64,000 nt of DNA, from NCBI GenBank assembly GCA_963716175.1, contig OY970296.1:160001-224000 (forward strand). The letters run 5' to 3'. Source of the DNA: an uncultured Armatimonadetes bacterium (GTDB lineage: Bacteria; Armatimonadota; Hebobacteria; Hebobacterales; Hebobacteraceae). The notes beneath the pieces are model-generated. The model did not search any database. It saw nothing but the letters and a program-made list of their open reading frames with translations, and was not told where the DNA came from. Made by a program: the position numbers and the translations under genes. Of this stretch, positions 1 through 64,000 are shown in pieces. Every line of letters begins with the position of its first letter. Positions within the stretch are counted from its first letter, which is position 1.

Positions 1-621
1 CAGCAGAACCTAGACGCGGCGAATGCCAATGACGCCTGGAAGCGATCGCCCGTGGCCTTCGAGTCGTGTTGGGTGATGCAGCACTGGGCCGACGAAGGAT
101 GGGATATCGAGTTCATCTTCGGCGAGGCCCTGCGCTGGCACTGCTCCGTGTTCAACAACAAGTCATCGCCGGTGCCTCCGCGCTGGTGGAGCGCGAGCGA
201 AGCATTCATGAAGCGGATGGGGTACCGGTTGGTGCTGCGATCCATCACTCACCCTGCGCAGGTCGCGGCGGGCGCTTCGCTGCGGGTTGACAGTGAATGG
301 GACAACATCGGAGTGGCACCCCCGTACCGCAAGTACCTCCTCGCCTGGCAGCTCACGCCTGTCGGCCGGCGCTTGGGCAAGACGCCGGTGGAAGACGCCA
401 CCCATCCTGTCGACGTGACCACGTGGCTGCCCGGCAAGCATAACGTTAGCCCGGACCTGGCGGTGCCGAAGGACCTGACGCCTGGTCGCTATCGCCTCTC
501 GCTCGCGCTGCTCGATCCGTTCACACGCGAGCCGGCGGTGCAGCTTGCCATCGAGGGGCGGGATGCTCAGGGGTGGTACAACGTGACCGAGTTGGAGGTG
601 GCCGAGGCAAGAGCCGGTTAG
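1..621 (+). CDS. DUF4832-domain / glycoside hydrolase-like protein, C-terminal part (5' truncated by window)
   Basis: Frame is open from base 1 (QQNLDAANANDAWKRSPVAFE). Contains KRMGYRLVL...W.N.GVAPPY...WLPG and an Ig-like tail typical of DUF4832. Confidence 0.7.
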   Translation, partial: QQNLDAANANDAWKRSPVAFESCWVMQHWADEGWDIEFIFGEALRWHCSVFNNKSSPVPPRWWSASEAFMKRMGYRLVLRSITHPAQVAAGASLRVDSEWDNIGVAPPYRKYLLAWQLTPVGRRLGKTPVEDATHPVDVTTWLPGKHNVSPDLAVPKDLTPGRYRLSLALLDPFTREPAVQLAIEGRDAQGWYNVTELEVAEARAG

Positions 622-791
622 CACAGGTTTGAGTGGTGAGACGGCCTCAGACGCCGGGATGGGGATCGGCGGCCCAAGAGGGCATCCGGATCCCCCCGAA
701 AGCCTGGACCCAAGGGCGCGTTCCGCGGTGAGAGTCGCACAACATACAGCAGCGCCGAGGGGCAGGTCAGAGCATGTGGGAGGTACGGTCG

Positions 792-1779
792 ATGACGCAG
801 AGACGCGTGTTCGTGGCGCTTGTGCTGCTGATGGTCGTGCTTGCCATTCTCGTGCGGGCCCTCGACGGCCCTGCCCGAGTCAGCCCCGTCCCCGGCGGGA
901 GACTCCTTCACCTGGATTGCGGTGGCCGATCAGCTTGATGAGCCCGCCGAGGGCCTCGTTGAACGCATGGTCGCGGCGAAGCCGGCCTTCGTGGTCGGCG
1001 TCGGCGATCTGGTATTCGAGTCGAGGCCAGAGGAATTCCAGACCGTCAAGAAGCTCATGCTGGACCCGCTCGCCAAGGTTGGGGCCCGATTCTACCCGGT
1101 GGCGGGGAACCACGATTTCCCGGTCCGGCCGCACTGGTTCGAGTTCTGGGAGCCCCCGGCGAACACGCTCTACTACTCGTTCGACTACGGTAACTCGCAC
1201 TTCGTCATCCTCGACACGAACAAGGCCTGCCTCACGGAGGGAGGGAGGAGCGAAGACCAACACTATGATCCGGGCAGTGAAGAGTATGCGATGCAGACGC
1301 AGGCGGAGAGCTTCCAGCCGGGCAGTGCGCAGTATGAGTGGCTGGTGAAGGATCTTGCGGGGACGAAGAAAACGCACATCTTCGTGTTCTTCCACGAGCC
1401 GGCGTTCAGCTATGGCGGACATGATGGTAGTCCAGCCATCCAGCGAGTGCTCTGCCCGTTGTTTGAGCAGTACAAGGTCACGGCGGCGTTCTCGGGCCAT
1501 TCGCATGGCTACGAGCGATTAGTGCCCCTGCGCGTGGATTTCTCCTCAGGCAGCCCGGTGGCGGTTCCGGATGAGAGGAACGGGGTGGTCTATGTCGTGA
1601 CCGCAGGGGGTGGGAAGCAGCTCTATGACATAACATCGAACAAGCTGCACGCTGCCGTCGCGAAGGCCTTCCATTTCCTGCGCGTCGATGTGCAGGGCGA
1701 CAGCGCGAGATGCTTCGCGATAGAGGCGAAGACCGGGAAGGTGCTGGATTCCTTTGAGCTGAAGAGTCGGCGACACTAA
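792..1779 (+). CDS. Calcineurin-like metallophosphoesterase (purple acid phosphatase-like), probable lipoprotein; apparent frameshift near 848
   Basis: Motifs D, GDLV, GNHD, FFHEP and GHSHGYER in ORF 841..1779. SD GGGAGG plus ATG at 792 gives a signal peptide (MTQRRVFVALVLLMVVLAI) in another frame; a 1-nt deletion joins them as lipobox LAISC. Confidence 0.8.
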
Positions 1780-1879
1780 GGAGCTTCGCCGAATGAAGTA
1801 ACACGGCGAAGCTCAAGAAGCGGCCCACACAGGCATAGGGCGATGTTCGCACATTACTTCGTTGTGCGAACATCATTAG
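1776..1879 (+). repeat. Repeat family A copy 1 (104-bp double-hairpin MITE-like element)
   Basis: Hairpins GAGCTTCGCCG-loop-CGGCGAAGCTC and GATGTTCGCACA-loop-TGTGCGAACATC, TA at both ends. Homologous copies at 10241, 36064 and 41740. Confidence 0.9.
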
Positions 1880-1980
1880 TTGCCGGAGGGGGATATCGCA
1901 TCGAGGCGGCCAAGCAGGGCGCTCCTGTGGCACACGGAGGATGCGAGACAACGGGCCATCAGCCGCGCCCCTTGATGCGC

Positions 1981-2056
1981 CGGTGCCGGGTCCCAGAATC
2001 GAACTGGGGACGCCGCGATTCTCAGTCCCGCGCTCTACCACCTGAGCTAACCCGGC
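1981..2056 (-). tRNA. tRNA with Phe-type body but GAG anticodon (atypical or pseudo-tRNA)
   Basis: Minus strand reads GCCGGGT TA GCTC AGGTGGTA GAGC G CGGGA CTGAGAA TCGCG GCGTC CCCAG TTCGATT CTGGG ACCCGGC A CCG. Full cloverleaf, 5-nt variable loop, one G-G mismatch in the anticodon stem, CCG instead of CCA. Confidence 0.9.
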
Positions 2057-2177
2057 ACACAGTTTCCGTTCTTCAGTCAGGTAGGTTGGCGTCTGCTGTA
2101 AGCTCTACCATCTGACCTGACCCGCCACGCAGCTCGGCATCTTCGGTCGCTCGGAACCTCGGGCTCAGTGCGGCTCG

Positions 2178-2545
2178 ATGCCAGCGTCTCAGCGCCGTGA
2201 ACCCCGCCTCATCCTGGGGGACCCCCCATACCCAGGAACCCCCGTGCAGCGCTCTGGGGTCTGCCGCGGCTCTGCACGCCTCTCGCGCTTCACGAACAAA
2301 CGGCTGCTGCGAGCCGTTACGCAGGCGGCGCTGACAGCTGCGACCCACCACGCAGAGTCCCGACTCTACTACCAGAAGAAGCTGGCCGGCCGATCCGATC
2401 CGCGCACCAAGACTCTCGCCCTCATCGCGCTCGCGCGGCATCGCGCCCGGCGGCTCTACAAGGTACTGCGACGTGCGTCGTTACCGTCGGCGGAGGTCGC
2501 CGCGTAACGTGAGCAAGACCGCGTTGAGACAACTCTTGACTAAAC
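2178..2545 (+). mobile_element. IS110-family transposase C-terminal remnant and probable right end
   Basis: NKRLLRAVTQAA...RLYYQKK...ALIALARHRARRLYKVL resembles the IS110 C-terminus. It is followed by CTTGACTAAACAGAGAGT, similar to IS110 ends. The N-terminal DEDD domain is missing. Confidence 0.65.
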
Positions 2546-2595
2546 AGAGAGTCTTATAGAGACAGGACGGGTTAGCGAGGCCTGATGGCCGTGGG

Positions 2596-4539
2596 CTAGT
2601 GAGAGACGGCGAGGATGCGGAGGAGGAAGGAGGTGCAGATGAGAGTCACGGCGCTGCCTGTGATCATCCCCAGAAAGAAGGGGAGCGCACGGCGGTAAGC
2701 TCGCAGGCCGCCATACCGAAGCAGCAGTGCTTTCACGATCAGGGTGCCGATGACCGCGGGCATGATGGTGTCAATCACCCAGCCGCTGGCGAGAGGGAGG
2801 GCCACGGGGTGCAGCGGCCAGACCGGGAAGCGCAGCTTGAGCAGCATCAGCAGTCCACTGGCCCCAATGCCCACGGCTATGGCCGCAACGCCGGCCCAGT
2901 CCCCCCGGGTGGGAGCGCGCAGCCATTCGTCCAGCCTCTCGGCCGGGGCGCGAGCTGTCATCATGGATGCATGGACCGCGCCGGTTCCGAGACCGACGCG
3001 GTAGCCGACCTGGAGGTTGGCCCAGAAGTAGGCCAGCATCCCGACGGCGATGACGCCGGCCATCATCCAGGCGAGTCGGTTGGGCCGAGGGCCAAGACGC
3101 TCAGCCATCCGCAAGGCCTCGAGCTGTACCGGGGAGGGATTGAGCCCTTGATCGAGCATATACGGCCGCACCAGGGCCAGCATCCCCAGGGTGCGTGCGC
3201 TCAGAGCAGATGTGCCCGGGAACTCAGTGAGGACGAACTCCGGCATGACCCCTGACATGCCGTGGTAGGGGGGGCCAAGATGCGCCCGCATCCGCCCCAT
3301 CACCAGCCCCATGAGGAAGTAGAGCGACAGGAAGACCGGTATCACCGCCTGGCTCATCCCGGCGCGGGCGAAGAACCACCAAAGGAAGCCTAGCCCGCCG
3401 ATGGCACCGAGGACTGCGGTGCGATAGCTGAGCGCCTCCTCACTGTCGTCAGCATGAGAGCGCAGCCCGATTGCCTTTCGCAAGACCTGGAGCAGGTAGC
3501 GCCGATCAAGCCACAGCACGAAGCCGATGACCCCGAGGTAGCCTCCTATCGTCTGCTGATCGCCGTACGGGAAGCCTTCGTACGGGCTCACCATCCACCC
3601 CGTCAGCCGGGCCAGCACGTACTCGGCGCGCCAGACCAGGTTGAACAGGACCAGAGAGAATGCCAGGTCCACCGGCATAAGATAGGAAAGGCCGACGTAC
3701 CAGGGCTCCCAGCTCAACCAGGCATCTCGCAGACCATCCCAGGGGAAGCGATTGGCGATGAAGGGATCCAGGTTCACAACGACGGGAATGGCGGGAACCG
3801 CGGGCAAGAAGTCCGAGACCGTGTTCAGGATGAGAACGAAGGCCGAGCCAGAGAAGCCGAGCCAGAACAGACCACTTCGGAGTAGCTGAGTTCCGGGCTC
3901 GGTCAGGTTCAGGGGCAGTACGGTCATCGGGAACGGAAGCCGTTCCTCTTGGGACCATCGGCGGCGAACAATCAAGTTGAGACAAAGGGATACCCAGAGC
4001 AAAGCGGTCAGCCAGGCCGTCCACCATAGGGCGGGTTGGGCCCAGGCGAGAAGCACCTCCCGCCGGTAAGGGTTGGCCCCACCGATGTAGAAGCCCTCGA
4101 GGGCGCGGCGGTCGGTCACGATCAGCCAGGGCGGAAGGCTGGGCCACATCATTCGCTCCCAGCCATTGCCTGGGTTCGCGCCCCAGACCGGCCAGGTGAG
4201 GGACGGGGCCAATGCCGCGCCCCAGTCTGTGGGTGTGGCGCACAGGCATGTGCTGAGCGCAAGGGCCACATAGACCGCAATCAGCTCGCCAGGCGCGAAG
4301 GCCCACTTGGGTCTCAGGCGCTTCAGCGCCAGATTGGCCACAGCCAGAAGGAAGAGCCCGCACACGGCGGGTGTGGCCATGGAGCCGGCGAAGGCCCCCG
4401 AGCCCAGCAGCCAGTTGCCAGAGACGAGGAAGGTGACGTTGAGCGGCACGAACAGGAGGACCATGAGCAGACACCGGACACCGATGCCGGTACTGCGACC
4501 AGAGGCCCCCGAAGTGCATTGCGCACATGGCGCGGTCAT
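2596..4539 (-). CDS. DUF6785/DUF6784-like polytopic membrane protein (OPT-like permease), paralog 1
   Basis: 647 aa with many TM segments. Motifs RRRWSQEERLPFP, GFPYGDQQ, WPLHP and LLRYGGLR are shared with the other paralogs in the window. Confidence 0.8.
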   Translation of the reverse strand: MTAPCAQCTSGASGRSTGIGVRCLLMVLLFVPLNVTFLVSGNWLLGSGAFAGSMATPAVCGLFLLAVANLALKRLRPKWAFAPGELIAVYVALALSTCLCATPTDWGAALAPSLTWPVWGANPGNGWERMMWPSLPPWLIVTDRRALEGFYIGGANPYRREVLLAWAQPALWWTAWLTALLWVSLCLNLIVRRRWSQEERLPFPMTVLPLNLTEPGTQLLRSGLFWLGFSGSAFVLILNTVSDFLPAVPAIPVVVNLDPFIANRFPWDGLRDAWLSWEPWYVGLSYLMPVDLAFSLVLFNLVWRAEYVLARLTGWMVSPYEGFPYGDQQTIGGYLGVIGFVLWLDRRYLLQVLRKAIGLRSHADDSEEALSYRTAVLGAIGGLGFLWWFFARAGMSQAVIPVFLSLYFLMGLVMGRMRAHLGPPYHGMSGVMPEFVLTEFPGTSALSARTLGMLALVRPYMLDQGLNPSPVQLEALRMAERLGPRPNRLAWMMAGVIAVGMLAYFWANLQVGYRVGLGTGAVHASMMTARAPAERLDEWLRAPTRGDWAGVAAIAVGIGASGLLMLLKLRFPVWPLHPVALPLASGWVIDTIMPAVIGTLIVKALLLRYGGLRAYRRALPFFLGMITGSAVTLICTSFLLRILAVSH

Positions 4540-4612
4540 GGGATCCCCGACAGACTTCCACCTTCAGGCTCATCACTACCAGGCCAGGTGCTGGCTCGCG
4601 CCCGATGGCCGG

Positions 4613-7600
4613 TCAGTAGGCGGTCAGCAGTTCGGGATGCGTGAGCGCCAGGCTGAGTCTCCGTTCCATCTGGTCCACCATGTCTCTCTCGCAGACCAGG
4701 GCCAGCGCCGTCGCCCGGTCGGCATCGAACACGAGGTCAATGCGGTCGGCGCGGCTCGGCGCCACGACTTCAAACCTCCTCCAGTCACCATCCTGGAAGG
4801 CGCCGAAGCAGACGACCGGGTCCTGCCACTTCCGCTGCGTGAGCAGGGAGAGCCGCCCTGCTGCGAACGGCGCTATCAGCAGCGCTTCGCTTCCCCTGAT
4901 GTCGGCCCCGTCCAGGGAGAGCACCCCCGCCATGGCATCTCCTTCCAGGACCGGGACGCCGTCCACCTCCGAGCAGCCGCCTGTGAGGATAGAGACCAGG
5001 CGTCCGCCTGGCGCGACCGCGGCCAGCGCCGGGTAACGGTAGCCCTGGCGCAGGGACACCGAACCGGCCGCCGTGGGCACCCGCACCGTCAGGCAACCCT
5101 CACGCTTTGCTGCTGGGAATACCACGTGCACCGTGCCGCCGGCTTCGGTGGCCTGTGCCATCACGTGTATGTCAGGCTGGTTGGGAGTGACTGCGAGCGG
5201 CCCGGGAGCCGCCTCTGCTGCATGCAGCGCGTAGCTGTAGAGCCAACGCAACAGCTTCCGGTCCTCCTGATCGTTACTGAGTTCGGGGGCGTCCGTGACG
5301 TAGATGACCTGGCCCTTGCCGAGCCGATGGCGGAGCACCAGCGGGGTGCCATCCTCGCAGGCCAACAGCACTTGGGCCTTCCGCGGTCTCACCTGCACCG
5401 CGGGACGGACGGTGTAGGCAGCACCATCGGGGGCCTGCACTCGCCGCGCGGGAGTGAGGTCACGGGCCACTCCTTCCATGAGCTGGTGGACGACCTCGAC
5501 TCCGGCCAGCTTCGCCAGCCGACCTCCCCCCACCGGGTGCCGGAGCAGGTCGTAGTTCACGTGGCCGGTGAGGATCAGAGTGCCGCCGTGCTCCACCCAG
5601 GTGACCAACCGGCCGTAATCCTCCTCACGCACGGCTAAGGGGCAGGAGTAGAGCATCACCCGCGTCGCCTCTGGAAGCTCGTCCAAGTGCCAATCGTCCA
5701 CCACGTTGAAGTCGTAATGCAGGCCCATGAGGGCCTCAATCGCCCTCCACCGATAGGAGGCCTCGCAGTTGACCACTGGCTCGAATAGCCAGAAGGTCGC
5801 CGGACCTGGACCGTTGTTCCCCAGGCGGAGGCAGTCCCCCAACAGCAAGGAGAGCCGGGCCGGCTCGTACTTGGGTGCGAAGAACCGCCACATCAGGCTC
5901 AGGTTCCGATGCCAGACAGCGACGTCCTTGGGCACCGGCAGGTTGGGGTAGAACAGGCCCCAGGGAAACGCGCGGGTGTCATCATCGTGCAGGCACCAGG
6001 TCTGGATCTTGTAGGCCCCCAGGCCCAGTCCATAGGCGGCGGCGGCCATGAAGAGCTGCTGCAGTTGCTCTTGGCTGCGTCTGACATGGTAGTACTCGGC
6101 GCCGTTGTCGAGCTCGAAGGCGGGATGAGTCAGCGCTCCGTACTCGCCCAAGGAGACACCCTTCCCGCGGTAGCGAAGATCGTTGTAGCGGAGGGTCCAG
6201 GGTAATGTCTCGATGTCGCTACCCGGGCTGTCGAAGGCCTCGGCCCCGTGCAGGTCGTGGCCATCAATGGCCAGCCGGGCATCAATGTTGTTGTTGTTCG
6301 GCAAATGGTAATACTCGGAGATGATCGGATGGGCTGGGTCATGCTGGCGGAGGCTGGCGATGCTATGGGCCACCCACCGGTTCATGAGATACACGTTGAA
6401 CGCTTGGCGATCCACCTCCCGGGGATCGTCCCAGGCGCCGCTGTTGGGCGGCGGGAAAGACAGGTTGCCGAACTCGCCGTAGACCTGGCGTTCACCCCAG
6501 GCCTGCGCCAGGCCCTCCGCCGACCGATATCGCGCCAGGAGCCACTGGTTCCACAGCTTTGTCAGTGCCGGGGTATCGCGGTAGTCCAGCGAGAAGTCGC
6601 CGTTGGGATACCAGATCAGAGCCGGGAGATCGCCCAGCTCCTTGGCGTAGTCGGAGCACCACCGGCCTTGGGCCTCGAGCGCCTGCTGTGAGATGGCCAC
6701 ATTGGCGCCCACGTGCAGACCTGGCATGAACACCAGGTTGAGCTGCTGGCTCACCTCGCCCATGGCGGTGAACGCCCTTCGGTCGGCCTCTGTCAGCTTC
6801 TGGTCAGGGTGGTTGTACTGCAGGTTCTCGTTCAGATTGACGCCGTAGTCTCTCGCCGCGCTCAGGTACTGAAGCCATCGGTCTGGCCCCGTGCTGGGCG
6901 GGCGGTAGTCCGAAGCGTAGCTGTCGCTCCCGAACAGAAAGAGCGACCGGTCGCCGCACTGCAGGTAGTTGCCCCGGGCCTTCAGGGGCGCGGCCGCGTG
7001 GCGCAACTGGCGATCGGCGACCACGATGCCCTTCTCCGCCAAGTCCACTTGCTCGCCACCCGAGATCAGCCGGAACCGGAGGGTGAAGACGCCGCCGCGG
7101 TCGGTCTGCAAGGGCAGCTCGAACCGGGCTTCAGTGTGCCCGCCGGCATCCAGGCCGATGCCCGATGTCTGGCAGACCGACTGCTCGCCATTGGGGCTTG
7201 CCAACACCGCCTGCACTTCGCCCTGGAATGATCGCCAGCCGAAGTTCCTCACCGCGAGCTCTACCTTCACCGACTCACCCGGAGTGTAGTAGTGATACTG
7301 CGGCCGCGGGAACCCCAGGCTGACCCCCCGGAGCATATGCTTCACCAGACGGACGAAGCCCTGAGGGAAACCCGGGAGGGAGAGCAGGTCGAGGTTGGTG
7401 ACCCCGAAGTAGGCCCACGTGGAGCCGGCATAGTAGCCGGCGTAGTTGTACATGATGGCGCCGACCGGGCCGCGCAATCGGCGGTACCGGTCGTACCCCA
7501 GCAGCAAAGGAACCCACCGGCTGTTGTCGTTCCCGATGATCCCAGTCGCGGCCCATCCCTGGACCGCGCCCTCAAAGCCGAACCCTTCGAAGGGCCCTTG

Positions 7601-8839
7601 TCCAGGAGCGGTCTCCAGGCGGCTGACGCGCTTGAGTGGGTAGTCCGCGTCGAACACGCCAATCTGGTCCAGGCGGAACCGGATCGGCTCGTCCGGGATG
7701 CCGGTTGACGTGTTCATGACCTCGTAGGGAAGCCTGTGCTCGGTCACGTCAACCAGGTGGATGGCGTCGAACCAAGCGCGTCCGCTGGCGCGCAGCAGGC
7801 CGCACTTCACCATGACGAGGGCACCCTCGTCCGGACAGGTGAACTCGAAGCCGCGCGTCCACGGGTGATGCACATCGCGCCACCCGTCGCCGCCTTTGAG
7901 CTGACACGCGTCCTGGGCCCAGAGAAGGCGGCCGTCTGCGGTGTGGACCTCTGCCGCCACGAAGGCGTAGGCGCCGCTCACCTGTGAGGTCTTCACCTTC
8001 CCCCTGAGCCGGTAGGTGTGTCCTGGCACTATGGGGAGGTGTAGATACCAGGTGCGCTGGCCGATCTTGCCCATCCGGAGTTCCTCCGGGCTCACCCCTA
8101 CTTCCGCGCACCGCGCGCCCTGCACCGCGCCGCGCTCTGTGACCATGCATTTGTCATCGTCGCGATGCCACCGGCCGTCATCGGTCTGCCCGCCGACAGG
8201 GGCCTGGGCGGCCTGTTCGAACCCGCCGTCGGGCAACAGATTGCTTTCCCAGGACAGGGCGCGCTTGCGCTCCTGCTCGCGTGCGGCCAGCCAGGAGCGC
8301 CACTCCCGGCCCTCCCGCGTCAGCAGATTGTCGAATGCATAACCCCCCAGGCTCACGAAGTCGCCCCCGTCGTGGAGGAACTCTACGAAGGAGGCCCGCG
8401 CAGCTTCCGGAAAACTGGCCCCGTAGGGCAGGATCAGCAGATCCACCTTCCCCACGTTCAGTCTGGCGGGATTGGCCAGCTCGTCAGCGGATAGGAAGCA
8501 CGTCTCTACCCCAGCCTCTCCCAGCAGCCGGGCGATCTCCTCAGGATCTGAGGCCGCGCCTATGACAGGGAGCCGCGCCTCGCGGAAGATCGCCACCTGC
8601 TCGCCGCGCTCCATGCTGTGGGAACCCACCTCGGTCACCTCCTCGTAGCACTGCGCTTGGCTGCCTTGCACCAGAGTCCACCTGTCAAAGTCCGCTACGC
8701 CTTCGGTTCGGCAGCACCCAAGCCGAGGCGAGGTAGGGTTTCTGGCCCAACCGGCGTTCGTCGGTTGAAACGAGGCGGCACTCGCGTGAGGAAGAGCACC
8801 GAGTGCCGCCACTAGCCCCAATAACCACGGTATTCTCAC
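4613..8839 (-). CDS. Large secreted glycoside hydrolase (GH-A-like TIM barrel, CBM4/9-like module, beta-galactosidase trimerisation-like domain)
   Basis: Signal peptide ending ASA; NLLPDGGFE...AWFD CBM-like module; WL.ARY.S...L..AW GH42-like segment; LGEYG nucleophile-like motif; GKGQVIY tail. Confidence 0.65.
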   Translation of the reverse strand: MRIPWLLGLVAALGALPHASAASFQPTNAGWARNPTSPRLGCCRTEGVADFDRWTLVQGSQAQCYEEVTEVGSHSMERGEQVAIFREARLPVIGAASDPEEIARLLGEAGVETCFLSADELANPARLNVGKVDLLILPYGASFPEAARASFVEFLHDGGDFVSLGGYAFDNLLTREGREWRSWLAAREQERKRALSWESNLLPDGGFEQAAQAPVGGQTDDGRWHRDDDKCMVTERGAVQGARCAEVGVSPEELRMGKIGQRTWYLHLPIVPGHTYRLRGKVKTSQVSGAYAFVAAEVHTADGRLLWAQDACQLKGGDGWRDVHHPWTRGFEFTCPDEGALVMVKCGLLRASGRAWFDAIHLVDVTEHRLPYEVMNTSTGIPDEPIRFRLDQIGVFDADYPLKRVSRLETAPGQGPFEGFGFEGAVQGWAATGIIGNDNSRWVPLLLGYDRYRRLRGPVGAIMYNYAGYYAGSTWAYFGVTNLDLLSLPGFPQGFVRLVKHMLRGVSLGFPRPQYHYYTPGESVKVELAVRNFGWRSFQGEVQAVLASPNGEQSVCQTSGIGLDAGGHTEARFELPLQTDRGGVFTLRFRLISGGEQVDLAEKGIVVADRQLRHAAAPLKARGNYLQCGDRSLFLFGSDSYASDYRPPSTGPDRWLQYLSAARDYGVNLNENLQYNHPDQKLTEADRRAFTAMGEVSQQLNLVFMPGLHVGANVAISQQALEAQGRWCSDYAKELGDLPALIWYPNGDFSLDYRDTPALTKLWNQWLLARYRSAEGLAQAWGERQVYGEFGNLSFPPPNSGAWDDPREVDRQAFNVYLMNRWVAHSIASLRQHDPAHPIISEYYHLPNNNNIDARLAIDGHDLHGAEAFDSPGSDIETLPWTLRYNDLRYRGKGVSLGEYGALTHPAFELDNGAEYYHVRRSQEQLQQLFMAAAAYGLGLGAYKIQTWCLHDDDTRAFPWGLFYPNLPVPKDVAVWHRNLSLMWRFFAPKYEPARLSLLLGDCLRLGNNGPGPATFWLFEPVVNCEASYRWRAIEALMGLHYDFNVVDDWHLDELPEATRVMLYSCPLAVREEDYGRLVTWVEHGGTLILTGHVNYDLLRHPVGGGRLAKLAGVEVVHQLMEGVARDLTPARRVQAPDGAAYTVRPAVQVRPRKAQVLLACEDGTPLVLRHRLGKGQVIYVTDAPELSNDQEDRKLLRWLYSYALHAAEAAPGPLAVTPNQPDIHVMAQATEAGGTVHVVFPAAKREGCLTVRVPTAAGSVSLRQGYRYPALAAVAPGGRLVSILTGGCSEVDGVPVLEGDAMAGVLSLDGADIRGSEALLIAPFAAGRLSLLTQRKWQDPVVCFGAFQDGDWRRFEVVAPSRADRIDLVFDADRATALALVCERDMVDQMERRLSLALTHPELLTAY

Positions 8840-8980
8840 TGAAGCCCCATTCCGGGGTTCAGACCCAAGCGCCCGAGGGCCCTCCTCTGGTCCGGATGGA
8901 GGGGCCTGGTCCGGCTTGGCCTGCTCGCCCTGCTGACCGCGGCCGCGGGTGGGACTGGAGCGCGGACTGGCCGGGCGAGG

Positions 8981-9992
8981 CTACTGGAAGCCGAATACGT
9001 AACCGGCGCCGCGGAGCTTCCCGCCGCTTGGGTCCCAGGACCGCGGGGCGTTGGCGATGATGGCATCGGCCGCCATCCAGGCCGCGTGGCCATCCCCGAA
9101 GCCCAGGTTGCTGCCGCCCATGTGCCTGGTGAACGGCTTGCGGGTGGTGCTGTCGGTCCACCAGCTCCCGTTCAGCTTGGCCTCCTCGGCGACGCCACAG
9201 CTCTCGCCCTCCTCGCAGGTGGCCGCGCAGCACCCCGGCTCGCCGCCGCAATCGGGAAAGCACCTTTCTGGGAAGGCGATCAGACTGACCATCCAGACAT
9301 CAACCTGGGCCCCGCCGTCGCCGCACACCACAAACCAGGCGGGATCGTCAATCTGGGAGGTCTTCAGGTCATAGTTGGTGGTGGTGGCGATGCTCTGGTC
9401 GAAGGCCCCCGTCTCCCCTCCCGACTGCTTCTGCTGCCCGATGGAGTCGGTGACCGAGCCGCCCCAGCCAGGCGGCCAGGCGAAGCAGCAGGGGCCGCCA
9501 GGGCAGGTGGTGCTGGCCCCTGGGCCCCATTGGCCCTGAGTGGACACCAGGTACCCGAACCAGTCGGGGCCCGGGACGATCCAGCGCGTACCGTGAGTCA
9601 TTTCGCGCGCTTGGGCACCGCCACACATCCCGGTTTTTCACATACTCGTCCAGGATCACCGGCCAGCCCAGATATGGGTTGGGATGGGCGAGATTGTCCT
9701 GAAGGCAGCCGACGACAACCTCCGGCGGCGTGCCGCTCCCTGGTCCGGTGTCGAAGTAGGCGAGCACCTCGGCACGGTGCTCGCTGGGCGGGAAGGCGTC
9801 GTAGTCGCCAAGGTACAACTGCAGCGCCATGGCGATGTTCTTCACATTGGACAGGCACTGAATCTTGCGGGCCAACTCGCGCGCCCGCGCGAACACGGGA
9901 AACAGCATTGCCGCCAGGATCGCGATAATAGCGATCACCACCAGCAGCTCGATGAGGGTGAACCCCAATCTGCTTCGGCCTCGAGACATCAT
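8981..9992 (-). CDS. Prepilin-type N-terminal cleavage / H-X9-DG (DUF1559-like) protein 1; frameshift near 9602
   Basis: [25 protein letters not shown] in ORF 9369..10016 and [14 protein letters not shown] in ORF 8981..9628. Removing one base from the T3 run at 9601-9603 gives [16 protein letters not shown], collinear with paralog 2. Confidence 0.88.
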
Positions 9993-10079
9993 CTTGGGCC
10001 TCCTGTCTCTCTCCAAGCATCACCGTCTGTCAGTTCGGACAACAGGACAAGGCACGAGGGGGAGTGATCGGGCTTTCCT

Positions 10080-10088
10080 TCACCTCCT
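10080..10088 (-). promoter_or_regulatory. Start-less upstream SD (AGGAGGTGA) in leader of pilin-like gene 1
   Basis: Perfect anti-SD complement with no start codon at SD spacing. The same feature occurs in the other three pilin-like leaders. Confidence 0.55.
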
Positions 10089-10240
10089 CTCATTCGAAGC
10101 GGGCGTGCCCAGGCTTGATCGCCCACAGATGTGAGTATAGCCGGAACCCGCCCAGGAATCATTGCCAAAGCGCCCCTGTTAACCGCCCGTGGAACCGGCA
10201 TGAACGGCTTCCAGGCTCGTGCGGTGAATCCTTGTCCTCT

Positions 10241-10344
10241 CTAATGATGTTCGCACAACGAAGTACTGTGCGAACATCGCCCTGTGCCTGTCTGGGCCGC
10301 TTCTTGAGCTTCGCCGTGTTACTTCGTTCGGCGAAGCTCCTTAG
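10241..10344 (-). repeat. Repeat family A copy 2
   Basis: Reverse-complement copy of 1776..1879, same length, few substitutions. Confidence 0.9.
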
Positions 10345-10500
10345 ATGTGACGCGACTCCCAAGATAGGCCATTCTTGTAACTTCAAGATGAGACAGGCCA
10401 GCAGGCGAGTCTTGGGTGGGCCATGGGAGCGAAGAACCGCAGGCTGACGGAAGCCCAACCTGTCCCTGGCCATGCCACTGGCGAACCCGGTGACGATGGG

Positions 10501-11544
10501 TCACTTGGCAGGAGGGATGAGCGCGTCGCGAAGGGGCTCTACCCACTTGCCTGCGTCGATATTGTAGACGACAAAGTCGTCGTCGAATTGCCAGTAGGCC
10601 CAGCTCCAGCCGTGCGACTCGGCCAGCCGGGCGACGAACGAGGTCCACCGCACGCGCGAATCCATGTCGGCCCGGTCATAGGCGCCGAACTCACCCAAGA
10701 AAACCGGTCTCTTGTGCTGCTTCGCCCACTCCTGCGCGGCCAGGAAATCGTGCTCGATCGCGCTCCGCTCGGACTCCGTCGCGTTCCACTCGTAGCCGAC
10801 GTCTTCCCCGCGGCCTTCAAAGGCCGCCCCCTGGTGGGTGAAAGTGAAGGGCTCGTAGTAGTGAACCGTGACGATGATGTCGCGATCATCCTCCGGCAGG
10901 ATGAACTCCCCCAGCTTCTTGATCGAGTTCCACTCGCCGGGCCCGATGATGACCGTCCGCCGCGGGTTCGACTCGCGTACGATGGCCAACGCCTCGACGA
11001 GATAGGGGTTCCACATCTCCGGCGTCAGGGCACGGTTGGGCTCGTTCAGCAACTCGAACAGGACCGTGTCAGGCGCGCTGGAATAACGCTTGGCCATCTG
11101 TCGCCAGAAAGCCAACCACTTCGGCTTCAGCCCCTCTGGATCCCGCGCCATGGCGTTGTACTCGTGGCAATCGAGGATCACCATCAGGCTGTTGGCCAGG
11201 GCGCGCTCCAGCGCCCAGTCGAGCATCGCGAACCATCCCCCCTCCACCCGGTAGCCCTCCCCGGCGTCGGCCATGCGCTCGAAGGGGTGCAGCGCGATGC
11301 GCACGTGCGAGAAGCCCGCCTGCCTGATCAGCCGGAAGTGCTCGTCCTGCATCCTGCGCTGGTCCGGAGCCGACCATCCTGGGTCATACCCGAAGACGTT
11401 CACGCCTCGTCCCAACCGTTCGTTCTGAGCGAAGACGTCCATCTCTCTCCCCCGCGGTCCGAGTGGCTGTCCGCCTCTCCCTGTCTCGCTACAAGCGGCA
11501 AGCATAGCACAGAGCGCGAGCGCTGTCCATCGAGTCGCCTTCAT
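10501..11544 (-). CDS. GH5 endoglucanase/mannanase-like lipoprotein
   Basis: Lipobox LAAC; LGRGVN, GFSHVRI, FELLNEP (acid/base), VHYYEP, FLGEFG (nucleophile) and WAYW. Resembles Thermotoga Cel5A-type enzymes. Confidence 0.92.
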   Translation of the reverse strand: MKATRWTALALCAMLAACSETGRGGQPLGPRGREMDVFAQNERLGRGVNVFGYDPGWSAPDQRRMQDEHFRLIRQAGFSHVRIALHPFERMADAGEGYRVEGGWFAMLDWALERALANSLMVILDCHEYNAMARDPEGLKPKWLAFWRQMAKRYSSAPDTVLFELLNEPNRALTPEMWNPYLVEALAIVRESNPRRTVIIGPGEWNSIKKLGEFILPEDDRDIIVTVHYYEPFTFTHQGAAFEGRGEDVGYEWNATESERSAIEHDFLAAQEWAKQHKRPVFLGEFGAYDRADMDSRVRWTSFVARLAESHGWSWAYWQFDDDFVVYNIDAGKWVEPLRDALIPPAK

Positions 11545-11817
11545 CTTCGACTCCCTCGCCTACTCGCCGAGCGCGTTCTGGTAGAGCCTGCGTGTGTTAA
11601 GTGGCCTTGGGACACTTGCGGAACCGGTGCTGCCCAATAACTCATTGACGCGCCCCGGGAGGGATGAGCGCCGGTTCGACGATGGGGTGATGGATCACGA
11701 AGGGGAGCGACTCGGCCCTGTCGCCAGGGGCAATGGTGACGATCAGAGGGCCTGAGCGCGCGAGTGAGGGCGCCGGTAGCGATGCATGCCCCGGCGTTCC
11801 CGGGTGACCTTCCCGCG

Positions 11818-13779
11818 CTACTGGCCCAGTAGCGCGTGCGATAACACCGTCCCAGCTACACTGACGCAGGCATCGCCCACGATCAAGCCCAGGAAGAACG
11901 GGAGCGCCCGCTGGTGCGCACGGAGGCCCCCGTATCTCAGGAGCGACGCCTTGATCACCCAGGTAAGGGTGATCGCTGGCAGCAGCGCATCGACGGCCCA
12001 GCTGAAGGCCAGTGGAAATGCCATGGGGTGAAGTGGGAAGATTGGGATTCGCAGTTTCAGGTTCATCAGTGCCAGTGCGATCACCGCGCCGATGCCGATG
12101 CCGATGGTGCCGCTCCAGTTGGGCCCACCGGGGTCGCGCAACCAGGTGGCGAGCTTGTTCGACATGTCACTGCAGATGGCGAGCAGGTCGGCTGGGCTCT
12201 TCGCGGCCATGCCGAACTGGTAGCCGATATGCACGCTGGCCCAGAAGTAGCATAGCATGATGAGGGGGACCGCGAGCATGATGGCCCAGGTGAAGTGGCT
12301 CGCCCTTACCACACCGCGCTCGGCGATGCGCAGTCCTTCGAGTTGGATCGGCGCAGGGTTTGCCTCCTGCTCGAACATGAAGGGGCGCAGTATTGCGATC
12401 ATCCCAAGTCCGCGCGGCCCGATGGCGCGCGTCCCAGGGAACTGGGTGAGCACGAACTCCGGCATGGTGCCGAACATCCAGTGCGCCGGCGGCCCGATCT
12501 GGGCGCGCATGCGCACGATCGCCATGATCATGGTGAAGTGAAGGAAGAGAAACGCGGCAGTGATGGGCGCCGCCATGCCAGCACGACCGTAGCACCACCA
12601 GAGAAAGCCAAGCCCGGCGACCAAGCCCAGGAGCGCGGTCCGATAGCTGAACCCTTCCTCACGGTCATCGAGCGAGGATCGCAATCCCAGCGCTCTCCGG
12701 ACCACCTGCGCCAAGTAGCGCCGATCCAGCCAAGCGACCGAGGCCATCAGGGCGAGATAGGCGCCGACGTTCTGCTGGTCGCCGTAGGGGAAGCCGCCCC
12801 AGGGGCTGACGAGCCACCCTCCCATGCGGCTGAGCATGTACTCCGCTTTCCAGAACAGGTTGAAGACGATGAGGGAAAAGGCGAAATCGAGCGGCATGAG
12901 GTAGCACAACCCGATCGACCATGGTCCCCAGTATAGCTCGACTCCCCGGATGGCATCCCACGGTGGGTTGTTGGAAAGAAGGTTCTCTATCTCGACGGCC
13001 GTCGGGATGACCGGAGCCGCCGGGACAAACGCGTGCAGAATGCCGAGGGTGCCGATCCCGGCCGAGATACCGATTCCCAGCCACCAGAGGCGGTCTCGGA
13101 ACAGCCTCCCGCTCGGGTCGGTCAGATGGAGAGGCACGGTGGTCATGGGGAAGGCGAGCTTCTCCTCGCCCGACCAGCGGCGGCGGACGATAACGCTCAG
13201 GCAGAGCGTGACCCACAGCGTTGCCGAAACCCACCCCGTCCACCAGAGCGCGGGCATCAGCCACGCGCGCAGCACCTCCAACCGGTAGGCGGTACTGCCG
13301 CCAAGGACGAACCCCTCCAGCGCGGCGCGGTCTGTCACCACCATTCCGGGTGGCAGGTTCGGCCACATCATCTCCGCCCAGCCGTTGCCCGGTGTCGCCG
13401 CCCAAATCGGGTAGGTGATGGCCGCGGGGAGTGAACCGCCCCACTGCCAGATCCCCCCGGTGATGCTCATGCAGGTGGCGAGAACGAGGTAGATGGTGAT
13501 CAGCTCTCCAGCGGAGAACGCCCATGCGGGCTTCCAGCGCCGGAGGAGAGCGTTGGCCGCCGTGAAGGCAGCGAGCATACCCACCGCGAAGCTGTTCAGA
13601 GACTGCGCCGCGCCGTTACCGCCCTCTATCCAGTCGCCCCAGACCGCGAACAGCGTCACTGCCGGCACCAGCAGCACCACCGCGACGACTGCCCGCAAGC
13701 GGAGAGGAGGGCGCCGGTCGGCCGCAGCAACCAGCCTGGGTGGCGTGCGCTCACCCGTGTCGGGCGAGACAGGCCTCAA
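11818..13779 (-). CDS. DUF6785/DUF6784-like permease, paralog 2
   Basis: 653-aa polytopic protein with RRRWSGEEKLAFP, GFPYGDQQ, NPAPIQLE, FPLHP and LLRYGGLR. SD GGGGAGG upstream. Confidence 0.8.
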   Translation of the reverse strand: MRPVSPDTGERTPPRLVAAADRRPPLRLRAVVAVVLLVPAVTLFAVWGDWIEGGNGAAQSLNSFAVGMLAAFTAANALLRRWKPAWAFSAGELITIYLVLATCMSITGGIWQWGGSLPAAITYPIWAATPGNGWAEMMWPNLPPGMVVTDRAALEGFVLGGSTAYRLEVLRAWLMPALWWTGWVSATLWVTLCLSVIVRRRWSGEEKLAFPMTTVPLHLTDPSGRLFRDRLWWLGIGISAGIGTLGILHAFVPAAPVIPTAVEIENLLSNNPPWDAIRGVELYWGPWSIGLCYLMPLDFAFSLIVFNLFWKAEYMLSRMGGWLVSPWGGFPYGDQQNVGAYLALMASVAWLDRRYLAQVVRRALGLRSSLDDREEGFSYRTALLGLVAGLGFLWWCYGRAGMAAPITAAFLFLHFTMIMAIVRMRAQIGPPAHWMFGTMPEFVLTQFPGTRAIGPRGLGMIAILRPFMFEQEANPAPIQLEGLRIAERGVVRASHFTWAIMLAVPLIMLCYFWASVHIGYQFGMAAKSPADLLAICSDMSNKLATWLRDPGGPNWSGTIGIGIGAVIALALMNLKLRIPIFPLHPMAFPLAFSWAVDALLPAITLTWVIKASLLRYGGLRAHQRALPFFLGLIVGDACVSVAGTVLSHALLGQ

Positions 13780-13846
13780 CGTAATGGTTCCTCCCCTGTA
13801 ACAGGGACGCGTCGCCGGCGAGAGTTGCCGCTGGCAGTGCGCCGGC

Positions 13847-14908
13847 CTACTCCAGTGGCTCGGCCTGCAGCTCCCGCCCCTCCCGCACCGCCTGCTGGCA
13901 CAGCAGGGTCAGGTAGTGGTCCTGGCAGGCCTCGGCGAGGGGATAGAACTCCCGGCTCGTGCGCACGTACTCGTCCATCCTCACCAAACAGGCGGCGATC
14001 GCGATCTCGTCGTCGGAGAGAGGCGCAGGTGCGAAGGGGTTAGTGTAGAGCCACTCGCCTCCTGCCTGGATGCCCCTCAGGTAGAAGCCCTCGAGGTTGC
14101 CGTTGGCGCCGGTGGTGTCTCGGCGAAGGTCGAGCGCGATGGGGGTGTGGAAGTCCTTGAGATAGTAGACCGTGTCATTGACGATCTCACCTCGCTCGCC
14201 CCGGATCAGCACGCGGCGGCTGCGGATCCAGCCGAAGTACTGATCGCCGGTGAAGTCGAGAAGACCGAGGCGGTCACCCCAATCGAAGAAGACGATATCC
14301 TGCTCCGAGTCTCTGATCTGCTCCTGGGCGGGCGGGCCCTGCCGCCCGGCCCCGGCAACGATGGGCGCGGCGAAACGTCTGCCGCTGATCTTGGGCATCT
14401 CGAATCCAATGCCCAGGAATCTCCGGATCAAACTGATCCCGTGATAGCCGTGGGCCACTGAGATTTGCGCCTGAGTCGGCCGTCCCAACAGTCCCTGCTC
14501 AATCACCGCCGAGCAGGCCTGATGGTGGGGCTGGGCCCAGTATTGCTCCGCGACCTGGATCTTCGCGCCCTTCCGTGTCAGGGCAGTGACCTCTCGGAGC
14601 TGCTCCAGATCGGGCGCAGGCGGGGTCTCCGAGAGGATGGGCATCCCTCGCTGGGAGAGCTCCTTCAGCAGCACGGGATTGCTTGTCCAGCTCACGGAGG
14701 TTACCACAAACGACGGCGATGTCTTGAGCAGTTCCTCGCTGTCCGCGCACACGCGCACCCCCCAGGCCTGCTCTAGGGGCCCGCGCTTCTCGGGGTTGCG
14801 CACGACTACACCGGTGATGCGGAAACGCGCGGGCAAGGCCCGGGCGATGCGCAGGTAGAACTCGGTGCGCCATCCCGCTCCGACGATGCCGAATTCGATC
14901 GGTCTCAC
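13847..14908 (-). CDS. Gfo/Idh/MocA family oxidoreductase
   Basis: Rossmann motif GIVGAGWR, ETPP (EKP variant) and VAEQY. Confidence 0.85.
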   Translation of the reverse strand: MRPIEFGIVGAGWRTEFYLRIARALPARFRITGVVVRNPEKRGPLEQAWGVRVCADSEELLKTSPSFVVTSVSWTSNPVLLKELSQRGMPILSETPPAPDLEQLREVTALTRKGAKIQVAEQYWAQPHHQACSAVIEQGLLGRPTQAQISVAHGYHGISLIRRFLGIGFEMPKISGRRFAAPIVAGAGRQGPPAQEQIRDSEQDIVFFDWGDRLGLLDFTGDQYFGWIRSRRVLIRGERGEIVNDTVYYLKDFHTPIALDLRRDTTGANGNLEGFYLRGIQAGGEWLYTNPFAPAPLSDDEIAIAACLVRMDEYVRTSREFYPLAEACQDHYLTLLCQQAVREGRELQAEPLE

Positions 14909-14920
14909 GTCTGCCCTCCA

Positions 14921-15988
14921 TCAACGCAGCTTCGGAAGATTCCGCCCATCACGGCCGCCGCCCCTTCCAGAATACGGCTTGCCCGGCTCCCAGTTGTTCG
15001 CCGCGGGCGGGGTGAAGCGTGCCAGCGGCAGCTCCACTTGGCACTGGTGCTTGCAGGACAGGTAGGCCGCCTCACACATCTCCAGGGCAGCCAGCGAGCT
15101 CTCCGGGATGGCATAGTCGGTGCTCCCCTCATCCATCTGTCGGGCCATCGCCTCCAGATGATCCCGGTGCCCCTTCCCGGCCGGCCGAACATCAACCTTC
15201 TTGCCTCCCGGGTGCTGCTCGTTCAGGAGCAGGTACGCGCTCTCCCAGGCCCAGAACTCGATCATCCCCTTCGCGCCGACGATGTGGAAGACCGTGTCCT
15301 TGCCCTTTCGCGTTGTGGTGACATAGTCGCCGGTGTTCATCACGAAGCGCACGCCATTGCTCGCCTGCACATAGGTGACGGCAACCGTCTCCACCTGCAT
15401 TCCATCCCGGTAGGTCCGCGATGAGCTGTCACCGGCCGCCATCACTGACTGCGCGGCCACCGCTCCGTTGAGCATATGAGCGTAGTTGAGCCAGTGGATG
15501 CCGGCGTTGATGATGTCCCAGCCGTTACACTGGATCTCGATCAGTACCAGCTCCCCGATCTCTCCGGACCTCACCCGCGCCACGATCTCCCTCGCATGAG
15601 TCGCCACCAGCAGCCCATGCGGCACCGCCATGGGCAGCCCTCGGCTTCGGATCGCACTCAGGATCGCGGCGCCGTCCGCCGTCGTCTGCGCCAGGGGCTT
15701 CTCGACCAAGATCCCCTTCAGGGGAAGCTCCAACGCGGCCTCCGTGATCTCCCTGTGTGACGGCGCCCAAGTGGAGACGCATACGGTATCAGTGGGACAT
15801 TTCCGGAACATCGCCTCATGGCTGTCGAAAACCGCAAGGCCGGGGTAATCTCGCGCCAGCGCCTCGCGGGCGGCGGGGCTGATGTCTGCTACCGCCAGCG
15901 GCTGATAGCAGTCGGAGGCCTGGAGGGCATTGATACTCAGCCGTCCGCCCGCCCCGCCGCCGACCACACTCGCCGTGTACTGCTTCAT
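14921..15988 (-). CDS. Gfo/Idh/MocA family oxidoreductase
   Basis: VVGGGAGG, ILVEKPLA and GIH motifs; SD GGAGGTG. Confidence 0.88.
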   Translation of the reverse strand: MKQYTASVVGGGAGGRLSINALQASDCYQPLAVADISPAAREALARDYPGLAVFDSHEAMFRKCPTDTVCVSTWAPSHREITEAALELPLKGILVEKPLAQTTADGAAILSAIRSRGLPMAVPHGLLVATHAREIVARVRSGEIGELVLIEIQCNGWDIINAGIHWLNYAHMLNGAVAAQSVMAAGDSSSRTYRDGMQVETVAVTYVQASNGVRFVMNTGDYVTTTRKGKDTVFHIVGAKGMIEFWAWESAYLLLNEQHPGGKKVDVRPAGKGHRDHLEAMARQMDEGSTDYAIPESSLAALEMCEAAYLSCKHQCQVELPLARFTPPAANNWEPGKPYSGRGGGRDGRNLPKLR

Positions 15989-16416
15989 GTGACACCTCCA
16001 GGGTCTATGCCCCCTAGAACTCAGAGCCGCCTACAGCAGCCATCGCGGTCACCGACGGCGCGACGACGCTGTGTTTTCCAGACGCGGCCGGCGTTCCTTT
16101 CAGCTTCGGTGCGGCGCCTGGTGCCACTGCAATCGAGTGGGCCGTCCGTCGCATACTTTCACAGTCACCGCAGATTACACCTGGCGCTCACGGCCGAACA
16201 GCTGGTCCATGCCGGTGATAGCAGGCAGCTCCTGGCGAGCGCCAGGCCTACCGTAAGCGGTGATCCGCCACGAGTGCGGCCAGCTTCAGCAGGCCAGCCT
16301 CGAGCCCGCTTGTCGCAAGGAGCTGCGATCCGCAGAGCGAGGTGCCTGGAGCACGGCCAGGCGTGATGTCGCGCCAAGCGCGCGGATAACACCACCGGCG
16401 ACGGAAGTCAGCAGTC

Positions 16417-16444
16417 AGGCGGAGCGCCCGCGGGCGCTCCGCCT
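16417..16444. repeat. Conserved GC hairpin downstream of pilin-like gene 2
   Basis: AGGCGGAGCGCCC-GC-GGGCGCTCCGCCT. Nearly identical at 52277 and related at 21835. Confidence 0.75.
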
Positions 16445-16478
16445 CTTCGTGCTGGACTGCAGCTGCGGGGCGCGCCTC

Positions 16479-17500
16479 TCAGCACCCGCAATTCGGGTCG
16501 TCACCGGGCTGACAGTACCGGCAAAAGCAACTGTCACAGCAGGCGGTGCCTCGGAGATCGCCGAAGGTGTCCTGCTTGGCCCTCGGCCTCCCCGGGAGTT
16601 CGCGTAGATGGCGTCGGCGGCCATCCAGGCGGCGTGGCCATCCAGGAAACCCATGTTGCTGCCGCCCATGTGACGGGTGTACTGCTTCCTCAGGCTGGGG
16701 TCGCTCCAGAAGCGGACCTGCATCTCGTGGGTTAGCCCGCACTGCTGGGTGGCCGAGCAGTTCACCCAATCCGCGCCACAACTGGCATCGGCCTCGACCT
16801 TGCAGACGTCGGGGAAAGCGAGATCGGAAAGTTTCATCCACTCGGCCCTAACGCCGGCGTCGCCGGTGACGACGAACTTCGCGGCATCCGCCACCGCGCT
16901 GGGCTTGAAATCGCGATAGTAGGAGGCGGTAGTGCCTATGGTTTGCTCGAAGGCGTTGGCCACCGCCTCACTGGGACCTGCCCTCGCAAATCCCGTCCGG
17001 CCTTGCAGGGCGGAATCGGTGACGCTGCCGCCCCATCCCGACGGGAATGTATCGTCGCCTGCGAAGGCGTCACCTGCGCACGTTTCCCCGCCCGATTTCG
17101 CGACCCAGTACCCGAACCAGTCTGAGGCGGGGATGATGGCTCTTGCTCCGTTGGCGGACTTGGCGCTCGGGCAGCGCCAGACATCGCGGTTCTTGACGTA
17201 CTCGTCCAGGACCACCGGCCAGCGCAGGTAGGGGTTCTTGCCGGTGGCGCTGGGCACGCTGCCACAGAAGAAGTCGATCACCTCCTGGCGGTGCTCCTTG
17301 GGCGCCAGCCTGTCGTAGTCTGTCAGATACATCTGGAACGCCATCGCGATGTTCTTCACATTCGACAGGCACTGAATCTTGCGGGCCGACTCCCGCGCTC
17401 GCGCGAACACCGGGAACAGCATGGCAGCAAGGATCGCAATAATCGCGATCACCACTAACAGCTCGATCAGCGTGAATCCGCTGCGTCTTAGCCTTACCAT
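16479..17500 (-). CDS. DUF1559-like prepilin / H-X9-DG protein 2; probable frameshift near 16595
   Basis: [10 protein letters not shown] and [14 protein letters not shown]. The Cys-rich tail [13 protein letters not shown] in ORF 16479..16841 matches the tails of the paralogs, so the true stop is probably 16479. ATG 17500 follows SD AGGAGG. Confidence 0.88.
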
Positions 17501-17743
17501 GATGGTTTTGCCTCCTCTCAAGCTAGACCTGCGCACAGCCTCCCGCCGACAACTGCTCTGGCCTGTCTCACCTCCCTTTGCTCACTGGTCTTGCCCAAAT
17601 CCGTTACTCTTGCCTTACTTGCCACTGGCCACTTAGCCAGCCTTTGGTGCCCAGGCGAACTGCCTCCATCCGCTCCTGGCATTGCACCGCATGCAGCAGG
17701 AGGCTTCCGGGCCGCCGCTGACACGACCCCCTGGTGCTTCTTC

Positions 17744-17814
17744 ACTATACTGCTGGCCTCCTCAAAGAGGAATGCAGGATTCGGTTGATCACTTGACCTA
17801 TTCGGTTGTATACT
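17744..17814. promoter_or_regulatory. Divergent promoter region with AraC-type direct repeats
   Basis: ATTCGGTTG at 17779-17787 and 17800-17808 (21-bp period). Minus-strand -10 TATAGT (17744-17749) has a poor -35. Plus-strand TTGATC-N18-TATACT (17785-17814) points toward araC. Confidence 0.55.
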
Positions 17815-17815
17815 G

Positions 17816-18739
17816 GTGGTCAGCATCGGAACGGTAGGAGGCGGCCTCTCACATTTCCGAGGGCCGAGAACGGAGCTTCGGGTGAGTGATCCAGGCGAGC
17901 GAGAGGAGACAGGCCGAGTGGTGGTCACGGCCCTCGGCGTCCACTGGGTGCACGAGTTGGGCTACACCGTAGACCGGCCCCACGGGGTGAACGAGTATGT
18001 GCTGCTGCGGTTCTATAGCCCGATGTTGGTGCGCACTGCCGCTGGGCTGGTGCACGGGGAACCTGACGACTGCCTTCTCTACGCTCCAAGGTTCCCGCAG
18101 TGGTTCTCTGGGCGTGATGTAGGACATGCGGACGACCACATGCATATGGACGGCCCAGAGGTGCCTGAGCTCGTCAGTCGCTTCCGGTTGCCGGTGAACA
18201 GGCTCTTCCGGCCCCGCGAGGTTGACTTCATCCCGCCGATGATCACGGCGATCCGCCGAGAGCTGTACCGAAGGGAGCCGTTCTGGCAGCATTCTGTTCG
18301 GACGCTGGTTGAGACGCTGTTGCTGAGGCTCGGCCGGCTGGCGGACGAGCAGGAACGATCCGGCCTGACGCCGGCCGACCTGGCCCGCGCCGAGGTATTC
18401 CGGAGCATCCGCATGCAGGTTCACGAGCGGCTGGAGGAGCGGTGGACAGTGGCGAGCATGGCAGAGCTGGCCAATCTGAGCGTCTCTCGCTTCGGTGTGC
18501 TCTATAGGAAGCTCTTCGGCGTCAGTCCTATCGAGGATCTCATCGACGCGCGATTGGCCAGAGCGCGCGCGTTGCTGGCGAACGCAGCCCTGTCCGTTGG
18601 CGAGGCCGCGGCCGAAGCCGGCTTCAGGAACGTCTGCTACTTCAGCCGCCTGTTCCACCGTCGGGTGGGGAGCACCCCCAGAGACCACTACCGCCGCGAC
18701 CTGCCGGAACGCGACAGCACCAAGGCGGCGGGGCCGTAG
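17816..18739 (+). CDS. AraC family transcriptional regulator
   Basis: N-terminal cupin-like domain and C-terminal double HTH (WTVASMAELANLS...R...AR.LL...GF.N..YFSR.F). Start codon uncertain. Confidence 0.93.
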   Translation: MVSIGTVGGGLSHFRGPRTELRVSDPGEREETGRVVVTALGVHWVHELGYTVDRPHGVNEYVLLRFYSPMLVRTAAGLVHGEPDDCLLYAPRFPQWFSGRDVGHADDHMHMDGPEVPELVSRFRLPVNRLFRPREVDFIPPMITAIRRELYRREPFWQHSVRTLVETLLLRLGRLADEQERSGLTPADLARAEVFRSIRMQVHERLEERWTVASMAELANLSVSRFGVLYRKLFGVSPIEDLIDARLARARALLANAALSVGEAAAEAGFRNVCYFSRLFHRRVGSTPRDHYRRDLPERDSTKAAGP

Positions 18740-18906
18740 CTAGCTAGCGAAGCGGCATGCCGGTGCTGCTTGTCCGTGGCCACAGGTGAAATCGTGCGAC
18801 GCAGGATTCCAGAGGCCACGCTGAGCTGGTTTCACCAATCCAGGGCGGGTCGGTTCTGGACGCCGATGGTGGGTGAATTCCCGATGCCGACTGACAATCG
18901 CTCATG

Positions 18907-19037
18907 CTAGAAGCTGTTTCATAACCTTCCCAGGCAAGGTTATGAAACAGCACCGCACAACCTCAGGCCGCGGCCGGCGCATTTCATGCGAGGGCGTGGT
19001 GCGGCCAACCAGCAGGTAGGTTATGAAATGCGCGCTA
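18907..19037 (+). repeat. Repeat family B copy 1 (131-bp MITE-like element)
   Basis: Hairpins GCTGTTTCATAACCT...AGGTTATGAAACAGC and GCGCATTTCAT...ATGAAATGCGC, TA at both ends. Copies at 20311 and 41841. Confidence 0.9.
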
Positions 19038-19043
19038 CGTGCG

Positions 19044-19640
19044 CTAGCTCTTCTCTTGCGACTGCTTTTCCGCTAGCCAGGTATCGCGGGATGGGAGCTT
19101 GCCTTCCAACCCCTGATAGGGGGGCAATATGACTTCCGAAGGCTCGATCTTCCTCAAAGGTGGCTCTGTAAGCAGCGCGATGTTCTTTGGACCTCGGATG
19201 TCTAGTATTGCGCGTTCATGGGCAATCTGGTATTTCCGGTAAAACTCCTCGATCGACTCAACCAGTGCAATCGTTCCGAGCCTTTGCGATCTATCCCAGA
19301 AGTTGCAGCAAGGCACAAGCAGAGTGCGGGTATATAGAGCGCTCATCGCAATGGCACGGGTGGCCTGGTCTGGATGCACGCCCACTATCAGGTCATAGTA
19401 CGAGGCCTGATGCGGATCGAACTCCTCCTCTCTCCCGGGCACTCCTCTGATACGACAGCCGCGAGGGTCAACTACTTCGGCATCATAGCCAAGCCTGTTG
19501 CGAAGCAGCTTTGAAAGCATGCCCTGTCCGCCCGCAACATCGGCGATGTACTTCACCCCGCGGCCGTAGACCCGGGAGATAAGACCAGCGACTTCCGGGA
19601 ATCGCGCAGGGTCTCCGTGGAAATCGTACCTTGCACTCAT
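19044..19640 (-). CDS. SAM-dependent methyltransferase-fold protein
   Basis: Motif I ADVAGGQG, VVDPR, D.IVG.HPDQAT and VPCC. Visibly lower GC than the flanks. Confidence 0.65.
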   Translation of the reverse strand: MSARYDFHGDPARFPEVAGLISRVYGRGVKYIADVAGGQGMLSKLLRNRLGYDAEVVDPRGCRIRGVPGREEEFDPHQASYYDLIVGVHPDQATRAIAMSALYTRTLLVPCCNFWDRSQRLGTIALVESIEEFYRKYQIAHERAILDIRGPKNIALLTEPPLRKIEPSEVILPPYQGLEGKLPSRDTWLAEKQSQEKS

Positions 19641-19719
19641 CACCGCAATTCTAGCATGGATCGGAATGTGTGCGCATGTTAAGTTGGCGTGGGGCATCCA
19701 GGCTCACCTCCCACATCGC

Positions 19720-20095
19720 ACGAAGACCTAGAGCCGGCACCTGTTCGTGAGCGCCTGGAAGGGCCAACCCATCCATGGCCGCTGCATCAACCGCATGCTC
19801 AAGATCGCGATCCGCAAGGATGGCCCGGAGGGCCAAGGGATCACGCCCCACAAGCTCCGGCACACCTTCGCCACCCCACCTCATCCGCAACGGGGTGGAC
19901 ATTCGCACCGTACAGGAGCTGATGGGCCATTCCGAACTCGAGACTACAGCCAAGTACCTGCACTCGGATACGCGCACCAAGCAGGCCGCGGTGGGGAGGC
20001 TGGATGGATTGCTGGGCACCAACTCAGCGGCAGAGCCATCGCAGCCGCCGGCGATAGAGAACCACGCCGATCCACGCCATGAACCCGCCCATTAG
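19720..20095 (+). pseudogene. Tyrosine recombinase (XerC/D-like) C-terminal fragment with frameshift
   Basis: ITPHKLRHTFAT and HLIRNGVDIRTVQELMGHSELETTAKYLH are split over two frames near 19875. No N-terminal domain. Confidence 0.85.
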
Positions 20096-20290
20096 CATCA
20101 GCTTGGCCACGGCGATGAAGATCAGGTGCACCTCCGGGGATGGCCACCACGCATCTGGCATGAAGCGCAGCCTCCCCGCCATCCGAGCCACATACGCCGC
20201 CCAGCCTGCCATCAGCCAGGCCCACCAGATCAGCACCACCCAACCCAGCGAGAAGACGAGAGCATCGAGCCTCCGGTCAGCATCCTGCAT
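20024..20290 (-). CDS. Small two-TM membrane protein
   Basis: Strong SD AGAGGAGGTG before the ATG, two hydrophobic segments and a basic C-terminus. Overlaps the 3' end of the integrase remnant. Confidence 0.55.
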   Translation of the reverse strand: MQDADRRLDALVFSLGWVVLIWWAWLMAGWAAYVARMAGRLRFMPDAWWPSPEVHLIFIAVAKLMLMGGFMAWIGVVLYRRRLRWLCR

Positions 20291-20310
20291 TCTGCTTCAC
20301 CTCCTCTCAC

Positions 20311-20441
20311 TAGAGTGCATTCCATGACCTACCTGCTGGCTGGCCGCACCACGCCCTCGCATGAAATGCGCCTGCCACTGCCTGACGTTGTGCAGTGCTC
20401 TTTCATAACCTCCTCTGGGAAGGCTATGAAACAGCTTCCAA
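20311..20441 (-). repeat. Repeat family B copy 2
   Basis: Inverted, slightly degenerate copy of 18907..19037, same length. Confidence 0.88.
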
Positions 20442-20671
20442 TCATTCTAACACAGGCGGTGGCCTCCTGGCGCTGTCGGGTCAGGCCGTAGCTAGCCGCG
20501 CTCAATGCCGGCCACAGTGGGCCCAGATCGGCACTTCCGTTGTCACTTGCGGGCAATCTCTTCGCCGGCCAACACCCACAGAGTGCCTCACTGTGGATCT
20601 GACAGGCGCACAGGCGGCGAGCCCGGGGGCAGGCAGCAGATTGAGCGCATCGCCGATGGTGAAGGCCGGCG

Positions 20672-20700
20672 TTGACCGTGCTTCTGCTTAGTGCTACTAT
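20672..20700 (+). promoter_or_regulatory. Sigma70-type promoter for pilin-like gene 3
   Basis: TTGACC-N17-TACTAT with an extended -10 TG. Confidence 0.6.
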
Positions 20701-20844
20701 CGAGCCAGCGCCAGCCTTTGGGCGTCCAAACCCTAACAAGGCCAGTTGGCTTTGCGGAGGAGGAAAGGAGGTAACAGAAGGCAGTTGTCTGCAGCAGCCA
20801 TCGCAGCCTCGGCTGCGCATTCCGTCTGGTGTGGAGGCGATGTG

Positions 20845-21786
<942 letters not shown>

Positions 21787-21834
21787 TCTGGGTCAGGCGG
21801 GCCCTAAGGGTTGATCTAGTATGAGTTGACTGAG

Positions 21835-21870
21835 AGCCGTGCGGAGCGCCTACTGGAGCTCCGCACGGCT
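21835..21870. repeat. GC hairpin downstream of pilin-like gene 3
   Basis: AGCCGTGCGGAGC...GCTCCGCACGGCT, sharing the GCGGAGC/GCTCCGC core with the hairpins at 16417 and 52277. Confidence 0.65.
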
Positions 21871-22718
21871 CGATCTCAGCTATGGGGTGAAAGGACAAGG
21901 GGTGCCCCTTGGCCTTGCTGTTCCCGCGCGCAATCGGCCTGGGAGCGTGCGTCCGTGTCGGGCGCCCGTAGGACCGTGCTGAGCGGGCCGTGGACTCGCT
22001 CGGGCTGACTCGCTCCCAATCATCTGAGACTGGTTGTCTATGTTAGGTCGGGTTGGGACGCTGAGGATTACAGCGCCCGGCTACGTGCCGTACCGCGTGC
22101 TGCTGAGGACTGAGGACCCCGCGCTAGCGCCGTACCTCAAGCGCGTCACGTTGCGGTCAGGCAGCTAGGGGAAGGATGCCGAACCTGTCGCCGCCAGGTG
22201 TAGCGGAAATGGCTCAGCAGCAGAACATGCATGGTTCGATGCCCGAGCTCAGCGTCATCGCACGTCATGCACGCCGCCTACATGCCAAACCCATGGAGTG
22301 GGCCGATATCGGCACCTATGGGCCCACTGGCGACAGGACCTCGAGGCGAGGAGCTAGATGGGGCGCCGCTAGTCGGCGATCTGGCTGGATACGCCATAGG
22401 GCAATTTCCCGACAGCCCGAGGGAATCGCGTCGTCGCTACCGTCGGCGACGAAGTCAGCCCCACCGGGCATGGTTCTGATGGATCCGGAGGCGAGAACCA
22501 GTGGGCGCAGGCTGGCTAACGCTGTTCCAGTGGGCGTGCAGACCCGAACCTGGCACGCAGCAGATTCCACTGCAGACGAATCGTGATATACTGCGCGCGG
22601 CAGAAGGCCGCTCGGCGGGTGCAGATCATGTGAGGGCTACGGTCGTCTTACAGGTGGCCCGCGCCGAGCCCGCGTGGGCTCTCACCATCCCGTCTGCCGT
22701 GGGGGAAGAAAGCGGTCC

Positions 22719-23324
22719 ATGACTCCTCGAACTCGTCACTGCAGGGGTCAACGACTCCGCCCCGTCCCTGGCCTGGCATGGGCGCTTTGCGGAATGGTCT
22801 CGCTTTCGGCCTGGGCCGGGTCCGCGGGTCCTCTCGACACGCGGGCGCTCATCGCCCTCGCCCGCGCCGCCGTGGAATCGGAGGTGAGGTGCGGCAGCCC
22901 GCCGCACACCGCCGCTAAGACCCCTCCCCGGCCGGTCTTCGTCACCATCGAGAGGAAAGCGAAGGTGCTGGGCTGTCGCGGCGCTCTGGAATGCCGGACC
23001 CGCTCCCTCGAGGAAGAGGTGGTGCTGGCGGCGCGGGCGGCGGCCAGCCACGATCCCCGGTATCGTCCGCTGACGCAGCGCGATCTCGCGGATTTCCTGG
23101 TCACGGTCACCGTGGTCGAGCGCCTGGAACCGCTCGACCGCATCGAGTCTCTTGGACCCGCGGATGGTCTAGTGCTGAAGTCTGGCGGCCGGACGGGAGT
23201 GGTGCTGCCGTGGGAAGGAAAGGACCCCAAGGTCCGTCTGGAATGGGCCTACAAGAAGGCCGGGGTCCCTGTCGGGGCGGCCTGTGAGCTGTCCCGCATG
23301 AAGGCGGAAAGGATGCGCGGATGA
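22719..23324 (+). CDS. AMMECR1-domain protein with N-terminal signal-like peptide
   Basis: VFVTI...LGCRG (LRGCIG variant), AA.HDPRY.PL, GL.L..G...GV.LP and KAG. Leader LAWALCGMVSLSAWA. Stop overlaps the A2M start (ATGA). Confidence 0.8.
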   Translation: MTPRTRHCRGQRLRPVPGLAWALCGMVSLSAWAGSAGPLDTRALIALARAAVESEVRCGSPPHTAAKTPPRPVFVTIERKAKVLGCRGALECRTRSLEEEVVLAARAAASHDPRYRPLTQRDLADFLVTVTVVERLEPLDRIESLGPADGLVLKSGGRTGVVLPWEGKDPKVRLEWAYKKAGVPVGAACELSRMKAERMRG

Positions 23325-26300
23325 AGCGAGGAGCCGCGGTATGGATGGTGCTGGGGCTGCTGGCCTCCACCGTGAGAGCGTGGGGGGCGACACCGCACAG
23401 GCAGGTGAGCATCTGGGTGGCGCGGGACGTAGCTCCGGGCCCCAAGGTGGGGCTCGCGCTCAATACCTGTAACGTGGCTACGCTGCGCCTGGCCGCCTAC
23501 CGGTTAGAGCCGACTTCGCTGCTGGTCGCGCGGGCTAAGGAGCCGGTTCGCCCGCCGACACCCCGGGCGCCGCTGCGCACCTGGACCGTCTCCATGGCTC
23601 GCAAAGGGGAGCCGCCTCCGCGGGGCGAGCGCGATATCTACCGGAGCAGGCGGGTCAATCTGCCCCCGTTGTCGCCGGGAGTCTACCTCATCACCGCCCA
23701 AGGTGACGGCACAGAGGTCGAGGTGCCAGGGTGGCGACCCTGGGCGGTGGTGAATGTCACCCACCTGGCGGTCGTGGTGAAGCGGTCCCCGAGCAAGGCG
23801 CTAACCTGGGTGTGCCACGCCCTCAGCGGCCTGCCCCTCGCGGGCGCCAGAGCGACCCTCTACGACCAGGACCAGAAGCCCATCGCCAGCGGTGTCACGC
23901 GCCGCGACGGCACCGTGGTGCTGGCAGCCAAGCCCGGCCCGTCCCAGACCATCCTGGTGGCCCGCGGGCGGGATGTGGCCGGTGTGCCCTGCGCCGTGAC
24001 CGGTTCCGACGGGGTGCTGAAGGCCCACTTCCAGACAGATCGGCCCATCTACCGGCCCGGCCAGACCGTGCTCTTCAAGGTCATCCTGCGCCGCACCCAA
24101 GGCCGAGGCTACCAGGCCCTGGCCAACACCGCGTGCCACCTGGAGGTGCGCGATCCCAAGGATAACGTCCTGTGGGAGAAGCAGGCGACGAGCAACGCGG
24201 TGGGCACGATCTCGGACGAGTTCGAAGTGCCGGCGGAAGGGCTTACCGGGCCGTACACTGCTGTTGTCACCGTTGGGGAGGACTCGGCTTACGAGACCTT
24301 CAGCGTGGCGGAGTATCGCAAGCCCGAGTTCAAGGTGAGCGCCGCGCCGGCGGCCAAGCGGTATCTGGCCGGCGAGGAGGCCGTCTTCGAGGCGCAGTGC
24401 GCCTACTACTTCGGCGCGCCGGTGCCGCAGGCCGAAGTGCGCTACCAAGTCCGGCGCGACACGACCCCGTACGGAACATATGACGAGCTGTCGGCCTGGT
24501 ACGCAAGCAGCGATGGTAACCTCTATCCCCGCGATACCTACGCGGCATCGCCCTTCGTCGCTGAGGGCACAGTGTATACCGATGACGCGGGAAAGGTGCG
24601 GATCCCGGTGAAGACGGACAAGGCCGCACCCGATTCCGTGTACCAGATCACCTGCACCGTGCAGGACCCCTCGCGGCGGCGAGTGCAGGCCACCGGAAGC
24701 GTCCCGGTGTATGCCGCGAGCCTGCGGCTGGCGCTGGAGACCGACGTGCTGGTGGCGCCGCTCGGCAGTGTCATCCCGCTGCGCGTGAAGGCGGCCGACC
24801 TGGACGGTAAGCCGGCGGCGGCGCGGGTGACGCTGATCGAGAAGCAGCCGGTGTGGATAGAGAAAGAAGGGCGGTATCGGTTCAAGGAACTGACCCGCAC
24901 CGAGGTCAGCATTCCGCCCACAGGCAGCGCCCGCGCGACCCTGCCCGCAGGGGCCGAAGACACAGTTCTCATCACGGCCACTGCGCCGGATCGGACCGGC
25001 CGCACGGCCTCGGCGGAGCTGTCGGTGTGGGTGGCCGGGCCCTTCGCGGAGGCGCAGGTCGCGGGGAAGGAGCCGCGACTCCAGCTGAGGCTGGACCGCA
25101 AGAGCTACAAGCCAGCGGACACCGTAACGGCCTGGGTCACCACCAGCGTCGCCAGTCGCCCGATCCTGATCACCGCGGAGGGTGGGGACCTGTGGCAGTA
25201 TGCGGTGCTCTCACCCAGAAGGAAGCCTATCGCCTGGCATCTGAAGACGAGCCTGGCGATGTCACCCAACGCCTACCTGTCTGCGGAGCAGTGGTCGCGC
25301 TCCCGTCTGCTGTCGTCCAGCGCGCTGGTGCCGCTGCCCGACCTCAGCCGGAAACTCACCGTAGAGGTAGCATCCGAGAAGCCGGCATATCGGCCGGGTG
25401 ATACCGCGCGGTACCTCCTCCGTACCACGGCGGAGAACGGCAGACCGGTTCCGGCGGAGGTGGCGATCACGGTGGTGGATGAAGCCATCTATGCTATGCG
25501 CCCTGATATGACGCGCGATCTCTATACGACGTACTGGGGCATCCGCGAGAACCGAGTTGTCACCAACCAGTCGGCGCCGGAAGAGCTGTCGGGGGGCGCC
25601 TATCAGCGGGTAAGCGCGATGGCGCCCGTGCGCGAGCGATTCCTCGATACCGCCTACTGGAACGCACAGGTCATGACCGGCGCAGACGGCGTCGCGACGG
25701 TCAGCTTCGAGCTGCCTGGCAACTTGACCACCTGGCGTGCCACCGGACGAGCGGTGACCGAAGACACCCGGGTGGGCACAGGGGAGGCTTCAGTACAAGT
25801 GTCGCGGCCGGTGATGCTGCGCCTGGCGACACCTCGGCAACTCGTCACCGGCGACCGTCTGGTGTTGATCGGCACGGTCAGCAACCGCACCGACGCGGCG
25901 CATGAGTTCGAGACCGCCATCTCCGCCCAAGGCGTGCGCGTGGAAGGCGGAACCACGAAGCGCGTCGCGGTTCCAGCCGGCGGCGAGGGAACGGTGTCCT
26001 GGACGATCGTCGCGGATGTCCTGCCCGAGAGCGGCGAGGCGCTGATCACGGGGCGAACACTCGCCACTGATGCGCCGCGGGATCGAGGCCCGGAGTTCTC
26101 CGACGCGCTGCGCCTCCCGGTCCGCGTGGTGCCGGCCGGAGTGGCCCAACGCGTTGTGGTTGCGGGTGTGCTCGCCAGGGAGACGACGGCCACGCTCGCC
26201 CTGCCGCCGGATCGCATCGAGCCGGCGACAACGGTGAAGGTGACCGTTCGCGCGGGTCTGAAGCAGACGGTTGATGAACTGGCGGCGAGGGTGATGGCTT

Positions 26301-27613
26301 CGGGGCGGTATGGAAGCCCGGGCGCGGCGGACAATCTTATCGCGGCCGCGATCCTGGGGCGCGAGGCGCCGGCTCGAGCCGCGCGTGAGTCGCTCGCGCT
26401 CCTCTCCCGGAGTCAGCTGAGCAACGGCGCCTGGGGCTGGTGGGAGCAGCAGCCGCCCGACGCCTTCATCACGGCCCGGGTCTTGCTAGCCCTGACCGAG
26501 GCCCACTCTGCCGGGATACCGGTTCCGGCCGCGATGCTCACCCGCGGCATCTCCGGGGCCACCCAGCTCTACAGCAACACCAATCTCTGGGAGCACCGCG
26601 CCCTGCTGGCATCTGCGGCGACGCTGGCCGGCGCTCCGAAGGCCTCGGACCTGCTGGCGGAGGTCCATCGGCGAGCCACCCATCTCTCGCCGTACGCCGA
26701 GCTTCTGCTGGCGCGCGCCTATGACAAGGCCGGCCAGAAGGAATGGGCGCAGGAGTCGGCAGCAAAGGCGCTGGAGGACACGGCAGCCGGCCCGCAGGCT
26801 GCCTACCTGCCCGCGGGCGAGCACCCTGGATGGTCGGCGGATACCGTGGAGACCACCGCGCAGGCGCTTTCGGCGCTGCTCGCGCTCTCCCGGGATGCGG
26901 CGCTCCAGGCCAAGCTGGCGCAGTGGCTGGCCGAGCCCGAAAGGGAGGCCTGGTGGTGCCAGGACCAGACCGCGGCGGCCGCGGCGGCGCTCGTGAGCTA
27001 CCTGCGCGAGCACCCACAGCCCGAGCGGCTGGGCGAGCTGGAGATCGTGTTCAACGGCAACCCGCTGGAAGCTTCGGCCCCGGCGGGGAAGCCGGCACAG
27101 GCCGTCGTGCCCCGGTCGCTGCTGCGGGAGAGCAACACTGTCACGTTGCACAGAAACGGTGACGGCGAAGCGTTCTTCTCCATAGAGGCGCAGGTATTCA
27201 GACCCGCGGAGGGCGCCACCGCCAATGGGGTCACGATCATGCGCCAGTACGAGGTGCGTAACGCGGCTGGGCTGTGGGACGAGGTGAGTGGGCCCATCAA
27301 GCCAGCCGAGCCCGTCCGCTGCACGGTGCTGGTGTGGCCTGACGATCGTCCCGACGCGCTCCGGGTGGCCGAGCCGATTCCGGCCGGATTCGAGTTCGTG
27401 GATTCGGAGCCCATAGACGGGGCGCGGGAGGAGGTCCGGGATGGGGCCGTTATCCACTACCTGCTCGCGAACGGTAAGCCCGTGTACTTCCCGTACTACC
27501 TGCGGGCTGAGTCAGACGGAAGCGTGCTCGCCCTCCCCAGCCTGGCCGAGGCGCTGCGGCGACCCGCGGTGCGCGGGACTACGGGCGTCCTGAAGATCGA
27601 GGTGAAGGGATAG
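23321..27613 (+). CDS. Bacterial alpha-2-macroglobulin family protein lacking the thioester motif
   Basis: Signal peptide; TDRPIYRPGQ (MG2), EYRKPEF, VVDEAI, R.RF.DTAYW, LPGNLTTWR, Q..NGAWGWW and PIPAGFE. YGSPGA occupies the expected YGCxEQ position. Confidence 0.9.
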   Translation: MKRGAAVWMVLGLLASTVRAWGATPHRQVSIWVARDVAPGPKVGLALNTCNVATLRLAAYRLEPTSLLVARAKEPVRPPTPRAPLRTWTVSMARKGEPPPRGERDIYRSRRVNLPPLSPGVYLITAQGDGTEVEVPGWRPWAVVNVTHLAVVVKRSPSKALTWVCHALSGLPLAGARATLYDQDQKPIASGVTRRDGTVVLAAKPGPSQTILVARGRDVAGVPCAVTGSDGVLKAHFQTDRPIYRPGQTVLFKVILRRTQGRGYQALANTACHLEVRDPKDNVLWEKQATSNAVGTISDEFEVPAEGLTGPYTAVVTVGEDSAYETFSVAEYRKPEFKVSAAPAAKRYLAGEEAVFEAQCAYYFGAPVPQAEVRYQVRRDTTPYGTYDELSAWYASSDGNLYPRDTYAASPFVAEGTVYTDDAGKVRIPVKTDKAAPDSVYQITCTVQDPSRRRVQATGSVPVYAASLRLALETDVLVAPLGSVIPLRVKAADLDGKPAAARVTLIEKQPVWIEKEGRYRFKELTRTEVSIPPTGSARATLPAGAEDTVLITATAPDRTGRTASAELSVWVAGPFAEAQVAGKEPRLQLRLDRKSYKPADTVTAWVTTSVASRPILITAEGGDLWQYAVLSPRRKPIAWHLKTSLAMSPNAYLSAEQWSRSRLLSSSALVPLPDLSRKLTVEVASEKPAYRPGDTARYLLRTTAENGRPVPAEVAITVVDEAIYAMRPDMTRDLYTTYWGIRENRVVTNQSAPEELSGGAYQRVSAMAPVRERFLDTAYWNAQVMTGADGVATVSFELPGNLTTWRATGRAVTEDTRVGTGEASVQVSRPVMLRLATPRQLVTGDRLVLIGTVSNRTDAAHEFETAISAQGVRVEGGTTKRVAVPAGGEGTVSWTIVADVLPESGEALITGRTLATDAPRDRGPEFSDALRLPVRVVPAGVAQRVVVAGVLARETTATLALPPDRIEPATTVKVTVRAGLKQTVDELAARVMASGRYGSPGAADNLIAAAILGREAPARAARESLALLSRSQLSNGAWGWWEQQPPDAFITARVLLALTEAHSAGIPVPAAMLTRGISGATQLYSNTNLWEHRALLASAATLAGAPKASDLLAEVHRRATHLSPYAELLLARAYDKAGQKEWAQESAAKALEDTAAGPQAAYLPAGEHPGWSADTVETTAQALSALLALSRDAALQAKLAQWLAEPEREAWWCQDQTAAAAAALVSYLREHPQPERLGELEIVFNGNPLEASAPAGKPAQAVVPRSLLRESNTVTLHRNGDGEAFFSIEAQVFRPAEGATANGVTIMRQYEVRNAAGLWDEVSGPIKPAEPVRCTVLVWPDDRPDALRVAEPIPAGFEFVDSEPIDGAREEVRDGAVIHYLLANGKPVYFPYYLRAESDGSVLALPSLAEALRRPAVRGTTGVLKIEVKG

Positions 27614-27614
27614 C

Positions 27615-28632
27615 ATGAAGCGCGGTCTGACCTTACCTGTGCTGGCTGCTCTCGCGGCCCTGGTCGCGGTTCGACCTGCAGTGGCCCTGTCGGAACCGGG
27701 CGGGAGAATGCAGCCCTTCATCCTCCCACAGTCGGATGGGTCATCCTTCCGCTGGCAGCCGGGCACAGTGACGGTGTTCACCTTCTGCGCCTTCTGGTGC
27801 GATACCTGGAAGACGCAGAGCGAAAGTCTGGCCGCGGCGAGCAAGGCGCTGCACGGCCTTCCGGTTTCCTTCATCACCATCTCCGTGGATGATCGCTGGA
27901 GTGAGCGGGCGCGCGGGAAGATCACCGGCACGCTGCTGGCGGACCCGGGCAGCGCTTTCTCGAGGTCGCTCGGGATCGACGGCATCCCGTATCTCCTGCT
28001 AGTTGATGGGGAAGGCCGCATTCGCGAAGCGACGCGCGGTGTCACCCGCGCGGTCAACGATCGAGCAGGCGGTGCGCGGCCTGCTGGAGGGAGAGCCGGC
28101 GCCGCGTGAAGCGGTGGTCTACCTGGTGTTCGACGACTTCCCTTCTCAGGCCGGGGGCGCCACCACCGATCTCGACGACCGCTTGCTAGACGGGCTTCGG
28201 AGCGCGCAGGCGAAGGCCACCTTCTTCTGTCGTGGCGACCACATCGCCGGGAGTGCGGAGGTGGTGCGGCGCGCAGCGCGCGAGGGGCACTCGCTGCAGA
28301 TCCATTCCTGGGACCATCGTGCCGACCGGCCGCTGCTCGCGCGCTGCGTGCAGATGCTGCAAGAGACCGCGGCCGTCACGCCTACCCTGTACCATCCGCC
28401 GGGGAGCGCCCGATTCCAGCGCCTCGGGGGCGAACCACTCGCCCTCGCCGTGGTTAACCCATACGACTACCTCCGGCCCGGTGCTTCGGAACTTGTGCGG
28501 CGGGTGGTGCTGGCCGCGAAGCCGGGAAGCGTGATCCTGCTGCACGCGGGCGTCTCGGAAACGGTCGAGGTGCTGCCGGAGATCATCCGCGCGCTGCGCG
28601 CCCGTGGCTTTGAGTTCGGCGTTCTGGAGTAG
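27615..28632 (+). CDS. TlpA/redoxin domain fused to NodB-type polysaccharide deacetylase; frameshift near 28050
   Basis: Signal peptide, F.AFWCDTW and GIPY..LVD.EG.IR in 27615..28109. LVFDDFP, ATFF, HSWDH, PPG and ILLH in 28003..28632. The frames overlap at GVTR/STIEQAV. Confidence 0.75.
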
Positions 28633-28776
28633 CCTCGCCCGTTGCGAGGCCCGAGCCGGAACCACCTGCGTGTGTTGGCCGCCCGTGGTGCTGCCATTGT
28701 GGGCCGAGAACAGCGCTTGCAGCCCAGTACCCAGCCACGAGGTACCTCGCGGAAGTGGTGCCCCGCACCTAGGGTG

Positions 28777-30618
28777 TCAGAGCCCTGACGCGGCTGGCAT
28801 GTGCTCGATGACTTCAGCCATCTGCTCCCGCGCGCTCAGCAGCTCCTCTGGGTCGTGGCACCAGTCAGCGAAACTCTCGACTACCCGCTGTTCGCTAAGC
28901 CACCGCTTCGCCTGAGCGACCAAGTCCGGGCTCTTGCCGGCGGCCTCCAGCTGCTCGACGCCATTGGCGAGCAGCCGGACATACTCGTAATCCTCCATGC
29001 CGTCGCGAAGCGCCTCGAGGCGGAGAGACGAAAGGGCAGTGCCGTTAGGGCCGGGGTAGATCAGGTGTCCATCTCCGTTGAAGTACTCCGCCTGTCCCTC
29101 CCAATGGCTCACGAAGTTCGCTGCAACCCAGGGTCGGTTCGGCCATTTCGCTTCGGGCCCTGCTCCCATCAGGTTGGCCTCTCCCCAGTAGTTGGCGCTC
29201 CAGTAGAGTAGACCCTCGAGGTCGTACTTCCAGCACAGCCATGGGAGCATGCGACAGTCTATCAGGGGGTAGTCAATGAAGATATTGGGATAGGGATGGT
29301 GCACATCGCAGGCGACGTAGACCCAGAGCAGTTTCTTCTGCTGCCGCCAGCGTTCGATGTTCGCCCGCGCCCGGTTGCCACCTTGAGCGATATTCAGCAT
29401 GTGCAGGCCCCAGATATCCACTTCCTCCTGACACAGGTCCACCAGCGGTCCCGTGACCGGGCCGTCCAGTCTGGTCCGGAGGCGCGGGTGAGACCGGTGG
29501 ACTGTCTGGAGCTCTTTCAGCACCTGCTGGGCATACTGGTCCCGGGGCTCATCCCAGACCATCGCAAAGGCGCGATCGAGCCACCCGCGCGCCTCTAAGT
29601 GCTCTGCGAGGTCACGCAGACAGCTCACGATGCGAGCTCTTTCGGCCTCGTTCAGGTCTGGGCCTCTTTCCAGGAAGCCGGGGAGGCGGGCCCCCTGGAA
29701 TGCTGTCAATCCGCGAGGGAAGCAGTACTCCAGGCACTCGTCGAACTGATGGTAATCGAAAGGCCCCGTGTCGCGGCCATCGATCACGGCCTCCATGCCC
29801 TGCCGCAGATAGGTCCCGAGATCATCGCTGCTCAGCCGGTGGCTGAACAGCATATCCCAGTAGTTCCGCAGTGTACTCTCCGGTAGAGGGTCCTGGTTGT
29901 AGAACTGGGAGAGAGTATCAGTGTAGATCGCAATCGCCGACGGCAAGGGTGGGTTGGGCGCCAGCGCGAAATCCCAGACTCGCAGCACCAGCGGGACTTG
30001 CTGATCTGCCCCATCCCCGGCGGAAACGGTGATGGTCCCCTGATAGCGTCCGGCGGTCGCGGCCTCTGGAACGTGCACCGTGAGCCAGAAAGGTTGGCGC
30101 CGACCGGGGAGCACGTCCATCGGCTCGGGCGGCAGCAACGGATCGGGCCACCACCCGGTTCGCTCCACCGGGTATGCGGGCTGCTTGGTTTCGACGTAGC
30201 CCACTGGGTTGATCCTGATCCGTGTTGCGGGGATGACGTGGTCGCCGGCTTCGTCTCGCAGGTCGGATACCGACACCGTGACATTGTGGAGCGCCTCTGT
30301 ACCTGCTTCGACGACTACTTGCAGGCTCTCCCTCTCGTTCCGGCACGCGCTGATGCGCGCCGTTCCCCGTCTCAGTAGGGAGGCACCGTTCTCCGGCTCG
30401 CGGAGGAGTTTGGTCAGGCTGTCAGCAATCGAGACCTGCATTCCCCTGGTCCTTTCTGCTGCCTGAGATGAGATACCCGCGGCCCAGCAGTTCCCCGCTG
30501 AGAACACGAGCGCGACCAGCCCGATGCGCCAGCAGTGGTGGGCCGTCATCGTGTCACGTGCCATCTCGGGCCCTGGATACGCTGGGATTCCACAGATCAC
30601 CTGCTGTGCCCGGTCCAC
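28777..30618 (-). CDS. DUF4091 / GH123-like glycoside hydrolase
   Basis: RNE.ES.Q, WPDPL, WLTV.VP..A.AG.Y.G, WDEP, G.LYW, GDG.L.YP and SLRLE.LRDG.EDYEY. Start may be the ATG at 30564. Confidence 0.8.
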   Translation of the reverse strand: MDRAQQVICGIPAYPGPEMARDTMTAHHCWRIGLVALVFSAGNCWAAGISSQAAERTRGMQVSIADSLTKLLREPENGASLLRRGTARISACRNERESLQVVVEAGTEALHNVTVSVSDLRDEAGDHVIPATRIRINPVGYVETKQPAYPVERTGWWPDPLLPPEPMDVLPGRRQPFWLTVHVPEAATAGRYQGTITVSAGDGADQQVPLVLRVWDFALAPNPPLPSAIAIYTDTLSQFYNQDPLPESTLRNYWDMLFSHRLSSDDLGTYLRQGMEAVIDGRDTGPFDYHQFDECLEYCFPRGLTAFQGARLPGFLERGPDLNEAERARIVSCLRDLAEHLEARGWLDRAFAMVWDEPRDQYAQQVLKELQTVHRSHPRLRTRLDGPVTGPLVDLCQEEVDIWGLHMLNIAQGGNRARANIERWRQQKKLLWVYVACDVHHPYPNIFIDYPLIDCRMLPWLCWKYDLEGLLYWSANYWGEANLMGAGPEAKWPNRPWVAANFVSHWEGQAEYFNGDGHLIYPGPNGTALSSLRLEALRDGMEDYEYVRLLANGVEQLEAAGKSPDLVAQAKRWLSEQRVVESFADWCHDPEELLSAREQMAEVIEHMPAASGL

Positions 30619-31330
30619 GGCATACCTCCGTGCCGGGCCTCGCGGACCGGGATAGGCGCCTTCCCTCTGACCGAATCAGGCGGGGCGCGGCGACGCGTGA
30701 GTCCCAGAGCACTTCGCCGTAGTCGACCACGCGCCAGAATCAGATGTAAAGGGCAGCCATCTGCCCATCCCCACCCGATCCGGCATTGGTGCAGACCTGG
30801 TCACAGACCGAGTCGCCCCCTTCCTGTGGGCCGAGTGTCGGCAGGGCTAGCTGGCATGCGCTGCCGGCGTCGCGTACTCCGGCTCTTCGCGTCGGTGGTG
30901 GCCAAGCGATGATGGAACCGCCTGCGGGTTCCGAAGCCCGTTTGGCGGCGCATGGGCCCATATCGGCGCGTAGCGGCCAGGGCCGCATTCTGCCACACCG
31001 ACCTACGGGGCGAAGCCAGAGTGCGGCCACTTGTCGGGAATCGAGGCCTACTGTCGCTTTGCACAGGGCATGGGGGTGACCGCGGATTGCGAGTGGGAGG
31101 GCCCCCTTTCTCGCTGCCTGTGGGCGCACCCGCGCTGTTCTCCGCGGGGCGGTCAGCTCTCGTCCCACAAGACTCTGCCGAAGCCGAGCCTGCTCCCTGT
31201 GCCTGGAGGAGAGTGACACTAGCTGGAGAAGGCGCTTCTTACTGGAGCTTCGGTTGGTCAGTGAAATCAGCACTGCGCTGTCGGACCCCCCTCGCGGGGA
31301 GCGGGCGCGTCCGCCGAACCCCATCGAGGT

Positions 31331-33226
31331 GTGACCGCGCGCGCTGTGACCCTCGGGCTGATCCTGACGCCCCTGAATGTCTTCTTCCTCGTGAATGCCA
31401 CCTGGACCGTTGGCGGATTCACCGGTTCGGAGAGCTTGTTCCTCAACACCGTAGCCCTCCTGTTTCTGCTGACACTGCTCAACCAATGGCTCAAGCGTCG
31501 GCGATCCCCTCGGGCCTTCGTCGCCGGCGAGATGCTCACCATCTACTTGATGCTGGGGGTGAGCACTGGTCTGGTGAGCAGCGTCTGGGATCTGGGAGGC
31601 GCGCTTGCCGGCACCATCACCTACCCCTTCTGGTTTGCCACCCGGGAGAACAAGTGGCAGGAGCTGCTCTGGCCGAACCTGCCGGGCTGGCTGACGGTCC
31701 AGGACAGGCAGGTGCTGGAGGGCTTCTACGCGGGCCGCTCGGACGCTTACACCTGGCCCGTGATCAGAGCCTGGGCGGTGCCGGCCTGCTGGTGGGCCGC
31801 CCTGATGGGGACGGTGATGTGGGTCTGCCTCTGCCTCAACTCCATCGTGCGCCGCCGGTGGGCGGACGAGGAGAAGCTGCCCTTCCCCATGACTATGCTC
31901 CCGGTGCAGCTCGCAGAGGAGCGCTCAGGCCTGCTCCGCAACCGGCTGTTCTGGCTGGCCGTAGCCATCTCGGCCGGGATGGGCGTCTGGAACACCCTCA
32001 CCCAGGTAGTGCCGAGCCTGCCCGGAATTCCGCTGGGCTTCGACTATACCAGCTACGTGGAGAACCGCCGGCCCTGGGATTTCATCCGCTACCGGGGCCT
32101 GGAATGGGGACCCTGGTCACTTGGGCTCTGCTACCTCATGCCCCTGGACCTGGCCTTCTCGCTGTTCGTCTTCGATCTGCTGTGGACCGCGGAATACGTG
32201 CTCTCCGGGTACCTCGGCTGGGCAACCAGCCCCTGGTCAGGCTTCCCCTATGGGGAGCAGCAGACCGCCGGGGGGTTCGTGGCCCTGCTGGCGGCCGCTT
32301 TCTGGCTGGACCGCCACTACCTGGTCCAGGTGCTGCGACGGGCCCTAGGGTTAGGGTCAGTGCTGCGTGATGACTCGCAGGAGGCCTTCAGTTACCGGGC
32401 AGCGGTCATCGGGGCGCTGGCTGGGCTGGCCTTCCTCTGGTGGGCACTGGCGCGAGCGGGAATGCCGGCCTGGACGGTGCTGGCCTTTCTCAGCATCTAC
32501 TTCCTCATGTCCCTGGTGATCTCTCGGCTGCGGGCCCAGCTCGGACCGCCCACGCATCAGCTCTACGGGGCTATGGCCAACTGGGTGCTGCCCACTCTGG
32601 CTGGCACCCGGTTGCTCGGCCCCCGCACTCTCGGCATGCTGGCCCTGATGCGGCCCTATCTCCAGGAGCAGCGCAACAACCCTACGCCCTTGCAGCTCGA
32701 GGCCTTGAAGATGGCCGAGGGAGGCCGGATGCAACGCCCCCGCATTGCCCTAGCGCTGGCCCTGGCGGCCCCACTCGCTATGCTCTGCTACTTCTGGGCC
32801 AGTCTCCACATCGGCTATCACCTGGGCCTGGGCACTGGCAACACTCAGGTCTGGCAGCTCGATGTGGCTCGTTGGGGAACCCAGGAGTTGGATGAAGCTC
32901 TCCGTTACCCCTCGGACATGAGCACCTCAGGCGCCCTGGCGATAACCTTTGGCCTGGTCTTCACACTGCTGCTTGCCTTCCTGAAGCTGCGGTTCCAGTG
33001 GTGGCCTCTCCACCCAGTGGCCTACCCGATCGCGATCGCCTCCACTATCCAGTCTATGACCCCGGCGATCCTTGGCACCTGGCTCTTCAAGGCTTTCCTG
33101 CTCCGCTATGGGGGGCTCCGTGCCCACCGCACCGCGCTTCCCTTCTTCCTGGGTCTGCTGGCGGGCGGCGCCGCTGTGGCTTCGCTGGAGCGGCTGCTGT
33201 TCATGGCCCTGGGGCTGAACCTGTAG
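31331..33226 (+). CDS. DUF6785/DUF6784-like permease, paralog 3
   Basis: 631-aa polytopic protein with RRRWADEEKLPFP, GFPYGEQQ, NPTPLQLE, WPLHPVA and LLRYGGLR. Confidence 0.8.
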   Translation: MTARAVTLGLILTPLNVFFLVNATWTVGGFTGSESLFLNTVALLFLLTLLNQWLKRRRSPRAFVAGEMLTIYLMLGVSTGLVSSVWDLGGALAGTITYPFWFATRENKWQELLWPNLPGWLTVQDRQVLEGFYAGRSDAYTWPVIRAWAVPACWWAALMGTVMWVCLCLNSIVRRRWADEEKLPFPMTMLPVQLAEERSGLLRNRLFWLAVAISAGMGVWNTLTQVVPSLPGIPLGFDYTSYVENRRPWDFIRYRGLEWGPWSLGLCYLMPLDLAFSLFVFDLLWTAEYVLSGYLGWATSPWSGFPYGEQQTAGGFVALLAAAFWLDRHYLVQVLRRALGLGSVLRDDSQEAFSYRAAVIGALAGLAFLWWALARAGMPAWTVLAFLSIYFLMSLVISRLRAQLGPPTHQLYGAMANWVLPTLAGTRLLGPRTLGMLALMRPYLQEQRNNPTPLQLEALKMAEGGRMQRPRIALALALAAPLAMLCYFWASLHIGYHLGLGTGNTQVWQLDVARWGTQELDEALRYPSDMSTSGALAITFGLVFTLLLAFLKLRFQWWPLHPVAYPIAIASTIQSMTPAILGTWLFKAFLLRYGGLRAHRTALPFFLGLLAGGAAVASLERLLFMALGLNL

Positions 33227-33557
33227 GCCGGAGCCAGATCGCCTGCCAGCAGGGCCGGTTCTGGCGTCGCTCGCGAGGTGTGTCCAGCCGCACCTACTTG
33301 CGACCGACCCGGCGCGGAGGGCTTGACCAACAGCGAACCAGCTGCTAGCATAGGCACCTCATGAAAGCCACCAGCGGGCAACTCACCATCCTCGTGAACG
33401 GTTCGGGGCTCTATGCCTGGATCGCCCCGCACGCCGTCTCGCTCCTGCCTGCTGGTCTGCTGCTATGAACTAGCTTCTCCTAAGAGACGCAAGCAACCAG
33501 ACCACAGGCAGTCCGAAGGAAGCCTGTGGTCTTCTCTTTTTGGGCCGGAGGGGAACA

Positions 33558-35618
33558 ATGGCGCAGAGATGTCTAGCGACGCATCAGGTCTATCCGAGCG
33601 CGAAGCGGCAGGCCGCGCTCAGCCTCCTGTGCTGGGTGGGGCTGTCTCTGTGCGCCGTTCATCGTCACGCTGGCGCGGCCGAATTCGCGCTGCGAGCGCC
33701 AGTTGCGCCGACGGTCCCCGCCGTCAGGGTGGGCCAGCCGCCCGAGGTTGACGGTCGGCTGGATGACGCCTGCTGGCATTCGGCCACCCACATAGTTGGC
33801 TTCTGGCGGATGGAGAACGACGCCGCCGAGTATGAGCGCACAGAAGCGTGGATCTGCTACGACCGCGATAACATCTATCTGGCCTGGTACTGTCACGATT
33901 CGCAGCCGAACCGAATCGTGGCCCAACAGAAGAAGCGCGGCGGGTCCCTCCAGTCAGATGACTGGGTCGGCATTGATCTTGATGTGGACTTCGACAAGCA
34001 GTCGCCCTACTGGTTCGATGTCTCCGCGGGCGGGTGTCAGGTGGAGAGCATACCAGGGGGCTCGGTCTCGAAGATCGAGTGGCGAGGCGATTGGCGGGCT
34101 GCGACCACGCGAGTCGCGGACGGCTGGCAAGCGGAGATGGCGCTGCCGCTCAGCATCTTCCGGTACCCAAAGGGACAGTCCACGTTCGGGTTCGTGCTCA
34201 TCCGCCGCCTTTCCCGGGAGGACGACTGGAGCGTATGGCCGGCAATCGGGTCCCAGTTCGAACTGACGCGGGAGGCCGCATGGACAGGCCTGGATCTGCC
34301 GACGGCGCGGCGCCGGCCGGTGCTCATGCCCTACGTGCTGGCCGAAGTGGGAGACACCGAAAACCAGGGCTTCACTGCCGGCCTCGACGCCAAGTACCTA
34401 ATGCCGAAGGGCCTCCAGAGCATGTTCTCCTATAACCCGGATTTCCGGGATATCGAGGATGTGGTGGAGACGATTGACTTCACCTACGTCGAACGATACC
34501 TCCCGGAGTACCGGCCGTTCTTCCTGGAGGGGGGCGGCTACCAGCCCGACTCGATGATCTTCTACAGCAGGCGCCTCCACGACTTCGACGCCGGTCTGAA
34601 GGTCTTCGGGAACACCGGCCGGCAGGCGATCGGCGCGCTGGCCACTGGGGAGTTCGGCAATGCCTCTAACCTGGCGCTGAAGGACCGCTACGACATCACG
34701 CCGTGTCATGAGGTGGCCGTTTCCTTCGTGCAGCACCGGGCGCCGGGGGAACCACTGAACCTGGCCTACGGCATTCAAACTGGCCGACGCTCCCCCAAGT
34801 CCGACGGTGAAACCGGCTACTGGCTGAGCTGGATGGGCAGCCAGACAGAGGGCCCAGATGACGACGGATACTATGCGGGCGCGGGCTGGCGTCGGCAGAG
34901 AGCGACCGGACTGAGCTACGACCTAGGATGGGACAACACCTCGACTGACTTTCACCCGGCGCTTGGCTACATGCCGGAAACGGACGTGCATTCCACCTGG
35001 CTGAATCTCAATCACCGGCAGCGCTATGACACAGGGCCTGTGCTGGAGAGGATATGGTTCGGTCAGTTGAGCCAGGGAGCCGCCTCCACTGCTCGGCGCT
35101 GGCATGCCGGCGTGGATCGGTTCGTGAACCGCCGCGATCAGCGCGCGCTGTGGCTTGGCGCGGGGGCGGGCTCTCGCGACGGTTTCGCAGAGTACACTCT
35201 GTCGACAACCGCCGAATGGTGCAATCGCGATATATACCGGAACGGCAGCTTCGCGGTGAGCTACGGAGAGCGCCTGCGTCAGCCCTACCGGTACGCATCG
35301 CTCTCCGCGGGCAGGCAACTCGCGGACCGCTTCTCGGCGCGACTGACGGCCGAGCGCGCCTATTCGAGCGAGCTGAACGAGAATGGGAAGCCGACCCCGC
35401 CGTCATCGCGCCAGCAATACGTGCTGGGGCTGACCTATGATATGACCTGGGAGAAATCGGTCGGCGCGCGGCTCGTCAAGCGAGACGACGGCACGAACTG
35501 GTACATGGCCTATCGCCAGAAGGTGCGCTCCGGCGCGGATGTATGGATGATCGTTGGCGACCCGAACGCGCCGCGGTTCACCCGGCGGCTGGCTGTGAAG
35601 CTAGTGAGAGTATTCTAG
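33558..35618 (+). CDS. CBM9-like domain + DUF5916-like beta-barrel protein (probable outer membrane)
   Basis: P.VDG.LDD..W, YD..N.Y, GW.AEMA.P and NPDF..IE...E.RPFF.EG. Alternating beta-strand pattern and C-terminal Phe. Confidence 0.75.
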   Translation: MAQRCLATHQVYPSAKRQAALSLLCWVGLSLCAVHRHAGAAEFALRAPVAPTVPAVRVGQPPEVDGRLDDACWHSATHIVGFWRMENDAAEYERTEAWICYDRDNIYLAWYCHDSQPNRIVAQQKKRGGSLQSDDWVGIDLDVDFDKQSPYWFDVSAGGCQVESIPGGSVSKIEWRGDWRAATTRVADGWQAEMALPLSIFRYPKGQSTFGFVLIRRLSREDDWSVWPAIGSQFELTREAAWTGLDLPTARRRPVLMPYVLAEVGDTENQGFTAGLDAKYLMPKGLQSMFSYNPDFRDIEDVVETIDFTYVERYLPEYRPFFLEGGGYQPDSMIFYSRRLHDFDAGLKVFGNTGRQAIGALATGEFGNASNLALKDRYDITPCHEVAVSFVQHRAPGEPLNLAYGIQTGRRSPKSDGETGYWLSWMGSQTEGPDDDGYYAGAGWRRQRATGLSYDLGWDNTSTDFHPALGYMPETDVHSTWLNLNHRQRYDTGPVLERIWFGQLSQGAASTARRWHAGVDRFVNRRDQRALWLGAGAGSRDGFAEYTLSTTAEWCNRDIYRNGSFAVSYGERLRQPYRYASLSAGRQLADRFSARLTAERAYSSELNENGKPTPPSSRQQYVLGLTYDMTWEKSVGARLVKRDDGTNWYMAYRQKVRSGADVWMIVGDPNAPRFTRRLAVKLVRVF

Positions 35619-36063
35619 CGCTGGAAGGGGAAGCTGCCCGCGGCGACAAGATACGCGGGGCGGTTCCATCGCCGCTCGACACCCGCAGACCCACCCACTC
35701 CAATCTCAACTCGGCATCCTTCTCCATCCTCGGCCTCGCAGCACAGGGATATGCATGAGAGCCGAGAATACCACGCTGTATTGGGGCTCTCGAAGCCAGA
35801 CGGGTTTTCGGACAGGACGCGCCTCCGGCACCCCGACCGTGCGCGGGCCTCGGGCCCGCAAAAGGTCGAGCGCGGGCATGATCCTGCTGAGGCTGTTGCC
35901 AAGGCTGGCCCCGGCTCTGACAGCGCCAGGTGGCGACCAGTCGCAAAACAGCTCGAACAGCAATCTCACGACACTGATCTGCAGAGAGGTCAGCCAGTGT
36001 GGGCGGTCCTCCTCAAGCTCCTCCCCACTGACGTTCCTGACATCCGGAAAGGATCACCCCCAC

Positions 36064-36167
36064 CTAATGGCGTTCGCACAAAGAAGTAACGTGCGAACGC
36101 CGCTCTGGGGCCGTCTGGGCAGTTGCCTGAGCTTCGCCCCCTTACTTCTTTGGGCGAAGCTCAGTAG
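36064..36167 (-). repeat. Repeat family A copy 3 (diverged, with compensatory changes)
   Basis: Hairpins GGCGTTCGCAC..GTGCGAACGCC and GAGCTTCGCCC..GGGCGAAGCTC; 104 bp. Confidence 0.85.
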
Positions 36168-36331
36168 ATCCCATCGTGCTGCTCAACTTTCAGGATAGTG
36201 GGCCTGTCGTAGACATGCGCCTTGACGTGGATGGGAGTTGACGGGGATAGATAGTGCTCCAGCCGTCTGGCCTTGGTGACGCGATCAACACCCAGATCAA
36301 CTGAGTCGAACCTTCGCATGGCTCACCAATC

Positions 36332-37261
36332 CTAGGAAGGAGCGTCCGGGTACTTCTGGCGGCGGTATTCGGCAGCGAACTCGCTTCCATCATAGGCGAC
36401 TGCAGAGGCCTCGAGTTCCGCCAACATCACCTCGCGGTCTCCCTCTTCCCACGAGAGCTTGGCGGCCAGAGCACAGAGTTCAGGCTCCACCAGATCACCC
36501 ATCGGAACCGGGGCCTCAGGCTGGGTTCTGGCGAGGCAGGGGAGCAGGGCTTCCAGCAGGGCGCGGTAGAGGGCACCCGAGTCCACTATGAACTGTCTCA
36601 CTGTGCGCTCACTGATGATCGTGGCATAGAATGGCAGCCACTCGCCGGTAACTCCCACCGCGATCACGCCCATCCTGCCGTCGCGCCATTTCACCTGAAC
36701 GCGGCGCTGCCGGACGCCGCCCAGGTGGCGAACGCTGACCGCGCCCGGCCCCAGAATGCCGCTCAGCAGAGAGTAGGCGTGTATCCCATAGTTGAACTCA
36801 TCCACCCCGCAGCCGCAGAACACAGTGTGCGGAACGCCGCGCTCATCCTCGGGAGAGGCCAAGTATGCCGCCACTTCTCTGCAGAACCGAAGTGACGACC
36901 CGCCAGTGATGCGCTCGCCTGCATCGGCCAGCCGCTGGAGTTCGCGGATGTCGGCGACGTTCCCGGCGAGCGGCTTGTCCAGGAGCACGGACTTGCGAGC
37001 CTCAAGGAACGGCCGTGCCTTCGCCAGGTGCGTGTCCCAGTCACATCCGTGGACGACGGCGCAGTCTACATCGGCGGCCATAGCGGCGAGCGTGCAGTAG
37101 ACTCGTGGTATCCCGTGTTCCTGCGCGAATCGCTCAGCATACCCGGCTGGATGAACGGAGCCGCCGTCCCACACTCCGACGATCTCGTGACCCAGCTCAC
37201 GCTCGATGGCAATCCAGGCTGCCGGGTGCGAGGTATCAAGATCGACGACGCCGATCCTCAC
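36332..37261 (-). CDS. Gfo/Idh/MocA-like oxidoreductase
   Basis: RIGVVDLDTSH, DKPLA, GGSSLRF and YGIH. GTG start after SD AGGAGG. Confidence 0.85.
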   Translation of the reverse strand: MRIGVVDLDTSHPAAWIAIERELGHEIVGVWDGGSVHPAGYAERFAQEHGIPRVYCTLAAMAADVDCAVVHGCDWDTHLAKARPFLEARKSVLLDKPLAGNVADIRELQRLADAGERITGGSSLRFCREVAAYLASPEDERGVPHTVFCGCGVDEFNYGIHAYSLLSGILGPGAVSVRHLGGVRQRRVQVKWRDGRMGVIAVGVTGEWLPFYATIISERTVRQFIVDSGALYRALLEALLPCLARTQPEAPVPMGDLVEPELCALAAKLSWEEGDREVMLAELEASAVAYDGSEFAAEYRRQKYPDAPS

Positions 37262-38216
37262 TGCTGCCCTCCTACCAGCTCCACTCGTTCCTTGATCTTC
37301 TGGAGGCGTCCACGCCAACGTGCGCGAAGCCTGACGATCTCCTCCGGATGCCGGAATCCCTCAATCCGTCGGTTCGCCGCAGCACATGCAGACGTACGGT
37401 GTAGGTGGGCACGAGCTTCGCGCGCTGGTCTGGTCGTCCTTGCCACTCTCGCCGGGCCGCCGGCCGCAACCCCGGTCTGGACCTGACCGTCGCCTCCTGT
37501 GCTGCCGCATCGTGCCAGCGCCTGCTGCAATGCGCGCAGCACAATTGCACCCGGCTCTTGATTCCGGATTCTTTCCGAAACTCCCCCCGCCGCGCGGTGG
37601 CGTGTGTAGCACGGGTGATGGATAACGTCTCCCCGGGATGGCTGGGCAGGCATGTTGGACCGAGGTTGACCGGGCTCGATTCCGTCTCTGCATGTCAACC
37701 GGCGATGAAGCCACAGGGCGAGGCCGGTGTGGCGCTGCCGGAGTTGGCCGGCATGGCACCCTGGGCCTGCATGCGGGTTGCCAATCCCACATAGGCCCAA
37801 CTGGGATCGGCGCCTGATCGGAAGGCATTGGCTGCCCTCGGCTAAGGAAGACGGCGAAGCGAGGTCGGGACCTCTCCGGGCCGGTTCCAGGAGGCCGTGA
37901 CATGCACCCGCGGCACCACCGCGGTGGAAGCGCAGCCCCGCGTTTCAGCAGGAACGAACTACTGCGAAGCAACCGCGTGCCCCGACGCAGCCCCACCATT
38001 CGCGTGCACGCAACTCGCCTCCCTACTCGGTTCCGCACGGCTCTGCAGTCCAGCATCTGGACCACCTCGTAGACATTCGCGCACACTGCCGCTGCTCGGC
38101 CGTGACCTTCCATCAAGAATCCATACTGGCTCCACAGAGGCGCGAAACTCGGCGGGTATCGTCTTGTAGACGCTAGCATAGAGAGTACACATTGGTCCCA
38201 GTGAGGACAGAAGAGG

Positions 38217-39962
38217 ATGGTGGGAGAGATGTGGAACAGATCGGGTCACACGGTTCGCAGATGCTCCCTCACATCAGTCCTCCTGGCCAGCCTCGCGCTC
38301 CTGCCGTCATTCGCATGGGCAGCCCGCGAAGACCCAAAGGCTGACCGGGGAGAGCACAGGCAGCAGACACAGGCACAGCACGCCGCCCGGGGCCAGCAGA
38401 CGCCGGCTCAGCCGCCGGCGGCAGGCCGGGCCAACGCTTCTCAGCGGCGGGCGAGCGGCAACCTCCTGGTAGCGCCCGCCGCGGCAGCCCCAACGGTTCG
38501 GATCAACAAAGGGAACACTGCCGCGCGAATTCCGTCCCAACCTCGTGGGGCTTCAGCGCTTAGCCAGAGCTCGGTGCCGCGCGCCAACCCCTACCAGAAC
38601 TACCGCCAGCCGGACCAGCGCACCGCAGCGCCGCAAGCTGGCCCGGCCGACCGGCGCATCACCACGCCGGAGCAGCGGCAGGGCAGTCGCTCCGGCCTCC
38701 CCGCCCTCCCGCAGGCCCAACCTCGCAACCAGCCCGCGCCGGCCAGCCCCGATCCTTATGGGCTTCGCCGGACGCCCGCGGGAGTGAGCACGGGGCAGGC
38801 CCGTTCGCTCCGGACGAGCCCGGTCGGGCCTCCGTCCTCCGGCGCGTCGCCAGAGCGACAGCCTTCGGTGGTGCGATCGCCAGAGGAACGCGGAGGCACG
38901 CGGGAGCAGATGCCAACGCCGGTCCGGAAGCCGCAGAGCGGGCAGAGCGCAGTTGCTGACCACGGCGCCGCTGTGAGTCCGACCAAACCGGAAACGGGAG
39001 TGCGGCGCCTAGTAGTGCCGGAGGCGAGTTTCCGTGGTCCCGGGAGCGAATCGAGGGTGCGAATAGTGGCTCCCGAGGAAGGGAAGCGGGTGCCGGCGCG
39101 GCTGCAAGACTGGGTGCGCAAGCAGAACACTCAGACGGGCCGTGCGGACAGCACGCGCCCGCTCGTTGACGTGGTCGGCAACCCCGTGCCCAAAGATGCG
39201 GTGCTGCTGAACCGGAACACGATCAGCAACATCACCATCAACTACACCAGGATCGTCAGCAACTTCGGGACGCCGGGGTTCTCGTATGTGGTGGCCCCGG
39301 GCGCGGTGTGGCGCGGCGGCTTCTTCCAGAACACGCGCCACCACACCGTGGTCGTGCTCAACTTCTTCTACCCGTTCTACTACTCCGACCCGTACTTTGC
39401 AGGGTTCCTCTATCCCGGGTACTACCCGTCTGTCTACGCCTACTTCGGCTGGTGCCCGGGCTGGGTCTACCCGCAGCGGGTCTACTACGCGCCCGCAGAC
39501 TACGTCTACGTCCCGGCGACGCCCTACCGTTACTACGGCAGTGGCTACCGGCTCGACTACACCGGTGCAGAGCGCGCGATCTCGGATGTCCGCAGAGCGT
39601 GGCTGGACAGCGATACTGGGCCGCTGGCCGCTCACCTCACGGACCAGATAGACATCCGAATCTACTTCGACGGGGAGTACAGCTACACGACCACGGCCGA
39701 CGACTTCTACGCCATGACGCTGGATACGCTCTCCACGACCCGGACGCTGGCGGTGGACTTCGCCGATCCGATCTGGATCTCCAGCCAAGAGGTCTTCTAC
39801 ACCGGACGCCAGGTGTTCGATGACCCTGACGGCGAACGGCACACGGTCTATGTGTCGTTCCGGTTCAGGAAGCTCGGCGCCGACTGGTATCTCGTGGCGC
39901 TCGGCACCTCGAGGAATCCCATCGAGCACCAGTACATGGACTTCCGGTACAGCAACAGTTGA
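38217..39962 (+). CDS. Secreted protein with Pro/Arg/Gln-rich disordered N-half, Tyr-rich linker and NTF2-like C-terminal domain
   Basis: Signal peptide ending AWA; low-complexity region; YY/PY-rich stretch; C-terminal domain ending F.F.K.G..W.L. Confidence 0.7.
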   Translation: MVGEMWNRSGHTVRRCSLTSVLLASLALLPSFAWAAREDPKADRGEHRQQTQAQHAARGQQTPAQPPAAGRANASQRRASGNLLVAPAAAAPTVRINKGNTAARIPSQPRGASALSQSSVPRANPYQNYRQPDQRTAAPQAGPADRRITTPEQRQGSRSGLPALPQAQPRNQPAPASPDPYGLRRTPAGVSTGQARSLRTSPVGPPSSGASPERQPSVVRSPEERGGTREQMPTPVRKPQSGQSAVADHGAAVSPTKPETGVRRLVVPEASFRGPGSESRVRIVAPEEGKRVPARLQDWVRKQNTQTGRADSTRPLVDVVGNPVPKDAVLLNRNTISNITINYTRIVSNFGTPGFSYVVAPGAVWRGGFFQNTRHHTVVVLNFFYPFYYSDPYFAGFLYPGYYPSVYAYFGWCPGWVYPQRVYYAPADYVYVPATPYRYYGSGYRLDYTGAERAISDVRRAWLDSDTGPLAAHLTDQIDIRIYFDGEYSYTTTADDFYAMTLDTLSTTRTLAVDFADPIWISSQEVFYTGRQVFDDPDGERHTVYVSFRFRKLGADWYLVALGTSRNPIEHQYMDFRYSNS

Positions 39963-40398
39963 TGCAGGCCGTCGGTCAGTGGCGCCGGACCCGTGTTCTC
40001 TCTAGCAACCCCATCCCGGCGCCCTGATCGGCGGCGCAGGTCCATGGCAGCACGAGCCGCGGGCGTTGAGTAGGGTTGGTGGAAGCCGCCAGATTGCAGG
40101 GGACGCACAGCACGGCCACGGTGGGCCGGCCCGCCGCTCCAGTCAGAGCGGCCACGTGATGCCCTCTTGCCCGTACTGGCATACTCGGATAGCGGCACTC
40201 CCGAGACTGGGGACAAGGTAACGATGCCACCGCTCGCCCTTCCGTTGACACCAGTAAGCCGGCGTTTCGTGGCCCGCATGCAGGGCTCCGCATGAGCCCG
40301 GGGAATCCCACTGCCAGCGACAGGCGCTTCGTCTGAGGCCTGCAGCGCGAGCCGCAGACTGGATCCTCATGCGCCTGGGACAGGGAGATCACCGAAAT

Positions 40399-41706
40399 AT
40401 GAGTTCGGAGCTGCGTGCCGGAGTAGCCAAGATCAGTATCACTCCTCCCGTCGGCATACCCATGGCGGGATACGCCGAGCGGGACCGCCCAAGCGAGGGC
40501 ATTCTCGATCCACTCTATGCCTATGCCATCACCGTCGAGCAGGGGGACACAGCCTGCGGACTCGTGGTGGGTGACCTGATAGGTTTTCCAGCAGAGGTGA
40601 CGGCTGAGATCAGAGGACGGGTCGAGCACCTGTGCGGACTGCCACCGAGCAATGTGTTCGCGTCCGCAACCCACACGCATTGGGGACCCGAGATCAGATT
40701 GGCCCATGTCCCTGATAGACTTGTCGAGACGGTGTCACGAGAGTATCCGGCGGTGTTGAGTCAGCTGGCGGCCAGCGCGCTCGCCGAGGCCTGGAGGAGG
40801 CGCGAGCCTGCGATCGCGCTGTGCGGGACGGGGGAAGCAGACTTGCTCAGCTTCAATCGCCGGCCAGTGGGGCCGGATGGCAAGGCCGTGATGAGCTGGC
40901 AAATGCCCCTGGACAAGGCCATCCTGGCCGCGCGGAGGGGCGCCGAACTGGCCAGCACCTGGGTGCGTGGCGGCGGACCGGGCCAGCGGCTCAGCGAACC
41001 GCTCGACGAATTGGGCGGGCTACGCGCGGGTGTGACTGACCCGACTGTGCCGGTCCTCAAGCTAGTTCGTCCCGACGGGTCGCCGCTGGCGGCTCTGTTC
41101 GCCTTCGCGTGTCACCCCGTATGCGGCGCCGGCTCTGAGGCGTTCTACCTCTACTCATTTGACTACCCGGGCCATGCCCGTCGCGTCCTCGAGACCGTGC
41201 TAGGGTGTCCCGCCATCTTCATGGCTGGGTGCTGCGGCGACCAGGTTCCACTCCGCAGGGATCAGGATGCTCGCAGACGCGTCGGACAGTCGCTCGGTGC
41301 CGAAGTCATCCGGGCATGGGAACTGATGGAGGGAGAGGGCATCGGGCCACTGCGCGTCTCAAGGCGCAGGGTGAGTGTGCCAGGTAGTGGCGCCTCCGCG
41401 AGCGGCGATGGCGTTGGACGGCAGGATCGCGAGGTCGAGTCGTGGTCTATGGCGCTTGGCGACGCCTGGGGCCTGGTTGGCCTCCCTGGCGAAGTGCTCG
41501 TGGAGATCGGACTCCAGATCAGGCAGGGGTCGCCGTTCGGGACTACGGCCGTGGTGGAACTGGGGCTGGATGATCCTGGCTATGTGCCGACTGACGCGGC
41601 CATTGAGGAAGGCGGCTACGAGCCATCGGGCTCGCCCTTCGGCAGGGGCACAGAGGCCGCGCTGGTCGGCGGGGGCCGAGCGGCACTCCGTGACGTGGCC
41701 CCTTGA
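40399..41706 (+). CDS. Neutral/alkaline ceramidase-like amidohydrolase
   Basis: AG.A...ITPP.G..MAGY, ATHTHWGP, NRR, FACHP, G.CGD, PGE...E.G and GY.P...A..EGGYE. Confidence 0.85.
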   Translation: MSSELRAGVAKISITPPVGIPMAGYAERDRPSEGILDPLYAYAITVEQGDTACGLVVGDLIGFPAEVTAEIRGRVEHLCGLPPSNVFASATHTHWGPEIRLAHVPDRLVETVSREYPAVLSQLAASALAEAWRRREPAIALCGTGEADLLSFNRRPVGPDGKAVMSWQMPLDKAILAARRGAELASTWVRGGGPGQRLSEPLDELGGLRAGVTDPTVPVLKLVRPDGSPLAALFAFACHPVCGAGSEAFYLYSFDYPGHARRVLETVLGCPAIFMAGCCGDQVPLRRDQDARRRVGQSLGAEVIRAWELMEGEGIGPLRVSRRRVSVPGSGASASGDGVGRQDREVESWSMALGDAWGLVGLPGEVLVEIGLQIRQGSPFGTTAVVELGLDDPGYVPTDAAIEEGGYEPSGSPFGRGTEAALVGGGRAALRDVAP

Positions 41707-41739
41707 TGCGGCATCGCGAGCCAGCAGCAGGCGAAGCAC

Positions 41740-41843
41740 CTAGAGGGCTCCGCCGAATGAAGTAACACGGCGAAGCTCAAGAAGCGGGCCAGACAGGCGC
41801 AGAGCGGTGTTCGCACATTACTTCCTTCTGCGAACATGATTGG
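41740..41843 (+). repeat. Repeat family A copy 4
   Basis: Same orientation and length as copy 1; abuts family B copy 3. Confidence 0.88.
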
Positions 41844-41971
41844 GGCGCATTTCATAACCTATCTACTGGCTGGCCGCGCCACGCCCTCGCATGAAATGCG
41901 CCTGCCACTGCCTGACGTTGTGCACTGCTGTTTCATAACCTCCCCAGGGGAGGTTATGAAACAGCTTCTAG
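41841..41971 (-). repeat. Repeat family B copy 3
   Basis: Nearly identical to 20311..20441; shares its terminal bases with family A copy 4. Confidence 0.9.
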
Positions 41972-42194
41972 GCACGCGATCAGGGCTCGGCAGTATGCCG
42001 AGCCCTGATCGCCTGATTGAACTGCTGGTAACGTCTGCTCTTGTACCTACCACACTCTGACCATTTCCTATGTGCCTGTGCGTCACCCGGAGGGCCTCTG
42101 TCAACTGCAGGCCGTCCATTGGGCCGATATCGGCGCACGCTTGTCCGCTCCCTCGCGCTCTCGCAGGCTGACGACCACGCGCCATGATCCGGCG

Positions 42195-44170
42195 TTAGAC
42201 ACGGCCACCCGTCGCGAGGGCCACAACCACCCAGAGGCCGCTGTTCAGCAGATCCCCCATGATCATCCCGATCGCCAACGGCATTATCTTGCGATAGAGC
42301 CGAAGGCCTCCGTAGCGCACAGTGAGTAACCGCCACGCCCATCCCACGAAGAAGGGCATGTAGTACCAGTGCATGTCCCACGTGTTGGCCGCTAAGTAGC
42401 CGGCCGGATTCAGCGGCCACCACCAGAGGCGGAGGCGAAGCGCGCCGAGGAGAACGGTGACAGCGGCTCCGCTTAGCACTCCAATGACGCCGGAGACGTC
42501 CGGCCCACCCAGAGTCGCTAGCATTTCAGCGAGGTGTCGGGCGTCGCCTGGGGTCTGGCCCGCAGGCCAGGAGCCCCACTGACTCCCGAAGCCCATGCCG
42601 ACGTATCCGTAATGGTAGAACCCGCTCATCAGAACGAAGATGCCGAGGCATAGCGAGAAAAGGAACCCGATCGCAATAGCTCCCGTCAGCCGCCGCGGGC
42701 TGATGCGAGCCGACTCAGCGATCTTCATGGTCTCGAGGGTTCCTGCCGTGCAGATATCAAGTGACTGCCCCTCAAAGGGCGAGTAGGCCCAGCGCGATGA
42801 GATCAATGTCACCAGCTCGCGCGGACGGAAGGCGGCGGTGCCGACGCCCATGGTCAGCGCGCTATCTACACCCAGCGGGATGTCCACGAACCCCAGGCCA
42901 GTCTCGGCGCGCAGGCGCGCCCATGTCAGGTAGAACGCGGCCATCACGACCACAAAGGCGATAGCGAAGACGAGGCGGCAGCCCGCCAGGTAGCAGAAGA
43001 GGACCAGGCCGCACATGCAGGCCGCGATGCCAATCAGAGCCCACCGATAGGGCAGCGGCTCCTCGGCATCACCTCCTCCCCTACCCCGGCCCGCTGCCAC
43101 TCGCAAGGCGTGCGCGAGGTGTCGGCGCGCAATCCACAACGCCCAGAGGCCCAGCGCAAGCGTCGCCCCAAGGCCCTGGTGCATCGGCGCCGGGAAGGTG
43201 CTGTCATACCACTCCTCAGGGAGCCGAGGCGTGTTCCCGATCGTGATCGAGATGACGCTAAGCGCCAGCCGGACGAGCCAGAAGAACCAGCACGAGAATG
43301 AGAATGTCACCTGGCAGCAGGTAGGAGAGCGCGATCAGCCAGGGCGAGAGCACCAGGTCGATCTGGCCCAGCCCGGCAAGAGGCCCTACCTTCTGCCAGT
43401 ACATGATCGGTGTGGGCCCCAGGGGAATCGCCGGCACCGACGGCACCCTGGTGGAGAGGCCGTCCAGGAAGCTGACGGCAAAGACAATCCCTGCCCCCAG
43501 CCAGAAGAGAGAGGAGCGCGGCAGCCCCGAGGGCCAATCCGCCCCCCCCTCGCCCGAGTCGCGCGCCACCTCCACCGGTACCTGGGCAAGAGGAAATGTC
43601 AGGCGCTCGTTGATCACCCACTGCCTCTGCAGCAGCAGCACGAGCCCCGCCGTCGCGCCGAACAGGCAGAGCAGAAACCCCGACCAAGCGAAAAGAGGCG
43701 TCCACCAGAGGGACCACGGCACCTTCGACTGTCCCTCGAAGAAGTCAGCTACCGCGCGGGTCCGTGGGCGCGAACCACGTGGGCACGTGCGGGAGGAGGA
43801 TCTGTTCCCACGTCGGCTGTGCACGAGCCGCGTAGTAGTACACTATGCTCTTTGGCAGCATCCAGAACAGAATGCCGTGGCTGCTCAGCGGCCCCGCTAC
43901 CATCAGCATGGAGTAGATCACGAGCAGCTCGCGTCGTGTGAAGCCGAAGCGCCGCAGGAAACGAGAGCCGCTCAAAGCAGCCAGGATGAACAGCACTACC
44001 GCGGGCGCGGTTGCGGGCACTCCACCGGTGAAATCGTACGTCTTGTACCAGCAGAGCTCGACGTAGAACCCGACCAGTGTGACAAGGACGAGCAGGACAA
44101 GCGCGGCCAGTACCGCGCGCGCAGTCACGCCGCCTGCGCGGTCTCTGGTGTCAGTCGCCGGCCTGCTCAC
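42195..44170 (-). CDS. DUF6785/DUF6784-like permease, paralog 4; two frameshifts (~43755, ~43310)
   Basis: Three overlapping ORFs (43745..44200, 43258..43824, 42195..43310) join into one collinear ~650-aa protein with RQW...ERLTFP, WWPLNP and RYGGLRLY. Confidence 0.75.
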
Positions 44171-44293
44171 GGCTCGGATCCAGCCTGGCAGTCTGCACAA
44201 CAGGGCAGCGCCCCGGGGTCTTCAGGGGGGCAGCAGTTAGCAGCGATAGGCGACTCTGTGCACGCCCAACGGCCGCGCTCGCATCCAGGGCGA

Positions 44294-45068
44294 TCACATC
44301 AGGCCCAACAACTTCCGCCCATTCTCCCATCCGATCCGGCTCCGAGCGGCCTCATCCAGGTCCGGGGCGAGCTCGAGCTTGAGCAGCGCTGGAGTGACGC
44401 ACTTGAGTGGAGCGCCGGTGCCGAACACCATGCGTTCGGCCGCGATCTCAGCCGGCAGCTCGCACATGCCATCGCGGGCGCGGGAAAGCTCAAGGTAGAG
44501 ATTCGGATAGCGGACAGAGCCGTCCTCGCCGAGCAGAGCATTGGCATAGAAGCAGGCCTCGGTCACGATCACCGTGGCCTCCGGCGCGGCCTCACAAAGA
44601 GCGGCGATGTCAGGAAGGTCGATAGTCTGCTCGGTATCGAACCAGTGACGCCCGCGTGGATCCACCACCCGATGCGGCACGAGCACCGGCATACCCAGGT
44701 CGGAGGCCGCTCTGGCGATGGCGAGGGCCTCGGGGCAGTCGAGCCGGTAGCCGTGATACTGGGGCGCCAGGCGCAGCGCCCGCAATCCCAGCTCCTGCCG
44801 ACAGGCCGGCAGGTCTCGTTCCCAGGCAGCGTACATGGGGTTCAGCGTGGCGACGCCAACGAAGAAGTCGGCGTGGTCGGCAATGGCCTCTGCCAGCTCC
44901 ACGTTGGCATCGTGGCAGTTCAGGTAGAAGAGGCCATGGGTATTCGCGGGTCGCGGCGCCGCCCATGCCTTTGGCTGTCAACAGCGCGCGCAGCTGGCAG
45001 GCGCTTTGATCTGGCACCTGGCGAAACGGCCAGTGGCCGATGGCAGTGTTGATATCGAAGAGCATCAC
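44294..45068 (-). CDS. Amidohydrolase_2 family protein; frameshift near 44945
   Basis: N-terminus FDIN..GHWPFR (ORF 44610..45068) continues into ATLNP, RL.PQYHGY, PNLYLE and FGT..P (ORF 44294..44902). Confidence 0.78.
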
Positions 45069-45892
45069 ACTCTCCTCCGCGCCAGGATGTCTTTCATGTT
45101 GCCAGCGAAGATGCGCTCCCGCTGCTCGTCGGTGAGATCGGCGTCCAGCACCTTACCCACCCCCTCTTCCATGCTCATATCGGTAGCGAAGAGCACGTGG
45201 TCGAGGCCGATGGCAGCCACGGTCTTGTCCACGATGCCAGCGTCGATAACAGTGCCGCTGATGTCCAGGTACAGGTTCGGAGGGCGGTTCTCGAGGTGGC
45301 GGAGGCACCATTCCCAGTCTCCTCCGCCCCCGATATGAGCCTCGATGAGCGTGGTGTCCGGGAACATGGCGGCCGCACGCACGAAATGCGAAGCATCGCT
45401 CAGACGAGGCTGCTGGGTCTGCGTCTCGGTGTCCCTTCCCTTACCAGCATGCATGAGCACCGGCACTTGCAGCTCCGCCGCCCGCTGCATGACAGGGGTC
45501 AGGGCGGGGTCGCAGATGCGGTACTGGTGATAGAGCTTGATGCCGACCATGCCCCCATCCACGATGCAGCGCTCGATCTCGCCCAGGGACTCGCGGGCAT
45601 ATCCGGGGTTGAGGAAGCAGAACCCGAGGAACCGCTCCGACATCGCCATCGCCTCGAGGGTTACGTTGTTCGCCAGCTGCGCTTCTTGCGGGGTCGGGGA
45701 TTCGCTGGTCAGGGGGAACGAGGTGCAGAGGACGTCGATGCCGAGCTTCCCGGCCTGCCGCAGGGAGCGCTCGGCTTCCTCCCGATCCAGCTTACCTGTG
45801 GACCGCGAGAAGCCAGCGTCCGGATCGACGTCGGTGACATGGAAGTGCGCGTCGATACGCCTGGCCATCTGCCAGGCAAGGCTCGACCCCAT
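45065..45892 (-). CDS. Amidohydrolase_2 family protein
   Basis: IDAHFH, GIKL, PVLMH, AHIGGGG, N.Y.D.SG and LFATD. Confidence 0.88.
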   Translation of the reverse strand: MGSSLAWQMARRIDAHFHVTDVDPDAGFSRSTGKLDREEAERSLRQAGKLGIDVLCTSFPLTSESPTPQEAQLANNVTLEAMAMSERFLGFCFLNPGYARESLGEIERCIVDGGMVGIKLYHQYRICDPALTPVMQRAAELQVPVLMHAGKGRDTETQTQQPRLSDASHFVRAAAMFPDTTLIEAHIGGGGDWEWCLRHLENRPPNLYLDISGTVIDAGIVDKTVAAIGLDHVLFATDMSMEEGVGKVLDADLTDEQRERIFAGNMKDILARRRV

Positions 45893-45945
45893 AGCTGATC
45901 CTCCTGTCCGCTGCTCTCCGGCGTGATGCCGAGATGTCACGGGCG

Positions 45946-47229
45946 CTACAGCAGGGCCCTGTGCTGTTCGACGACCTTCCTGATGGCGAGCGCAACCTGC
46001 TGGATCACACCAGGGGCCGCTTCGATCCAGCCAGGCAGAGATAGAACCCGTCCTGCCAACCCCTCAGACACCGGGTAGTCGCCCTGCTGGTATCGCGGCA
46101 GCGGGATGTTCGCCGGGCCGGCGTGTCCCTTGCCCCACAGCCCTGGCAGGTCTTTGGTATAGATCGCTCGCAGATGCTCTAGCCCCCGGCCGCCGCCACC
46201 ACCCATCGGCACGCCTTCAGCTTGCACCGCCCGACAGAAATCGGCCGCGGTCAGACCGCCCACCGCCTCGGGCTGATAGAGAAACCGCAGCCCGCCATAT
46301 AGCTCCGAGGCTTTCGCCTTGGGGTAGTTATGCGCCAGCTCGATCCCGGGCATGCCGGCTATCGCCAAGGCAAGTTGATCTCGGTTCGCGGCATAGCGCT
46401 CCAGCCGATAGGGCAGCGTTTCCAGGGACACCTGTGCGATGGCCACCGCGAGCGGATGGGCGCGCCACTTCCAGCCCAGCAGCTGAAAGTCGAGTTGCTT
46501 ATAGACGGGACTCGTCAGTTCCTCCATGGCGCCGGAGCGGTGCAGATGGCAGTAGATCAGCGCGCGCTCGTACAGCTCGCGATCATTGGTGGCGACGAGG
46601 CCTCCCTCTCCCGATGCCACGGGCTTGCCTCCGGGTGTTGACCCCTGCATGCTGAAACAGGCGATATGGCCCAGGTTACCGATCTTGGTCCCACCCCACT
46701 CGCTGCCGTGGGCATGGGCAGCATCCTCCAGAAGCACCAGGCCTCGGCGCTTGCAGATATCGAGCAGCGCATCCATGTCGCAGACCCGGCCGCACGTATG
46801 GATGGGGTTGATCACCCGCGTCTTGGGGGTGATGCGCCGCTCGATGTCCGCCGGGTCGGCCAGCAGCGTCTTCGGATCTACCTCGCAGAAGACCGGCGTG
46901 GCACCCATATGCAGAGCGCCTGCATAGCTGCCGAGATAGCCGAGCGTGGGATGGATGAACTCGTCCCCCGCTCCCAGCCCGGCGGCGAAGAAGGCGCTGG
47001 CAATGGCGGTGTGGCCGTGGCTGGTGGCCAGCACGTACTTGCAGCCAATGAACGCCTTGAACTCCTCCTCAAACTGCCGGGGCAGGCCCTCGCCTGACCC
47101 CGACAGGTAGCCCTCCTCGATCAGCTCACATACCGCCGTCTTCTCCTTCTCCACCGGCCGGCGCCACTGCTCCTGCGTATCGACAGTGACCGCCGGGCTC
47201 CCTCCCAGCATCGCCAACTTCGTGTTCAT
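45946..47229 (-). CDS. DegT/DnrJ/EryC1/StrS family PLP aminotransferase
   Basis: GATPVFCEVD, LEDAAHAHG and FSMQG....KP...GEGG. ATG 47229 follows SD AAGGAG. Confidence 0.9.
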   Translation of the reverse strand: MNTKLAMLGGSPAVTVDTQEQWRRPVEKEKTAVCELIEEGYLSGSGEGLPRQFEEEFKAFIGCKYVLATSHGHTAIASAFFAAGLGAGDEFIHPTLGYLGSYAGALHMGATPVFCEVDPKTLLADPADIERRITPKTRVINPIHTCGRVCDMDALLDICKRRGLVLLEDAAHAHGSEWGGTKIGNLGHIACFSMQGSTPGGKPVASGEGGLVATNDRELYERALIYCHLHRSGAMEELTSPVYKQLDFQLLGWKWRAHPLAVAIAQVSLETLPYRLERYAANRDQLALAIAGMPGIELAHNYPKAKASELYGGLRFLYQPEAVGGLTAADFCRAVQAEGVPMGGGGGRGLEHLRAIYTKDLPGLWGKGHAGPANIPLPRYQQGDYPVSEGLAGRVLSLPGWIEAAPGVIQQVALAIRKVVEQHRALL

Positions 47230-47386
47230 CGCGGCTCCTTTCGGCAGTCCCACGCGCCCCGTAACCTGCATCCGCGGCTCCGCGCTCTCATCGGCCAGGC
47301 CTGCTCTGTGTAGGCCGGAGGCAGGCCGCGCTTCGATTGCCGTCATACGCACCTGCTTGACGAGACCGAGGCGTCCAACGAGGACG

Positions 47387-48214
47387 CTAGGCCGGTCCGT
47401 CCCGGAGTGCGGCAATGAGGTCAGCGGAATTGAACACGTAGCCGAAGTGGAGGCCGACCCGCCAGAGAGCGATCTGCTTGCCAATCTCATGGCGAGCGGT
47501 CTCCCGGTTTTCCACCGCGGTGACGGCGTCGCGCACGGCACTGCAGGTATAGCCGAGGCGGCTCATATCGAGCATTCCGCCGGGGCTCATGAGCAGGCAC
47601 CAGTTGATCGCGAACCCGCAGTAGATGAGGTGCCAGATGCCGCCCTCACGGCAGACCGCGTTCAGCTGGTGCGCGTCGACGACCAACGGTTCTTCGTCGC
47701 GCGGCTTCATCTCCGCGGGGATGTCGACATAGCGCCAGCCGGCCTCGATATCGGGCATGTTATGCGCGCCCTGGGTGAGCGCTGGCCAGTCGCGCTGCCA
47801 CGCCTCGCGGGCGGTTGTGTTGGGTGCGCCCGGGGGTGGCTTCGGCGACTCGCCCGCGAGTTGCTGCGTGACAGTGTAGCCAGGGTAGCGGTCAGCGTAA
47901 TCGCTGGTGCCGACGTGGATGACGGGCAGCCCCCCGGAGCGAGCGGCTGCGAGCAGCGGCGGCATCACCTCGCGGGTGATCCGAAGGGCACGCGGCAGGT
48001 ACTCCACCACGCGGTACCAGCCGACGTAGGGAGAGTCAGGCCCAAAAGGCAAGCGATCATCCAGCCCGGGATTCCAGAAGTGCATGCAAACCAGGGCCGA
48101 CTCATTCGTCGGCACTTCCACGACATGCCGGCTCCAGCCATGAAACGACTCAGCGGGCACTTCGGCGGTGAGATCGGCATCATGCTGGCGGTAGAACTGG
48201 GCGGTCAGTCTCAC
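47387..48214 (-). CDS. Isochorismatase-like cysteine hydrolase
   Basis: ALVCMHFW, PLL.AAR..G.PVIH, LIYCGFAINWC and VRDA. Confidence 0.7.
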   Translation of the reverse strand: MRLTAQFYRQHDADLTAEVPAESFHGWSRHVVEVPTNESALVCMHFWNPGLDDRLPFGPDSPYVGWYRVVEYLPRALRITREVMPPLLAAARSGGLPVIHVGTSDYADRYPGYTVTQQLAGESPKPPPGAPNTTAREAWQRDWPALTQGAHNMPDIEAGWRYVDIPAEMKPRDEEPLVVDAHQLNAVCREGGIWHLIYCGFAINWCLLMSPGGMLDMSRLGYTCSAVRDAVTAVENRETARHEIGKQIALWRVGLHFGYVFNSADLIAALRDGPA

Positions 48215-48368
48215 GGCATATCCTCTCCTTCATGGTTGCTGCAGCTGTCCGAAGGGAGCACCGGCGGCGGCCTTCAACGCCACCACTGCGAATCCCTTGG
48301 GGCGCTAGCTTCTCACGAGCGGGGCAGTCTGGATCATGGCCATGCTCTTACAGGACTCTGCCGAGGGA

Positions 48369-49244
48369 CTATTGGGAACTGACCGCCCTCCGCTCGGTCC
48401 TCTCCGTGGCGCCAGCTCGCTTGCCAACCGGCCTGAACTCGCTCCATGTATTCATGACGCCGATGAAGCTGCTGGCATGCTCCATGACCGCCATTGTCGG
48501 CTGAGGCCGATCTCTTCCCGGGCGGAGCTTGATGACCCGGCGGAAGGGCGGCCTGATCGGGATAATCCCGAAGTCCTCGGCCTGCGCACGGCGGATAGCG
48601 CGCAAAGCACCCTCACGGATGAGCCGGCGGGCGCGCTCGGGATGGAGGTGGCGAGCCGAATCCACGTACCGGCCGTACGCCTCCTCGTTCAAGTCCTCGC
48701 CCGTGCCGGGTTTGAGACCCTGTTTGACCGCGACAGCCTCGATGCCGGGAACGAGTGCCTGGGCCTCCCTGGCGAAGGCTAAGTCGCCCGAGCCAAAGAT
48801 GGCACGCACCCCCAACTCGCTAGCGCACATGCTCATTTCCCCGAATTCGCCTATGGATATGCCGTTGACTGACTCATCAATGTAGGCCAAGCTCTGGGTA
48901 TGGCAGAGGTGCCCATATGGGGTGCAGGCTTTCGCGTGCTGTCCCACCCAGACGATGAAATCGTAAGATCCGTCCAGGCAGCCAGGCCATGGCAGATCGC
49001 CCGAGCCCCGGGACAGCTCAACCCGCGGGTCCAGCAACTTGACATTGATACCACCCGGCCCGTGCCCGTCTGAGACGTGAATCTCAGTCGCGCCGCCCTC
49101 GAGCAGACCGTCCACTGCAGCGTTGATCTCGAGGGTGAGGAACTCCTTTCCCACCTCATAGTAAGGCGCTCCCTGATCGGTCCACTCGTGGAAGTTCAAC
49201 ACGCCTGCGACACCTTCCAGATCCGTCACGAGGTAGACTTTCAT
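48369..49244 (-). CDS. dppA: M55 family D-aminopeptidase (DppA-like)
   Basis: MKVYLVTDLEG, DGHG, GQHAK...G.L.HT, GE, SGD and VAVK. Confidence 0.88.
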   Translation of the reverse strand: MKVYLVTDLEGVAGVLNFHEWTDQGAPYYEVGKEFLTLEINAAVDGLLEGGATEIHVSDGHGPGGINVKLLDPRVELSRGSGDLPWPGCLDGSYDFIVWVGQHAKACTPYGHLCHTQSLAYIDESVNGISIGEFGEMSMCASELGVRAIFGSGDLAFAREAQALVPGIEAVAVKQGLKPGTGEDLNEEAYGRYVDSARHLHPERARRLIREGALRAIRRAQAEDFGIIPIRPPFRRVIKLRPGRDRPQPTMAVMEHASSFIGVMNTWSEFRPVGKRAGATERTERRAVSSQ

Positions 49245-49295
49245 TGGGTAGTCTTTCCAGGCCGGCATTCCGGGAGAGTAAGCCATTGGCCACGG

Positions 49296-50954
49296 CTAGT
49301 CGAGCCCGTAGCCAAAACCGTACTTGGCGGAGACAGTCACGGGCAGCCTGCCCCGGGCCGGCACCTCGCCGAAGAGCACGCGGACCGCCGCCTCCGCCGC
49401 GCCCGCGTCGTCGGAGTACGTGGTCAGGCAGAGGGGCGCCTCCGGGAACTCGGCGATCACGTAAGGGCTGCCCAGCACGCACAGACACAGGTGCTTGCCT
49501 GCGGCCAGGACCTTCTTCGCGAACTCAACCTGCCCTCCGGCCACCTGTGCAGAGAGCAGCTTGTAGCTCTGAACCCTTGGGGCAGGGGCGAACACCACGA
49601 TCTCGCTGCCCTGTGTCGAGGCCACGGCAGCGGCGATCTGAGAGGCGTCCGGCTCTTCATCCAGGACATGAGTTCCGACCCCATCAAGGCGCGCGGCGAA
49701 CTCGCGGAAGAGCACTTCGCGGCTGCTGTACGCCATAGCGCCGAGGTCAGTCATGGGCTTGCCCTCTCCCTCCGCGCGCGTGCCAACCACGCAGACGCGG
49801 GGGCCCCGCTTCCTCAAGGGCAGCCCCTTCTTCTCGAGCAGTGTCACTGAGGACTCGAAGATGCAGCGCGCCAGAGCGACGTGCTCTGGCCGACGGAGCA
49901 CTTCCCGCGCGGTCTCGGCCGTGAGTCGCTCTCGTTCAGGAAGCCCGACCCAGGCCTTAGCCTCCAGCACCCGGAGGACGGCAGCATCCAGCAGCTCCAT
50001 GGGGATGGTTCCATCGTTCACAGCATCAAGCAAGGCCCGGAAAGATGGCATGGGCGGCTCATCATAGTCCTGCAGCAGGATGTCGTGACCGGCGCTGAAC
50101 GTCCGCACTAGGCTCTCGGCAACCGGGAAGTTGCTCTTGATCGCTCTCATCGTCAGGCTGTCGGAGACGATCAGTCCCTCGAACCCCATGTCTGTGCGGA
50201 GCAGGTCGTGGATGCATCGCCGCGAGAATGTCGCGGGGATAGTCGTGTTGCTGTCGAGGGCGGGAAACGCCAAGTGGACCGTCATCACGCCGCGCAGACC
50301 GGCGGGGATGAGGTGCCGGTACGGGTAGAGTTCGACGGCTTCCAGCCGCTCCCGGCGGTGCGGCACCGTTCCGAGCGTCCGATGGGTATCGAAGTCCGTA
50401 TCTCCATGCCCAGGGAAGTGCTTGGCATTGGGAATCACCCTCTCGGCCTGCATCCCGCGGACAACGGCCAGTGCCATCTCGGTCACCAACTCGGGCTGGT
50501 CACCAAAAGAGCGGGTGGCGATGATCGGGTTGCGGGGGTTCGTGTTCACATCGACGCAGGGCTCCCAGACGAGATCCAAACCGACTGCCTTCGACTCTCG
50601 CGCAGCAGTCCGTCCGAACTGGTAGGCGAGGTCGGTGTTTCGTGCCGCACCCAGGGCCATGGCGCTGCCCGCCCCAGGAAGAGGGGAAGTGCCCCAGTGG
50701 GGCATCTCGTGCGCCCATCCGCCGAGGAACAACACCGGAATCGGAGAGGCGCCCTGGAGAGCGTTCATGAACTCGAGTGCGGTGTCGAGCTCACTCATCC
50801 CCTGGTAGTAGAGCGGTGCGACGCAGCCCACGAGTCCCTTGCCCGCCATGGCGATGGTCTCGTCCGCCCACTTCGATGCCCGGCAGCAGATGACCTGGCC
50901 GACCTTCTCCTGCAGCGTCATTGCGGCAAAAGTACGAGAGACCCAGTCGTGCAT
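49296..50954 (-). CDS. nagZ: GH3 beta-N-acetylglucosaminidase (two-domain NagZ type)
   Basis: NagZ signature KHFPGHGDTDFDTH, DVN.NP.NP.I..RSFG, SDSL.M and a C-terminal G.LPV domain. No signal peptide. Confidence 0.9.
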   Translation of the reverse strand: MHDWVSRTFAAMTLQEKVGQVICCRASKWADETIAMAGKGLVGCVAPLYYQGMSELDTALEFMNALQGASPIPVLFLGGWAHEMPHWGTSPLPGAGSAMALGAARNTDLAYQFGRTAARESKAVGLDLVWEPCVDVNTNPRNPIIATRSFGDQPELVTEMALAVVRGMQAERVIPNAKHFPGHGDTDFDTHRTLGTVPHRRERLEAVELYPYRHLIPAGLRGVMTVHLAFPALDSNTTIPATFSRRCIHDLLRTDMGFEGLIVSDSLTMRAIKSNFPVAESLVRTFSAGHDILLQDYDEPPMPSFRALLDAVNDGTIPMELLDAAVLRVLEAKAWVGLPERERLTAETAREVLRRPEHVALARCIFESSVTLLEKKGLPLRKRGPRVCVVGTRAEGEGKPMTDLGAMAYSSREVLFREFAARLDGVGTHVLDEEPDASQIAAAVASTQGSEIVVFAPAPRVQSYKLLSAQVAGGQVEFAKKVLAAGKHLCLCVLGSPYVIAEFPEAPLCLTTYSDDAGAAEAAVRVLFGEVPARGRLPVTVSAKYGFGYGLD

Positions 50955-51242
50955 TGAGGAACCTCTCGCCAGCCGTGCTGGCAGCGGACAATATCCAGTG
51001 CGGCGTGAAGGTTAACCGCTCCGCCACGTCGTAATGCTACTTATGTGTGCATCAGCCAGACCGCCTGGATGATGATAGCACCGAGCGAGAGTGCTGTGAA
51101 GAGCTGATACGCGTCGAAGGATACCCGAGTTCCGAGCGGCCGGATTCCAGATCCAGGCGCGGAGAGGAGGTGAGAACAACCGGCGCGTAGGCCTCTCGAT
51201 TGTCTTGCAGCGCAACCGTTGGCCCGCGAGGAGGGAGACGCT

Positions 51243-52238
51243 ATGAGCGCGAGACGTAAGGGATTCACTCTGATCGAGCTGCTGGTGGTGATCGCGATCA
51301 TCGCGATTCTGGCCGCCATGCTGTTCCCCGTGTTTGCGCGGGCGCGCGAATCGGCCCGCAAGATTCAATGCCTGTCGAACGTCAAGAACATCGCCATGGC
51401 GGTGCAGATGTACTTGTCTGACTACGACCGGTTCCCACCCGGTGAGCACAATGCAAACGTCCTCCAGTGGCTCACGGACAAGCAGGGGTGCTGTGATCGA
51501 GGCATAGCTTGCCGCGCCACTCAGATGAATCCCTACCTGCGATGGCCGGTGATCCTGGACGAATATGTGAAGAACCGGGACGTGTGGCGCTGCCCGAGCG
51601 CAGCGAACTGGTTGTCGTACGGGATCAACTGGGCCTATGGGACCGGCAATTGGTTCCAATATACGGTGGATACCTGGGACACGTGCCGCCTCCAGCCGTG
51701 CTCTCGGCCTTACCCGACGGGATGGGGTGGCACCGTCACCGACTCGATCACACAAGGCGCGTGCGCGGGAGAGCCCACCGGAGGCTTGGCGCATGCCATC
51801 GGGTCTCCGGCCGGGCTGGTGGACATGAAGACCAGCCAGATGGAAGATCCTGTGAAATATGTGGTTGCCGCCGACGCCGGGCAGATGGCCGACGATCTCG
51901 AGCGCACGTCCTTCGTGGCCTACCCGGACATGTGCCGCATAGATCACGAGGCCTGTGATCCCACCTGCGGTTACGACTGGGTGAACTGCCCTGATACCCA
52001 GAACTGCGGCGGAGGGATGGGAGTCTGGCAGTGGGGCACCGACGTCCAGTACCGCAAAACGCACGGCAAGCCCCGCCACCTGGGTGGCTCGAACCTCGGG
52101 TTCGCGGACGGCCATGCCACATGGATGCCTTCCGAGGAGATCTTGTTTGATGGCCAGAATGCCTCCGGCTATGGTCATGGCCCGAACCGGATCATGAACC
52201 TGGAGTGCTGCTTTGTTGACGTGAAGCAGGGATACTGA
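51243..52238 (+). CDS. DUF1559-like prepilin / H-X9-DG protein 4
   Basis: [32 protein letters not shown] and [14 protein letters not shown]; about 15 Cys. Confidence 0.92.
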   Translation: MSARRKGFTLIELLVVIAIIAILAAMLFPVFARARESARKIQCLSNVKNIAMAVQMYLSDYDRFPPGEHNANVLQWLTDKQGCCDRGIACRATQMNPYLRWPVILDEYVKNRDVWRCPSAANWLSYGINWAYGTGNWFQYTVDTWDTCRLQPCSRPYPTGWGGTVTDSITQGACAGEPTGGLAHAIGSPAGLVDMKTSQMEDPVKYVVAADAGQMADDLERTSFVAYPDMCRIDHEACDPTCGYDWVNCPDTQNCGGGMGVWQWGTDVQYRKTHGKPRHLGGSNLGFADGHATWMPSEEILFDGQNASGYGHGPNRIMNLECCFVDVKQGY

Positions 52239-52276
52239 AGGTTTGCTCGCACGCTGTGAAGATAGCTCGTGGAATG

Positions 52277-52304
52277 AGGCGGAGCGCCCTCGGGCGCTCC
52301 GCCT
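52277..52304. repeat. Conserved GC hairpin downstream of pilin-like gene 4
   Basis: AGGCGGAGCGCCC-TC-GGGCGCTCCGCCT; 27 of 28 bases identical to 16417..16444. Confidence 0.78.
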
Positions 52305-52347
52305 ACGTAGAGAAGGCTTCTCAGAGCATCGGGAGTATGTGGGACGT

Positions 52348-54999
52348 ATGGCTCTTCAGACATGGGTTGTGCTTGCGGTGCTCGTCGCTATCGGCGCGCC
52401 TGTAGCCCCGGCTGACACGGTGAGGCACCCGGTCTATCCCAGCGACATCTCGTCAGAGGAGGCCCAGACGATGGCTGCCGAGCTCGTCCGATATGTCAAT
52501 ATGCCGGAGGCCGCGCTTCGCTCACTGGTACCGAAGCAATCCGGCCTCTACTTCTGCGGGTGCCCGAACTGCGAAGGCGGAACGCAAGAGGGCAACATGG
52601 AGTGGTCGCCTGGCGACCCCGAGCACGTGCACTGCAAGAGCTGCGGGCATGTCTACCCCTCACCAAACTACCCGATGACGCACGAGGTGCGCGTGAAGTC
52701 GCCGCGCGGCGAGGAGCACGTCTACCGCTATCATCAGGATCCCAGAGGTCGGCAGTACTTCTTCGAGGCGCGCATCTGGTATGCGAAGATCCACTACTAT
52801 GATGGCGTGGCGCTGCGCCTTGCCCAGGTCTACGACGCCACCAGGGATGAGCGGTATGCGCGGGCGGCGGCCGTGCTGCTGGACCAGTATGCGCATGTCG
52901 TGCCGGGATACGTGCCGAAGTTCGACTACCCGTTCCGGGCCAAGCAGTTCTTCGGCGCAGAGGTGAAGCCGCCGTACCCGGTGACGCCCTACCGCGCCTC
53001 GCGCTACTCCTGGTGGGCCTACATGGATGTTCCCGACGAGCTAGCGCTGGCCTACGACCTGATCGCGAGCAGCACCGCGCTCGACAGCGAAATGCGCGCC
53101 CGTATCGAGCGCGATCTGATCCGCGGCTCGGTCGATTGGGTTCTGCTCAATCCAGAGCAGCTCACCAATATGGCGCCCGGGGTGTGGCAGAGCATGGTCC
53201 AGGCCGGGCGCATCGTAGGCGAACCCGATTACATCCACGATGCGGTCGAGCGCGCCAGACGATTCCTTTGCGAGCAGTTCTTCTATGATCACTTCTGGCG
53301 GGAGGGGTCGCCTTCGTATCATCTTCAGTCAGTGGAGTACCTGCAGTCGGCGCTGGACATGATGAAAGGGTATTCGGACCCGGCCGGCTATGTCTCACCG
53401 AGAGATGGTCAGCACTATGAGAATCTGGACCCCGACTCTCTTTTCCCCGAGCTGCCCAAGGCGCGCGCGGTGGCGGAACTGATGCGCCTGCCCGATGGCC
53501 GCTACGCGCCGGTGCACGACACCTGGTGGACCCACAAGGGAGAACCGCTGCAGAAGTCGGAGCCGCACCTACTGCCCGCGATGGGATACGCAATCCTCGG
53601 TTCGGGGACGGGGAAGGACCAAGTGCAGGTGCACCTCGCGTCCTCCGGCGGCTATGGCCACGAGCACATGGACAATCTCGCCATGCTGCTCTGGGCCAAC
53701 GGCCGTGAGGTGTTCTCCGATCTGGGCTACACCCACACCAAGGACCGCGCCTGGACAATCTGTTCGGCAGGCCACAACACGGTGCTCATCGATCAGCGCG
53801 ATCAGCACGCCGGCGCCGGGACCGATGGCAATCTGCTGCTCTGGGGCAAGGGGCACCTCTCCTCGGTGGTCGAAGCGGACGGCCGGGCGGCCTGCCCGCA
53901 GGCCTCGGTGTACCGCCGCTTGCTGGCGCTGGTTGAGCGGCCGGGCGGCCTGCCGTTTGTAGTGGACATCTTCCGGGTCTCAGGCGGCGAGGTGCACGAC
54001 TGGTTCCTGCACGGCAATGCGGACGAGGACACGGAGTTGCAGTTCGGCCTGGTGATGCAGCCGTTCGGAGGGAGCCTGATCCCCGTGGGCTTCACCTTCT
54101 TGCCACCGGAGAATGAAGGCGACTTCCGCATGTTCAGCGACGCGGCCTCACCCGGCCTCTATGGCTACCTCCGCGATCTGCGGGAGGCGCCAGCCGACGG
54201 CGCGTGGCATGCCGACTTTGTGAGTCCCGACGGAGCCACCAGTCGTCTGATCATGGTCGGCGCACCCGGCACCGAAGTGTTCAGCGGGCGCGACCCCTCG
54301 GTGCGCCGCGCCAGAGACGACGACAGCAAGCTGGCTCAATTCACGCGGCCCTTCGTGATGGCCCGTCGGAAGGCGGCGGGGAAGCAGTCAGTGTTCGCCG
54401 CCGTGTTGGATCCCGCGGCCGGGCAGGCCGGTCGCGCAGTGACGGAGGTGACGCCACTGCTGGTTGATGATCAAGCCGTGGTGTTGCACATCACGTCTCC
54501 GGCCAGCACCTATCTCGTGGCCACCTGCATTGATCCCGCGCGGCAAGTCACGTGCGAGAGCCCGGAGGGACAGGTCGTGTTCCAGGGGCGCTATGCTCTC
54601 CTGCGGCGGGGCGGCCGTTCGGTGGCGGCGGAATCGCTGGGCGCATCCAAGATCGCGTGGGGCAGCGCGAGCTTTGCGGGCGCCGGCCGGCTGGAAGGGC
54701 GAGTGCTCTCCGTCTCAGCTGATGCGCTGGAGATCACGGCCAACGCGGCCGACGTAGCGGACCCGGCGAATCAGATGGTGATCATCACTCACGGCGACGG
54801 CACCAGCCACGGCTACCAGATCGCGCGTGCTGAGCGCAGTGGGCCGGATAGCGCGAAGCTGTTCCTGGCCGCTACCGGCTTCGAATACGATCCAGAGAGG
54901 AAGTTGACCCGTTTCACCTCCTTCCCCCTGAGTGAGATCGCTGGCGAGAATCGCTTCAGCATCGACTTGATTCGCGAGGAGGAACATGCCATGAGATGA
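52348..54999 (+). CDS. Heparinase II/III-like polysaccharide lyase, secreted
   Basis: Signal peptide; W.EGS.SYH, GH.H.D.L, D.GY, HNTVLID and VDIFRV.GG..HD. Confidence 0.82.
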   Translation: MALQTWVVLAVLVAIGAPVAPADTVRHPVYPSDISSEEAQTMAAELVRYVNMPEAALRSLVPKQSGLYFCGCPNCEGGTQEGNMEWSPGDPEHVHCKSCGHVYPSPNYPMTHEVRVKSPRGEEHVYRYHQDPRGRQYFFEARIWYAKIHYYDGVALRLAQVYDATRDERYARAAAVLLDQYAHVVPGYVPKFDYPFRAKQFFGAEVKPPYPVTPYRASRYSWWAYMDVPDELALAYDLIASSTALDSEMRARIERDLIRGSVDWVLLNPEQLTNMAPGVWQSMVQAGRIVGEPDYIHDAVERARRFLCEQFFYDHFWREGSPSYHLQSVEYLQSALDMMKGYSDPAGYVSPRDGQHYENLDPDSLFPELPKARAVAELMRLPDGRYAPVHDTWWTHKGEPLQKSEPHLLPAMGYAILGSGTGKDQVQVHLASSGGYGHEHMDNLAMLLWANGREVFSDLGYTHTKDRAWTICSAGHNTVLIDQRDQHAGAGTDGNLLLWGKGHLSSVVEADGRAACPQASVYRRLLALVERPGGLPFVVDIFRVSGGEVHDWFLHGNADEDTELQFGLVMQPFGGSLIPVGFTFLPPENEGDFRMFSDAASPGLYGYLRDLREAPADGAWHADFVSPDGATSRLIMVGAPGTEVFSGRDPSVRRARDDDSKLAQFTRPFVMARRKAAGKQSVFAAVLDPAAGQAGRAVTEVTPLLVDDQAVVLHITSPASTYLVATCIDPARQVTCESPEGQVVFQGRYALLRRGGRSVAAESLGASKIAWGSASFAGAGRLEGRVLSVSADALEITANAADVADPANQMVIITHGDGTSHGYQIARAERSGPDSAKLFLAATGFEYDPERKLTRFTSFPLSEIAGENRFSIDLIREEEHAMR

Positions 55000-55437
55000 A
55001 GGCCGGTGCGGCTAGCCAACTGCGCCTCGGCCAGGCAGCGACGTTCGTCGTCGAGGAGGTGGACGCGGCCAGGTGCCCTTTTCCTGGGGATCTTCTTCAC
55101 AGGGGGCAGGTACCCGTTCTGGAGCGTCAGCTCCCGGCAGAGCAGCCCCGCCACGGTGGCGATGACGGGCAGCCCCACCCAGCCCAGTCCTCGCTGGTCG
55201 ACCTTTTCGCCCATCTTCTCTGCCTCCCAGACCAGGGTGGTAGCGAGTGCACGCAGTAGCATGAGATGGGCTATGTGGGGGCTCCGGGGGCTGGAGCAGT
55301 TCCCGGACAGGACGGGTTTTGGTACACTATGATCTCTGGCAGATACTGCGCAGGCAACATGCTGCGGCATCTCAGGCGTGCGCCGTCAGCTTGCCCGATC
55401 ACCGAGGACGCGGATGTCGCAGGGGAGGAGGGCGTGT

Positions 55438-56820
55438 GTGTCGCTGTACGGCCGAATAGTGCGCACCACGGTGCTACCCCCGTACTTCCGGCTGCGCGGG
55501 TACGGAGAGCTACGTTGCCTCCGGGCAATGGAGGAGACGCAGTGGCTGTCGGCCTCGGAGACGCGCGAGCGGCAGTGGCGTGAGCTCCAGCGTCTGTTGA
55601 GCTACGCCTACGAGAACATCCCGTTCCACCGGGTGCGTTTGGGGGAAGCCGGGCTGTTGCCCGATGAGTTGGGTGATCCCGACGGCTTACTCAAGCTCCC
55701 GCTGCTCACGAGACGCGAGCTCCAGGAGCACGAGCAGGCACTGCGGACTCCCGATTGGCCCGAACGCGACTTGGTGCATGACTCCACCGGGGGATCTACA
55801 GGTGAGCCCGTACGGGTCTGCTTCTCCCGGGCGAGCTATGACCGTCGGGTGGCGTCCGCGTCCCGCAGTGATCGCTGGGCGGGTTGGGACTACGGGGAGC
55901 GGACGGCTCACTTGTGGGGACTCGACCCGAACCCAGGGGCAAGAAGCAGGCTGCGGCGAGTCCTGTCCCAGACGTACTGGGCTGTCAGACGCGAGAAGGT
56001 CTTCAATGCCTTCGCTCCCAGTGACCGCACGCTTGAAGCAACGACGCGGGATCTCATGCAGTTCCGACCACAGATGATCATCGCCTACCCAACGCGAGCC
56101 TACGAGGTGGCGCGCTTCATGGACGCCAACTCGCTCACCGGTCGCATTCGGCCGCGCGGTGTCATCACCTCCGGGGAGGCGCTCGAGGAGTACCACCGCC
56201 AGCAGATCCAGCGCGCATTTGGATGCAGCGTCTTCAATCGGTATGGATGCCGGGAGTTCTCGCTGATCGCTTCCGAGTGCGAGCAACACAGCGGCCTGCA
56301 CATCAACTCCGATAACGTCTACGTGGAGTTCCTCCGCGACGACGGACGCCCCGCCGCGGCTGGCGAAACAGCCCGGCTCGTCATCACCGATCTCACCAAC
56401 TACGCGATGCCTTTGATCCGCTACGTGATCGGGGACGCGGGGCAGTTCATGGCTGAGCAGTGCCCGTGCGGCCGCGGTATGCCCCTGATGCAGGTTGTGG
56501 GCCGATCCTGCGATACGGTGGTGGCCCCCGACGGCCGCCTCCTATCAGGCATCTTCTTTGGCCACTTGCTGAAGCACATCCATGGCGTGCGGCGCTTCCA
56601 GGTCCGACAGCCCGACCCCACGCACGTCGAGGTGCTATTGGTTCCCCAGGCATCCCCAGCAGCTATCAACGAGCAGGAGCTGCGATGGGCGCTCAGTCAG
56701 ATCGTGCACGCTCTGAGATCGGGCGTCCAGGTGACTCACCGCTTTGTGGACGACATCCCCCTCACTCGTTCCGGCAAGCACCAGCTCGTGGTCTCAGACG
56801 TGCCCGTCACCTATGCCTGA
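55438..56820 (+). CDS. Phenylacetate-CoA ligase / CapK-like AMP-dependent ligase
   Basis: STGGSTGEP, YGCRE, TDL.NYAMPLIRY.IGD, GR..D and SGK. GTG start after SD GGAGGAGG. Confidence 0.88.
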   Translation: MSLYGRIVRTTVLPPYFRLRGYGELRCLRAMEETQWLSASETRERQWRELQRLLSYAYENIPFHRVRLGEAGLLPDELGDPDGLLKLPLLTRRELQEHEQALRTPDWPERDLVHDSTGGSTGEPVRVCFSRASYDRRVASASRSDRWAGWDYGERTAHLWGLDPNPGARSRLRRVLSQTYWAVRREKVFNAFAPSDRTLEATTRDLMQFRPQMIIAYPTRAYEVARFMDANSLTGRIRPRGVITSGEALEEYHRQQIQRAFGCSVFNRYGCREFSLIASECEQHSGLHINSDNVYVEFLRDDGRPAAAGETARLVITDLTNYAMPLIRYVIGDAGQFMAEQCPCGRGMPLMQVVGRSCDTVVAPDGRLLSGIFFGHLLKHIHGVRRFQVRQPDPTHVEVLLVPQASPAAINEQELRWALSQIVHALRSGVQVTHRFVDDIPLTRSGKHQLVVSDVPVTYA

Positions 56821-56956
56821 CGGTCGGAAAGCGGCCCTCCTAGCCGTAGGGTCCCAAAGCCTGTCACAGGCCTTTGGCTGTCGTGGCCAAGCGCCCATGG
56901 AACCGGCCGTGGTGGCCAGACGGGCACAGCGCCGCCATCGCTGTTCATCTCTAGCG

Positions 56957-59900
56957 TCACCGTTCCGCCTTTGCTATGGTCAGCCGGCCCACGGAGAGAT
57001 TGCGGTCCTCCGGCGGACGGTACTCATCGTTGACATAGGCCAGCGCGATGCGGTGCACGCCCGCCTTCACCTGCGCGCTCGCTCGATAGGTCCGCCAGCC
57101 GCCGGTTCGAAGATCAGCGGTCGCCACCGCCGCTCCATCCACTCGCAGCTCGACCCGTGGGTAGATCCCGCCCAGTGGCGTGCCTGACGCCAGAATCGCG
57201 AAAACATAGCGTCCTTCGGACGCGAATTCGACCTCGGTCTCCAGCACGCCGTTCGTCGCCAGCGTGACGCCTTCCCCGGTCTCCTGGTGCAGCTCCGCGG
57301 TCACGGCCATCTGCGCGGCCGGAATCACCTCACCGGCCTCTGGCTCGAACTCACAGCCCAGGCCGGTGAGAAGCGCCCCGAGGTAGTGCGCGGCCTTGTC
57401 ATCGTTCGACCCGGGGACATCCCACCGCACCTGGTCAGCCACCCACAGCCCTTTCCCCTCCGGCAGCGAGGTCAGCAGGCCCGGGTCGGTGTGGAAGATC
57501 AGGGCCGTAGGCGTGAGAGACGCCGGCGCCCAAGAGATCCAATCCACCCACAGATTTCGGTCTTCGGTGCCGATCTGCAGGTCGTTCACGAAGGCGACCT
57601 TCAGGACATGGTGGCCCGCGGGCAGATTCGCCACTGCGGACAACGTTCTCCAGTCCTGGAAGACCGACGCCGAGCCGACGGGCGAATCGTCCAGCGTGGT
57701 GACGACGCGTGCGTAGGCTCCCTGGGCCGGTGTGCCTCGGGCGCGGATGGCGATCTCGTAGAGGCCGGTGGCGGGAACGGTTATATCCGTCGCTAGTTCT
57801 CCGTTGGTGTAAAGAGCAAGGCACGCGCCGTCGGGCAGGGATTCCGTCTCCATCATCGGCGCTGACACTCGCATCCCCTCCGCTTCCACGCGAACCGTGG
57901 CGCCTGCCGCCCGGTAGGGCCGGGCGACAGGGAAGGCGGCGACGCCGGGCTGCAGCGACGGTGCCCCGAACTCGCTCTCAGGTGGGGGTCCGAACCAGGC
58001 CAGGTCTTGACTGCTGATCCCGGCGGCCGGACCGCTGCGGTCGCTTAGCTTCACCCAGCCATCGCAGCCCTCGGAGAGCGCCACCTCCTGGCGGAGCAGC
58101 TGGCGAGCTGTTCCGAGCGTCTCCGGCATCAGGCCGTGCAGCAGCACTCGCCCGCTCTGGCGCACGAACTGCTGCAGTTGCTGCCGCGCTGCGCCCGCCT
58201 GCGTGAGATCACTTACCAGCAGTTGGCCGAAGCGCGAAAGGGCGGTGGCGTCCTCCGGCAGCCGCAGCTGCTCATAGCGCAGCCCAATCGTAGTGAGAGC
58301 AGCCGCCGTGGTGTCGTCACACACCACTCCCGTCGCCCGGGCCGCAGCCTGCGGTCGGTCCGCGTAAGACAGCAGGTTCCGTACCACCCGGTCGGCGGCC
58401 GGCTCGATCCCATACTTCGCGGTGACGTCGAGCTGGCAGAGCAGCATGCGCCCCTTGCCCAATCGCAGCTCGGCCAGCCCAGTTGTCTCCAGCCCGCGCT
58501 CTCCCCCGCTGTGCACGAGCGGAAGGAGACCGCCCCAGTCCGGCTTCACTATCTCCCGTCGGGCGGCCAGGCCGTCAGGCGCCCAATGGCTGAGATCATC
58601 TGGTTCCAGCCCTTCGAGAACCGGGTGACCAGGGTGAGCGATGAAGCCCATTGTGGAATCATGATCGCTGAGCGCGAGAGGGATCAGCGAGGTGGGATAG
58701 GTAGTCTGCTCGAAGACTATGAGAACGCCTCCCGCGCGCACGAACGCGACCAGCTTGCCCAGGAAGGCATCGGTGCGACCCACCACGGTTCTCCCGGCGG
58801 CCTGGCTCCGGAAAGCTTGCTTGCCGATGACAGCGACGCTGACGCGCCGAAACGCCTCATCCGGCTCGCTCTCGGAGATCGGCAGGCAGGCGACGCCAAG
58901 CTGGCCTAACAGGCGCGTGGAATCGCCGACAGGATCGTACACAGCGACTCGATCCGGCAGGCCTGGCGCCGCACTCACCACCTTAGGCCGATCGTACACC
59001 TTCCATTCCTGGGACGCAGCGAAGCGCCGCTGCGATCCCTCCCACAGCTCGTAGGTGAGCCGAGCCCGCGTCCCGCCCTCGGCGATCTCGGAAACCGGGA
59101 TGTCGACAGGGAGGCGCGTTCGCCCGGCCGCGGGGAGAGGGACCGACTGCGCGCCCTTCACTTCCCACGCTCCCGTGGCAGGCGCCAACCTCCAGCGCAG
59201 TTGCAGGTCGCGCGCTGTGCCGGAATCGTTGAACACCATGAAGGTGCGGAGCACGTGCGCGCCCGCGTAGACGCGCGTGCCCATCTCCCGCGGGAAGGCG
59301 GCGATGGGCTGGTAGGCCCGCCGGTGGGCCTCGGAGCCCACGTTCGGGAATCCGCCCATCTCCCACAGGTTCCACGGGCACATGCCGGCCACGCCCGCGT
59401 CGCGGGCCGCGATCACCTGCATCTCCCAGGCCGCCGCCTTGGCCTTGCGATGGTACTCCGAGACGTCCGGATACGCGGCATCGCCAAAGAACACGCTGGA
59501 GGCGTCCACTTCCCGCTCCGGCACCCACAGGAACTCCCCCAGGTAGAGCGGTTTGCTGCGGCTCCAGTGCCACGGTCGGTTCGGATAGCTGTCGGTCTGA
59601 ATGGTCTGGTCGAACCAGTACGCCGTCTCGGGCCAGAGGTTCCACTTCGGGAACTCGTGCGGGTAGTGCAGGTTGATGATGTCAGCCTTGCCCATCGGAT
59701 CCTCATCGCCCTCGAACATGATCGGCCGTGTCGGATCGAGGCCACGGATCACGTCTGCCAGCGCGGCGACGTTCTGCACGCCGCCGGGAACGGCGTCGCC
59801 TCCGCAGTCGAGCAGCTCGTTTTCCGCGCTCCAGACCACGATTGAGGGGTGATTGCGCTGCAGCTTGATCTGGGCGGCGAGGTGGGCGTGCGCATTCCGC

Positions 59901-61048
59901 CAGAACTCCGGCCGGGTCATCGCGTAGTTCGGCGACAGGCACCACAGCGCCGATTCCCAGATCAGCAGCATGCCAACCTTGTCCGCCGCCTCGTACCACT
60001 GCTCGGGCCAAGGCTGTGCGTGCAAGCGCATCGCGACACATCCCACCGACTTCGCCTGCGCGTAGGCCTGTGCGGGATCAGCGTCATATTCCGACATGGG
60101 GTGCGCGGCGGTGGCGAGCAGATTGATGGGCTGGCCGTTCAGGAGGAGCCGGTCTTTCTCTGTCCAGACCTCGCGGAATCCGAAGCGGACCTCCTGCACA
60201 TCGCGGCCCGACTCCACCACCAGCGTGTAGAGATGAGGGTCGCCGGGTGACCAGAGCTGAGGATCGGCCCAATCCGCAGTCAGCGAGACCGCGGCACTCT
60301 TGCCCGCGGGGACTGTCACCGTTCCGGGCGCCAGCGCAGGCGCGGGACCTCCCTGTGACACCCGGGCTCTCACTGGCACTCGAACCGGGGCCGTGCCCGC
60401 GTTCTTCATGGTGACCTGGACGCGCAGCATGTGCTCTCGCACCGAGGTCGTCACAAACACATCATCCACCCATACCTGCGGCCGCGCCTCCAGAGACACG
60501 CTCTGCCAGATACCCACCTCGGAGCCATGGGAGCCGATGGGAGCGAGAATGCCGTCTTCCACCCAGGAAGCGAACTCAGCCCCGGGCGTGGGCGCAGTAG
60601 CCGTGGTCCCCGGTGCCAACAGCGAGGTCCAGTCCTCCGCCGCCACGAGCAGTTGGTTCTCTCCGCCTGGCACAAGGCAAGAGGTGATATCGCACTCTAC
60701 TGGCTCGTATCCGCCCACATGGCGTCCCACCTCCGCCCGATTCACGAAGGCGCGATGACTGTACTTCACCCCTTGCAGCTTGAGCACGACCTGCCGGTCC
60801 GCCCAAGAGGTCGGCAGTGAGAATGATCGGCGGTACCACACACAGTGCGGGCCCTCCGGTCGCCACGGCAGCACCGAGGGTACCTGAACGGGCTGCCAGG
60901 CCGCGGCCGGACTCGGCGGCAAGGTCGGCTCCCCGTACGCGTACTCCCACTGTCCGTCCAGCGCGACTGACTCGCGCGCCCAGGCCACAGTCGTCACAGT
61001 ACACGAGAGCAGGACTAGACTCACTATGCATCTCAGGGGCCAGTTCAT
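56957..61048 (-). CDS. Large secreted GH2-family glycoside hydrolase with two C-terminal carbohydrate-binding-like modules
   Basis: Signal peptide; LDGQW, WYRR.F, H.GGY.P, LWSP..P.LY, FGFRE, RNHPSIVVWSAENE and LGEF. Duplicated ND...EDRNL modules. Confidence 0.88.
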   Translation of the reverse strand: MNWPLRCIVSLVLLSCTVTTVAWARESVALDGQWEYAYGEPTLPPSPAAAWQPVQVPSVLPWRPEGPHCVWYRRSFSLPTSWADRQVVLKLQGVKYSHRAFVNRAEVGRHVGGYEPVECDITSCLVPGGENQLLVAAEDWTSLLAPGTTATAPTPGAEFASWVEDGILAPIGSHGSEVGIWQSVSLEARPQVWVDDVFVTTSVREHMLRVQVTMKNAGTAPVRVPVRARVSQGGPAPALAPGTVTVPAGKSAAVSLTADWADPQLWSPGDPHLYTLVVESGRDVQEVRFGFREVWTEKDRLLLNGQPINLLATAAHPMSEYDADPAQAYAQAKSVGCVAMRLHAQPWPEQWYEAADKVGMLLIWESALWCLSPNYAMTRPEFWRNAHAHLAAQIKLQRNHPSIVVWSAENELLDCGGDAVPGGVQNVAALADVIRGLDPTRPIMFEGDEDPMGKADIINLHYPHEFPKWNLWPETAYWFDQTIQTDSYPNRPWHWSRSKPLYLGEFLWVPEREVDASSVFFGDAAYPDVSEYHRKAKAAAWEMQVIAARDAGVAGMCPWNLWEMGGFPNVGSEAHRRAYQPIAAFPREMGTRVYAGAHVLRTFMVFNDSGTARDLQLRWRLAPATGAWEVKGAQSVPLPAAGRTRLPVDIPVSEIAEGGTRARLTYELWEGSQRRFAASQEWKVYDRPKVVSAAPGLPDRVAVYDPVGDSTRLLGQLGVACLPISESEPDEAFRRVSVAVIGKQAFRSQAAGRTVVGRTDAFLGKLVAFVRAGGVLIVFEQTTYPTSLIPLALSDHDSTMGFIAHPGHPVLEGLEPDDLSHWAPDGLAARREIVKPDWGGLLPLVHSGGERGLETTGLAELRLGKGRMLLCQLDVTAKYGIEPAADRVVRNLLSYADRPQAAARATGVVCDDTTAAALTTIGLRYEQLRLPEDATALSRFGQLLVSDLTQAGAARQQLQQFVRQSGRVLLHGLMPETLGTARQLLRQEVALSEGCDGWVKLSDRSGPAAGISSQDLAWFGPPPESEFGAPSLQPGVAAFPVARPYRAAGATVRVEAEGMRVSAPMMETESLPDGACLALYTNGELATDITVPATGLYEIAIRARGTPAQGAYARVVTTLDDSPVGSASVFQDWRTLSAVANLPAGHHVLKVAFVNDLQIGTEDRNLWVDWISWAPASLTPTALIFHTDPGLLTSLPEGKGLWVADQVRWDVPGSNDDKAAHYLGALLTGLGCEFEPEAGEVIPAAQMAVTAELHQETGEGVTLATNGVLETEVEFASEGRYVFAILASGTPLGGIYPRVELRVDGAAVATADLRTGGWRTYRASAQVKAGVHRIALAYVNDEYRPPEDRNLSVGRLTIAKAER

Positions 61049-61479
61049 ATCTCGCCTCACGCTTTGCGGGTATGCGAACGGCCAGACGGCATCGCAGCAG
61101 ACTTTGCCGTTACCCACCACTCCCCTGCATATCCCTGGCGAAACCGGCCACCGGTTCCGGTTCGAAGCGCGCGCTGATCTCGCCCCAACGGGAACTCCGT
61201 ATGGGCGAAGGGCATTGGCACGTCGGGAAGCTGGTTGATGAGGGCTCGGAGACCGGGGATCATCGCTTCCCCTTCATGCACAGGGGCAGTACACCCACTC
61301 TTCAGTGTCGCGTCCACGCTTCCCTTGCGCCGAGCGCCTGGCGGTGCCAGATGCCCGTTCTTCCGATGCGGCAGGGTGTGGCTCACGGATCGCCCATCGG
61401 AGTGGCGAGGGGACCAGGGACGGGGGTCAGCGCAGGAGGACTACTGACATGCCGCCTTATGGGGCCGTTGCGACGGACC

Positions 61480-62394
61480 TCATCCTGCTGCCGCCGTCCT
61501 CCCATCAGGCGGATCCGCCGGGACCAGAACCGTCAGGGCCGAGCGCAGGAGGCCGACCTCCACCGGGGTCGTTCCGGCCGGATCGCCGTCCAACTGCAGC
61601 GGAGCCGGGGGCTCGCATTCGAACCGGAACTGACGCGCCCGCAGGTGTGCCACGCCGGGATGAGTGGAATGCCGGCCCCGCAGCACGGCGATAACCTGGC
61701 CGATGCGCTCGGCGGTAGACTGACCGCGGAAAAGGCAGAGGTCGAGCCAGCCATCATCAATGCGGGCCAGTGCGATCCGCCAGCCGTACGTGTACCTGGC
61801 GGCGTTGGCCACCACTGCCAGCCAGGCCTGGGCCTCAACCTGGCGACCGTCGGCCAAGATGCGGAATCGGCTGGGCGGGTAGCTAGGGAGGAGACGCAGC
61901 CCGCTGGTGACATACGCCAGGGAGCCCACGAGCCGCTTGACCGGCCTGGCCACGGCGCGCACCACAGCGGCGTCGAAGCCTATCCCCGCCATCAACGCGA
62001 AGGGCTGGCCATTAGCTATTCCGACGTCCACCCGGCGAGGTATCCCATCCCGCGCCACCGCAATCGCCGCATCCAGCTCGCGGGGAAGGCCCAGCTCGCG
62101 GGCCAGCACATTGACGGAGCCGACTGGAAGGATCGCTAGCGGCACCCCGGTCTCCACGAGCACCGGAAGCGCGGCGTGTATGGTGCCATCGCCGCCGGCT
62201 ACGATTACTCGGACCTGCCCCTCGGGCTCGCGCCGGATTGCCTGTCGGAGCGCGTCGGCGACTGCGCCGACCACGCCGGCCGGGACCGCATGCGTTTCCA
62301 GGCCGGCGTCCTGCAGGCGCTGCGCCAGCCGCACCGGACCCGCTTCGCCGCCGATCCTGCCCGCGTTCGGATTGGCCACCAACAGAGCCTTCAT
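61480..62394 (-). CDS. Diacylglycerol/lipid kinase family protein (YegS/BmrU-like)
   Basis: NPNAG, GGDGT, P.GS.N..AR.LG, GIGFDA and QLDGD. Confidence 0.92.
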   Translation of the reverse strand: MKALLVANPNAGRIGGEAGPVRLAQRLQDAGLETHAVPAGVVGAVADALRQAIRREPEGQVRVIVAGGDGTIHAALPVLVETGVPLAILPVGSVNVLARELGLPRELDAAIAVARDGIPRRVDVGIANGQPFALMAGIGFDAAVVRAVARPVKRLVGSLAYVTSGLRLLPSYPPSRFRILADGRQVEAQAWLAVVANAARYTYGWRIALARIDDGWLDLCLFRGQSTAERIGQVIAVLRGRHSTHPGVAHLRARQFRFECEPPAPLQLDGDPAGTTPVEVGLLRSALTVLVPADPPDGRTAAAG

Positions 62395-62517
62395 CCACCC
62401 TCCACTTCGCGATGACTGGGAACGCCGGCGTAGTCGCGAGCGCGTACGCAGGACGCTGGTTGCGCCGCACGACCGGCGAGTGCCTTGACCGAGGTATGTC
62501 GGTCTATCGAGGCCCCC

Positions 62518-63195
62518 TCAAAGGTCACCACCCCCATCACGGGAGTGTCCACCGAACAGCAGGCATAGGGGAGAGAACGGCAACAGGACAGCATACCAGA
62601 ACATGGCCGGGAGGATGCCGCAGAGGAGACCAGAAGTCAACCCCTGGTCGCGGCCGGGGCGATCGGATGATGCGTGGGAATCCTGGGCGATACGTCGGCT
62701 GAGGCCAGCCCTCAGGTCATTGCTCTGGCGCCGTGCGCCAGACAGCCACGCAGCGACGGCAACCAGGGCCAGCACAGCAATGGACGGACCAAAGCCGAGC
62801 AGCCACTCGCCGAATGGAACATGATACACTGAGCGGATGTGCACCGAGATGAGCCATGCCGTGCCAGGCGAGCGGGCGAGCCACTTGCCAAGCGACGTCA
62901 CGGGGTTCATCAGGTCCAGCATCACTGCGGCGAACGCGCTGCCCAGAATCAACCGCCAGTGACTCTGCCGCCTCGTGATCCAGAACACCAGCGCGAGACC
63001 GATCAGGGCATCGGCCGCAACGATTGCCGCCTTCAGGGGTAATGCCCTGGGGTCTCTGAGGGACAGGTACGCGTGGGGCATAGCGTCGAGCAGGTAATGG
63101 CTGACGAACGCGAGCGGAAGCGCGATCCAGGCCCGGCGCGAGGACCTTCCTATCATCGCTCCCACTGCTATATGCGGCCCTGCCAACATCGCCAT
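62518..63195 (-). CDS. Membrane protein with H/SH..LD..PH motif (putative metal-binding membrane protein)
   Basis: PH..VGA, SHYLLDAMPH and several TM segments; SD AAGGAGG. The C-terminal extent is uncertain. Confidence 0.6.
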   Translation of the reverse strand: MAMLAGPHIAVGAMIGRSSRRAWIALPLAFVSHYLLDAMPHAYLSLRDPRALPLKAAIVAADALIGLALVFWITRRQSHWRLILGSAFAAVMLDLMNPVTSLGKWLARSPGTAWLISVHIRSVYHVPFGEWLLGFGPSIAVLALVAVAAWLSGARRQSNDLRAGLSRRIAQDSHASSDRPGRDQGLTSGLLCGILPAMFWYAVLLPFSPLCLLFGGHSRDGGGDL

Positions 63196-63237
63196 CCTCC
63201 TTGTCGCGCGCGTTCCTGGCGCCTGCAGAAGGCGGCA

Positions 63238-64000
63238 TCACGACAGCTCAAGCACGACCACCTCCGGGTGTAGGAACCAGCGCGGTGGGTCAAAGCCCGG
63301 TGTTACCCCGCTCGTGACGTAGACCCAACCCCAAGGTTCTCTGAAGAGCCCAGAGAGATGCGATCGGCCATAGCGCGTGCCCGGTGGAAGCCCGTGACCA
63401 GTGAGGCGGTTGATTCCCCGCAACACGGGCCGAAAGGGCCCCACCATCCCGCCGTGGGTATGGCCGGAGATGATCAGCGCTGCTCGCTGGCCCCGCGGAT
63501 CGAGCGCCGCGTCCGGGTTATGGGAAACCAGCACGATCGGAACGTTCTTCGGCACATTCCGATACGCGGCTTGCCAATCGACTTTGCCTGCCCAAAGGTC
63601 ATTTATGGCCACCAGCGCCAGCCGCGTGTCTCCTTTGCGCAGCATCGCATCTTCGTTGACTAGCACCCGGATGCCGAGAGCCTCCAGCTCTCTTCGCACC
63701 GTTTTCGCGTCGGTCCAGTGCTCGTGATTGCCCTGAACCGCATAGACTCCCAGCGGGGCCTGCATCTCCTCGAACACGGCACGGATATGACGGATGCCGG
63801 GTTTGCCTGAGACGTAGTCACCCAACAGGATGATCGCATCCGGCCTCTGTCGCATGGCCTCCTGGACGGCCTCTCCGCGAGGCCCTTGCCGAAGCCGCCC
63901 ATCGCGATGTGGAAGTCGCCCAAGACGGCGATTCGCAAGGGAGTGGGGATCCCTATGGGCACTCGTACGAAGCTCACGCGCAGCCGCCGCCCGACCACGA
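63238..64000 (-). CDS. YkuE-like metallophosphoesterase (5' truncated; frameshift near 63870)
   Basis: GDFH in ORF 63660..63998. GDY, GNHE, SHNPD and SGHTHGG in ORF 63238..63855. Confidence 0.85.
   Translation of the reverse strand, partial: RGRAAAARELRTSAHRDPHSLANRRLGRLPHRDGRLRQGPRGEAVQEAMRQRPDAIILLGDYVSGKPGIRHIRAVFEEMQAPLGVYAVQGNHEHWTDAKTVRRELEALGIRVLVNEDAMLRKGDTRLALVAINDLWAGKVDWQAAYRNVPKNVPIVLVSHNPDAALDPRGQRAALIISGHTHGGMVGPFRPVLRGINRLTGHGLPPGTRYGRSHLSGLFREPWGWVYVTSGVTPGFDPPRWFLHPEVVVLELS

Follow-up and report, generated by a model that had tools for sequence, protein, structure and literature searches.

Why should a pilin-like gene carry in its leader a strong Shine-Dalgarno (SD) sequence that no start codon follows? 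The question was raised by four loci in a window of 64,000 nt (OY970296.1, positions 160,001-224,000; assembly GCA_963716175.1) from an uncultured wetland Armatimonadetes bacterium (lineage Hebobacteraceae, Armatimonadota), the genome of which is one 4.56-Mb contig rated as 91% complete. Throughout, "the window" denotes this whole stretch. The gene family examined consisted of pilin-like (prepilin) genes with N_methyl and DUF1559, of which the source genome has 48 paralogs. An upstream start-less SD (uSD) was present before approximately 40 of these 48 genes.

Results

Four loci in the window

All four SD-like sites described in the first-pass annotation were found at their coordinates (Table 1), each with a real SD and ATG downstream, and they were start-less as claimed: none (0/4) had an ATG, GTG or TTG 3-12 nt after its GGAGG. 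At the locus of the gene starting at 20845, a second GGAGGAGG lies immediately 5′ of the uSD, and a sigma-70-like promoter was predicted ahead of it at 20672-20700, which would place this uSD approximately 58 nt into the transcript (our own reckoning). The ortholog of the 51243 gene in a close relative (L003, G011) has kept TAAGGAGGTGAG at −79.

Table 1 Features of the four pilin-like loci (positions in the window; predicted duplexes are with the 3′ tail of 16S rRNA)
Feature	Positions	Strand	Details
uSD of gene starting 9992	10079..10091	-	g-AGAGGAGGTGAA; SD-like core AGGAGGTGA 10080-10088, 96 nt before ATG at 9992; duplex −21.6 kcal/mol
GTTGTC word	10038..10043	-	present as written
True SD AGGAGG 9999-10004 and ATG 9992-9990	9990..10004	-	second ATG next at 9989
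Pilin-like gene, N_methyl and DUF1559	9369..9992	-	207 aa; short, possibly truncated (Pfam)
uSD of gene starting 17500	17567..17579	-	a-AAGGGAGGTGAG; SD-like core GGGAGGTGA 17568-17576, 76 nt before ATG at 17500; duplex −20.3 kcal/mol
GTTGTC word	17548-17553	-	present as written
True SD GAGGAGG 17511-17517 and ATG 17500-17498	17498..17517	-	read from sequence
Pilin-like gene	16415..17500	-	361 aa (Pfam)
uSD of gene starting 20845	20763..20775	+	g-AAAGGAGGTAAC; SD-like core AAGGAGGTAA 20765-20774, 80 nt before ATG at 20845; duplex −17.7 kcal/mol
GTTGTC word	20784-20789	+	present as written
True SD GGAGG 20833-20837 and ATG 20845-20847	20833..20847	+	read from sequence
Pilin-like gene	20845..21786	+	313 aa (Pfam)
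uSD of gene starting 51243	51162..51174	+	g-AGAGGAGGTGAG; SD-like core AGGAGGTGA 51165-51173, 78 nt before ATG at 51243; duplex −22.7 kcal/mol
ATTGTC word	51199-51204	+	present as written
True SD GAGGAGGG 51228-51235 and ATG 51243-51245	51228..51245	+	read from sequence
Pilin-like gene	51243..52238	+	331 aa (Pfam)

Among the neighboring genes, a large GH42-like gene (4613-8839) lies downstream of the first pilin-like gene, and the second is followed by two GFO/IDH/MocA oxidoreductase genes and a DUF6785/DUF6784 membrane protein gene, with an AraC-type gene (17816-18739) divergent from it. A heparinase II/III-like gene (52243-54999) begins 4 nt after the fourth. When the curated covariance models of Rfam were run at gathering score, the whole window gave one tRNA and nothing else, and region 17400-21000 gave no match at E values up to 1.

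Enrichment and spacing of the uSD

The first-pass annotation had proposed comparing the frequency of start-less SDs before the family with that before unrelated genes, and the two were not similar. The sequence [AG]GGAGGT[GA] occurred at least 30 nt upstream of 35 of 43 family genes and of 50 of 2303 other genes (those with at least 60 nt of intergenic DNA, as called by our own rough gene caller). AGGAGGT was found at −150..−18 in 32/48 prepilin/DUF1559 leaders and in 22/1583 other upstream regions, and a match of at least 10/12 to AAAGGAGGTGAT was found in 24/40 family leaders and 14/1259 others. The enrichment is far beyond chance, with P-values that overstate the case because paralogs and relatives are not independent.

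The distance from the uSD to the true start is also constrained. Across 84 leaders from 19 genomes, 80 motif instances lay at −70..−120 (median −89), and none of the 84 lay closer than −70, though the scan admitted sites up to −42.

Sequence of the motif and its fit to 16S rRNA

The conserved block is 12-13 nt long, G-A-R-A-GGAGGTGA, and is complementary to the 3′ tail of the source genome's own 16S rRNA, which ends ...GGATCACCTCCTTTCT; nearly the whole free (single-stranded) tail is covered. Within −110..+72 of the motif, positions −1 to +11 were the sole conserved block. Elsewhere in that interval information content was near zero, which bears out the earlier description of the rest of the leaders as divergent, and no second conserved box was found at any fixed distance.

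Position −1 was G in 75 of 84 instances, matching the penultimate C of the 16S tail. At motif positions facing U, 65 of 73 changes were A-to-G, which keeps a G·U pair (approximately 40% expected from base composition), and at positions facing C merely 6 of 420 cells differed. Such variation fits RNA-RNA pairing that tolerates wobble. In 42 genes, the predicted duplex with the 16S tail averaged −21.1 kcal/mol at the uSD and −13.3 kcal/mol at the true SD. A start codon (ATG/GTG/TTG) followed the GGAGG of the uSD by 3-12 nt in 6 of 42 leaders, where about one-third would be expected from base composition by our own arithmetic. Some uSDs read GGAGGTGATG, approximately nine of them in the source genome (counted by eye) and most of those in motif-bearing leaders of family f12.

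The (G/A)TTGTC word, which the first-pass annotation had described as a second motif shared by the four leaders, is present at each of them (Table 1) but did not hold as a shared element: it occurred in merely 8/48 family leaders, vs. 50/1583 others, at positions ranging from −26 to −141. Part of this sharing is common ancestry, because an alignment by eye is possible between the leader of the gene starting at genome position 146434 and that of the gene starting at 177500. The word is a feature of a subset of leaders and is not counted as part of the conserved element.

Leader structure, promoters and true SDs

Predicted accessibility of the motif exceeded the leader median in 22 of 36 leaders and was not clearly above that of the rest of the leader. 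No conserved hairpin presenting the motif was found (11.0 enclosing pairs, 10.4 in shuffles), nor was structure found in the spacer between uSD and true start (z about 0). Sigma-70-like promoters were predicted at 9/12 or better in merely 6 of 36 leaders; in these, the predicted −10 box was 12-128 nt upstream of the motif, so that a position at the very 5′ end, as a strict 5′ stabilizer would have, is not evident. The true SDs of the family averaged −13.2 kcal/mol vs. −9.7 kcal/mol for others, and the predicted opening energy of −18..+6 was 11.2 kcal/mol in the family vs. 12.6 kcal/mol in 400 other genes. With strong true SDs and slightly more open predicted ribosome-binding sites, these genes look designed for high expression.

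Conservation across genomes

Beyond the source genome, 14 leaders from 13 genomes of its taxonomic family (f1) were compared, and 12 of them matched the motif at 10/12 or better. The proportion was 16/20 at 9/12 or better in G011, 8/8 in G001, 8/11 in G020 (family f5), and 9/20 at 10/12 or better in family f12. The motif thus recurs in several Armatimonadota families, and it was not found in phyla outside Armatimonadota. Both block and spacing are kept across taxonomic families, between which the proteins can be aligned just over their first ∼120 residues, with 47-54% identity.

Nuclease repertoire

The first-pass annotation had called for a check of the genome for RNase J, and none was found: the best match to TIGR00649 scored 21 bits (cut-off, 400 bits), and the RMMBL domain (PF07521) had no match in the source genome. 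Both profiles matched in most control genomes. RNase J was likewise not found in 14 same-family relatives or in families f2, f4, f5 and f12, yet in a phylum-wide sample of 61 genomes, 47 had a match above the cut-off; the motif is most abundant in families for which the search found no RNase J. Of other ribonucleases, the source genome has RNase E/G and RNase Y.

Discussion

Alternative explanations

Several explanations compete for such a sequence. The classical STAB-SD of Bacillus thuringiensis cry3A, at which a docked 30S subunit stops RNase J from degrading the message exonucleolytically in the 5′-to-3′ direction, is of the same sequence type and lies at a similar distance from the start. 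Since RNase J was not found in the source genome, in its 14 same-family relatives or in the motif-richest families, the Bacillus mechanism does not apply as such, and we regard this reading as extremely improbable and close to refuted. The earlier proposal of a conserved cis-element in pilin-like mRNAs is upheld: the motif is enriched before these genes, is conserved between genera and between taxonomic families, and varies in ways that wobble pairing allows. The RNase J1 block borrowed from Bacillus falls away.

A trans-acting regulator, either an RNA-binding protein (CsrA-like or other) or a small RNA with an anti-SD-like stretch, might switch the whole family, and a single word common to approximately 40 paralogs does resemble a regulon site. 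The CsrA-type GGA sites offered as an alternative in the first-pass annotation lost their footing when no CsrA gene (PF02599) was found in the source genome by a search that matched three control genomes. The match to the 16S tail also extends beyond GGA to 12-13 nt, including the flanking G-A-R-A and TGA, which a protein site would mimic by coincidence. Among 63 intergenic TCACCTCCYY sites inspected by eye, no free-standing anti-SD candidate was seen besides the 16S gene and the opposite strands of leaders or true SDs, and a candidate small-RNA locus had no complement of the motif; a regulator is therefore unlikely. Action at the DNA level, through an operator or an unusual promoter element common to the family, would account for the fixed orientation relative to the gene and the fairly constant position from the start codon. 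It would leave the identity with the 16S tail complement to coincidence and the A-to-G variation, which pairing with U predicts and DNA-protein contact does not, unexplained; with no second box within −110..+72 and a distance to predicted sigma-70-like promoters that varies from 12 to 128 nt, we consider it quite unlikely. The GGAGGTGATG instances would suit a reading in which the uSDs serve genuine initiation on very short upstream reading frames, which would encode leader peptides and might use unusual start codons. However, the ATG of that sequence begins 2 nt after GGAGG, within the stretch that pairs with 16S rRNA, normally spaced start codons are rare (6/42) and nothing is conserved downstream of the motif, all of which makes leader peptides very unlikely. 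There is hardly a chance, finally, that the uSD is a functionless relic copied with the gene as the family expanded: the genes are paralogs and some leaders (146434 and 177500) are still alignable, but a nearly invariant block of 12-13 nt stands between flanks that hold no information, and block and spacing persist across taxonomic families whose proteins have diverged as described.

A probable docking site for the 30S subunit

The explanation that we consider reasonably probable is that the uSD is an upstream docking site for 30S subunits, akin to STAB-SD or the uSD of Escherichia coli, that would protect the leader or feed the true start. From the sequences, we infer as most likely that 30S binds at the uSD, and likewise the direction and mechanism of the effect on expression. 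In the 5′ untranslated leader, the uSD would engage almost all of the single-stranded 3′ end of 16S rRNA; a 30S subunit would therefore dock at the site with no need of initiator tRNA, and translation would not begin. Docked about one ribosome footprint upstream of the true ribosome-binding site, which is itself strong, the subunit would increase expression of the pilin-like gene and the sugar-utilization genes that follow, by either or both of two routes. The docked subunit may shield the leader from 5′-end-dependent decay, which would here fall to RNase E/G or RNase Y, as RNase J was not found; bound ribosomes are named as obstacles to RNase E scanning in PMC9943677. It may also be kept ready to take over the true SD after the previous ribosome departs. 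Against this feeding branch, so strong a duplex might keep the 30S subunit from being released to the true SD, which pairs more weakly. Against docking as such, a purine-rich word with A/G variation could also suit a purine-binding protein.

A broader proposal, which we put forward as speculative, is that in the Armatimonadota lineages in which RNase J was not found the uSD acts as a two-subunit "loading dock" that makes the stability and translation of some 40-50 DUF1559 operon leaders depend on how many 30S subunits are free. If so, ribosome availability would be linked regulon-wide to nutrient scavenging (substrate-capture genes), and the uSD would take the role that 5′ stabilizers play against RNase J elsewhere.

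Start-less upstream SDs have been known as single cases (cry3A in Bacillus and, lately, focA and others in E. coli). Here the uSD recurs as a rule throughout an expanded gene family and has survived divergence from family to phylum level, with a sharp spacing limit and in lineages in which the textbook nuclease was not found. Each genome thus offers dozens of natural replicates for asking what a docked 30S subunit does (protection from RNase E/G or Y, subunit hand-over) and why the distance does not fall below approximately 70 nt. Annotation is affected as well: very strong uSDs should not be mistaken for gene starts by gene finders or ribosome-binding-site models.

Comparison with known systems

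CsrA-bound leaders have a pair of GGA-containing sites, of which one is at the SD. The present leaders differ in that no CsrA gene was found in the genome and conservation spans the full complement of the 16S tail.

Ribosome standby sites, described for tisB, MS2 coat and lpp (PMC6690012, PMC7708055, PMC5934652, PMC5924895), resemble the uSD in that 30S loads upstream of the start region, ∼100 nt upstream in tisB. As described there, they are unstructured stretches, not strong SDs, and serve ribosome-binding sites that are structured and sequestered. A standby site of the tisB/MS2 type was considered and rejected: the true ribosome-binding sites, with their strong SDs, are by prediction not sequestered (11.2 vs. 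12.6 kcal/mol).

The STAB-SD is described in PMC4113751 as binding 30S and stabilizing cry3A mRNA, the stable 5′ end of which, at −129, adjoins it; Agaisse and Lereclus 1996 and Mathy et al. 2007 are cited there for STAB-SD and related Bacillus polypurine 5′ stabilizers. Like the uSD, which judged by its sequence directs no initiation either, it is an SD-like sequence ∼100 nt before the start codon that complements the 3′ end of 16S rRNA and starts no translation; the uSD would, like it, hold a 30S subunit on the leader. The nuclease that STAB-SD blocks was not found here, and the uSD is common to approximately 40 paralogs per genome, is conserved across Armatimonadota families, pairs with 12-13 nt of the tail and is held 70-120 nt from the true start.

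In E. coli, the upstream site (uRBS/uSD) of focA (focA-213) is reported to bind 30S without initiator tRNA, and its mutation to cut expression ∼10-fold (Jagodnik et al. 2025, bioRxiv 10.1101/2025.04.04.647229). Like the uSD here, it is a strong SD motif that lies well upstream in the 5′ UTR (beyond −35) and lacks a functional start codon. According to that report, 30S binds it independently of the true initiation region, with a positive effect on expression; the uSD would share both properties. The E. coli sites described there are scattered single cases found experimentally, whereas the uSD of the pilin-like genes emerged from sequence comparison as a family-wide rule, is tightly spaced and complements the full tail.

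Start-less Shine-Dalgarno sequences before the pilin-like genes

The four Shine-Dalgarno (SD)-like sites that the first-pass annotation had reported upstream of pilin-like genes were found with exactly the sequences and coordinates claimed. None of the four has an ATG, GTG or TTG 3-12 nt past its GGAGG, which bears out their description as start-less, and a strong SD (the true SD) also precedes every one of the genes, 7-9 nt 5′ of its ATG. All four genes matched the N-terminal methylation motif and DUF1559/SBP_bac_10 in Pfam. They precede sugar-utilisation genes (heparinase II/III-like, two GFO/IDH/MocA oxidoreductases, a DUF6785/DUF6784 membrane protein and a GH42-like gene), and an AraC-type gene adjoins one of them. 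The gene with its ATG at 9992 has only 207 codons, compared with approximately 330 in its paralogs, and may be truncated or frameshifted; its upstream start-less SD (uSD) is still kept. Three metatranscriptome runs of the same study gave only three partial matches to window 9000-21900 (35-42 nt, 90-95% likeness), which apparently come from other organisms.

Features located in the window
Feature	Sequence	Position	Strand	Relation to gene
uSD	AGGAGGTGA	10080-10088	-	96 nt before ATG of 9992 gene
uSD	GGGAGGTGA	17568-17576	-	76 nt before ATG of 17500 gene
uSD	AAGGAGGTAA	20765-20774	+	80 nt before ATG of 20845 gene
uSD	AGGAGGTGA	51165-51173	+	78 nt before ATG of 51243 gene
Short pilin-like gene		9369-9992	-	
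Intergenic repeat		18908-19036	+	
Predicted sigma-70-like promoter		20672-20700		20845 gene
LLVVIA codons	CTGGTGGTGATCGC	51280-51292		inside a family gene

Enrichment and specificity in the source genome

The window belongs to a single 4.56-Mb contig (66% G+C), and the genome contains 48 paralogs with a near-identical N-terminus (28-residue stretch). Leaders of this family were compared with all other upstream regions in a rough gene call of our own (3728 genes). The pattern [AG]GGAGGT[GA] at least 30 nt upstream was present in 35/43 family leaders vs 50/2303 others with at least 60 nt of intergenic sequence. AGGAGGT at -150..-18 occurred in 32/48 family leaders vs 22/1583 others, and a match of at least 10/12 to AAAGGAGGTGAT in 24/40 vs 14/1259. 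When all 6- and 7-mers in family leaders were counted without bias, words of the uSD motif were strongly enriched and no others were. Therefore, start-less SDs are not similarly frequent before unrelated genes, the outcome that the first-pass annotation had named as telling against its claim. The background rate of AAAGGAGGTGAT matches in the source genome was 1.1% at ≥10/12 and 6.4% at ≥9/12.

The GTTGTC or ATTGTC hexamers, proposed as a second shared motif, are present where they had been placed in the four leaders. Genome-wide, [GA]TTGTC was found in 8/48 family leaders vs 50/1583 others, at positions from -26 to -141; it marks a subset, does not belong to the common element and is partly due to shared ancestry. 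Thus, the SD-like site is real and strongly non-random, whereas the hexamer signal is weak.

The few carriers outside the family include four SLH proteins, three secreted paralogs of unknown family, a DUF6785 transporter, a GH20 enzyme and a sulfatase. Envelope genes in general are not marked by the motif: only 3/44 SLH-domain genes carry it. A scoring scheme admitting any wobble was discarded as too permissive in a GC-rich genome. The wobble-tolerant scan was also inflated by a GGAGG word in a repeat of approximately 130 nt, of which one copy lies in the window. This repeat opens with a hairpin (TAGAAGCTGTTTCATAACCTTCCC..GGAGGTTATGAAACAGC), closes with a second one (GCGCATTTCAT..ATGAAATGCGC) and has 55 intergenic copies genome-wide on both strands; it had no Rfam match and is possibly MITE-like or, alternatively, a structured RNA.

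Complementarity to the 16S rRNA tail

When leaders were aligned on the motif, information content was approximately 0 over -110 to +72, except at positions -1 to +11 (consensus G-A-R-A-G-G-A-G-G-T-G-A). The source genome's own 16S rRNA ends ...GGATCACCTCCTTTCT, so the conserved block is the complement of UCACCUCCUUUC, which we take to be nearly the whole single-stranded tail past helix 45. The B. subtilis tail ends CCUCCUUUCU, and the E. coli tail differs at its end.

Variation among 84 motif instances from 19 genomes followed this pairing. At motif positions facing U, 73/420 cells were changed, and 65 of these 73 changes were A-to-G, which keeps a G·U pair; at positions facing C, changes occurred in 6/420 cells. 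Position -1, which faces the tail's penultimate C, was G in 75/84 instances. The uSD was predicted to form a stronger duplex with the tail than the true SD of the same genes (mean -21.1 vs -13.3 kcal/mol). A start codon at SD spacing followed the motif in 6/42 leaders, when approximately one third would be expected from base composition.

The motif started at -70 to -120 in 80/84 leaders (median -89) and never nearer than -70 (0/84), though the scan admitted sites up to -42. A 30S subunit covers roughly -35 to +19, and the limit at -70 would approximate the distance at which a 30S on the upstream site clears a 30S on the true start. The analyses of accessibility, enclosing pairs, information content and promoters, and spacing and spacer structure omit six of the 42 leaders scoring ≥9/12 (genes 1944367, 341019, 116610, 115313, 2805527 and 2814012), whose best 12-mer was other than the GGAGGT site.

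Within all family genes, the conserved CTGGTGGTGATCGC of the LLVVIA codons contains GGTGGTGATC, which agrees at 9/10 positions with the 16S tail complement and lies approximately 40 nt inside the gene. Nothing was inferred from it, because the preferred codons of a GC-rich genome would give this match by default.

Structure, promoters and other leader features

A stem presenting the motif could be drawn by eye in G020 (a relative's genome in family f5), but a conserved hairpin was rejected: enclosing pairs numbered 11.0 vs 10.4 in shuffled flanks (84 leaders). The spacer was no more structured than shuffled sequence (z -0.09 vs -0.21 in controls), no second box was found at a fixed distance within -110 to +72, and a search of the window against Rfam returned no family for the element. 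At the motif, predicted accessibility was not clearly higher than elsewhere in the leader, exceeding the leader median in 22/36 leaders. One minimum-free-energy fold (gene at 371142) paired the motif over a long range with the conserved GFTLIE codons; this was rejected, as the threonine codon is variable and the motif fits the 16S better.

Sigma-70-like promoters were predicted at ≥9/12 in only 6/36 leaders, 12-128 nt 5′ of the motif, and within the window for one gene only. Far 5′ of family genes 4334178, 3193103, 1864900 and 2618307, near their likely promoters, there are recurrent words (for example, AGGATnnTACAGGAA and TTGTACAA) that may be operators of a common transcription factor. About a dozen family leaders, none in the window, have very similar GC-rich terminator-like hairpins (GGCGCGC-n-GCGCGCC, then a T run, often TGGCC) roughly 55-90 nt 5′ of the uSD (for example, genes starting at 112952, 371142, 1867143, 4391287, 255640, 1002995 and 4325526 of the source genome, G000). 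Some of these leaders also have in common a word resembling ACCGCGnnGCTGCG between hairpin and uSD.

Distribution among relatives and nuclease content

Relatives were scored as matches out of 12 to AAAGGAGGTGAT. Families of Armatimonadota are numbered from f1, the source's own.

Leaders of pilin-like genes with a motif match in relatives and other phyla
Group	Leaders with match	Threshold or site
f1, 13 other genomes	12/14	≥10
G011 (genome of f1)	16/20	≥9
G001 (genome of f1)	8/8	≥9
G020 (genome of f5)	8/11	≥9, at -84..-100
G015 (genome of f2)	one leader	AAAGGAGGTGAA at -94
f12	3/10 and 6/10	≥10
f20	3/10	≥10
f3	0/11	≥9
f22	0/10	≥9
Phylum sample outside f1 and f5	4/32	≥10
Other phyla, prepilin-type genes (Omnitrophota, Lentisphaerota, Verrucomicrobiota, Planctomycetota, others)	2/72	≥10

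The G020 proteins could be aligned with the window's protein over the first ~120 residues only (47-54% identity). Set against the background rate, these counts indicate that the element is old, has a patchy distribution within Armatimonadota and, in some lineages, is near-universal for the DUF1559 pilin-like family.

RNase J was not found in the source genome (TIGR00649, 21 bits vs a cut-off of 400; RMMBL domain, no match), although most control genomes gave a match in each of these searches. The source genome does have RNase E/G (a 750-codon frame) and RNase Y. Searches of relatives found RNase J in none of 14 f1 genomes, nor in f2 (one genome), f4 or f5, and found it in 10/12 f3 genomes, full-length or in pieces. 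In the phylum sample, 47/61 genomes had TIGR00649 above cut-off; the other 14 were from f1, f4, f5, f12, f20 and f22, with only partial matches (39-52 bits) in f20. Therefore, the lineages in which the motif is most frequent (f1, f5 and f12) are among those in which RNase J was not found, a comparison among lineages that are not independent. A strict anticorrelation was rejected: f22 has neither, and RNase J occurs together with sporadic motifs in f15, f18 and f23.

Proposed action and known systems

The best-supported reading is that the uSD would pair with the 16S tail and dock a 30S subunit on the leader without a translation start. The first-pass annotation had proposed a cis-element that stabilises or regulates pilin-like mRNAs, with the RNase J1 block of Bacillus as the known case and CsrA-type sites as an alternative. 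Judged by gene content, the textbook RNase J mechanism is excluded in the source genome, and CsrA was not found there. The evidence weakens each of the rival readings (a trans-acting protein or small RNA, a site acting in DNA, translated leader peptides and a neutral relic), and together they hold about a third of the probability. The locus of small-RNA candidates at G000:C1:3199400-3199870, outside the window, includes the conserved N-terminal coding stretch in two sense-like copies and one antisense copy, and contains no complement of the uSD.

A 30S subunit docked through uSD-tail pairing could shield the leader from RNase E/G or RNase Y, the candidates because RNase J is missing. Alternatively, a second subunit could wait behind the initiating one, a possible parallel with lpp. 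Both the choice between these effects and even the sign of the effect on expression are what we infer.

Among the matches listed for open-access literature on DUF1559/Armatimonadetes or STAB-SD, none described the uSD element, and the STAB-SD texts concerned almost exclusively Bacillus and other Gram-positives, with mycobacteria once. According to excerpts of the cited sources, 30S binding to the cry3A STAB-SD stabilises the mRNA (PMC4113751), bound ribosomes are among the obstacles that RNase E meets as it scans from the 5′ end (PMC9943677), and a second subunit queues behind the initiating one on lpp (PMC5924895). Excerpts of a 30S-seq study likewise describe upstream SDs mapped in E. coli, among them that of focA, where 30S is bound without initiator tRNA and mutation lowers expression approximately 10-fold (bioRxiv 10.1101/2025.04.04.647229). 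Classical standby differs in its rationale, a sequestered ribosome-binding site, which is unsupported here: the true SDs of the family exceed the average in strength (-13.2 vs -9.7 kcal/mol), and opening its ribosome-binding sites is predicted to cost slightly less (11.2 vs 12.6 kcal/mol). Judged from sequence, the uSD is a variant of the start-less upstream SD elements already known, shared across the gene family and conserved within lineages.
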